A DNA stretch of 64,000 nucleotides from Marsupella aquatica (taxonomy: Eukaryota; Plantae; Marchantiophyta), in assembly GCA_973895155.1 (NCBI GenBank), contig OZ316893.1, forward strand, positions 5,780,171 to 5,844,170, given 5' to 3'. Of the stretch, positions 1-64,000 are shown piece by piece. Numbering within the stretch: the stretch's first letter is position 1; the number at the start of each line of letters is the position of its first letter. Under the pieces are notes generated by a model. It did no database searches. It was not told the origin of the DNA and saw nothing but the letters and a program-made list of their open reading frames with translations. The position numbers and the translations under genes are program-made.

Positions 1-529
1 CGCAAATGAAGGCGCATGGCAGGCTTGCCCGAGATGGAAACCTGGGTCTGAAAGCATGGCTTGGTCTGTATGGCCTAACGTTCTCATCTCATTGGTCTTG
101 TTTTCCATTACATAAATTGCCGATAGCAAAGTCCTTACTCTGTGTTGTTTCCATGGGCAGATGAGCGTATTCCTGGCGCTTGGGATTTGCAGGCGGCGCA
201 TAACAGCTGGTTGGAGGCACCAAGCTTTCAAAGCAGATTCGGCATAACCCCGACATGTAAGCCCAATTGAGTAACTGACTAAAGTACAACTTTATATAGC
301 GCATTCTTTGATTTTAGTGTTAAAATGATTGTTATCAACGGTATGGATTCATGTGATGATGCGCATTGTTGACTAAAGAGAATTCACATTTCATGCAGAC
401 ACAACGTGGGACGCATGGCAGAGCAACAGAAAAATTGTGGAATTCATGGTGGGCTACTCTTGCGCCCTGTTCTCCATGGAACGCCGAACTGACTGTAGTA
501 TTGCACTAAGGACATAAATCAGCATTTAA

Positions 530-2580
530 TGTCCAAAACTCGGTATTCGATCCCATGGAAGAACAAGAAAGGAATGATTTTCTATTATTTAACACTTATG
601 AATGACTAAGGTCACAAAAACATAGGTTTGAGCCTTTTACTATGGTTGCTCAGCAAGACATAGATTTGAATGTTTGCTTAACATTGTAAATGCAATTAAT
701 AAAATGGAAACAAATAACAAAACACAATGAAATCTTGAGGTATGATGAGAGAGTCTGGAAAACACCAAGGTAACTTCTCATCAATACTTCATTTGATGTG
801 ATTTGGGTGGTAAATCCGTAAGAACATTTCTGGAAGGGATTACTATACTAGGATGATTACTAAAATGCCGTCAACACGTCTCAACTTTTCCTTCCAAAGG
901 TACTCAGAAGAAACTAGTAATCAATCACTTCGATATCCAGTCAGTACTCTGAGTCACGAATAATAAACACCATCATGATCAAATTGAAGTCACAGGTAAT
1001 TGGTGAGTAACAATCTTTGCATCCCATGCACAAGCAATGTCACGCCAAAAACTATGCATCAAGAACTCAAGAAGATGGGAAGTCACCACTTAAGGAATCT
1101 ATTCCCTCGTACTTTTGAGATTCAACTTCATACAAGTAATTTTACTTCAATGATCTAAACTCTCAATCATTCAGACCAAGGAAGGGAGAAGAATTCCTTT
1201 GCATTTGCAAGCTCCATACCATACGAAAACACACGAAAGCTTTGCAAAGGTGATTGCAGTGTTGCAGCACATGCCACATGCACTACTTTATTTCTTCACA
1301 CTTGAAAATGACACAAATTCTACCTCATATAGGCTAGCAGGAACGCAAGGAGACTGAGAGACTGAAAGGACATGCCCTTTCATTTCTAAAGGGTCTTGAA
1401 TAAACTTAATGACGGTCATCCTTGAAAAATGAATGGACACTGCTGAAAGTGTCAAAAATGCAGGGGACGCTTCTCAAAGCGTCGAGGTTTGAGCGGACGC
1501 TTTGCAAAGCGTCGGTGTTTGCGGTAAAACTAATAAACAGTGATCTTAATCTAATTTTAACTTCTAAACTAAGAGTCGGAATGCATTGAAACTTTTCTCG
1601 GGTACTCTACTACATATAATCTTTATGCTGACAAAGTTTCAGACTTTTCTAAGATCTCTAAGTGCCTCAAATAAATCAGTAAAAGCGATGTGGTGTTATA
1701 AAAATGCGAAAACTAAATTTTTTTCTAAGTGTCGGGAACATAGTGGACGCTTCAAAAAGCGTCCAAAACTACAAAGGACTTTTATGGACGCTTTACAAAG
1801 CGTCGGCTGAATTTCGAGGTTTGGTCGCAGCGTCCGTCTTCTGGTCTTCGGGTGGGACGCCTCCGTGGGCGTCGTAGTCGATGTTGCCTTCGGGGTAGCA
1901 GACGCTTCTGTGGGCGTCGCTCCTCATGTGGATTGCAGAGCGTCGGAGTACAGCTGGTTGGGTGGCGGACGCTTCAGAAAGCGTCGTGGTCTTGGGTGGA
2001 CGCTTCAGAAAGCGTCCAAAAATACAAAGGACGTTTCTCAAAGCGTCGGCGAAGTCGCGGCTATGCGAAAAACAGCAAAACTAAATTAATTCTAACTTTC
2101 AAACCACATGTCGGTTTGAACTGAAACTTTCAGGGATAATTCTACTATGTAACTACTAACTCCTGAAAAAGTATGAGATTTTTCTGACCATGATAGCTAT
2201 TTAATTAAAATAGCAAAGATTGATTGATTGTGATAATTGCACAGAGAGCTCATTCTTGTTGAAGAAGTGTTTTGGAGTCCGGTTCTTGAATCTTCTAGTC
2301 TGCATTGCTTCTCCAATGATGTCCAGTCTTCTTTCTTGGTAGCATGTAAAGAGCAATGATTTATATTGGCGATCCTTGTCCAATACAATAGCCTCCAATG
2401 AAGGATAATATTAGGTAAAGTGTTCAGTTGATCTAAATTGCTACAAAAGATAACTATACTGCGTCTTTGAGTTAGAAAAAGTTCAAAATTTATAAATTTT
2501 CTATCATTTCTAACTAATCTACTGTATTACACTGACCCCACTGACAAAAGTCGGTTATTTGGGAGGGCTGAGGGTTTGTC
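530..2580. mobile_element. LTR-retrotransposon-like non-coding segment (LTR/UTR remnant); boundaries approximate
   Basis: No coherent ORF. Many copies of the short palindrome GACGCTTY-(A-rich)-AAGCGTC at 1465-2050, and two diverged copies of a block containing TGAAACTTT (~1500-1680 and ~2040-2190). This texture is typical of plant Ty3 LTR/UTR regions. Clean TG...CA ends and a TSD were not established. Confidence 0.35.
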
Positions 2581-2965
2581 TATTGACCCTCACATGGAAA
2601 TCAGTTCTAGAAGGAAGGGAAATATGCTATTAGGAGAAGGGTTTGTTTATGTCAAACTTCTCGAACTTCCATCAACTGTGCAGACCGGAGGACCCGATTG
2701 GGATCCAGCTGTGTCAAGGCAGGGGTGCCTCTACAAGAACCTGCGGGTGGGGAACAAAATACGTTGGCCACTGAGTCTGGTATCGCCTTGTAAAAGCGCT
2801 CCCCGTGGGCATATCGGATTGAGGACTGTGCCCTCTCCTTGCAGGCCACGCTTCATAGTCCCTGAACCTCATCCTTCAGAAGTGGACTTTCTATATCCGG
2901 TTGTTCCCATCAGCTAGCTGGCTCCATAGTACTGTAGCTATTTTGGGCTTCGAGGGAATGTTTTC

Positions 2966-2983
2966 TTAGAGCATCCCCACTGG
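2966..2983 (+). mobile_element. Orphan PIF/Harbinger-type terminal inverted repeat (TTA + GAGCATCCCCAC)
   Basis: TTA|GAGCATCCCCACTGG. The first 12 nt are identical to the left TIR of the complete MITE at 53007. No partner TIR was seen. Confidence 0.5.
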
Positions 2984-3547
2984 TCGCTCCATTTGCGGGC
3001 CGGTATTGGGGGTATTTTCAGAGCTCATGGGGGTCGGGCCATCCGTCCAGTAGTTGCCTCGGAACTTTTCAGGCTGTAAAAAGTAGTGACCAGCTGATGT
3101 TCCCCTCCGAAGAATGTCGAACACTGCAAATGCATGTTTTGCTTTGCTCATAGCTCATGGTTTCTCGTTGTGTTGTTATTTGTGTATTTCAGTGGATAGC
3201 ATTGCGCTTGCCTTGGACACAAGTTGCATAAATACATTGTGAAAGACTCTTCATTCAAGAAACATGATTGATGACATTAATCCCATATTCAGAAAGAACG
3301 ATCAGATTGGCATACGACAATCTCTGAATGAGCGTATGTTAGTCTCCCTAGAGTAAGGAAAAAATAGATGTCATTTTAAACAAAGATTTCTAAAAAACAA
3401 ATTGTCCCCTTCCCTTTTATATCCATCCCCTTCATTTACCCTAAGCGTTGTCGCATCAGCCACACATAAATAAAGTCTCACTATGATTAGTTACAAAGAG
3501 TAAATGAAAATATAAGTTCTCACTATGATTCTTTCGAAAGGTATCTG

Positions 3548-4371
3548 TGCCATGTGTAGTTTGAAGTCCTGGAAATCACGGTATGGACGGCAACCAGGCG
3601 ACGTCCCCGACGGCCTCCGAGCAGGGTCGTCCAGGCCGGCCTCATCCAGAGGACCGCCTTTTATGTTGAATCCGAAGAGGCTGTCTCGTCTTTACTCCCC
3701 AATGTGGAAGAGGTGAGGAAAACACATTATCCAGGATGTGGAGTGGCTTTGATTGGACTATGCCATGTGTAGTTTGAAGTCCTGGAAATCACGGTATGGA
3801 CGGCAACCAGGCGACGTCCCCGACGGCCTCCGAGCAGGGTCGTCCAGGCCGGCCTCATCCAGAGGACCGCCTTTTATGTTGAATCCTAAGAGGCTGTCTC
3901 GTCTTTACTCCCCAATGTGGAAGAGGTGAGGAAAACACATTATCCAGGATGTGGAGTGGCTTTGATTGGATTATGCCATGTGTAGTTTGAAGTCCTGGAA
4001 ATCACGGTATGGACGGCAACCAGGCGACGTCCCCGACAGCCTCCGAGCAGGGTCGTCCAGGCCATCCTCATCCAGAGGACCGCCTTTTATGTTGAATCCG
4101 AAGAGGCTGTCTCATCTTTACTCCCCAATGTGGAAGAGGTGAGGAAAACACATTATCCAGGATGTGGAGTGGCTTTGATTGGACTATGCCATGTGTAGTT
4201 TGAAGTCCTGGAAATCACGGTATGGACGGCAACCAGGCGACATCCCCGACGGCCTCCGAGGAGGGTCGTCCAGGCCGGCCTCATCCAGAGGACCGCCTTT
4301 TATGTTGAATCCGAAGAGGCTGTCTCCTCTTACTCCAAGCCAGCCTCCGTAAGGAAAACACATTATCCAGG
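3548..4371 (+). repeat. Tandem repeat, 213-bp unit, ~3.9 near-identical copies
   Basis: Units start with TGCCATGTGTAG at 3548, 3761, 3974 and 4187. Each contains ATCACGGTATG. Confidence 0.97.
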
Positions 4372-7027
4372 TTATTCATTAGGAGTGGATTTGCACGATA
4401 GATGTGGATGTGAAAAAAGATGTCATTGTTGTGGCCATTTTATGCTTGGGGCCAGTGATTGTGTCATTGGTCGATTATAAGGTTATTGCAAAAAAGAACT
4501 TACTATGTAGTAACAAATACTTCATAGAGAGATTTCAAAAAAATATTAATACTTTTTATCAGCTCAATAGCCTTTTTCCACTTTGCTAATTTTTTGGTGG
4601 CAAATATAAACAGGTTATTCATTAGGAAGAGTGAGATTCAACAATTTGCGCATAAGGTACAAGAGTAAAATAACAGATGAAACTAAAAGTAATCATGAAC
4701 ACAAGTAGAGGTACTTGTGTGTACTTACCCTAGGTAATGAACTGGCCGCTGGATTCGCCATATAGCAGTTTCATAATTTAGTTCTCAGCTCAATACCCTT
4801 TTCCCACTTTACTACAAATAGCGTCTTTTCAACTGGAAACTCTAATTTGTATTCTTGTTTTTCTATAAGTTTACTTTACTTGAATGGGTAAACCCTAAAC
4901 CCTAAACATATGTCCAAAAGTAGCATTGGGGTCTCATCAAATTGTCTTCTTGGACCATTACAGTCACGTGTCAACTCACATCCCTTCCAATCACCTTGAT
5001 ATTAGAATTGTACTATGGCATGTTAGTACCATAGTCTAGGGGCGGATTGAAACTCACCTGTGCCCCAAGGCACTTTCATTCCTTTAGTGTGAACTCTTTT
5101 GCTCACTCCCATGTAAAAAAATCAGAATTGTCATCGTTGGCATCTGTATTTTATTGCCAGATGGCATACGGCAGTTTGTTACGTATCATTGCTTGGTCCA
5201 GTGAATGACTTAAATATATTCCCGATGTTTATCCTGGTATGGATGTTGGGTGTCGCATATGCCCTATCCCGATGCGCAATTTAGGCCACGTACTAACTCC
5301 CCACCCCCTCCCCTGACGCGAATCATACACGATCTTTGCGGCCGTCGTATTTACATACCATGATATTACCAAGTGCTCCTTTACACGGACAGAACTAATT
5401 CAAAAAATGTAAGTGGGGCATACAATTGTCATGTACATCCGGTATGACATAAAGTGTTCCACATAATTTTCCGAGACAATTGTACATCTTTCGAGCGATC
5501 TTTTCAGGCGTCGTCCGCCACAAAATGTGTTCTGCACAGGGTTTCGTTCATGTCTATTAAGTGGCAAGGTCGATGATGTGCCAGTTCGTGGGGCTGTAAA
5601 TTTGGGCGTCCACAACCGATACATTATTGATCGCTACAGGAGCTCTCGGAGCAAATTCAATTGCTAATGCGAGAATGTAAGTGGGGCATACAATCATCGA
5701 CCACTCTTGCTGATCGCAATAGTGGAGACATCACATCAGGAATGCAAGGCTCTGTTCGAGCCCAGCCTCACAAATGGATGGATGTAAATCCCTGGAAGCG
5801 CTTTGCATCTCCCTGCAATAGCACACGAGGTACTGCTCTTGGGAGGAGTGGACCGAGACCTCCATTTTGTTGCTGGGAAATGTGATAGCAAAAATGGAGA
5901 CTTTATTCACAGTTTATGCTTTACATGTGTCAATCATCATCTGCAATGCCCTGGGATAGGTGCAGTATCGGCATCAACCCCTCAAACGTCTGGCTGCACT
6001 CAACCTCCTTGGGCTCTTCTTCGATTGTAAACCCTGCAGAACGTAACTTGTGGGGCATAATGTTCTTCGAAAGTTCGTGACGACGTTGTGCACGATCCAT
6101 CCCGGGTATCTCTTTTGCAGTGGGCGTGAGGAATGTCCGCCTCGGGAAACGTAGTACTAGGTGACTGCCGTTCTCGTCCTCACAAGGCGACAACAAATGT
6201 AATGGCCAATGCACAAACTTGCCTTGTGCAAGCCAGGAATACGAATTCTGAGCGCATGGCACTAAACCCATGTCCCACTCTGGTGAGCCATACCATGATT
6301 TGAATGACCACTCCAGTATCAGCAAATATGCCATTCCCTCGCTCAATGATGCCGCCATGGCATTCTTCACCACCCCCCTGCCCATCACCACAACCCCTCC
6401 CTTGCCAGGGATGCATAGTGCACAACTCGTGCCATCGACAACCTCTACACCTGCGACTCAATGCACCATGGTATCAACACGCTGGGACGGTATTCATACC
6501 ACGATTTCTCACATTTTCTTATACTGTATCACTATGAGTTACGTGTACACACCTCTTTGGCCGTCGTGTGGAGGTAATTCGGGTACTATTTCCACCAAGG
6601 GCCACTTCTGTTTGGCACCCAGCTCGCTGTCCTGAATGTTGTGTTGGGGCCCCTGGTCCCGTTTGTGGCAAGCCTCTTCCGTTGACGCAAGTACCTTCCC
6701 TAATACCTTCCCTATTAAGCCACATAAGATAGCAATAAAACATGAGACACTTTGTCTCTGTCATGAGTTATCCTCCATGCTACGATGTGGGTTTCTAGCA
6801 ATGCCAATACAGGAATATCCAATCTTCAACAACAATGAACGTGCGAGTAGGCATGGAACACGAGCCTAGGTACCACCACATACTGCGCTTGTATGTCAAA
6901 GTGGGTGTGATGTTTCCGATTAACGCCTCGTCCTCTACAACAGCCCTAGTGACTGCTGCCGCACCGCCCATGTATCTTGATTCGCTCGGAAAACGAGTAT
7001 TGCATCAGATCCAAGCAATGCTCTCGT

Positions 7028-7480
7028 CATACCACGACATAAACACAAAACAATGTCGGATATCATTGTGCGGCACCACCTGTTGGGCAGCCACTGTGCA
7101 TATCCCCGCGAGGCGAGTGTGCATGCGTAGCGCAATTCGAGGTATCTTCGACCACAATACCGGCACTGTCGTCGAGCTGCGGGCCATCTTGGCCCATCTC
7201 CTCCCCTGCACCGGGGCAAACGCGGTTTTGAGTCCCTTCCCCATTGGAGCATATACATAATGGCTTCTCCGCTATCAACATACCACGACATAAACACAAA
7301 ACAAGTCGGATATCATTGTGCGGCACCACCTGTTGGGCAGCCACTGTGCATATCCCCGCGAGGCGAGTGTGCATGCGTAGCGCAATTCGAGGTATCTTCG
7401 ACCACAATACCGGCACTGTTGTCGAGCTGCGGGCTATCCTGGCCCATCTCCTCCCCTGCAACGGGAAAATGCGGTATTCA
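7028..7480 (+). repeat. ~200-bp direct duplication (7028-~7230 and 7279-~7480)
   Basis: Near-identical copies, both starting exactly at CATACCACGACATAAACAC. Confidence 0.92.
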
Positions 7481-7638
7481 GCCCCGTTCTTGGCACACAC
7501 CACGAGAAGTTTATAAAGGATTTCATGAATTCAATGTAAGGTAAATTGGTATAACTTGGACTCTGACAGGGAAATTCAGAAGTTACCCAGATGCGCTTCC
7601 ACAAGAGTGAACCCGTATTTTTGCTGGAACCGGCGATA

Positions 7639-8806
7639 CTAAATCTCCCACCTTAGTGACCCTTTGTTCTCGTTTGTAGGGACAATTATCCTTCCAGGCT
7701 TCTCGGGTGGGCGGGGGATTTCGTTCACCCATGCAGCCAAACATTCAGTATACGACCTTATATTTCGGCCGGCATACCTATACATTTCAACCTCGTAATG
7801 AATATCAACAGGATCAAAGCCTGGCCTCCATTTCTCGTCGTCGTCAGATATCTCCTTCTCTGCATCTCCAAATTTTCCCTACTCAAAATTAAATAAAACA
7901 TTCGAGTTTAGATTCGTGGACTTGCAATTACATACCATTACAATTACTAAACTCTTCACAAAGTTCATAGTTTCAACATCTTCAGATCCCTGTCTATTGT
8001 ACCTCTGCTGTGGCAGTCTCTTTACTCTCGACAATACCGAGCGCCTGTAGCCGACGCATGCGGTGCTTGAGACCTTCTGTCCCGTTCCTCCTCTTTTGCT
8101 CCATTCCCTCTGCACTAAATTTCCAGTCGTAGAAGGAGAGGTGCAGTGTGTGGTGGATTGTCTCTACAGGGTTGCTGCTGAATGACAAATACCAAAGTGC
8201 CTTTTCTGCAGCTAACATGTATCCTACCATTGCTTCAAACATGTCATCCACTGACTCCTTCCCCTGCCCCAGTGCATGCAATACCTCTTGCATGACTGCA
8301 ACAAGACCTTCCGCTGAACCAATCAGCCCCAACTCCACATTAACCCGTTCAAACCATTCTTGTCTGGTCATACCATCTGCCAATTCAGAGATTTTGGAGG
8401 CAATCAAGGCCCTGAAGTGGTGAATATTGGCTCCGGACAGAATTATTCTAAGGTGACGTGTGAACCAAACTCTGAACTGTGGACTGTATAGCATTGCAAA
8501 CCCTTCCAGATATGGCAATTCCAATGCATGCATTGCAAGATAAAAGTGTGGCATTGAAGTAGGCGATGGAGGACAACCAGTGCGCAGATAAGTTAGATGC
8601 AAAGTGAGGGACTCTTCTACAATACGTGCTCTCCGACGATTTAGTTTCCCACACATGTACCGACGCCATCTGTGAGGGAAAAACCCATTGGTGGCCCTGA
8701 AAAGCCTGATCATCTCTTCTGTGGTGGCCTCCCGTGAAGTGGTGCCCTCCACCTTCTTCCTCCCTGGCTTCACGTTGTCGTGGTAACTTTGGTGCAAATA
8801 GTACAC
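7639..8806 (-). CDS. Orphan family paralogue A, C-terminal part (exons ~8806-8003 and 7878-7639); 5' end unresolved, possibly a pseudogene
   Basis: Aligns by eye with 28764-27291 (EEMIRLFRATNGFFPHRW vs EEMLKLMRTRHGFFPWRW; FYDWKFS vs YLDWRFS; HRMRRLQALG vs HRRRRLLELG). A GT-AG intron at 8002-7879 leads to exon 2 GKFGDAEKEISDDDEK...ENKGSLRWE. Confidence 0.7.
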
Positions 8807-10388
8807 CTAAGTTACACGGGTATATTTTGGGTTTGCAACATCTCGACTTAAGATGACAAATAAGACCATAAGTCAGGTACCTATGCTTGTAGCGGGTTGC
8901 CGATTCATAAAGAAACGAGGAACGAGAGGAGGAGGCAACAACTCTAAGGCAAGAAAGCAACAATGGACGGAGTGCACGGGGCGCCAGTTGGATTTCCAAA
9001 TCACGTTGAATTTCAGTTTCGGGTTATGGAGAAAGTTCATTTTCGGCAATTCATCGTGCATCACTTTGGTGTGCGATTCCTTCGGGAGGTTGAAGAATCC
9101 GCTCAACCTTTGTTCTTATCCACGCTTACATATACACATAAGTGGGTTATATGTTTTTATATTTTAACATAATAGCTAGTTTGGTGATTCATCATGCCTA
9201 GTTACAAAATTTAGGCATCCTATGATGGGTTAGAGTGACGACAAAGCACTTCTAAATAAAGTATTGTGGGCTATATGAATAATTATCATAAACTAGAGTA
9301 TAGGCCTACTAGGTGGCTTTACTTTTCCACTAGATTTGTGACATAGCAAAATATATAGGGATACGTGGCATACATGTGTAAAAAGGCCTTGCATGGTTGC
9401 ATGTCCATTTAGAATCAAACACATGGCCAATTAGGTGTCGAAAGGAGGATACGCATGGAAACATGCCCAATAGCATCCAAACACCTTGTTGTTTACATGT
9501 TCAAATATTATTGGACCATGTGTACCAAAGGGGTGAGTCATTACCCCTCCAAAGCACTATAAATAAGAAGCCTGCCCCTTGGGGGTGGCATGGTGAGTTT
9601 CTTTGTTATTCCAAACTTATGTGCAAGAATAGTGTGGGGAGTATAAGAATTCATAGAATGTGCTTGGAAGCTAGGGATGTGACATTGTTAGAAAGTTATT
9701 AAATAGTAAAGGTTGTACTATATAGGAAATCATTATGATATATTTTTCTTAGGGAAATAATATTCTAACTTTGATCACCTTGATGAGCACACCAAGTTTG
9801 CTTTTGGAATCATTTGATTTTAGTATAATACTAGAAAGTTATGATGACTTGAAGGTTTAGATTATGCTCAAATAGAACCATATTTTTCTGAGTTTGAATA
9901 TTGCTTATAATATTTTCCTAGAATAAGATGCATATTTAAATTTTTTTCCTGGAAATAGATAAGAAGCTATGTTATGCCTAGGAAAAAGTTTTGAGGGTAT
10001 ATCTATCTTTAAGTGAGATATATAGTATGGTGACGGTGACAGGGTCTTCGTAGCCTGCAATCTAGATAGGTCCACCATTTTTCTTTGTACCTGTTGATGG
10101 AGATAGAGTTTTGACTCGAACCTTTGAGGGATGATAGGATAGTAAATACTTGGCTTATTTGATATGGTACAAAGGAAATTGACAACCGTAGGTGAATTTC
10201 CTATATTCAAGAAGCTTGTACCGTGATTCTGAATTACAAGATAGACCTCAATAGAGTTCCTAGGCCTAATTTTAGTATAGATTGTAATGTTCGGGTGATA
10301 TGTCGCCAAAAAACTGAGTTTCGAGCCTTCATCATCAGAAACTTTGGGGAGTCGGCATATACCATGATCATTTCATCCCCGATTCCAT

Positions 10389-10730
10389 TCATTGTTCCCA
10401 TGACAATTGAACGATTTCGGGTAATGATCGTAGTGTTTTATTAGCACGTCGTAGCGTATTGTTCTTCCGACAGACAGAAGCCCGGGCTTTCCCGACATCG
10501 CCCACGAACTTCACGACAACGTACACCACACTCTGCACCAGATCCTCATTCTGATGTTCTGGGCATTCTCTCCAATGCCTGTTGATGTACTCCTTCTTGG
10601 AAAATATGCCTGTTGCGGGACATCCTGGAATAAGGCACTTCCAATCGTAAACTGTTGGATGTCGGGCACTCTGCACTTTTCGAAAATGAAGACCTTCCAC
10701 TGCTTCCAGGTGCGCCTTGCGTTCGGCCAT
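10389..10730 (-). CDS. Orphan family N-terminal zinc-finger-like ORF
   Basis: LEAVEGLHFRKV...DWKCLIPGCPATGIFSKKEYINRHWREC matches LEAIEGTHFRKV...DWDCVIPGCPSAKTWARKDRINEHWRRCH in the 28764 gene. ATG at 10730. Confidence 0.65.
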   Translation of the reverse strand: MAERKAHLEAVEGLHFRKVQSARHPTVYDWKCLIPGCPATGIFSKKEYINRHWRECPEHQNEDLVQSVVYVVVKFVGDVGKARASVCRKNNTLRRANKTLRSLPEIVQLSWEQ

Positions 10731-12052
10731 ACCGTGTACCCTGTGAAAATTGAACGGAAGATCGCCGTCTGCAGCTTGTAATGTCGGGTTGCAGATTCGC
10801 ACCAAACAAAAGACTCCTTTGCAGGTCGCGGCAGCTCAAGCTTCTAAGTGTTCCCTTCGTCGATGCTCGTACGAGGAGTTTGCACATCGTGAAAGCTTCA
10901 GGTTTTTACTATTCTGTTAGTCGATTCTCGTAGGAGGAGTTATAGTCCCGCATTAAACTGTCGTTATGGGAAATCTCATAACCTGTCGTGGCGGCATACT
11001 ATGATTTGGCACTATATGGTAATCTATTGTTATCACGGTATGGATGGGTGTCATACACGTGCAGTTTGTGGCTACGGCTTCAAAAGTTCGGCGGTCATCA
11101 TTTTCGCACATGTCGGGGACACGGGGGTCCGGAGAGAGACCATACAATGATCACCAACATTGCCTTCAATTTTTCATTGAGTGAACTATGTATATTACTA
11201 TCTCTTATCTCTGAGTTTACCGGGAGGGCTGTCTGTGAAATGCATTTTTGGCCGCACTAGACTCATCGCACGAAATTGACGTTTTTTTCCATGTCCTACA
11301 AGTAGAGCATGTGTAGTTCTTTTGGTTCCCTTGTAGCCAAATGACCTTAGGTACTTGTAAAAAGACATCACGAAGCTCCCATAAGGGCTAAGAATAACTA
11401 CTATATGGCATGCCCACCATCCATCTTCATAGCGGTGTCCCAATAGTGTCGAAGCTGAACACTTGACTAGTAAACGCAAAGTCATTGGAGTTATTTTCTA
11501 CAAATCAGATTCCACAAATCATTGTACGGCACCACCTGTGAAAAAGAAATGTCTTGCTCCCCCCTGCAGGCCGTCTTGCTGCTTGGCCGTCTTGCTACTG
11601 GGGCCTCGGCCACAGCCCGCAAAATTTGTTTGGTGCCAAAAAATTAGGAAAGTTGTTTGATGTGGTAAAGGAAAGGGACGTAGGTTTAGGTTAAGCGGGG
11701 GAGGATTAGGGGGAGGTACTTGTGTGTTCTTTTTTTACAATTGCTCCATCCATTACAACATTGTTGAGACTAGCAAATTAGCAACTGGTTGATACATAAC
11801 TCTAGCGAGTGCTTACATGGGGTTCACTGGAGCACAACTTCGAGTTCTCATACACAAGTTCCGAAGAGTTGCACACAAGGACGTTCAACAAGTTGTTACT
11901 CCAGGCCAGCTAACACATATCAATTGTAATTTTTTCATACACACATGCCGCAAATAGCCCGAGAAGAAGCTTTGTTTGTATTTACTTCAATGCTGGTATA
12001 TTTTATTATACCCCTGTAATGTTATATAACCCCTTAATTAACCAGTAAGGGG

Positions 12053-12146
12053 ATTACTTGACAATATTTGAAGTTTTGGGAGATTGGATATTATGCAAAA
12101 CTAGCTATAAACCAATCAACAAGAACTTCAAATATTGTCAAGTAAT
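12053..12146. repeat. Perfect 23-bp inverted repeat with a 48-nt spacer
   Basis: ATTACTTGACAATATTTGAAGTT (12053-12075) and AACTTCAAATATTGTCAAGTAAT (12124-12146). Confidence 0.9.
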
Positions 12147-12906
12147 GTCCAATCATCCAAAACTTCAAATATTTGTGTAGAGCCCTTAAATGGTGTATTA
12201 TAGGGATTACATAACATAGTTAAAAAAAACCCCAAGCATTGCACTTTAGTGTTTGATTATGATGATTGAATGGAGAATATATGTGGAGGCCTGGAATGGG
12301 GGGGGGGGAAGTTAATTGTACACTCATTCACTTTGACATAGTATGGTTGACAAAAATTGGAGAGTCTAAATACACATGCACCTATTGGAGAGAAATTTAC
12401 ATGCATCCACATTATGTAATGCAATCTGATATTAGTGGATTTTTCCCTGGATTTTCAGAATTACAACAGTCTCTCACTAGACCTGTAGAAAAGATGTCGA
12501 GATGAAAAAAAGATGGTGAGGTGAGAATATCATGCAAAGATGAGGAAAAGATGGGGGAAGCGAAGTAGAGGAGAGAAAAGATATAGAGGTTAAGGGCATG
12601 ATGTTCAGGGCGACATGAAGATGTCGAAGTGAAAAAATTTATGGCAACATGAACAAAACATAAGATGTCAAGGTGACACATATTATTTACATTTTTGGAC
12701 CCTGCAAATTCAAATCACAACCACTCTATAAAAGAGCGGACCCTTGTATTATAGTTTAGGATTAAATTATAGAAGTAAATGATCTTTCCTCTGCATAGTT
12801 TGGATGGGCTTAGGGACTTGTGCTTTATTCCTTTACAAAATGCCATCTACTCTGCTTATCGATTTACAAAGCGTTGTCTCCACACGTGAGTTACTCAGAA
12901 CCACGT

Positions 12907-13417
12907 GAAGCTGCTATATGGTGAATCTAAACTTTCAAATTTTGCCTTATTCCGATTTTGTGTCAAGTATTTTGATTTTAATGTGCCTTACTAAAGTGGT
13001 TTTGAATTACCTTTTGTACCCCTTTTAATTTTAGTGAACTTACAGTATTTTGAAAGTATTTGGCTCCCCTCTTAAATGTTCGAGAAATGAGTTTGAACAA
13101 TGTGCACATCTAGTGTACTAAGTTCCCCTAGTGATCTCCTTTCCAAAATTTATGGTTTTACGTGAGTTGACTGCCATTACTTAGAAGGAAGTGAAATCTT
13201 GTACTGTATGTGCACAACTCTTGAGTAACTTTATACTTTCTTGGTTTTTTTTGCATGATGATTTATGGTTTTGTGTGTTATGGCACTCACTCTTAATTAA
13301 GAGATCTTATTTCTTGGCATATACTTTATGTGTACCTAGTTACCTACTTCTTTTATCATAAAATTACATATCACTACAAGACCATAAAAAAAGACGTGTT
13401 CCAACATGAACATGCTA
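12907..13417 (+). repeat. Diverged ~510-bp AT-rich block, copy 1 (copy 2 at 23469-23995)
   Basis: Both copies start GAAGCTGCTATATG..GTGAAT and end CACTACAAGAC...TGTTCCA..ATGA.CATGCTA. Confidence 0.75.
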
Positions 13418-13939
13418 AATCAGAACCATAAACCTAGACCTCGAGAAAGAGAGTGAAGAACATGAAGAGGGGCGTAAAAGTCAGGTTTACTATGTGCATT
13501 TTCATCCACCCCGTTTGCATAATCAATCCTGTTCAAAATATGGGTTCTGTCCAGAGCTGTGCATGTCAAGCATGGAATTGGGTCACTATTCATGACCATG
13601 ATTCCCTCAGGTGACGGCACTATTATTTTCATTGCAATCTCACGCCTATGATGAACTCCTAAAATACATACTATGAGAAACGTCGTGTGGAATCTTAATC
13701 AAGGACTGTCGGATCATACTGTGATCAATAAGTTTATTCACATGCACAACACGGGCATGGATAGTGCTAAACATCATCCTCATGAATGGGTCCGTAGTGA
13801 CCAGCTCGATACTCCATGATAAGCTGCATAGCCTCCTCTACGCTAACCGCGCAACCGGGCCCGTATGGTAGGGGGTATGTGATACGTGAGATGGGTCACG
13901 GGTGTTTCTGGGGTAACTGTGCTGCAAATCTCAACAACA

Positions 13940-14011
13940 TGGACTGGCTAGGATTTGAACCTGGGACCTCCCGTGTACAACGCCAGTGCACTACCATCGA
14001 GCTGCGAGCCC
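13940..14011 (-). pseudogene. Degenerate tRNA-like sequence (tRNA pseudogene or SINE head)
   Basis: Minus strand reads GGGCTCGCAGCTCGATGGTAGTGCACTGGCGTTGTACACGGGAGGTCCCAGGTTCAAATCCTAGCCAGTCCA. It has an A-box-like sequence and the B-box GGTTCAAATCC at tRNA spacing, but the acceptor and anticodon stems are mismatched. Confidence 0.7.
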
Positions 14012-14076
14012 TTTATGCCTACGTCCATCGTCAAAGCGTTATTCATATCCAACAAAGTGCCCATCAAAAAAAGTTG

Positions 14077-14225
14077 CATATACGGTGTACGACATTCCTC
14101 CATACCATGATAACGTGGTTAATTTCTTTAAATCACTGAGTGCACTGTAAACTCTGTGCATTCAGTGATTTAAAGTCAATACGAAGGTCTATCATGGTAT
14201 GGAGAAATGTCGTACACCGTATATG
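14077..14225. repeat. ~150-nt hairpin (36-bp outer arms 35/36, 20-bp inner arms 19/20)
   Basis: 14077-14112 pairs with 14190-14225, and 14126-14145 pairs with 14156-14175. Confidence 0.93.
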
Positions 14226-15062
14226 TCACATTTTGACGTGCATGTTTCCGCCCCGGAGTTGACGAGCTAACCATGGTAACCCCAAGACAAACCAAGTACA
14301 CTGTTTACTGAACACTAATTGTGTAGCTCCAAAAAATTGAATCCCTCTTGAAATAGTCTTGCTAACACTAAATCTGTATTAACAGATAGGACTTTCTCTG
14401 GCCAATGGGGCTTGCTGGTCTTGAGATCCCTGTGTTTGAGATTGACAACCTGGTTTCTGGGCTTTCATCACATGTTGTTGCCGCACCCCAGGTGGGGTAG
14501 TTGATTGTATGTTATGGGATCACTCTTTCTGTTCTTCCTTGCCACGGGGTTTTCGTGGTCACTATCTAAATAAATCATGAAAAAAACATTTCCAAGGAAA
14601 TTTGTATTAACAGTGATTGTGAGTGATTCAATTAGTGTTACACTAATTATGGAAATCAACTCACATTATTTATGGAGTGGCTATTGATACCAAAAATGTT
14701 GCATGAAACCATGAATCTTGTTTGTAATAGTAGTCACACTATTTGGGTGTGAAGAATGTGAGTTGAAAATGGTATGGAATTGGTTGAATTTTTGGACAAT
14801 AGCATGGACCATGGAGAGAGCCCAACTAAACCATGAGATTTACATTAATAGTTCATTCATAAAGCATTCTATTATGTGTTTTCATAGGAATTATTGATTT
14901 TTGTGCTATGTTAGTATGTTCCATAATTAATGTTATTTGAGCTCCAATACTCCTCAATTCACATATTAGTGTTACTCACACTATTTACAGTGTCACTCTA
15001 TTTCCATAGTAACACTAACTATGGTAAACAGTGTAGTAGTCGCCCGCAACTCCCATTTTTGG

Positions 15063-15152
15063 ACGACGACACCCTTGCAGACCGTGATAACTCAAAATGT
15101 TTTCTTAATGTCAATGAATGTAGCAAAATTTTGATGTGTGATTTCCAGCAGG
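15063..15152 (+). repeat. ~100-bp dispersed module, copy 1 of 5
   Basis: ACGACACCCTTGCAGACCGTGATA...GTCAATGAATGTAGCAAAATTTTGATGTGTGATTTCCAGCAGG. Confidence 0.8.
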
Positions 15153-16036
15153 GTTTTCGATCGAGCCGTAAACTTGTTGTAAACCGAGAACCAACAAGGG
15201 TTGTGAAGAGAGAAACATTTATGAGTTTTAATGCAATTAAAGGTTGACCCTGCAGAGAAGTACACGGGAAAATCAGCAAGGATTGTGGTAGCTGAAAATT
15301 GCCTGATGTGACTCGTAACTACATACATGCCTAAAGAAAACTCTATCCAGGGGCGTCTACCAGTTCGTGCTTGGCGTGACAATAACAGTTTGTATTTCCT
15401 GGGCAGAGCAAGGAGCGCTATTAGAACCCTATAGAATTTCCCTGATCAGTTTAGCATTAGTCGTATGGAATGTAGAAAGCCATACTACGACATACATAAA
15501 GAAACGGGATGGAATCCCTGTAATACAATGTCAACAGGTGATTACACTGCGAATTACGTTGTTCCATACGATGCCCTTGATGAAATGGATCCCGATGTCA
15601 CCGTAAACGTTCAATACCATATACGTGCAATACTGGTACCAATGCACATAACATATGAAACATATATGTACCGGGAGATTGTATCATGGTATGGAATGCC
15701 CCCGAAGCCGCCACTCCACTACAAATAGCTTCCGTTTAGGGCGTCGAGAATTCGAATCCATGTCCTATGTGCAAGTCCTGCCCTATGCTGTCGAGAACTT
15801 TTCGTGGTTACCAGAGAGAAGCGGAGTGTTCGCTTCCATCCCGAAGCTGACAGTGCTCCGCAAAAGTTTGAGCTTTTCTTCAAAGTGCTGCGTCCTACAT
15901 TCAACTCTTCTACATTCACTTCTTCTTTGAATACTAGGCTCGACAGCACAGGGCTTTGCAGCTGCTTCGCCTATCCTGCAGCAGCTACCTTCTATGGGCG
16001 TTTACTTACTTCTCAGCTCCTGCTCCTACAACAGCA

Positions 16037-17170
16037 ATGGCAGACCGAGGAACACATCCAAGGGCACTAACCCTGGCCGGACGGTGGAAAAAGAAAAGAA
16101 CTGAGCAGAAGGACTACTTCCGCCGTTTCTATTATGATGACAGCCTTGGGGTTGGCGAATTGAATCACGTTCATGAACCTTCGCTACCAGTGCCTCCAGC
16201 TTTGATTTCTGTCATACAGATCGCACTATTTGGTGGTGATAAGGACACTTGGATTGACAAGCTGCTGGACCCAGCCAAAGATTTGAAGCGCCGGATCACT
16301 GAGTCTGGTAAAGAACAGTCGCATTTGTTCAGTGATTGGGTGAGCATGGCCCGATGGAAGATCGCATATGGCCGCCCAATGCCCCGTATGACAGATGATG
16401 AGTGGAGGAGGACGGAGAGGGGTTTGGACGCAGTAGATTTCATGGCTTCCAGAAAGTTTGTTCTTGGAGAAGAGCAGGATGTGTTTGTCAAGTTCAAGAT
16501 GGAAATGGCTTCGAGCGCACTGGCGTACATTGCTGTGATAGAAGCGTCTGACTTATGGGGAAATTGGGCATTCCAAAGAGAAGCTGCTGCTTTGGCTGAC
16601 CTTCATTACAAGAACTGGAAGCGCACTTTCAAGAAGTCATTTCTGAAAGAAGAGGCCAAATACATATACAAGAAACTGACATTTCCCAGCTTCAAAATTG
16701 GGAATTTCGCAGCCATCAGGCTGGTAAGTTATGATATGTTACTGTCCTCAGAGAATTTTGATTGTTACTGATCGAGCTATGGCATGTTATTGTCCTCACA
16801 AGCCCAAATGAGTTTTTATTGTTACTGCTCGTGCTATGACATGGTACTATTCATGGCATGCCCAGTGGCGTAACAATTCCGTGTTTTAACGTAGGGAAAA
16901 TTGGAGGAGCCAGTCAGCGATTCGTCCGACGCCACTTCAGACGCTGTGCCTTTCACCCCGCCGGTAAAGGTTTCGCCTAAGCGGCCCCGTCAGCCCTGTG
17001 CATTTGGCTGTGCCCATTGTAGTACACAGGCCACTTCAACCCACAAACGTAGGGGCACCCCAGGAGACGAGAAAATGAGGACTGCTTCGCAGATCTTAGG
17101 AAAGATGAGAGAGGACGAGCGTCTAGTGTTTGAGGACCTGTCATCCGTTCAGTCTTCCTCCTCCCTGTAG
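16037..17170 (+). CDS. Orphan protein, probable distant paralogue C (exons 16037-16723 and 16895-17170)
   Basis: 229-codon exon ending CTG|GTAAGT and an acceptor TAG|GGA AAA in phase 0. Exon 2 starts GK, as in paralogues A and B. The pattern ALAYI...W...AF...LHYKNWK resembles AQAYM...WYDAF...MNYLDWR. Confidence 0.6.
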
Positions 17171-17960
17171 TTTCTTGCTGTTTGTGATGCAATGGCCAGT
17201 GCATGGCATGTTGTACTTCATTTTTGCGGTATGCATAAATAAAGAGTCCTACGAGGGTGCGATGTGAAATAAGTGATATGATGACAAGACTCAATTTTAT
17301 CATGGTATGTATTGTCATATATTTGATCATAGTTAATCAGTCTCCTCATTAGCAACCGTCGTGTCGTTAGCAGCCTTCGGCGCGCCGGGTGCCGTCTCTC
17401 CGCCTCACTGGGTACTCGGACATACTATGATTTACAGTCAATCCTAGTATCTGTGTATGCCGTCTCTCCGCCTCACTGGGTACTCGGACATACTATGATT
17501 TATGGAAACAGTCAATCCTAGTACCTGTGAATGAAACCTCGAAGCATCCACAAAGTTTGCCACCCGACATTATCATTGTCTAGAACAAAACTTTATTTGT
17601 TTGATAGCGGAACACCGCAGTACAATGAAGGGATATACAGGCACAAAGAGAAACACGGCGTAGGGTAAAAGGCCCATGCTTGCTGCTCATGAAAATGCAA
17701 AAATATATGGCGCGTAGTCACTGAGTTATAAAAAACTGACGAAAATCACGGTATGTATTGATCATTCACGAGCACGGTGTGTATTCAGTATCATAAACCT
17801 GGTGCAAACTAAACAAAAATCCCCAGAAGTCTCCTCGTTAGCAACCTTCGGCACACTGGGTCCCTACAAAACTGACAAAAATCCCTACACCTTCGAAGTC
17901 CACCCTTGCGCTAAACTTGAATAAGCGGCCGTGTAGCGGTCAGTCGTCTAGATCAGCCTC

Positions 17961-18593
17961 CTACAATGCCTTTATAAGATCACTGAGGACTTTTTTTGCA
18001 CTAGAAGACTTCGACGGAGTAGTTGACGAAGACTTAGCTGGAGTAGTCAACTTAGTCTCCTTACCATTGGTGGAAGTCCTGGCGATGGGCCTCCTCGCAC
18101 TGGAGGACCCAGCATGTAGGGAACGTGGCACTGTCAAACCCTCATCCATAATCGTCAGGTGCTCAATATGCAACTCCATATCTCTTATTGAAAGTGACAC
18201 TTTAATCTTGGGACAATTCTGCAGAACTGACTGTACCAGACGAACCTGGTCTAGCTCAGGCAAGACATTGAAGTCATATGGGGTACACTTCAACAAATTG
18301 CAGGCACATTTCCAGATGTTAGCCCGCACGGGTTTTCGCGCCCCGTGTACTACATCGAATAAAACGAGCTCAAATCTAAACTTTGGTTCCCCCGGTAAAC
18401 GATGCCCACATTGCGGCCCGAATTCGAGCGATCTCGAGCATGAAGTTTGTGGACACGCAGAGTAAACAAATTTACGTGGGTATGGATGCCTGGCTACATA
18501 ATTGAACGCCCACACCAAGGAGGGTGGAAAGTCCTTGCCTTTAGAAGCCGCCTAACAACCCTCAAATTCTGCGAGTGGAGTCCATTCAGCCAT
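17961..18593 (-). pseudogene. RPA1 C-terminal-like OB-fold/zinc-ribbon ssDNA-binding protein with an in-frame stop at codon 14
   Basis: YSACPQTSCSRSL...QCGH...KFRFELVLFD resembles the RPA70-C pattern YxACxxxxCxK..C..RYxLxxxxxD. The frame MAEWTPLAEFEGC*AASKGKDFPPSLVWAF is continuous across the TAG at 18554-18552. Confidence 0.65.
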
Positions 18594-18929
18594 GGCGTGG
18601 AGAGGTTGGTAACGCGGATAGGGGCATGCGTCTGCCTTCAACCCGTTGCTTCCAAGTCTGCCTGCGGCCGCGCTATCATATCGCTCACAACACACGCAAA
18701 TCAAAGTCAGAGCTGTTGCCTCAAAGTCGAAGCTGTATCTGCGCCCGCAAACAGAACTGCTACTCGCCGCATCAAAACTATTGTGCACACTTCCACTGCT
18801 ATCGACTTGCAATAAGTACCGCCAAGGTAAACGTAATATTCACGCTAAATAATACCGTCCCAATAATATCACGTAATAGAGTACGGAGCATGCCAGCCCA
18901 GTCCATGATAAACGCATCAAAATATGACA

Positions 18930-19180
18930 TATACTATGTACGGTACCACTTCATACCGTGATAATCCTTGTTTTTCTCTTGCAATCAATGACTGCAACCA
19001 TATTTTGATGTATGATTACCAGCAGGGACGATAAATGCTTAACAATTAGGTATACATCGTTCACTGTAGACCATGTAATATTACAGATACTATGTACGGA
19101 ACCCCTGCATACCGCGATACTTGTAATGTGACTTTCAATCAATGAATGGAGCCACATTTTGATGTATGATTACAAGCAGG
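18930..19180 (+). repeat. ~100-bp dispersed module, copies 2 and 3 in tandem
   Basis: ATACTATGTACGG..CATACCGYGATA..ATCAATGA.TG..CCAYATTTTGATGTATGATTAC.AGCAGG at ~18930-19027 and ~19087-19180. Confidence 0.88.
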
Positions 19181-19443
19181 CTCCGAATTACATAAGGGTG
19201 CTCACAAACAATCCTGCTAAATGGACACGAAAATGGGGCAGCATACCAATCGTCATAAACCACATTAGATGTCTATAAATCAATGAATGCACATCTTATA
19301 TTCCTCCCTCCTTCTCACTCTGCATAGTACTAGGGGAGTGATAGAGGGCGTCACTCCACAAGTTCATCTCTCTTTGGACTCATGCGGGCCGTTGTAGTTG
19401 TCTTTATCATTCCACTAGCTCAATACCCGTGCATTGCACAACA

Positions 19444-19840
19444 GATGTCGTTCCTGATGTTGTTGAGAACAAAAGAGGTCGTGTCGTCCAAGAGGTTGTT
19501 GAAAATAAAGATGTCATGTCGGCCAAGTCATCGGTCGTTGAGAAGAAACTTAAGATGCTGTGTCGCCCAAGATGTGAGAACAAAAGGTGTCGTGTTGGCC
19601 GAGATGCCGGTGATAACAAAAGATGTCATGTCGGCCAAGAAGTCGTTGAGAACAACAGATGTCATGTCTCCCATTCAAGATGTTATTAAGAAAAAAGATG
19701 TCATGTCATCTAAGATGTCATTAAGAAAAACTAATGTTGTGTTGCCCAAGACGTTGTTGTTTAAGAAAAAAGATGTGGTGTCACCCAAGATGCCGTTAAG
19801 AAAAAAAGATGTGGTGTCGCCCAAGATGTTCTTAAGAAAA
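19444..19840 (+). repeat. Degenerate minisatellite (~33-36-bp unit)
   Basis: Recurring AAGAAAAAAGATGT(C/G)(A/G)TGTC(A/G)CCCAAGATG. The ORFs here are by-products of the repeat. Confidence 0.8.
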
Positions 19841-20675
19841 TCTTGTGCAAAAATGGGCGCACAAAATGAGTAAAACAACCACAAAGTATAACCAGTCAAG
19901 AATGATTTTTGTCTTAGTATTTTTCATTTTGTAATTCCTTGAAAACCTTAACTTCTCCCCCCCCCCCCTTTAGGCCTTTTGTACTATTTTTTGGTTTGAA
20001 CTTTTCTATTACATTATGTAATATTTGTAATCATTTAAACTCCTCCTAGGACATAGATTACCATGGGGTACAATGTCTAGGCATGGAAAATACTATTTCT
20101 ATGCATGGGGCTTAGTATGCATGGATAGTACTATACATAGATGGTCCATAAAATATTTGATTATTGTGTATTGGCATTCCCTGATCGACATTCCCAATTC
20201 CCCTTTAGTTCTTGCTTGGAAATTTCACACTCAATATAATTCAATTTTGTTTTATTCCTTCTCTTGGCCAGATTTTTTAATTTTTGTGCCCTGCATATTT
20301 GAATGACGACCACTCTAAAAAGTGGCGCAACTGTGTATTATAGGAGTTAATATATCTTCCTCTCCTTTTCGAGGTTATGAAGTTGTGTAAAAGACTTCAA
20401 CATGAACTCCATAAAGAGCAAGAGGAGTATACAGTGTGCGGTCAGCGATAATACATACTTCATGAAGTTCATCACGGTATGGAGCACCCAAACATGGCAG
20501 GGTCCATGAACAGCAAGAGGAATATCCCCATGCGGTTAGCGATATTACAAAATTCACGAAATTCATCACGGTATGGAGTGATACAAAGATGAGGTGTAGT
20601 AAACGTTCAACTACACAAGTAGTGAAGTAGTAAAAGCTCAATACACTAATAAGTTTAGCAAATGAGGTACAAATG

Positions 20676-22461
20676 TCATAAGACAATAGGAGGAGGGTCA
20701 ACTACAATCAGGGGAAGACTCGCTACAAATCCAAGTGCTAACTTCCCTTTGGCCCTATTGCCCTTCAAATACTGTCGGCGAAAAATATCCTGTCGGAGTC
20801 TCATCAGATCTGGGTCACTGGTCTTCCGGATGGGATGTCCATCCGGTCCAATCCAAACATAATAATCTGAGGGCCATGGAATGTCTGGGGCTGGAAGAGG
20901 GATAGGTGCAATGACCTTTCTACAATGATAAACCCAACTCCACAACTGCGGAACCTCAATCTCTGGCATGCGCAGCTTGTTGATAGGAAGCCATAAATAC
21001 CAGGATAACTAGGAACCATGTCATATGTATGTACAAAAGGGAGCGAGTGGGAACCAAACATCAGTGGAGGTAAGGGTGGTGCAAGAGGAATGCGTGTGTC
21101 AATCAGTGTAGTGATCATGGTAGCAAACGCGGCAGGAAGAGCAAAAAGGGGCTCAATATCGGCAGTAGAAGAGACAATAGGATGCTGAGACATCAAAGGT
21201 GTAGGAGCTAGAAATGGTACACTGGGGGGCTCTAATGTCTCAGTATTCGGATTAGGCTCGGGAATGGGTTCATTTCCTTCCCTGGTAGGGGAGGGAGATA
21301 GAACATCAGAGTGTGGTAAAGTGGCACCCTGAGTGGAAGGGGATGAAAGGGGAGAGGGTACAGGTGAAGGTGGTAAAGGCTCGGGGATGGGAGAAGGAAG
21401 GTGCTCGGGAGTGGGTGTACATGTAGGAGGAATACATGCATCAACTATGGGTACCTCTGGCTCCTCAACATCATAGGGATATCAGGCTGGGGGGAAGGTA
21501 CTAAGGGTGAGGCAGGGGGAAGTGGAGTGGAATGAGGATCCGCAATCAAACTCCGAATACAATCAAGTAACTGGGATGGGGTACAGGTCAAAAGTCGTGC
21601 AGCCTCGGCAACCAAATGCTGGTTGAAACCAGCCACACTAGCTAGTCTCTCAGCATCACCAATAAAATCAGTCCATGAAGTGGAAGAGGTGGAAGTCACA
21701 AAAGTGGAAGAAGTCGTCCCTGGTACCTCTGGTGGTGTCGCCTGCTGCACTAGGGGTGTCGGTGATGTCGTAGGTGGTGGAGTCAGCTCTCTCGCACACT
21801 CTGGCTGTGGAAGCTCAAAGTGTCTCACTCTCCTCCTCCAATCGCTCAGCTCCACTGGTAACAAACAATGTCTCGTCCAGTAGACATGCGCCAAGTAAGG
21901 TGTCAAATAAGTTTGGCTAGTAGTAGTGACAACCGCAACCTGCTTGGTGATGACCTCTGAAAGAACTAGGGCCCAGTTGATCTTCCTCTTGCCGGTCCAT
22001 GAAGCAATGATGGAACTGGCTAAGTAAACCATAACCCTAATGGGCTTGGTAGGATGAAAAATGGGTACAAGGAATCGGAGCAAATGAGCTAACTCCTGGT
22101 TCCTGCACTGATCAATCCTCCAACCAGTCCTCCGATCTCTGACACCTCGAAAGTAGCGAGCAGTCAAGTCCTCCCCAACGGAGTACAATCTCTCTCCCTC
22201 CTGACTCAACTGATAGACCTTGGCAACTATAGCAGGAGTGCAAACATTGGTCGAACCTCTAGTGGAACTTCTAAAAGTACCAGGGCTCGGTACTCGAAGA
22301 AAATCTGCAATGAGGGATCCATGCACCATGTCCCATGGGAGAAAAAGCAAGTGACTCAATCCCATCTCAACTAGGTTGCCTAAGAGGTGAAAATAAGCAT
22401 CAGGGCCAGAAGGTAGATTCACCCTGATGCTCTTACTAACTGGTAGAACTCGGGCAGCCAT
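20676..22461 (-). pseudogene. Retroelement-type accessory ORF with a Pro-rich tail, disrupted by two apparent frameshifts
   Basis: 338-aa ORF with FLVPIFHPTKP.R...RKINWALVL...LTPYLAHVY, resembling accessory ORFs of bryophyte Ty3/Tat-type elements (recalled, not searched). Coding-like sequence continues in shifted frames: EPEVPIVDAC...EPPSVPFLAPTPL from ~21470, then MPEIEVPQLW...PPPIVL to 20676. Confidence 0.55.
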
Positions 22462-23301
22462 AGAATCTGAAAATCAGAGAAGACTATGCAATTATCCTGA
22501 ATGGCTAAACATTGGGATTTCAGGTTGCCAATGACAAGGTCCTGGTGTAGCCACGATGCTACTGGAGAAGAAAGAATTGAGAAGATGAACTGGTGAGAGA
22601 GTACTAATCGGGCGAAGTTCGGAAATCCATAGCTTCCTGAACTTCAAGAAATCTCTGAACTTCACCAATTCAGTATGGCTTAACCACTTAACAAACTTCG
22701 TTCAGCTTTCAGGTGCACCATCCCTAAGCAGCTGCGGATGTAGAGAAAGAAAATCGAGTCCAAAAGGTGGCCTACTGAGTGCGCATTGAGTGTGGAGCCG
22801 GCGCCTTCCCTACCGGCCACCATGGACGTCCTTCAAGAAAGAAAATACCAAGTCATCGAGCCCGTCCCTCAGTGTTAGTTTTTGTAAGATGGACGTCCTC
22901 GACGGCTTTACGTGGGGCCGTCCAAGACGTCACCTGAAGGATATGGACGTCCATGGGGGAAAACATCGTCGCAGGTCGCCGGCCGGTGGGGTTGAGGATA
23001 GAGCCGTCCTGGACGGCCTTACTTCAGGGTCGTCAGGGACGTCACTTGGTTACCGTCCTCGAGGTCGCTTTTGTGGGGAGAGGGGGCTAAGCAGGGTTTA
23101 GGATATAGGGTTTAGGGTTAGGGGCGGGAGGTCATGGGCGGTGCTTACAGCGGACCGTCCAAGCCTTCAACATGTGGCCGTCTTTGAACTTATTGGAAAA
23201 CACCTTATTACCATTTAAGAGTAGCTTACAAAAATATTAAGTTTACAATTTATAGGGGGCTCTATAGGGTTTTAGAGTTTCTCAAAATATGCCATGTAAG
23301 T

Positions 23302-23392
23302 TGTACGACATCCCTGCATACCGTGATAACCCTAGTTCTTTTTATTTCAGTCAATGAATACAGCCACGTTTTGATGTGTGATTACCAGCAGG
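23302..23392 (+). repeat. ~100-bp dispersed module, copy 4
   Basis: TGTACGACATCCCTGCATACCGTGATA...GTCAATGAATACAGCCACGTTTTGATGTGTGATTACCAGCAGG. Confidence 0.88.
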
Positions 23393-23468
23393 AGTTCTAT
23401 AGTTCAACCATTCATAATCACCTAATTACAAGTTATAATAGAAAGATGAGGGGTTAACTTACTATTTC

Positions 23469-23995
23469 GAAGCTGCTATATGCTATATGGTGAATGCACA
23501 TTTCAGATTTTGTCTTATTGAGATTTTTGTGTCATGTATTTTCATTTCAATCTGCCTTATCAAGGGGCAGCCTTTGTATTCTATACATTTTTAATTAATT
23601 TTTAGACCCCTTTAGTTTTAGGTATTCTAGAGTGTTTTGAACTTATTTTGGCAGCCCCCTCTCACAATATGTGTTTTCTTAGAGATGAAACCAAAGGCTT
23701 CACCACCACGAGTGAGAGAAATGATGCTGAAGAACATGAATGCATAGCCTCTTAAGTTCTCCTCATGTTTTTCTTTCCTAGGTTTATGGTTTTTATTGAA
23801 AGGAGTGTCATTCATAAGGCACCCTGAGTTAAGTGCACACATCGTAGCATTGTTTGAGTGTACCTTTTCTTGGTCACTGTGCTTTTCTTGGCAGACACTT
23901 TACTTATATAACAGCACTTCTATGCTCTCATATTTTATTTACTTTCAGATCACTACAAGACAAAAAATAAAGCATGTTCCAGGATGAGCATGCTA
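23469..23995 (+). repeat. Diverged AT-rich block, copy 2 (copy 1 at 12907-13417)
   Basis: Shares start and end motifs with 12907-13417, including CACTACAAG at 23951. Confidence 0.75.
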
Positions 23996-23999
23996 TATG

Positions 24000-24300
24000 G
24001 AAGTATGTGGAGCAACAAGTTAAATTGCAAAGATTCAGCTTGTTTTATTGGAATATGTTGAGCCAAGTACCTAAACCGACTTTGTTTTATGGGAGAAAGA
24101 TAAGGTAATCTTTTGTGGGAGTATGTGCACCCACGGACTTCTATACAAAAGATGAGGAGAGAAAGGTAAGCTAATCTGTTATGGGAGTATGTGGAGCCAG
24201 GGAGTTGTAACGGAAAGATGAGGGAGAAAGATAAGCTAATCTTGTTCGGGAGTATGTGGACCCAAGGAGTTGTACTAGAAAGATGAGGGGAGGAAGATTA
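24000..24300 (+). repeat. Degenerate ~65-bp tandem repeat
   Basis: Recurring GGGAGTATGTG(G/C)A...AAAGATGAGG...AAGCTAATCT. Confidence 0.7.
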
Positions 24301-24559
24301 ACTTGATTTAAGGTGTAGTGTCATACTGTGAAGAACATACATGAATTCCGTGAATCCATGAGTGCAGGTCGCACATTAGTACTTTTTGAAGTGTGCTCGG
24401 CATCAATTCTGGTAGGTGTCGGCCAATGGGGGCGATTGGTATGTGAAGGGAACCTAAGCGGCAGTGCCTCGTGATCGTGATTTAGCGTGAAGGTATGGTT
24501 ATGATTATTGGACACAATTGCTGGCCCAGGTGAGGACGGGTGCACATCAAATGAAGACA

Positions 24560-24658
24560 CATACTATGTACGACACCTCGTGCATACCGTGATATCCCAA
24601 GTTTTTGTCTATCGATCAATGAATGCAACCACATTTTGATGTGTGATTACCGGCAGGG
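24560..24658 (+). repeat. ~100-bp dispersed module, copy 5
   Basis: CATACTATGTACGACACCTCGTGCATACCGTGATA...ATCAATGAATGCAACCACATTTTGATGTGTGATTACCGGCAGG. Confidence 0.88.
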
Positions 24659-25011
24659 GTGAAGGCGTACACCTCCGTCCTACTATCATACCATGACAAC
24701 ATGTATAAATCTCACGTATTAAGCAGTTTGGGCGCGACACGCGATTGGCACTGACTGACATAGACGCGCACTAACGCCTTTCCGCGATGCTCCGCGATGC
24801 AAGAATGTAAACATGCGAAGATGGTCTTCAGATTTGTACCCTGTATCCAATTGCATATAAACCTAGAGGAACGAGGTTCTGCACAACATAATTGTCGATA
24901 GGAAGTGGCCTACCTTCGTGAATGTTTATCACAGTGCTCAAACCTAAGCACATTGCAGGCAAGGGAGTTTGTGCTCGCTCACTACTCCATTTTAGCTTCC
25001 TTCCCACTTCC

Positions 25012-25353
25012 ATGGCTCCTCCAAACCACAAGGACGGTGCAAAGGCAGGCCATGACAAGGCCCCTGCAGCTCAATCTAATATCGCCACTAAGGGGCAGCC
25101 TTCAGGAGAACGGGCAACTCCACGACCACCTTTGGAGCAACAGGAAGGAGCGGTGCCTTGTCCCGCCCAGGCCCTGCGGGTCAAGAAGGCCCCCAGTAAG
25201 CGGGCGGTAAAGAAACCTCGCAAGGAGCGCGCAGGGAGCTCGGAATTTTATTTGAAGAGAGCAAAGGAGGAGGCGAGAGCTCATCATGAGGCCGACCATC
25301 CCAGTGACTCGCAGAATGATGATGATACTGACTTTGACTCTGATGGGTGGTAG
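25012..25353 (+). CDS. Small disordered basic protein (113 aa) with an acidic tail; function unknown
   Basis: ATG in CCATGG context. NLS-like VKKAPSKRAVKKPRKER, and C-terminus DDDTDFDSDGW. Confidence 0.45.
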   Translation: MAPPNHKDGAKAGHDKAPAAQSNIATKGQPSGERATPRPPLEQQEGAVPCPAQALRVKKAPSKRAVKKPRKERAGSSEFYLKRAKEEARAHHEADHPSDSQNDDDTDFDSDGW

Positions 25354-25779
25354 ACATACAATGATACATAGTTTTGGTATCCAATTTATCGCGGTTTGAT
25401 TAGATCAAATGTATGTTGTCGACCATGAACACTACAGTAGACCTCAGTGAAGGATAAGTAGCACAGCGAGGGACATGATGCCGGATTTTATCGACTGGTG
25501 TTGTGATACTACAGTGTAGTTTTGTTTTTCAGGGTTGTTGCCCTGATTTTTTAATCGCAGTTGAAATGTGGTAACTCAATTCTCCAAATTGCATTTTGAC
25601 ATTTGCCAAACCAGTGACTCGCAGAATGATGATGATACTGACTTTGACTCTGATGGGTGGTAGACATACAATGATACTTAGTTTTGGTATCCAATTTATC
25701 GCGGTTTGATTAGATCAAATGTATGTTGTCGACCATGAACACTACAGTAGACCTCAGTGAAGGATAAGTAGCGCAGCGA
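25301..25779 (+). repeat. 169-bp direct repeat (25301-25469 and 25611-25779)
   Basis: Near-identical copies 310 bp apart that duplicate the 3' end of the small ORF. Confidence 0.93.
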
Positions 25780-27290
25780 TGAGAGAACGATTGGATAAAT
25801 TATCACCAACACGTAATGCATAACATGCCCCTGCCGTAGGTCAAACGTCGGAATGTGGAAATGCACTGTGAGCGGTCAATGATGTGATGGCATGAAATTT
25901 TGCATCGTGGTATGAAACGCTAATATTACATGTGACGGCAGAGGCTATTGCGGCTTCCAGAAAAGAACTGTCGGGCTCAAATTCTTCACGTCAAATGTTT
26001 CGTGAATGTGAATAATTAGATTATGGGGATCAGACAAGGATGGGTTAGTTCGCCCTAAACCCTAAGCTTCAGCGTCATGTCCTAGAACCAGACATTAGTC
26101 TTGATCAGGTACTCAACAAGAGCGCTGGGTCTCGCTTGTCGAGTAGAAAGTGGTTTTGAGTAAAAGGGATCCATGAGGAACAGGGTCGAGATTCATGGAG
26201 GCCATATATTCCTAAACCAAGTTTGACAAGAAGGCTATGGCAGTGGAGGGAGAAGGGCCATTTAATGGTTGTGTAGGAATCTCCGAGATGACGACCCTGT
26301 GTCAATCAGTACACAGGGAAGAAGCTTTTAGAGAAAGCCTAGTTTTTGTTTCGGAAAAAATATGACCCAAGCAGGAGAAGAGAGCAGTTAAGGGGAGAAT
26401 GATAGAGGTTAGTGATAGCTCTCCCCTGCTCTCCTCTCCTCTCCTCTCATCTCATTACACGAGAACTGAAATGTCACTGTTCCCTGCTCCGGCACAAAGC
26501 TGCTTCATGCACCTATCACAATAATACGCTACACAGGGCCCATGACAGAAAACACAACCAAATTGCAAGTCTGTGCTTACCGTTATTTTGATCCCCTGTG
26601 AAGCAAGCGTAGATCATGATTCCCCTCAAAGCACAGGGTTGTACATGTAACGCTGATCAAAGTGAGAGATATCGAGGTCTGTAGTGATATAATTTTGCAT
26701 ACTCCGTCCAGTTTGCTGTTGGCACAGTTTTATGGAGACATTCATACATACGGCGATGCCCACCTTTACCCTCCGTGCTCGTCCCATAACATATGTGTAC
26801 CGGGAAATGGATGAATCCCCCATACCACGATTATGAATAATTGCATTGAACATCGCGGTACGATACGAATAGCCAACAATACGAAAGGGCGAACTGTTGG
26901 AATAAATGCCACATACCACGATTATGGCAAACATTTGACAAACATAACCCGAATACAGGCACACTATTCACGGGCGCACAGAGGGATTTGACAGAATAAA
27001 TATGACTTTATCATTCGCCATTTAATTGATTTGAAATATGGAGAACGCTTTTTCGTATGAATGCGGGTTCTGTGTTCTATTTCAAAGTATCTGGACACAT
27101 GGTCGTGTAAGAATGATGCAATGCTCCAAAGCCTCAGAATTATCCAGGCTTGGTTTTGATTGCGCTACGTAAGAATTCAGGTTTGGAAACATTACGATTG
27201 TAGTAAGTATGGACTCGCAAGTTCACATATGTCTGGATCCAAAGTGCTGATGAGGCAGATGGTTCATGTATGGAGTTTTTTTCACCGCCC

Positions 27291-28764
27291 TTATGGCTTA
27301 GTTCGTGTCGAACGCCTAGTCCCATCTGTTGCCTTCTTTCGTTTGTGCCCAACCAACACCCCGGTTCGCTTGGTTTTACTTTGGCGCAAAGGAACAGCAT
27401 CGGTGGCTTGCAATAAGCTTTTCAAAAAAGCCTGAGCCCTATGCTCCCACTGCATGGAACCGCGGTTCTCACTAGCACTGACCACAAGCTTATCATCCCC
27501 GGAATCTCCATCGGCAACTTGGAATGTAGCTGCCCAGACCCCCAAAGGCGCTGGTTTCAATTTTGGGTTGTCCAAAACAAATTTGGTGACTTCCAGGTGC
27601 AATTCAAACCTGCTCACACGGGCTCTAAATTTCTCATCGTCGTCGGAGAGATCTTGTTCGGCATCGGTAAACCTACCCTATAGCAAGCACCCAATATAAG
27701 TGCAGAACCACAAGGCTGTGTTCATTACGTTGGCAATGGTCGTGTTGTAAAGTGTAATTCTCAAACAACGAAGGTTGTGGAGACTGAGCGGGTACCTGAA
27801 TTTTTGCTGTGCGTTCGTCCTCGTCCACGCCTAATTCAAGAAGACGCCTCCTGCGATGAGCAATTCCAGTTTTGGCAACGCTCATTTTTCTTTCCTTTCC
27901 TAAGGAGCTGAATCGCCAGTCAAGATAATTCATGGTGGCAGCTTCCTCTATCTCGCACTCTGGACCGGAATGGAAGGCATCATACCAGTACCGTGCACCA
28001 ACTTCGTCCATGTAAGCCTGAGCTTCGCGGAGTAGCTCAGTCAATTGTTCACCTCGGTCGTGACAAGCTGACACCACACTTTGTAATGCATGAAGCTTGG
28101 AGTCTGACTCGACTTTCTTCACCCCCTTCAGTGCGGCCCGACTGTCATGCAATGCAGAGAGCCTCGATCCCATATAGTCCTGGAAGGATTTCGCTTCTTC
28201 TCCACGATCGTACAACAAAAATTTCAAATGTGCCAGTAACCACACCCTATAAACGTGGTGTTTAAGGTGATCCCATGTATCCAAATATGGAGGGTCAACA
28301 GCATCAAACGCGAGCAACAATGCAGGAAGTGGGCCGGGGCGGGGTGGAGGACCCTGCTGAAGGTACCCCAAGTGGCGGGTGAGAAATTGCTTGACCACGT
28401 AGTTCTTCTCTTGTTGAAGCTTCAAGCTCTTGGCTTGCTGCCACCTCCAGGGAAAGAAGCCGTGCCTGGTTCGCATGAGTTTAAGCATCTCTTCATTTGA
28501 GGCGTTCCTCCCTTCCTTGCCGTCTACGGGCTTCCGCCCTCCCTTGCCAAGCTGTGTAATTTGAACGACCCCATTATGGCACCGGCGCCAATGCTCGTTG
28601 ATTCGATCTTTCCTCGCCCAAGTTTTCGCGCTAGGGCACCCGGGAATGACACAATCCCAGTCCAGCCTATTCAGGTGCTTAGCATTCAGGACCTTTCTAA
28701 AATGAGTCCCTTCAATTGCTTCGAGACAATTGGACGCAATTGAAACGGGCTCTGCGGCTTCCAT
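27291..28764 (-). CDS. Orphan family paralogue B, apparently intact, ~451 aa (exons 28764-27796 and 27677-27291), with an N-terminal zinc-finger-like motif
   Basis: WDCVIPGC...RINEHWRRCH (C-x4-C-x13-H-x3-C/H). Donor CAG|GTACC and acceptor CTATAG|GGT join in frame to GRFTDAEQDLSDDDEK...ENRGSMQWE. Basic NLS-like C-terminus HKRKK. Confidence 0.75.
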
Positions 28765-29139
28765 AGTGACCCCCAACAACCTCGCAATGGTATGGAATGT
28801 GGTTCTTCAGAGATGAGGGCTTACAAAATTGCGGGACATTAAACCCTAAACACATAGGACTGAGAGCTGGGCACAAAGACAAGAGGAGAAAGACGTTCAC
28901 GGGTCGCGGATGTCATGCTTTGACGAGCCGGTACAATTACCTTGTGCTTTTGCTACCCGTCTTTGTTTCATACCGTGACAAGCGTCAACGGAAATATGAT
29001 TATCTTCGAGGTACGAGAATTGTGTGCGGCAACGTTCTAGTCAGTTCCGAAGGTATCACAGGGCTGCCCGGTCTTTCCGTCTGTGCCTGACTCGAATTCC
29101 ATCCATGTCCGAAGCATGTGAGTACCTGCCCTTCAGAAC

Positions 29140-29363
29140 GTGGGCAGGGGGGGCGAAATGTTTTTGGTGAACCGTGGGCAGGCGAGGTTCGGGCAGAGGA
29201 AGATTGGGCAGCAACGTACGGGCAGCCGCGGTGCTGGGCAGCATAATGGCAGGTATGGGCAGATGGGCTGGGCAGGTCAGCCGGGTGCCCAAGGTTGCCC
29301 TGAACAGAAAGATCTTTACAAGCAATTCGGGCGGAAAGAACTTAGGTGCAAGAAATACTTCCC
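29140..29363 (+). repeat. Array of GGGCAG hexamers followed by GAAATACTTCCC; possible transposon subterminal region or end
   Basis: Eight GGGCAG in 29141-29276, plus inverted CTGCCC near 29064 and 29125. Confidence 0.5.
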
Positions 29364-29486
29364 AAACAACTGGGCGTAGCGTCCCAGCATGTGGGACTGT
29401 GCCAATACAGTAGAGTGCACACTTTTGATGTGCAATTACCGGGACTCGTAGGATTGTCATGCGGGATGCAATGACGTATTGTTCCC

Positions 29487-29886
29487 GGATTGACATTGGA
29501 TTTTGGATCGATAGCAGATTGGTTACATGAGGCTCGTAGTAGAGTGAATTAGTGAGTGGCTGGTTCCCTTTTTTGGTGGATAAGTCGTGAACAGTCCTTC
29601 TAGCGAAGGGAAGGGTAAAGGCAAAGTCGAGATGTTGCGGACTTGAGATCCCTCTTCTAGGGTTAGGTTATTTCATGTTTCAGCAAGGATTGACATTGGA
29701 TTTTGGATCGATAGCAGATTGGTTACATGAGGCTCGTAGTAGAGTGAATTAGTGAGTGGCTGGTTCCCTTTTTTGGTGGATAAGTCGTGAACAGTCCTTC
29801 TAGCGAAGGGAAGGGTAAAGGCAAAGTCGAGATGTTGCGGACTTGAGATCCCTCTTCTAGGGTTAGGTTATTTCATGTTTCAGCAA
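29487..29886 (+). repeat. Perfect 200-bp tandem duplication
   Basis: GGATTGACATTGG...TTTCAGCAA at 29487-29686 and 29687-29886. Confidence 0.97.
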
Positions 29887-30138
29887 GTGATTGGGAGTCC
29901 TCTGCGTGATCGTCAATTTTGCAGAGACCCTGCGTGGTGATGTTCAATTTCTGGGATGTGACTGGGATGAACGGAAGGATAACAGATTGGGTGCTGTGAA
30001 TTCATTTGAGGCGAGCGATGCTGCTCTGCAGCTTGAAGTAGTTGTCGTCCAGTTTAGGACCGCTCTGCTGACACGATTACTGTAGCAGGCGCTGTAGCAG
30101 GCGCTGTAGCAGGCAGAGAAGAGGCCGACTGAAGGGAT

Positions 30139-30504
30139 ATGGCGGCGAGCAAAGTCATGGGGTTGTTCGCTGTCACGTCGTTGCTGATGTGGGCAATTCC
30201 CCTCGGGGTGCTTCTAGTATTCAATCAGAATCTGATTTCAGGGCTGGAAAACATGTCTCCCCGATCGAAAACCTTGTGGAGTGGGGGCTTGGCGGTGTTC
30301 TCTGTGAACTTCGTGATTGCAATTTACATTTTTCTAGCTCTCAGAGAGCCTCCTGTTGCCGTACCGCCACAGCCTGACCCAGCCTTCGCCAGGAGAGCGA
30401 AAGCTCGGCAAGATCAACTTGCAGGAAATCAGCCCACATCTAGCAACCCTACAGAGGCGATCGTTAGACGCGAATTAGCTGAGAAGAGCAACAAATCTGA
30501 CTAG
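30139..30504 (+). CDS. VMA21: Vacuolar ATPase assembly integral membrane protein VMA21-like
   Basis: 121 aa with two TM helices: FAVTSLLMWAIPLGVL and TLWSGGLAVFSVNFVIAIYIFLALREP, the plant VMA21 pattern. Ends with KSNKSD. Confidence 0.85.
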   Translation: MAASKVMGLFAVTSLLMWAIPLGVLLVFNQNLISGLENMSPRSKTLWSGGLAVFSVNFVIAIYIFLALREPPVAVPPQPDPAFARRAKARQDQLAGNQPTSSNPTEAIVRRELAEKSNKSD

Positions 30505-31562
30505 ACAAAGAGAGTCAACGAATTTTGGGAGCGCTCACCTTGTATGACTTTTCCTAAGGCAATGTGATAGTGCTTTCTGTGCTGCGTGAAGTTTTTCACG
30601 CTTGTAAATCCTTCGTCCTGCTTCTGGGTTTGGCCTGTCCACCCATCAATGAAAGTCAATATCTTCCAGAGCGTTGAACTAGAGATAGCAGTCACGAGGT
30701 GACATTTTAGACCTGGATGTTCTTTGATCGATGGTTGCCTGGCTGATTATTTGCTTCTGTGAGGGCTCACATTTTTACTCGTTGGAATTTTATCGTCTTT
30801 TACCGCGTACACAACGATAATGAATTTCAATTCCGCTGCTTGACTGCATAAATGTGCCTCTCGCTACCACTCGCTCTCGTCATTTCGGTACCTTGTTTTC
30901 GCTTTTCGCGTGCACGAACCTTTACTCTCTCGATCCTTTACTCTCTAGACAAACTAAGTAGTTCTTGCTTTGGAAGAGGCAAGTGGCAGAGTAGGGACTT
31001 CCTGATCAAATTAAGGGCCTGCCACCTGAATGGGAGGAGGGACTGTCCAGCACAGCAATTGTGAAGGAAAGACGAAAACCGTGTGGAGTTTCAGGAGAAC
31101 ACTCTGCCCCCAAATTCCGATGCGTGTCCAGGTGCCCCTGCCCATGCCTGTGCTATCAATGCTCTCAACCCACAACATCCTTCTTTCAGAGTGAACAACC
31201 CAGATTTTGATCACAATGTGGAAGATCCTCTAATGAGCTGGATGAGCTCGAGCTAAATGCACTACCAATTGACCTGGATTCGTTGCCCGACTAAGGAGAA
31301 GTCATCAAGAGTGGGATGACCTGGTTGCTGAGGAGAAGGCCACACAGGAGCAGCCTGCAACACTAGACAGCTCTCTCAAGTACCAGGATGTCACCAGTCT
31401 ATATCGATTCATGTAAATGGCTCCACGCGTAGAATGGCCTCATGTAAATTTGGGCAATGACTTCATTTGTCCCTCAAATTATTGAAACCTAGCCTCGGGT
31501 AATTTACATGGTCTTGTGAAGGAGTGTTTGTCTCAATGTCCGCCTCCATTTTTGCAGTGACA

Positions 31563-31928
31563 TGTAATTTACGTTGTCTTATGAAGGTCTTTATTTATAA
31601 AATGGTCCTTGGTCACTTTCCCAAACCTTGGCTCGACCCCTTTGCCGAATGTTCAATTGTGTGTGGCAGATTCTTTTAGGAATATCCCTTCACTTCTTTC
31701 CGTGATGAGTCTTTTCTTGTTTGCAAACTCACATGTGGCATCGAATTGTAATTTACATTGTCTTATAAAGGTCTTTATTTATAAAATGATCCTTGCTCAA
31801 TTCCCTAAACCTTGACTCGACCTCTTTGCCGAATTTTCGAATAAGTGTATGGCAGATTCTTTTAGGAACTCCCCTTCACTTCTTTTCGTGAACAGTCTTT
31901 TCTTGTCTGAACACTCACATGTGGCATC
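31563..31928 (+). repeat. ~185-bp diverged tandem duplication
   Basis: TGTAATTTAC.TTGTCTTAT.AAGGTCTTTATTTATAAAATG...CTCACATGTGGCATC occurs twice. Confidence 0.85.
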
Positions 31929-34440
31929 AATGGGCGACAATTGATGTCGGGTGAGTTCCCGTGCGGTATTTGAAGAAGGTATCGTGGATCACCATGAAGT
32001 ACCCAGTAATCACAACAGAACCCATCCCATCGCCGGACCATTCCATGTTCAGAGACATCCAAGCACACTGGTGAAAACCAATTTCAGAAGATTTTCCGAA
32101 GAGCATGTACTCGCCTATCATTGGCTTGCTTCATTGGACCTCTCCCAATACACACATTCCGTATCTTGGAAGGCAAACCTTCTTAGGGGAAGACATGACC
32201 AAAAAGCAGATCCTTGCCCAAAACTCGTTTAGACGACCCAGATTCTTGACGAGTCAAAACAGTGTACTGTTGCGCAATCGCCCCATACCTTAGCTTTCAA
32301 GCATTTCCAACGTGGTTTGATGTCATCAGAACCACGTGCAGTACAGAGTACATCGAACCACGTAGCTAACGAAGATCATACAGCGTACTGGAGAGGAAAG
32401 TCAACATACGGCACCTTACGCAATTGTCCCCTCCCTTTCAAGTGCCGTGCTGAAGCAGCGCGGGCAGCATTTGGGGTACCGTAAACCCCTTTTTTCTTTG
32501 TATTTCTATGGACGTGCATGGTTTCGTGCTGCTATACCTGGCGAGTCCACGTAAACCCTAGATGGCGATAAGTAAATTCACACGAGCATGGTTTGATGCT
32601 CTTATACCTGGACGAGCATGGTTTGATGCTCTTATACCTGGTGTATCCACCTTTTAGATTTTCTCTTGTGTGTTTTTATTTCATTGTGCAATACCAAGAA
32701 GAAAATTAGATCACCTACACATCGTCTCAAGACCAAAAAAGGAACATGTCCCAAGAGGAGTATACCCCTTTTTGCTGAGCATACTCTCTATCTTTTGGTT
32801 TTTTAGAGAAAAAGTTTTGTTTGGAGGTCCACTAATAATATATCTCCAGTAGAATGCTTGGGACCCGAGAGATTTTAGACTATAGTATACAATGTAGTGT
32901 CATAGGGATCCGTATGATATACACCTATGAGCCCTGATTTTGCTTCTAGGCCCCTACAGAAACGTCTGGTGGGGGACTTGGCATTTCCCTTGGTCCTGGA
33001 GAATGTGCGCAACAAGTTCCGGAAATGTCTTGGAAGTTTTCCTTAACTCCATCTGGTCTTCCTTTGAGTTTTTGGTTCACTAATACCGTGACACATTAGC
33101 ACTTCTCAACTATTCTGTCTCATAAAAACCAACCCTATGAATATATGGTCTGCTACCCTAGTGTGTTTTGCCAACACAATTGGTGGGTATTCAGGATGCT
33201 GTCAGTACACATTATAGCAAAATAAATTTTATCAATGTTTGACAATCTTAACACCATGCTAAAACCAGTCACTCATCCCTTCATGGGATATTTAGTCTCC
33301 CATGTATGGTCTACCTGTATAGGATAGACTATAATATGCCATAAAGGGATAGCTCCGGTCCTTAACCGAATACACTAGCCCCGACCACCTGTTCTTTGAA
33401 CGAGAATAGTGGAGAGTACAATAAAAATGTCACCAAACTATATTTACTATTCACATTCTTTGAATGTTAATGAAATGATAAAAAAATCATTTTAATAATC
33501 ATACATAACATACCATCTATTCTCTGTATATATTATTCTTCCTATGCACATGTGTTATGGTGGGGCCATAGAGTACATTTTTTGAATGTAAATAGAAATT
33601 ACAACAAAAAGTATGATAATTATCATTGACATACATAGTAGTCATAAGTTTTCACATTCATACGGTGTACCATGGAGTTACAATTTAGAGTGTTAACTCT
33701 AGAAACCTAACCCCCAACTCTAGGTTATAATTGGCGCTTTATAATTAGAGATATGAACTTGCAAAAATTAATAAACAATAATGATTAAATGCGCGGTTTT
33801 ACACTGCAGTATGATACGTCATCGTGGTTTGGAGTATGAACCACGTACGGTACTCATGGCATCGAACCACGTAGCCAACCAACAAACACTATGAAGCATC
33901 CTGGATAGCGAAAAATATCTCGAGCCGAGTTGACGGGAAACGACGGAAACCGTGCGCGTCGACAGAAAGGCTCCGTTTGGTTCCTGGACGAGGGCTTGCC
34001 AAGTTGACAATTACAGGCTTCGGGGTTCCGCGCACGGTTGGCTGACAGAGCAGCTGCGCCACGCCAAGCGAATCCGAGCTGTTGTAGACGGAGAGAGAGG
34101 AGGGTCTTGCGAAAAAGCTGCTTCAGTACTGTACAGAGTATTCCTCCTGTTTTCCTTCGTGAGTACTCTTTTGTGGGTGCACTTGCTTTGGCGAGTGTGG
34201 GACGCAGCTCCCTTCCTTACCTGAGCTTATCCCTCTTCTCTTCTCCTCGTTTCCGGATCTCCTGTCTCAAATTCTGCTCTGCTGACGGTCCGGCTCACGT
34301 TTTCCGCCTCGCGCCTTCGCTAGGAGGTTAGAGTAGAGGTGGAGGGATCGAGATACCTTCGAGTGAAGGTGGAATTGGAGCGAATTCTGTGGAATCGGTG
34401 AGGAGGAGAAGGAGCTGCAGGTGGCGGCAGGGTAGCCAAG

Positions 34441-37400
34441 ATGGCGGGATTGGCTGAGTCGGCGGTGCTCAGCTCGTCGTTGGGATTGTGTTCATCGGTG
34501 GAGAGACTTAAGGGAGGGAAACAAGGTGGCAGAAGTAGTTTTGGTCAGCGTTTCAACAGCAACAACAGGCCAGATAGGGATGCGAGCTGCTTTAATTTGA
34601 GAATTGTGGCTTCTGGAGAGAGTAATGGGAATGGGAATGTGAATAGAAGGATGTCTTCATTTGTTGGGAATGGAGCTGCAGCTTCTGGCCGTAAGAGTAA
34701 TGCATCGGAATACAACATGGTTCCAATTGAGGAAGCTGTCAAAAGATCTGGAGCTGGCAGCAGCTATGTGAGTTCAAATGTGGTGACCAATGGTACGATA
34801 CTTCTTTTCCTCGTGCCTACTCATATTGTACCTGAGAATTCGGAAAAATTGGAAGGATTTGAGATGAATACCAGCGATACTGTGCGAAGATTATGCCCTC
34901 CCATTCTGTAAAAGGACACATAGGATTAAATCTCGTTCAATTTCTCTAGGCACTGAAGGTCGCCACCTTGTCGATTTCGTTCATTACTTGTGGAGGAAAG
35001 AATCAGTAAAATCCATTATTGGAAGATGAAGATTAGGCATATTCTTAGGGACAGCTTCTCTGCCGTCGTTATTCATAGACGCAAGTCTGATCTTTCAGAG
35101 TTCAGCTTTATTTTGGCAGATCCATTACAGCAAATAGAAATGACTAGCAGTTTGAAGCTTTTTGCAGCTGCATATGTAGCTTACAGTTTGCAAGACCTTT
35201 TGAATGTCATCCCTGATACATGAATGAAACTTTTCGAAGGATCAAGATGTGCCCGTGTGGTTAGATAAATTGAACGTGTCCTCTGAGTTCTAAAATTGGT
35301 CCAACGAGCAATCAGGTCTGTGTGAACAGTTCGTACTTCTCCGGTCTAGTTAGATGGGATGTCCCTACGTAGAATTTCACAGGAGGATTGCTGGAGATTT
35401 GTTGAATTCTTAATTTGAGGATCTAGTTCACAGTACAAAGCATGAAAACAGGTATCTTATGTCTCTCTTTGTGGAATTCTTGGTGCAACTGTCCTTATTA
35501 TTGGTGGATGATGCATTCTGTGTGAACTCACTCGCCTTACTATTCTCCAGGTGCTGAATTATATCTTTAATCGCAGCCTGTTGTTTAGTTTCTCTAGCGA
35601 AAAAGTTGACCATATTTACACCATTCATTATTGCTATATCTTCCTGTTCCATCATCGTCACATCGGGACCAATGGCCATTTCTCGCGGAAAGATCGCTTG
35701 ATCTCCTTGCTCTTTTAAATGAGATTCACATTTATTCGTGGCTTCCCTCTGTCCTCGTGGTTCCCTATGACTTAGAAGGAGCAACTTCTTCATGGGGTCT
35801 TTTAGGCCAACCCTGTCTTACGGGTTGGCCTCACCAGAAACAGACAGTTGAGTTGTCGAAATATCATGGAAACGGCCCTTCGAATTGTGCGGAGGGTTAA
35901 TTGCATCGTCGTTCAACCATTTATAAGGCTGAAACGAGTGGGCTAGTAGGAGGAAATTATTCCAGTTCTGCGTTCGGAGGACACAGAAGAATACAAGTAG
36001 AGAGAGTGGGCCTTAAGATTCTCCTGTCCCATCCCTGCACAGCAGAATGGGCAGACCAGATTGCAATACCCGTGGAAGACGAGGGCGAAGAGACGTGAGA
36101 ACAAATGCTTTCACAATCGAGCTCTTTCTGCAATTCAGCGTCCACATCCCAATTTGCACTGGCCACACTTATGTGAGGCGGAATTCGCAAACTCATTTGG
36201 AAGATGTACCTCGTCCATCCTCTCCCTTCCAATTCCAATGCAATGCCCTTGCGCGACTTCGAAGACTGGTCTTGAGTCCTGGCTTTGCAGCAGCACGTTG
36301 CTAGGTGTCGAACATGGAGCCACAAATGCAAAAGTTAGCAAATTTCTCGGAGATCTGGGATTATTTAAATAAGAGATGCTGCCTTTTAAGGAACTAGTTG
36401 CAGTACGAGAAGAATGATCTATGCCCTTTAGAACAGCCTTGGAAAAGAAATGTCAGGGCTTTCCTTCTTTGGATACTCAGGGATTTTCGGATTCGGCGCA
36501 GGTGCAGCGAACAGAATTGCAGACCGGAAGTCGTCCAGCTTTGATACAGTATCGCTAGATGCGGCTATCAGAGGAGGTTCCGATGAAGTAAGTGGGCAGA
36601 ATGGGTCCTCAACTCGAACTTCGACAGTAAATGGGAACGGCCGAAGTGCTTCAAATGGTAGGGCGACCAGCAATGGGAGTACCCTCACTCGTCAAGGGAA
36701 TCCTCTTGAGACGAAAGTAAATGGGGCTGTGATTGCTAGTGGGTCGAGTACCCGGAAGATAGTCGTTCGCGCCCCTGTGCAGCTTCCTGCGATTGAGGAA
36801 AGCCTGCGTGTGCTACCATCAGACGAGGGATTCAGTTGGTCCCGGAGCAACTACAGTAGGACGCAGCGAACAATCGATGTGTGGAGCTTTGTTCTTGCTC
36901 TCAGAGCTCGTGTGTTCCTTCTGGATACCAAGTGGACCTACCTTGGCGGTTTTACGGAGGAGAAAAAGGTCTGTTTTTACTAGATACCCTAGCTTTGTTC
37001 CGCGATGGATGTTTAAATAATCAATTTAGTGTCGGTAGTAGTCTAATTAAACAGCCACTGTCACTCCGCCTGACGGAGGATGATCTTTCGGAAGCGAGTG
37101 AGCATCATGGTGAATTGCTGAGAATTATGAACAGTTTTGGACCAGAATGAGCTAAATAGGCTTTAGAAAGGAGGCGAGAATGTTTTCGTCTCATTGCAGA
37201 ATCGTCTCCTGTCATAGAAGCTTCCTTCACTCCTCTGTTGAAGATTGAGTTGTCAAAGCTGCGTCCATTTGTTATGATTGATTCAGAAAGAAAGAACACG
37301 GAGTACTGCAGCTTGGGTTCGAGAGACCATCTTGCAGCTCGGCCCGACATTTATCAAACTTGGACAGCTCTCGTCAACAAGATCCGATCTTTTCCCTGCT

Positions 37401-40400
37401 GAGTTTGTGGAGGAGCTAGCAAAACTTCAGGTTCGCAGTCAGCAAGTCACCTGAATGTTCAGTTTTGGGGCGATAAGTAAATTCACTAACAACTGAGCTT
37501 TTCAAAATTCCCCGGTTTTGGAATCTACTGCTAGTCCTAGCTTCACACGACAGAGAAATATACTAGTAAGCGCATCTGTTTCGTTTTAGGACATGTGTCA
37601 ATTTGGGTATTCATTTGACAGCATGGAATGTTAGTTGGACGTTGTCCCCAACCGGACTATGTCATGTCATTAATGTCAGGAGCGGATGAATTACAGAGGT
37701 AGACTAGTAAGTAGTGCGTTGGTGCAAGGCTCATGGCCAAGTCGATGTCAGTCTCAACGTTCTTTACTTACACAGAGAGGCAGCCCTTTAGTTTATTTGA
37801 AACTAGTTGCAGTTTTCGACGCTCCTTCCAGACACAATCTGTCAGTTAGGTTCATTTTACTCGATTGGACTGTGACTGGCATGTGAAGCAATGGCATCGG
37901 ATGGAATCTCTCGAAAGAGTCGGATGTTTCGTGAGTTCTTTTGTTAAGAAATAGAACAGATTTCAAAGGGACATCATCCTTTGAGTTGGTCGAGCGGGCT
38001 AAGTGTGCTTATTCTATGCAGATGTTCCTGAGCACAGCTGTAGTCTTACTACGCTTGTGTAATGTCTGCAGAAGCGAAGTTCATTTCATTGATACCATAT
38101 GAATTGGTGACTGCAGGATCGGGTCCCAGCATTTTCTGCAGAAAAGGCAATTGCCCTGATAGAAACGGAGTTGGGATCTCCAATTGACGAGATCTTTGCG
38201 CAATTCGAGAGGCAACCCATTGCAGCTGCAAGTCTTGGGCAGGTACAATCCGGACGACTTACTCGTAGACTGTCGCGTTTTCTCTTTCTCTAAAGGATTT
38301 ATTGTGGTCAAAATCTGTTTTTTTGACCTGAAAGTAACGATCACCAACGATTTTTAAATTTTAAAAAAGATAGGAACACACATTATCCCAATCGAAAAGA
38401 AGGGGACAGTCTTCCCTATTAGCACTCAACATGATTACCTACAAATGTGTTGTTGACTGTAAATATGGTGAGAAGTAATTATTGCCGTGTTAGATTCCTA
38501 ATATATTAGAATCCATACTCGGATATCGATTTATCCTACTGTTCTCTTCCTATCAAGTTTGTCAACTAAAGCAGATCAAGTACTTCTAGTTGGATACGAG
38601 AATGATGGAACTCCCGGATGGAGCTCGGGGTAAATCAAAGCGTGCAAACACCATGTTTCAATGCGATAATGCAGAGATGGTTAATAACAAACTTGCTGTG
38701 GCTTTCCATTTATAAACCTATTGGAGATTTAGGAAATTCTTTCGATCAGCAACTTGGAATATGGGAAGGTTGTTTGTTGGTCAGGAGAGCTTGATTGGAA
38801 GCTTTTAAAGCATTTCCTAGAGCTTTTGGACCATTGAAACTTAGTGGCGAGTGTCGATTTAAAAAAAAAGAAAGCGCGGGCCATGAGAGACTATTTATTA
38901 ATTATCTCGATCTGGACTTCAATGTCAGACTCTGAGATCGTTTCAGTCATTTTTCTGATTCGATGAGCTTTCTACTGATCGAACCTCTTGCAGGTGCACA
39001 GAGCTGTTCTCTTCAATGGCGAGAAAGTTGCAGTGAAACTTCAAAGGCCTGGATTGAAGGAATTATTTGATATCGATTTAGGTAAGATTTGTAGATCTTG
39101 TACTATTGGAGGTATTTGATAGTGTCCGTGGAATATCTGTTTAGTGCTTACCGGTAATTCCCTACATTTCATAGAAAACACCTGCTGAGTATGTTGCTCG
39201 ACTGTACCATCCCCTGGTCCAGAGTTAGCTTAAAGAAAAGTAAGGTTCTTTTAAGTGGAGGTAACCTCATAAGTTGAAGGTAAATTGCCGCAAATAGTTT
39301 GAAGGAATTTTGATTATGTGTGCTGTCCCTCCTGTGAAGACAACATGAAACAAATTGCTGAGTACTTCCAGAAAAGCGAGTCGATGGGGGGCCCCACTCG
39401 CGATTGGGTTGGAATTTACCAGGAGTGTGCCACGTAAGATCTCAATGGGGATACCTCCAACTCACCTTGAAATGCGCTTCTTTTGCTCGACTTACTGACA
39501 TGTTGTGGTCAGCCCGTTCAACATTTCTCGAACATTGCAAAGCGAAAGGAGTTGTTTGTCATTCACATCTGTCCTTATTGTTAAGCGGACAATCTTTCCA
39601 AATGGGAAGAGATTAGCGAAACTGGAACATGGTCATTTAATCCTCGTTTGGTAAATGCAGGATTCTGTACCAAGAGATTGATTACATTAATGAAGGAAGG
39701 AATGCAGATAGGTTTAGAAGGGACTTCAGAAACTACAAGTGGGCAAGAGTACCTGTGAGTTGCTTGCCACCATTGGCTTGTTTGCACAAACTTCTGTGTC
39801 CTGAAATGGTGTTTTCTTTTTGTCTTCTGTGAATGTCTGGTTGAAAACTGTGGATGTACAAGTTGCTGTGACAACAAAGCTGATTCACTTTCTCGGATGA
39901 AGGAGTTATTCTGACACTCGAGAGTTTTGGCTTGTCACAGCAAATTTACTGGGACTATGTCTCTCCCAAAGTGCTTACTTTAGAATATGTCCCCGGTAAG
40001 TTATCTGATATTTTCTGTGATGCCATGAGACTACCATCCTGTCTTTAGCGCATGTACGTATTGTCAGCGCGTGTTACTGTTTGGTATGTGGCATCCGGGC
40101 GAATGTCCCCTGATGTTCGGTGTGGGCACCACCCATATCTTGGACTCGTGTCGATCAGGACCTTAAAGCTCGTCACAGACTTAGAAATATCCTTAGCACT
40201 ACCCAGTTTACGCGATCCAGTCGTCCCTTCACAAGTTAGGAAAGGAAAAGAAGAAGCAGCTAATTAAATTTTAGCAGCTCGGACTCATTTACACATTCGA
40301 AGGAGAAGAATTACTTACCTCTCTTACATTTGGTCTTCACAGGTATAAAGGTTAATGACGTGGCCGTCCTTGATAAAGGTGGCTTCAACCGAGCCAAAAT

Positions 40401-43400
40401 TGCTCAATATGCTATTGAGGCGTACCTTATTCAAGTAATTTCTTCCTTCAGCTTGTATTGTCTTTTTTGTTTCAAGTTGAGGTGCATAAGCTATGTTATG
40501 GAGACCGTTGCTCACCAGGATATATGTTGGAGAAGTTTGAACTTTGCTAAGATCTCTGTCGGGTACGACTGCATGAGTACAATCATTTCGTTTTCACTAT
40601 TGAAAGAGTTTCGTTCGCTCCTTGAACTGAAATGGCAGATATTGAAGACTGGCTTTTTCCATGCGGATCCACATCCTGGAAATCTGGCAGTTGACACAGA
40701 TGGCTCGCTCATTTACTATGATTTTGGCATGATGGGCGAAATCAAGGCCTTCACCAGGGAAAAGCTACTGGAAATGTTCTACGCTGTATATGAAAAGGAT
40801 GCGCAGAAAGTAAGTCACAGGGACTAACTGTCAAGGATTGCGGAAGCAAGTGTCCCTGTACGTTTTGACTTGAAATAAGTAGATTGCGACGAAAGCGGTC
40901 TAGATTGCGTGTATTACTCTTTAGACGCCACTGATCTCCAGTTGACCGTTTTGATGTACAGGTAATAAATGCACTTATTGATCTGGGTGCTTTGGTCGCA
41001 ACTGGAGATCTGACACCGGTATGTGGTGGAACTGCGTCGTTCAACGATCTATGTTTTTCCTCTCGCTGAATTTCCAAAGGTTCTCGAGAATATACGAGGA
41101 ATTGTGCAGCAGGTTGCGAGATCCTTTTGCTTACCTGCTTGCAACTTTTGGAGCGAATAGAGAATGAATTTTACAATTCTCTGGATCACTGATATTCGAG
41201 TTTGAATACTGTAGGTTCGAAAGACGGTTCAGTTTTTCTTGGACAATTTAATGAATCAACGCCCTGACCAGGCTAGTACGTTCTCAGCCATTGGCGAGGT
41301 AAGATGAGTGATCCGTGATGCCGCAAAGAATTGGTTCTTGTGTGAGTGACAGCTTAATATTTCAAACGTGCTTTCCATGTCTACGCGTCACGAGTCCTCA
41401 ACTTGACACGAGCTGTTTCGTTGATGCAGGACTTGTTTGCAATAGCCGTGGACCAACCATTTCGATTCCCTGCAACTTTCACATTTGTTCTGCGTGCCTT
41501 CTCTACCCTCGAAGGTAAGACTATCTTAACTACGCCTTTCAGTACTTTGGGAAATTAGTTTGGTTCGGTTTCTTGAAAGGAATCCTGTGCAAGCATAAAT
41601 CGTCACGTGTCTTTCTGTCGCCACCAGTGATCTGCCCGAGGCACACTTACTCATAGCTATCACTCGAAAGTGCAGGCATTGGTACTATTCTCGATCCAGA
41701 CTTTTCATTCGCAAAAATTGCTTCTCCATATGCTCAGGTATGTCCTTCATAACTAGTTTTCTGGTTAAAGTGGAATGGCTACTTTCTGGAACCATGTCTT
41801 TCATAACTAATTGTCTAGTTAGAAGTGGACTAACTATTTTCTAGAACCCAACCATTCTGAAGCAGATCGACTTGTTCGAAGGCAAATTTTCTTGCGTGAT
41901 AGACCAAATGAAATAATTTCCTCAAAATGGGCCCTGATTTTATGAGAGTTTTAAAATCTTCACGTAGTATTAGTGGGACCATCGAGCTGTCAAGAGAATT
42001 TATTGGAAAATTCAGAAGCTGTCATCTGAATTTTGAAAGTGAGAACAGTAAATTATTATTTTCTAGAACCCAACCATTCTCTAGCAGATCGACTTGTTTG
42101 AAGGCAAGTTTTTTTGCGTGATAGACCTAATGAAAAAAATTCCTCAAAATGGGCCCTGATTTTACGAAAGTTTTAAAATCTTCGCGTAGTATTATGGGGA
42201 TCATCGAGCTGTCAAGAGAATTTCTTGGAATATTCAGAAGCTTTCATCTGAATTTTGGAAGTGAGAACAGTGAATTATTTTGTCGAAATCTGAATGTTCT
42301 CGTCGTCTCATCTGAGCAGGAGTTACTAGATGTTCGTGACAGGAGGAGTGATGGGAGGTTTATTGTGCAGGAGTTACAAAAGCAAGCAGCTGATGTACGG
42401 TCTTGCTCTCTGACTACTCTCTGACTACTCTCTGTGTTGGGTGTATTGTATTGTTTCTAATATCACTTATAAGATTCTTTTGATATAGTAGTTGAATCTG
42501 AAGCCTTTCCCTTCCTATTCAACACATTTCTCTGTTTGTTAGGTCACGTCCTTTTCCAGGGCAAGTGCTAGTCTCTGACCCTCTGTTACATCACATGCAG
42601 GCAAGGGACGCAGCGGTAGCCATGCCTTTGAGAATTCAACGAATGGACGAAATTATCACAAAGCTTGAAGCTGGAGACTTCAAGCTTCGTGTACGAGTTC
42701 TGGAGGTATGCATATGAGGGGACCGATAGCTGAACGGATTGTCTTGTTGTAGGTCTGAAGAATCTTTCGTAGAAGGATAGGATTTTGGAATCTGCCATCA
42801 CGCTTTAATGAAGGAGAAGACCAGAGGATACCTTTTCAGGCTTTCTCTATCTGAAGAGCAGCATTAGTTATTAGAGAGTGATTCTAGTTGTCAATATCTC
42901 GGGTGGTTACAAGCGGAGTGAAAAACACGCTAAAACTAAGTTTTTGTGATAGTGTCGTTGCTGGACTTCAAATTGTGAGTCATGATCCATAACAAAGTCC
43001 CCGTCAGTGGTCTGAAGCCTACTTTTCGCTTGCAATACACAGGCAGAGAGGGCTGCACGCAGGGCATCAATCCAGCAATCAACAACGCTTAACTTGGTAG
43101 CAGCTGCATGTTTTATTAATATAGGCGTCCAACTTACACTTTCTGAGGGCCTTTCTCCTCTCACTGGATCTCCATTCGCTGCCGCAGGTAAAGACTTGAG
43201 GAAAATTCACCACATTTCTCGTACAGTTGGCATCCACGTAATTCCCATTAGAATATGAATTTCTAAACATTCACATGCTTTCTGCTATAATAAAGATCTG
43301 CAAGAGTTGATGGATTTTATGCTGGGTGCCTGTTTGGGGATTTTTAGATTTCGCGGCAGAGCGATTACACATGCTTGGACTAAATTATCCTGGATCTGTG

Positions 43401-43644
43401 CGTGAACGAAATTCTGCTATATCAGAATAAAAGGTGTCGAGAGGGAAATCGCTCTCATTTGACCTGCTGTTACTAAAACCTAATTGACAGGGAAGATAAA
43501 CGGCCAGATCTTGCCTTTTTCTTTCATATCCGAGAACTTGCATACTGATATTAGTGATCGCCCGTGACAGGTGTCTTCCTGGTTTTGGTACTGAACAGTT
43601 TCAGGAGGATCAAGAACCTGGACAAGTTTGAGAAAATGCTATAA
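34441..43644 (+). CDS. ABC1K7: Plastid ABC1/UbiB atypical kinase, ABC1K7 (SIA1)-like, 18 coding exons
   Basis: Exons include 34441-34792, 36502-36968, 37287-37430 ([22 protein letters not shown]), 38117-38242 (PIAAASLGQ) and 38994-39081 ([10 protein letters not shown]). Later exons carry [19 protein letters not shown] and [13 protein letters not shown]. The protein ends [12 protein letters not shown] introns and a transit-peptide-like N-terminus. Confidence 0.92.
41836..42279 (+). repeat. 222-bp tandem duplication within an ABC1K7 intron
   Basis: TATTTTCTAGAACCCAACCATTCT...GTGAGAACAGT occurs twice, producing the parallel spurious ORFs at 41927 and 42149. Confidence 0.9.
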
Positions 43645-45481
43645 ACTGACGTGCTCGTGAAAGTTGAGAACTTTTATACATGCTCGACCATCAATCCCAC
43701 CATTTGGGATGCTATCTATACCGTGCGCCAAGATGGTTTCACGCTTACAGCGATTTATCAATTGAGTGGGGTGTGATCATACATTCTTTCAGTCTTAGTT
43801 TCTGCACTACCAGCTGTATAGATTCTGAAAGATTATCCGACAATTATGAAAGGTCCGCCAGGGCTGATGTGCAGGAAGGAAGTGAAGGTTTTTTCACCAG
43901 ACTCCAAAGTGAAATGATGCTATTTATGCAGACATTGGGTTAGTGGGGAAATGGTCCGTAGCTGCGCTGTGTTTGGTCATTTTGCCAAAGTAGGTGTATG
44001 TTAACAGACTTCTTCTGCACCATTTAAATAGGAGAAACCATTTACCAGAGCATATGTCTTGTCATCACATCTTTATCAGACATTAAAATTCATGTCGACC
44101 ATATTTGTTTATCAACTAGCAGCAACTCACACACCTACATTCATCGAATGGTTATTTGCAAGCAATGAGTTATCTCGTTGATGGTGAGGAATGGGGAGGT
44201 GGGGAATGGTGAGGAATTGCTACTCGAACCAAGCCGTGGCTAAGCTCTTGATGTTACTCGAAATTGCTTCGGCAGGAATCACACTTGCCATCAAGCTTGA
44301 CAAGCTCTCCCTTTCGAGCTGCATTATTGATGTTCTGTTTCTAGAAGTGGGTGCATAAAATCTCAAAGGCTACATTCCCACGGGCTTACTAAAATGAATA
44401 ATTTGCAGTATCGCCCAGAAGTAACACGTCACAAAATCTGGATTCTTCCATAAAATTGACCAAGCATGTCTGAAATGAAGGTCCTTGCCTTAAGTATTGT
44501 GGATGGATTTAATGGATCGATTGGTATGAAACAAACAAAAGTGGATTTTCTACCTATGTTTTATAAACTACACACTTTCTTTTGTTGGAGGTCATGGTCG
44601 GTCCCAACTTGTCAACCCACAGTGCCTGCGATGTTACTGACTCCAAATCGAGCTTAAACTTTCACAGACACTAATAAATGTTCATCCAAACACACGACTG
44701 ATGCCAGCAATTGGACTTTGCAGATATCATTGGGTATTGTGGTGTAGATGTGGGTATGGATTTAGATTTTGGTAGGTGGCTTTACAAGAAGTTGGGGCAC
44801 TTGTGACTTCTTTTCCCCAAAGCAAGCTAGTGGGCTACTTTTTGTTCTAAAGATGATTCCAGATCAAATTCTTTTGAAACTAAGTTCAATAAATGCAAAT
44901 CCTTTGAACGAAGAAGCCAAAGTTTGTAAATGTTTACCTCTGAAACAAATGGGACCAATTTGCAAAAAAGGGCTAAGCAAATATTTACCAAAATAGGCAA
45001 AACAAACTACAGAGGTGTAAAAGCAAAAGAGAACAAACACAGGGTTGTCTAAAATTCTGGACAAAATAAGCACTCAACATCTACTTGGTACACTACTTGG
45101 GTCTAAAATTCTAGACCAAATAAGCACTGCACATCAGGATTTACTTGGGCACACTAATTGCCATATATAGAATGATTAGACACAGGAGGGCATGGGTCCT
45201 GGAGTTCTTGTACAGACAATTGGAGCCATTCTAAGCCATTCTAATTCTAATACATTCCACAAAGAAAATAATGGCCCTGACATCTTATAAAGCTTTAATA
45301 CGAGTCCTTCGGACGCCGCTAAACATTCACGAATCCAGGAATATTGGATTCCTTCGAACATGATCGTTTCTTTTGTCATCAGTACTCTGAGACCTTTGTT
45401 ATCCAGAGACTAAAAATTGGAGCACTCTCGGAGACAATTCTTTGAGAGTTGCTGCTTGGGGCGAGGCAGGGAGACAGAGAA

Positions 45482-48400
45482 ATGATTGATGTGGGCGTTG
45501 GGGCAAAGGCTGGACCTATGGAAGAGAAGCAATTCCGTGTGGCCGTTGTAGGAGGCGGGCTGGCAGGAATATCAGCCGCGCGACTCCTTTCGGCACGATT
45601 TGGCAAGGAAAATGTAGTAATACTGGAGGCAGCATCATGCTTGGGTGGCCGTATACGGAGTGTAGATGGGCTTGCTCCTTGGCCTGTCGAGGTCTCTGCT
45701 CTGCAACTGAACCGTAGCAATGTGCACTATGTCTCGTGATTTAATTTCATAGTAACCTTGAGCCTGTGCTGGATGGTAAGGTTTGGAGCATCTGACAATT
45801 TCCTACCGGGGAAGCGTAGCAACCATTGGTTTCTGTTCCATAACCTTTGTCAATTTTTTTTTATGTTTGCAGATTGGAGCTGAGTTTCTACACGGCTCAA
45901 AGAATTCTTCTGTGAAAAATATTGCTGATGAGATGGGCTGTGTGCTGAGGGAGCTCAATTTTCATATCCTCATGTGGACTGAGAGAACAATATCAAGTTT
46001 TCCAGCAATTTGTGTCGTTGGCCATACGCTGCAGATGTGTATTATGCAAAGAGCAGTGTGCCTGTAGAACTCCTTTAGATTTGGTTGAGAGGTTTACAGC
46101 AACAATAGGCATTCAACTGAATGATTACAGAAGGTATGGGCTTTGGCAGCATTTTAAGAATCTTGACGTGACGTACCGAGAGTAGATCAAGCAGCAGCAT
46201 CTATCTACATTTGTGCCCAATTTCAAAATATCGAAACCAGGTTTATGGGCTCTTATCTTTAACTTAGCCATTTGAACTATGCTTAATCTTGTAGCCGTGA
46301 CAAAGCACGATATCTGTCCGCGAGTTTTCAACTTTTACGCACATTCTTTGACAGAATTTTACCAGATTACTACTACATCGGTCATGAGCGTCGGTTATTG
46401 TCCAGCAAAGAGGCTGATGAGCATCCTGATGTCGAGCTTGCTCATGAGATCTTTTCTACCCTCAGTGAAGATGCTTCTAGGGTTCCAGATGTCAGTATGG
46501 CGGAGTATTTAAGGCTGAAGGGCGTCAATCCCATGGTGATGCAACTGGCCGAAGGCAAGTTTCTTCATGTGTACTTTACCCATCCGCATACTTCACATCG
46601 CGTGGAAACGAACAATTACAAAGAAAATTATGGCCAATTCATCGTATCGTATTCAATACTTCGCTGCCCACGCATTCCATTTCTGTCTTGTGTATCAAAT
46701 GTGTCTTGTCTTGAGGAAGTTGACAACTTCACGAGGGACAAATGGACTACAAAGAAAAGCACTTCCATGTCAGCATCATATCTGACATGGCACTTATCTA
46801 GGCAACTTCGTGTTGGTCAATGCAGCTATCTATGGGAATGATTTTGGCTGTTCACTTGACAAGCTTGGAGTTCATGAGTGTATTCAGGAAGCTAAGCATT
46901 GGACTTACGGTGATACATACTTAATTCTCGACAGGCCTCTTTTGTCTATTGTAGCCTACATGTCTAAAGACCTCAATGTATATTTCCTTTCACTGCACTC
47001 TGCTTTGTCGAATCATAAGCTTGTGAGCCCCAATCCTCTTTTTCATATATTATTGTTCCCTGACCTTGCATAGAGTGGTGCATTACCTAGAATGCTCTGG
47101 CCAAGCACTAGCCAAGTTGATTGACACTGAATTATTCATTGCAACGAAATGGGAGCTTTGGAACTATCTCATGATCCAGAGTAATGATGCAAAACTTGGT
47201 TATATTCGTTCGGTGTTGCACTCAACTTCTGCATCTCTGACAAGGAAGATCCATTGAGAAGGATGGCATCCATGTACCCTTGCTCTGTCACAATGATTTC
47301 TCGTGTGCCTCTTGCTGGTGTCCCTCCCTTGTCTGACCTTGATCTTCTCATCAAGAAACCCGCAAAGTGAAGAAGGAATGATTATGATTCTCCAGTTCCA
47401 AATTTTGAATGAGGATTTTATCGTTGGAAATAGATTATCCCGCAACGATCAGGATGTGTTACTGATCAATCGAAATGTATGTTCAGGTACGTCTTAATTG
47501 GGTTGTGAACGAGGTAGAGAGACTGGCCAATAATAAGCTACAGTTGCATGGCCAGGGTGGAAAACTAATTATGGTAGACAATGTCATATTGGCGGTCCCT
47601 GTGGTATGCTTCATTCTTTAGTCTCAATTTTCCAAATGTCCCGACAGTTATCTCAGCTTTCTCTCCTTGTCCTAATTTGGAGCTGAACCGTAGTTGTTAT
47701 TCTCTCAGGCTACTTCAAGTCTGGGATTGTAGTGGTTTATAGATGAATGACTTGACTTGTGATTATGCCTGGGACATTGTCAACTTTGTTGAAGATGTCT
47801 GCTCGCGAGTTGTCTGATTTATTTGCCTTGCATATACAGACAGCTTTACAGCAAGATGCAATTAGTTTCAAACCACCTTTGCCGGACTGGAAATTACAGG
47901 CAGCCCGTGCCATTGGGATGTCAAACGCTGTAAAGGTCAGTTTCTCACTTACATTTGGTTGTAGTCGTACAATTGAGTTGGAGGCAATATTTCCCCCCTA
48001 CAAGCAGTGATCTAGTACACTCTCCGACTTTGGGAACTGGTGGACCTTTGTCAAGATACCCAAAAAATTGCTACTCACAATATTGGAGCACATGCGTAGG
48101 TCCTTATCATGGCAGTCACCTTATGACTGCTATTTGAATTGCGGAATTTGTTGGATGAGTATTTTATTCTACATCTTAGGAGAGAATATTGAGAGGCTGA
48201 TGTTCTCTGAACGGCTGTACAGGTGATTTTTGCATTTTGTCACCCTTTCTGGCCAGAAGGCCTTTTTGACGTTGTTTGCTTAGGCTGCTTCCTGCCCGAG
48301 GTGTGGATCACTGAGTATCCTCGACCACAAGGTACAAAGAAAGAGATAGCTGCCAGTTCTAGTCTCCAGCAGCCTCTTGGGCAACATGTCGTCGTAGGCT

Positions 48401-48966
48401 TCGTTGCTGGTAATGCAGCAGATGCATTAAGCCAATTGCCTGAAGCAGAGGTCTTCAAGAGAGGCTTGGCCCAACTGGATGAAATGTTTGGTAAGAAGGA
48501 AGTCTCTGGGCTTTCACATGGTAGACTGGAAGGAACCTCGAACTCCATTGACTTGCCAAGAGTTTCTCAAGAAGAAAACCTCAGTTATGAAGAGCAGAAG
48601 GGTCATGGTTCACCAGAATGTCTGAAATTGAAGGGATCAGAAAAATTGGTTACAAAAAGTGACCTCCTAAGAAATTCTGCGTGGAACTTAGATGCCCATA
48701 GTTGTCATACCCATCCAGCTTCGTTCCACTTTCAAGGTGGCATGATTGTGAATTGGGCTGAGCAGAGCTTCATTCGTGGTGGTTATTCCCACCCGTCTGT
48801 GAACGCCCAAGGTGCCAGAGATGCTCTTGCCAGACCTGTTGACAGAATATTTTTTGCAGGGGAGGCCACACACTATGGTGTCAATCCCTGCCTACAAGCT
48901 GCAATTGATACAGGGCAGAGAGCAGCCCATCAGGTAATAGGAACCTCCAATGAGCCCAGGTTGTAG
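45482..48966 (+). CDS. Flavin-containing amine oxidase family protein (7 exons: 45482-45691, 45873-45963, 46363-46554, 46826-46977, 47487-47603, 47840-47935, 48223-48966)
   Basis: FAD-binding VAVVGGGLAGISAA...VILEA...GGRI, followed by GAEFLHG, VILAVP, FKPPLP, GGYS and IFFAGEAT...AIDTGQRAA. The model requires one AT-AC intron and one GC-AG intron. Confidence 0.9.
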
Positions 48967-60360: not shown

Positions 60361-63300
60361 TCTGTCTTACAGCCTTCCAAGCTACTCGCTGCTCAAACTC
60401 ACCCACTGACTGATCGAGCATTCACAAGTCCTGGATTGTACTAAAAATGAAGCTGTCAAGCAGTAATTCCAGAGCACGAGACGAGAGGAAATCAATGAAT
60501 TCATTGACACATCGATTGTCTTGAATGGTCTGCAGTGAGTTCTCTAGTTTTGCTGTCCAGATTCTGAAATTCTCGGATTCTCTACATGCTTCTTCGATCC
60601 TAGTTTGCAACTTGAGTACCTCGTTTCCTCTCTTAAGTAGTCTTGTATAGCTCGAAAGCACATTCATGATTTATTCGGCTGCTAGACCCCATGTACTCTC
60701 CCTGTCACTCTCAATTGATCATAAGATCAGCTCGAGAGTGAAATCTAGCAGCTCTCTACGAACCCTTCCCTAAAGGCCCAGATCCAGTGGAGTCTAATGT
60801 TTAGCAACTCCGTCCGTCTCTCTTGCAGTGTGGGCAGGATGAGAAATCATCACACGGCCGATTCCCTCACATAAAATAATGCCCCTTTATACCCCCTTCC
60901 TAGTCCCACCTTGCAACAAAACAAACGGCATGACAGTTGGGCTCCTCGATCAACTTCGTTACAAGCACCTTTGAACAAGTGAATCTCTGCTGGACTTCTC
61001 AAGTGTTGGTGCCCAATGCATCTCAAGCTGAACTGATGAAGGAAGGTCAGGTGGTCACCAGTCAGCGAAGAGGCATGCTTGATTTGTCAGTAGTAGGACG
61101 AAGGATCAATGCGGGCGGTACGGGGACAGGACAGGGAAGAAGAAGAAAAGATTGGGAGGGAAGGCAATGAGTCGATCAGTCGCTGAGTCGATTGGTTGCC
61201 TGGCAGGCAGCCATGGTGTCTGATGATGGGGAACAATCATGGAGGCGTCCTCCACTCGTGGCAGCCTCGCACTGCTCATCAGACTGTACGTGGTTTCGTT
61301 GCTGCAGAACTGCCCGTTTCCCCACCAAAGGGAATGATTTGGCAAATTTTGGCTTCTGATTTGGGTCATAAGTGACTTCTTTCAACGAACCCACAACAAC
61401 AATACCGTACTTTTTAAGGGGGAAAATAAAAAGAACAAAGAAGTTCTCGTGAAGCTCGAGGTTTTGCAAAAGTTCTCATGAACCTCAAGGTTTGCAAAAA
61501 TGCTCCCATGGTCTGACTACCGTAGCTCTCATGAAGGATTGTAACACAACTCTTATGCACTTCTAAAGTAGCTCGTTCACTTTGCAGCATACTCTTTCAT
61601 ATATTTATTTAATTTAATAGCAATCTGTCTAATAAAGCACAAAAGTTAGGATCAGAGTCTACCTTCAATCTAGAGTGTTTGAAGACACTAGATCATGATT
61701 TGGTTGGGGGTGGACTTGGAAACTGACAGGATCTATTTATACACAAAGGTTGGGCATTCAGGATAGCCCCTAATAATTTCCAAGCATGCAAGTCACCTTG
61801 CAATGTAACGATCAGACACTGCCTCTCAATACATTGTCCCGTAATTCCTCTATAACTTCACCAATTGGATCCTCCAATTGTCACCTCCATTGGTGATGGG
61901 AAATATACTTTAATTATTGACCCAATTGATTTCCTGTTTTAGAGTTCGTTTTATGAAGATATTGAGCTTTCCTTACTACAACAAAGTGAACTAGAGCAGT
62001 TGTTGTGATTAAGATCTAGCTGCAGACTTGTGCATACAGCCTGATTACCCATACTTGAATGTAAAAAGAGATGATCGAGGAAGAAAAAACCCTTGCAGAA
62101 AAAACGCTTCAATGCTATTTCCTGTCCATCTCTACCCCATCCCTTTGTTTTGTCTGCACCCTCACTTTCAACTCCCTTACAGTCATGGTCTACAGGTTCA
62201 CTCTAGGCCATAGGCCCAAGGAATATGCCCTTGGTTAGAGTCATGGTCAGAGTCTTCACTCTAGACAGTAGACTCACTGAGTAGCTTTTGATTACCCTTT
62301 ATTAGTTAGATGTCTCCAAGCAAGTGAGTTTCAAACTGAAATTTAGTAATTAAACACTTTATTTGCTTTTGGGTAGAGCAGGTAGGCCGTTGGCCATTTG
62401 CACTAAGTAAGTTTTACTTTTTAGTTCATGTGAACTTCCAACTCACTTTCCCTTCACGTACACTTGTTAATTAATAGATTTGGACTCAAAATTTTTCAAC
62501 CCTTACTCAGTTTGTGCGTTGGGCTGATTTTTAAGATGGAAGCACTGGGTGTCCAGTTAAACTGTTAAGGAGTTTTGGCAAGCTTGCCACATGGTCACCT
62601 TTCACTAATCACAAAAGTACATCAACGGTAGAGCATTGGGGTGGTAGCGGATCATTTATTCTGGACATTCAAGGAAAAACAATTGTTCGCAACAAGCCAG
62701 GGGTTACAGGTAGTCACACACCATCTTGCATCCAACCATTCAATCTCTCAACTGATAAACCTCATTGAGTATCAAGCCTTAGTTTGGTGATGAATGTTTG
62801 CTAACTAAGTCAACATTCTCCTCTCTCATATTGAGACAAAGTATGATGACACTAGTTCCATGCCAACCATGACAGTGATTCTTGTAGATTGGGATTGTTA
62901 AAGATTTTTGCTATCAAATGATGATCTCTTAACTCAAAAATTGTTCTTCAATATAAAGTACAACTCAACGGCAGCCGAGTGCACAAACTAAGACATTGCC
63001 CTCAATAATTTAATGTTCTGCAACCTTTCCATGTACTAGGTAGTTTAGTGAAGCAGCACTGTCACTAGTCAAAGAGGATCCATAGTGACAAGGTTACATC
63101 CATGATCACTGTCCTATTTATGCAACAAAACCAGAATGATTTCTTGAAAGGGCCTCACACAAACTGAGGCAACATCCTGGCAATAAACGGACAATGAATA
63201 CTTATAGAAATCTTGATATACCCAAGGCCAAGTAAGACTTCAGTATCACTTTAATTGGAACCGATCCTGAAGGACGGTATAATTGTTAGCACCAGGGAGC

Positions 63301-64000
63301 GATGAGTTATTGTTTGAATACAATGTGCATATAAAAGCACCATCTTTTAAGGAAATATTTAGTCAACTTGGGTGAATGAAAGTACTACGAGCAGTCATCT
63401 TAATTTGGCAACAACCATTGGTCCCAAACTGCTTCCAATGAAGAACAAGAACTCAATTATGGAAACTATAAGTTTATTCTCGACAAGTGTGACTTGAGGA
63501 TCACCACACCCAAGAACCACTCAAGACAAAAGGATGTATTGTCATTGTTGGTCCTCGTGGTTTATATTTCCTTGTGATTGGAGTTGGTAATCAGTAAGCC
63601 CTGTTACTTGAAACAGAGCTTAGCGGAAACTCCTTTTCTCTCGTAGAAGGCTAATATGCGCTAATAATGAGTCCATGGTACTAAGAGCACTTATACATAC
63701 AAACCAAGTAGTGGACCATTCCAAAGTCTAAAACCTGGAAAGGCATTCCTCCCCAACCGGAAGAGGTCAATTGAGGTACTGAGGTTTTCTTTATGAAAGC
63801 GGGAAAGCTGCTGTAGTCCACATGTACAAATTGCGCTGAGTTTGTGAGGTATGGGAATGGGATTTCTAGTCAAATAGTGCAACAGGGAAATATCTGACAA
63901 CGGTCAAGATCTCAATCCCATAGTACAAACAGGATATTGAGCGCAGCAAAAAGTGTTTTTCAGAGTTGTTAGGAGGGGGGCCTCTTTGAAAGCCAATGTT

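Follow-up and report, generated by a model that had tools for sequence, protein, structure and literature searches.

Genes and extent of the block

The window (the whole 64-kb stretch of DNA that was analysed) contains a motif-bearing block at 2400-29490 (no strand assigned), likely a mobile element or a nested set of related elements, for which the evidence is all 31 sites of an 11-bp word, the contig depth and a domain copy at 2600-2815. Gene A (27291-28764, minus strand) is open and encodes 451 aa in a splice model with two predicted exons (28764-27796 and 27677-27291). Its product is laid out as an N-terminal C-x4-C...H...H zinc finger, a long helix, a helical bundle and a third conserved domain; exon 1 was modelled by AlphaFold2 with a pLDDT of 89, with strands and a helix (52-62) predicted at the finger. 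Gene B (5933-10727, minus strand) is a paralogue with a longer C-terminus (32% identity to gene A over 259 aa) and six predicted exons (10727-~10525, 8806-8003, 7878-~7620, 7455-7330, 7205-7080 and ~6450-5933), and is likely a pseudogene in this copy because of an in-frame stop at 7641-7639. Its last small domain, which may resemble the C-terminal beta-barrel of TnpA, recurs as an isolated copy at 2471-2917 on the plus strand, with the domain copy at 2600-2815 (36% to 6346-6149; E=2e-08 to the Calypogeia model P0014). The first-pass annotation had spoken of several paralogues of a zinc-finger-like protein, which comes down to two genes and this separate domain copy.

The C, C/G, H and H positions of the A/B finger are invariant across 10 sequences, and the finger has no Pfam match; C2H2-type look-alikes of gene A were found at 0.89-0.91 with low shared-feature counts, together with a weak match to a SWI5 finger (E=0.79). 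A profile search with gene A gave 35 matches, one of them an unrelated fungal C2H2 protein, whereas a word-indexed search of proteins of near length returned nothing, and neither did a scan for related loci with the zinc-finger alignment in metagenome and viral contigs. The gene A model, with the finger folded as part of it, had no fold match in PDB or BFVD at E<=0.001, and its best VIA Z of 8.3 is limited to a two-helix hairpin, by which a new fold is not shown; in the comparison with TnpA and TnpD, a PDB sequence search gave nothing below E=1.3. The models suggest a single-zinc-finger helical family without a match to a known fold. In the liverwort Calypogeia fissa the family has several copies, represented by ten gene models at 36-56% identity on contigs of six different lengths; the copies are dispersed, three pairs resemble split halves, and the models P0012 and P0014 combine A-type domains with segments of gene B at 5933-6400. 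None of 36 homologues matches DUF1985 or DUF287. The variable region of the family has tandem peptide repeats, which in gene B stem from an exon-intron duplication with the motif in the intron (250-bp tandem duplication at 7020-7485, minus strand; 126-nt exon; sites 7028 and 7279).

Gene D (16037-17170, plus strand; predicted exons 16037-16723 and 16895-17170) is an open orphan without a Pfam or NCBIfam match, in whose region one run has a contig that skips 15777-17229. Gene E (17964-18700, minus strand) is an RPA1 C-terminal-like OB-fold candidate from an Atlas lead (0.90, with 172 features in common; 43% of the cluster members carry PF08646); it had no Pfam, NCBIfam or PDB profile match, its model was unusable (pLDDT 36), and the word-indexed protein search gave one relative. 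It is likely a pseudogene here, since it has an in-frame stop at 18554-18552 through which the relative P0001 reads. Gene F (25012-25353, plus strand) is a short basic/acidic ORF of 113 aa. ORF G and a proline-rich neighbour (20804-22461, minus strand) lie in a higher-depth segment; ORF G may resemble the extra ORF of LTR retrotransposons, and had no Pfam match and no result in the word-indexed protein search.

The right end of the block lies at about 29.4-29.9 kb, and the left end is undefined. Summed contig depth, which is not copy number and covers positions past 12,000, drops to flank level between bins 29343-30009 and 30010-30676 in four of four runs; relative to the flank, the low-depth core stands at about 2.5-4x (runs X1 and X2) and 5-13x (X4). 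An element of ~26 kb had been proposed: the depth agrees with a repeated block, but not with one uniform unit, as low-depth parts lie beside very high-depth parts and the motif is present in both. From contig depth and the pattern of variants, the block would be repeated at low copy number and hold high-copy inserts; it is probably a mobile or repeated element. A search for 14-bp terminal inverted repeats (TIRs) that pair 0.3-5.6 kb with 28.9-30.1 kb gave none with fewer than two mismatches, and every pair flanked by a target duplication of 2-3 bp had three mismatches. Paired CACTA...TAGTG ends with a 3-bp target duplication were not found, the left boundary being undefined; two CACTACAAGA words (13372 and 23951) lie inside a high-depth repeat, without a partner end. 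Among 255 ORFs of at least 50 aa at 1-30.4 kb in this copy, there was no family match to a transposase, helicase or Rep at E<=0.01. A scan for Helitron ends (5'-TC, 3' hairpin and CTRR, insertion between A and T) gave none at either block edge, and candidates at 1533 (+), 20804 (-), 21645 (+) and eight more in host DNA, for which reason it is not specific. An endogenous giant virus was ruled out by the spliced plant-type genes and the lack of a viral match, and a structured RNA was unsupported (no Rfam match and no tRNA in 1-32 kb).

The 11-bp word and its placement

The word CATACYRYGAY has 31 exact matches in the window, which span 3575-28979; 19 are on the plus strand (5354, 6289, 6495, 7028, 7279, 10995, 13715, 14101, 15481, 17421, 17489, 18952, 19108, 23317, 24583, 24687, 26821, 26912 and 28969) and 12 on the minus strand (3575, 3788, 4001, 4214, 11032, 14191, 15683, 17299, 17745, 20471, 20565 and 25904). 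The ~30 copies reported on both strands by the first-pass annotation are thus present, with coordinates correct within 1 base; 15078 is a one-mismatch variant, as it had stated, whereas 19108, listed as another, is an exact match (CATACCGCGAT). Its estimate of less than one chance match also holds, with 0.35 expected for the whole 64 kb and a maximum count of 2 in 100 shuffles, and no exact match was found at 29-64 kb, in line with its remark on the host genes at 30-64 kb. Within the block the density is ~1.2 sites/kb and orientation is mixed (19:12), with same-strand runs local only.

The sites are not all independent, because 11 of the 31 belong to duplicated units; 20 independent sites in 23.5 kb remain once internal repeats are masked (the later units of each tandem duplication, and a ~115-bp module in all of its five full copies). 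In a post-hoc control, CATACYRYGAY was the top R/Y-degenerate 11-mer of the masked region (20), against a best count of 6-7 in three of three Markov resamples; the unmasked host stretch at 30-56 kb reached a best count of 17, which is not a clean control since that word matches a purine-rich tandem repeat at 52.5-53.7 kb. When one position at a time was relaxed, the variants C5>T and G9>A were absent, and the information stops at positions 1 and 11-13, so that the edges are sharp. No second dispersed word of comparable strength was left after masking, the remainder being telo-box-like and GC-rich local repeats. Literature queries by terms other than the motif itself returned no report of the motif or of the A/B protein family.

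Coding DNA makes up 27% of the block yet holds one of the 20 independent sites (P=0.014, with motif and coding mask both defined on one and the same sequence), which agrees with the earlier impression that the word lies mostly outside the longer ORFs. Genes A, B, D, E and F each have a site 205-354 bp upstream, and further sites lie within introns and between convergent genes. Local duplications carry the motif in five of 11 cases, against 1.25 expected (P about 0.003). A 213-bp tandem repeat (3545-4371, no strand assigned) has 3.7 copies with one motif per unit. The ~115-bp module (reference copy 18915-19030, plus strand; other full copies near 15066, 19077, 23282 and 24545; partial copies near 11057(-), 14068, 14236(-), 19270 and 29420) is conserved at 93% in the motif columns, 70% in the remaining unit and 24% in the flanks, and a second block, TTTTGATGTRTGATT, is conserved at 95%, on a par with the motif. 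The module contains a 12-bp internal inverted repeat, and an inverted pair lies at 14068-14234. The module has a sharp 5' edge, and its copies are likely scattered over the genome, since 43 contigs of run X1 show unrelated sequence before 18915. A DNA pattern derived from the module had no viral matches and 18 metagenome matches, which were dropped as chance (none of the 18 resembled the window, and 17 shared with it just the matched word).

CpG retention around the sites

In non-coding DNA, the observed/expected ratio of CpG (CpG o/e) is ~1.0 at up to 100 bp from a site and ~0.55 past 200 bp (1.05 at 0-50 bp, 0.90 at 50-100 bp, 0.79 at 100-200 bp, 0.61 at 200-400 bp and 0.53 beyond 400 bp). 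This halo, about 200 bp wide, withstands five controls. In the low-depth core alone, the values are 1.15 versus 0.59, and after exclusion of the 700 bp that precede six gene starts they are 0.93 versus 0.51 (reached by 0/1000 random placements in either case); the observed value was reached by 0/1000 circular shifts and, with CpG-centred pseudo-sites, by 1/1000 and 0/1000; and around 11 motif sites that are themselves free of CpG the ratio is still 1.13. Low-CpG sites occur in higher-depth parts (23317, 0.34; 19108, 0.54; 20471 and 20565, about 0.6), and host upstream regions attain 0.55-0.97. For CHG, no trend with distance from the motif sites was found.

Such a halo is what a protein would be expected to leave if it occupied the sites over long times and shielded their surroundings from CG methylation, and it suggests both; the effect of VANC21 on CG is likewise confined to the neighbourhood of bound sites (PMC5735166). 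The motif is probably a bound, protective site, although any bound factor, host-encoded or element-encoded, would leave the same trace.

A putative docking site and its alternatives

We give a probability of about 0.4 to the reading that the word is a docking site which keeps nearby CpGs unmethylated in a large, likely mobile element, with A/B as the most likely binder. A sequence-specific protein would dock on the 11-bp word and keep the surrounding CpGs unmethylated over generations, of which the halo would be the record; the element's own zinc-finger family would be the most likely source of this protein; bound sites upstream of genes and in introns would keep the element genes open to transcription, the role that VANC and TnpA have in their transposons; and an enzyme from another locus would mobilise the block in trans. 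Given a protective site and a mobile or repeated element, a binder from family A/B is fairly likely. A single zinc finger recognises 3-4 bp as a rule, and the 11-bp word would therefore need other protein parts or dimers.

In its mode of action the system is likely analogous to VANC or TnpA, without being a VANDAL. It shares with VANC21 and VANC6 of the Mutator-like VANDAL elements of Arabidopsis (PMC5735166, PMC10398659) a short motif that is restricted to one element (here within the 64-kb window) and to non-coding DNA including introns, the multiplication of the motif by tandem duplication (with an intronic pair in gene B), a candidate protein with conserved domains and variable tandem peptide repeats from exon-intron duplication, and a local CG effect, here suggested by the CpG halo. 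The VANC-like system of the first-pass annotation stands in these respects, but not as kinship: the 255 ORFs have no match to DUF1985, DUF287 or a MULE transposase (VANA) at E<=0.01, and the finger family is unrelated. Moreover, VANC21 needs dense arrays in the same orientation (PMC5735166), and VANC is described as dicot-specific in PMC13547354, whereas the present host is a bryophyte. TnpA of CACTA/En-Spm, as described in its two sources (bioRxiv 10.64898/2026.08.24.746577; PMC13547354), also combines a 10-11 bp cognate word with an element-encoded regulator and mainly CG hypomethylation near the sites (here suggested by the halo), some Spm families carry the regulator gene alone, and TnpA has a small C-terminal beta-barrel, to which the last domain of B may be similar; TnpA sites, however, are clustered at the termini and not spread through the whole block, TnpA binds DNA through a double helix-turn-helix, the block ORFs have no Pfam TnpA/TnpD match, and TnpA-like proteins are reported there from flowering plants only. 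TnpA-Spm1 shows little binding in regions of low density (about 2 motifs/kb); both known systems need dense clusters, so that the ~1.2 sites/kb found here count against kinship and, with the mixed orientation, against the docking-site reading as well.

A Helitron-type carrier, for which the candidate RPA-like gene and the absence of inverted ends speak, is tentatively our single best guess for the class of mover. Non-autonomous Helitrons have neither Rep nor helicase, hence the absence of both does not exclude the class, and an RPA-like cargo gene is common in plant Helitrons without being defining. Plant Helitrons with RPA-like cargo, as described in PMC5148889, would share with the block an RPA1-C-like gene (gene E being the candidate), a patchwork of gene fragments and the lack of detected inverted ends and target duplication; the block differs in that neither a Rep/helicase nor a hairpin and CTRR end at its edges was found. 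For Helitrons, the literature searched contained no description of dispersed cognate motifs. A Replitron (PMC10288648) was also considered; the block shows neither a Rep gene nor ends that could be defined.

It is conceivable, if doubtful, that liverworts carry giant Helitron-like multi-gene elements with an independently invented anti-silencing system that is unrelated to VANC and TnpA. A single-zinc-finger helical protein of a new family would bind an element-specific 11-bp tag at many places in the element and so keep it free of CG methylation, and both tag and protein would diversify by shared tandem duplication. Transposon-encoded sequence-specific anti-silencers (VANC, TnpA, AtMu1 transposase) have been described from flowering plants; if the docking-site reading is true, anti-silencing by element proteins would be old or repeatedly invented, here through an unrelated protein outside that group, part of the bryophyte orphan-gene space would consist of element-borne regulators, and a new compact factor for targeted demethylation would be at hand. 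The CpG-halo test would make such sites findable in other genomes from sequence alone.

The main rival, to which we assign a smaller though substantial chance, is that a host transcription factor (e.g. active in meristem or reproductive cells) recognises the word, which would have built up in promoters and enhancers of the element, the halo being ordinary factor-induced hypomethylation and A/B doing another job. The sites upstream of five element genes, their enhancer-like low density and mixed orientation, the second equally conserved block of the ~115-bp module and the occurrence of the word in segments of very different depth would fit; however, 34 kb of host genes and upstream regions hold no site, the halo also holds away from gene starts, introns and the gaps between convergent genes contain sites as well, and we know of no plant factor with this 11-bp word. 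Rather improbable is a subterminal site for a transposase or TnpA-like factor of an autonomous partner elsewhere, with the block as nested non-autonomous elements that have sites at their ends. Transposases can themselves locally hypomethylate DNA at cognate sites, and the module has its sharp edge, unrelated flanks in 43 contigs, inverted repeat and inverted pair, to which the likeness of the small gene B domain to the TnpA beta-barrel may be added; but within the low-depth core eleven sites stand outside any module, amid unrelated flanks, and neither an adequate TIR nor a Pfam match to TnpA or a transposase was found.

Less probable again is a host cluster of lineage-specific genes with recent segmental duplication, a shared cis-element and ordinary transposon invasion. 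Genes A and D are open and spliced, conservation of the family extends to Calypogeia, the low-depth core reaches just about 2.5-4x the flank in X1 and X2, and many unique gene families are noted for bryophytes in PMC12513842; against this stand the in-frame stops in B and E, the dispersed and often split Calypogeia copies, a core/flank depth that varies by run (about 3x in X1, 5-13x in X4), and the RPA-like cargo and tandem-repeat-driven peptide repeats, which are typical of transposon genes. That internal duplication and CpG decay of a single ancestral repeat left the pattern behind, without any function, is largely refuted: 11 of the sites are in duplicated units and the Y/R positions are compatible with deamination of an ancestral CATACCGCGAY, but decay predicts the absent G9>A and C5>T variants too, the halo at CpG-free sites would be left unexplained, and twenty sites have unrelated flanks.

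Distribution of the motif

The degenerate word CATACYRYGAY has 31 exact matches in the 64-kb window (0.35 expected), all within 3575-28979, and none was found by exact search in the host stretch past 29 kb; the first-pass annotation, which had reported about 30 copies confined to one block, is thereby confirmed. Internal repeats hold 11 of the 31 sites. After masking of later tandem copies and of all five full copies of a motif-bearing module of ~115 bp (reference copy 18915-19030), the word was the top degenerate 11-mer of the remaining region (n=20), against 6-7 occurrences only for the best word in each of three Markov resamples. The same search in unmasked host DNA gave 17, from the word of a tandem repeat at 52.5-53.7 kb, so that only the Markov control is clean. 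Pieces of the word also rank first in an unbiased k-mer ranking. Relaxing the word one position at a time yielded neither a C5>T nor a G9>A variant, and its flanks hold almost no information apart from a slight bias towards A/T at +12 and +13.

Predicted coding DNA makes up 27% of the block yet holds one of the 20 independent sites (P=0.014), in agreement with the earlier remark that sites lie mostly outside the longer ORFs. Of 11 local duplications, five include a site where 1.25 would be expected (P about 0.003), and among the five full copies of the module identity is 93% for the motif columns vs 70% for the rest of the module; a second block within the module is kept as well as the motif columns (95%). 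Genes A and B (paralogous predicted zinc-finger genes), D and F (orphans) and E (RPA1-like) each have a site 205-354 bp upstream; for the orphan ORF G, a site lies 856 bp upstream. A near-identical 169-bp duplication at 25301-25779 bears two one-mismatch sites in opposite orientations. The feature is real, and it is probably functional.

CpG content around the sites

The CpG observed/expected ratio, computed on dereplicated DNA outside coding regions after blanking of the sites, falls with distance from a site, from 1.05 (0-50 bp) through 0.90 (50-100 bp), 0.79 (100-200 bp) and 0.61 (200-400 bp) to 0.53 (>400 bp); GpC is flat. The near-site and distant values were 1.15 vs 0.59 in the low-depth core alone (15.3-18.7 and 24.7-29.3 kb), and 0.93 vs 0.51 once the 700 bp preceding each of six gene starts had been left out. 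The gap was matched by none of 1000 random placements in each of three settings (whole, core, gene-start-removed), by none of 1000 spacing-preserving circular shifts, and by 1 (whole block) and 0 (core) of 1000 sets of pseudo-sites centred on surviving CpGs. The ratio is 1.13 around the 11 CpG-free sites, hence the halo is not explained by CpG-bearing words surviving in unmethylated DNA.

Methylated CpG is eroded by deamination, and the simplest reading of the halo would therefore be long-term protection from CG methylation, out to ~200 bp from each site, in the gamete-producing cell line. Against this reading, CHG showed no trend with distance from the sites, CpG values are low (0.34-0.6) at some of the sites lying in higher-depth parts, and host upstream regions themselves reach 0.55-0.97.

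Candidate proteins and their interpretation

Gene A (28764-27291, minus strand; two predicted exons, 451 aa, open) and gene B (10727-5933, minus strand; about six predicted exons, one in-frame stop) are 32% identical and have an intron position in common. The several paralogues of the first-pass annotation come down to these two genes, and their zinc-finger label derives from the pattern of residues together with weak look-alikes. The AlphaFold2 model of A exon 1 is confident (pLDDT 89) and predicts a small strand-strand-helix unit with the invariant Cys and His residues, followed by a basic linker, a helix of 48 residues and a helical bundle; structure searches gave no clear match. A family profile searched against 1.84 billion proteins gave 35 matches, and the 19 looked up comprise nine from the leafy liverwort Calypogeia fissa, nine unnamed or hypothetical metagenome proteins and one unrelated fungal C2H2 protein. 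Including two further cluster members, eleven C. fissa accessions belong to the family, and several pairs of adjacent models look like a single gene broken in two. On these matches, the host of the block is itself probably a liverwort. The variable region of the C. fissa models P0011 and P0012 contains tandem peptide repeats; in the matching region of gene B a 126-nt exon and its intron are duplicated in tandem, with the word within each intron. In the related model P0014 (CAM6082029.1), residues ~400-600, which separate the repeats from the last domain, have no Pfam or NCBIfam match and no counterpart detected in the window's gene B; they may resemble a degenerate HAD/FCP1-like phosphatase.

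Gene E resembles the C-terminal OB fold of RPA1 (Atlas 0.90, 172 shared features, PF08646 on 43% of members), has no match in Pfam, NCBIfam or PDB, and carries a stop; D, F and G were matched to no family. RPA-like genes are described as carried by several plant Helitrons (PMC5148889).

The block shares with VANC systems, as these are described (PMC5735166; PMC10398659), a non-coding, element-restricted word multiplied by tandem duplication, local CG protection (here a probable one, read from the CpG halo) and repeat-driven protein variation. Unlike VANDAL elements, it has neither VANC or MULE domains nor dense same-strand arrays, and judging from its sequence it is not a VANDAL; the VANC-like system suggested earlier is supported in part, with the word and the halo in its favour and no kinship to VANC or VANDAL seen in domains or arrays. 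The logic is also common to TnpA, whose own sites are described as terminal and whose binding domain as a double helix-turn-helix (bioRxiv 10.64898/2026.08.24.746577). In the description of PMC13547354, VANC is specific to dicots and TnpA-like domains are confined to flowering plants. The literature searches made found no published report of the A/B family. The block may represent the kind of system in which an element encodes a regulator and carries its cognate motif, with a candidate protein unrelated to the known ones.

We tentatively favour, at a probability of about 0.40, a reading in which the word is bound by the element's own A/B-family protein, which would keep CG methylation off the element's promoters and introns and its genes expressible, while mobility would be supplied by an enzyme encoded elsewhere. 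Its main weaknesses include the low site density and the single finger per protein for an 11-bp word. The halo would indicate protein binding without telling which protein, and a host factor reading the word is a possible, less probable explanation. Use of the word by a factor of nested elements, either a transposase or TnpA-like, appears unlikely. A duplicated host gene cluster is rather improbable. The variant pattern and flank information have the profile of a putative binding site rather than that of a repeat in decay, and pure decay is nearly excluded.

Extent of the block and flanking DNA

Contigs of four public runs were placed on 12,001-32,000; their summed depth, which gives no copy number, was 18-20, 58-78, 75-129 and 2-5 over host genes at 30-32 kb, and 47-74, 126-296, 441-1324 and 2-28 over the low-depth core. 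At 12.7-13.3, 19.3-20.0 and 23.3-24.0 kb the depth rises to between hundreds and tens of thousands. The depth pattern is taken only as a sign that the core is repeated at low copy number, that it carries high-copy inserts and that the right end lies near 29.4-29.9 kb. A contig of one run jumps from 15776 to 17230, skipping gene D. The ~115-bp module is likely dispersed, because in 43 contigs of run X1 what precedes 18915 is unrelated sequence. Related DNA may extend leftwards to about 2.4 kb, as indicated by a stray copy of the last domain of gene B at 2600-2815. The searches turned up neither inverted ends with a target duplication nor paired CACTA ends, and no Helitron end that was specific. 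Among 255 block ORFs of at least 50 aa, none had a match to any transposase, helicase, reverse transcriptase or VANC domain; a weak zf-C2HC_2 match, under its own cut-off, was the sole one at E<=0.01.

Repeated GGACGCTT-N-AAGCGTC hairpins without motif sites lie at 1434-2185, and a hairpin at 1533 is followed by CTAA|T, resembling a Helitron 3' end. Two pieces of a very high-depth repeat (12912-13420 and 23481-23998) end in CACTACAAGA...hairpin...CTAWAT, with loose contig ends at 23998 (78-87 contigs per run, three runs); motif-free 36-bp and 66-bp tandem repeats occupy high-depth segments at 19445-19843 and 24091-24298. Upstream of ORF G, 22800-23150 contains GC-rich GGACG/CCGTCC repeats and telo-box-like words and resembles a part (3585-3640) of the 213-bp tandem unit (77% over 56 bp, inverted); similar GGGCAG runs occur upstream of gene A (29180-29300). 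An exact 200-bp tandem duplication (29487-29886), within which contigs of two runs break at 29858, lies directly upstream of the VMA21 gene. Past 29 kb, the host DNA encodes VMA21, an ABC1 kinase, an amine oxidase and an F-box gene, as well as tRNA-Met (51659-51731), and its intergenic DNA includes a 42-bp tandem array (50086-50295) and a purine-rich array of 43-46 bp units (52564-53764).
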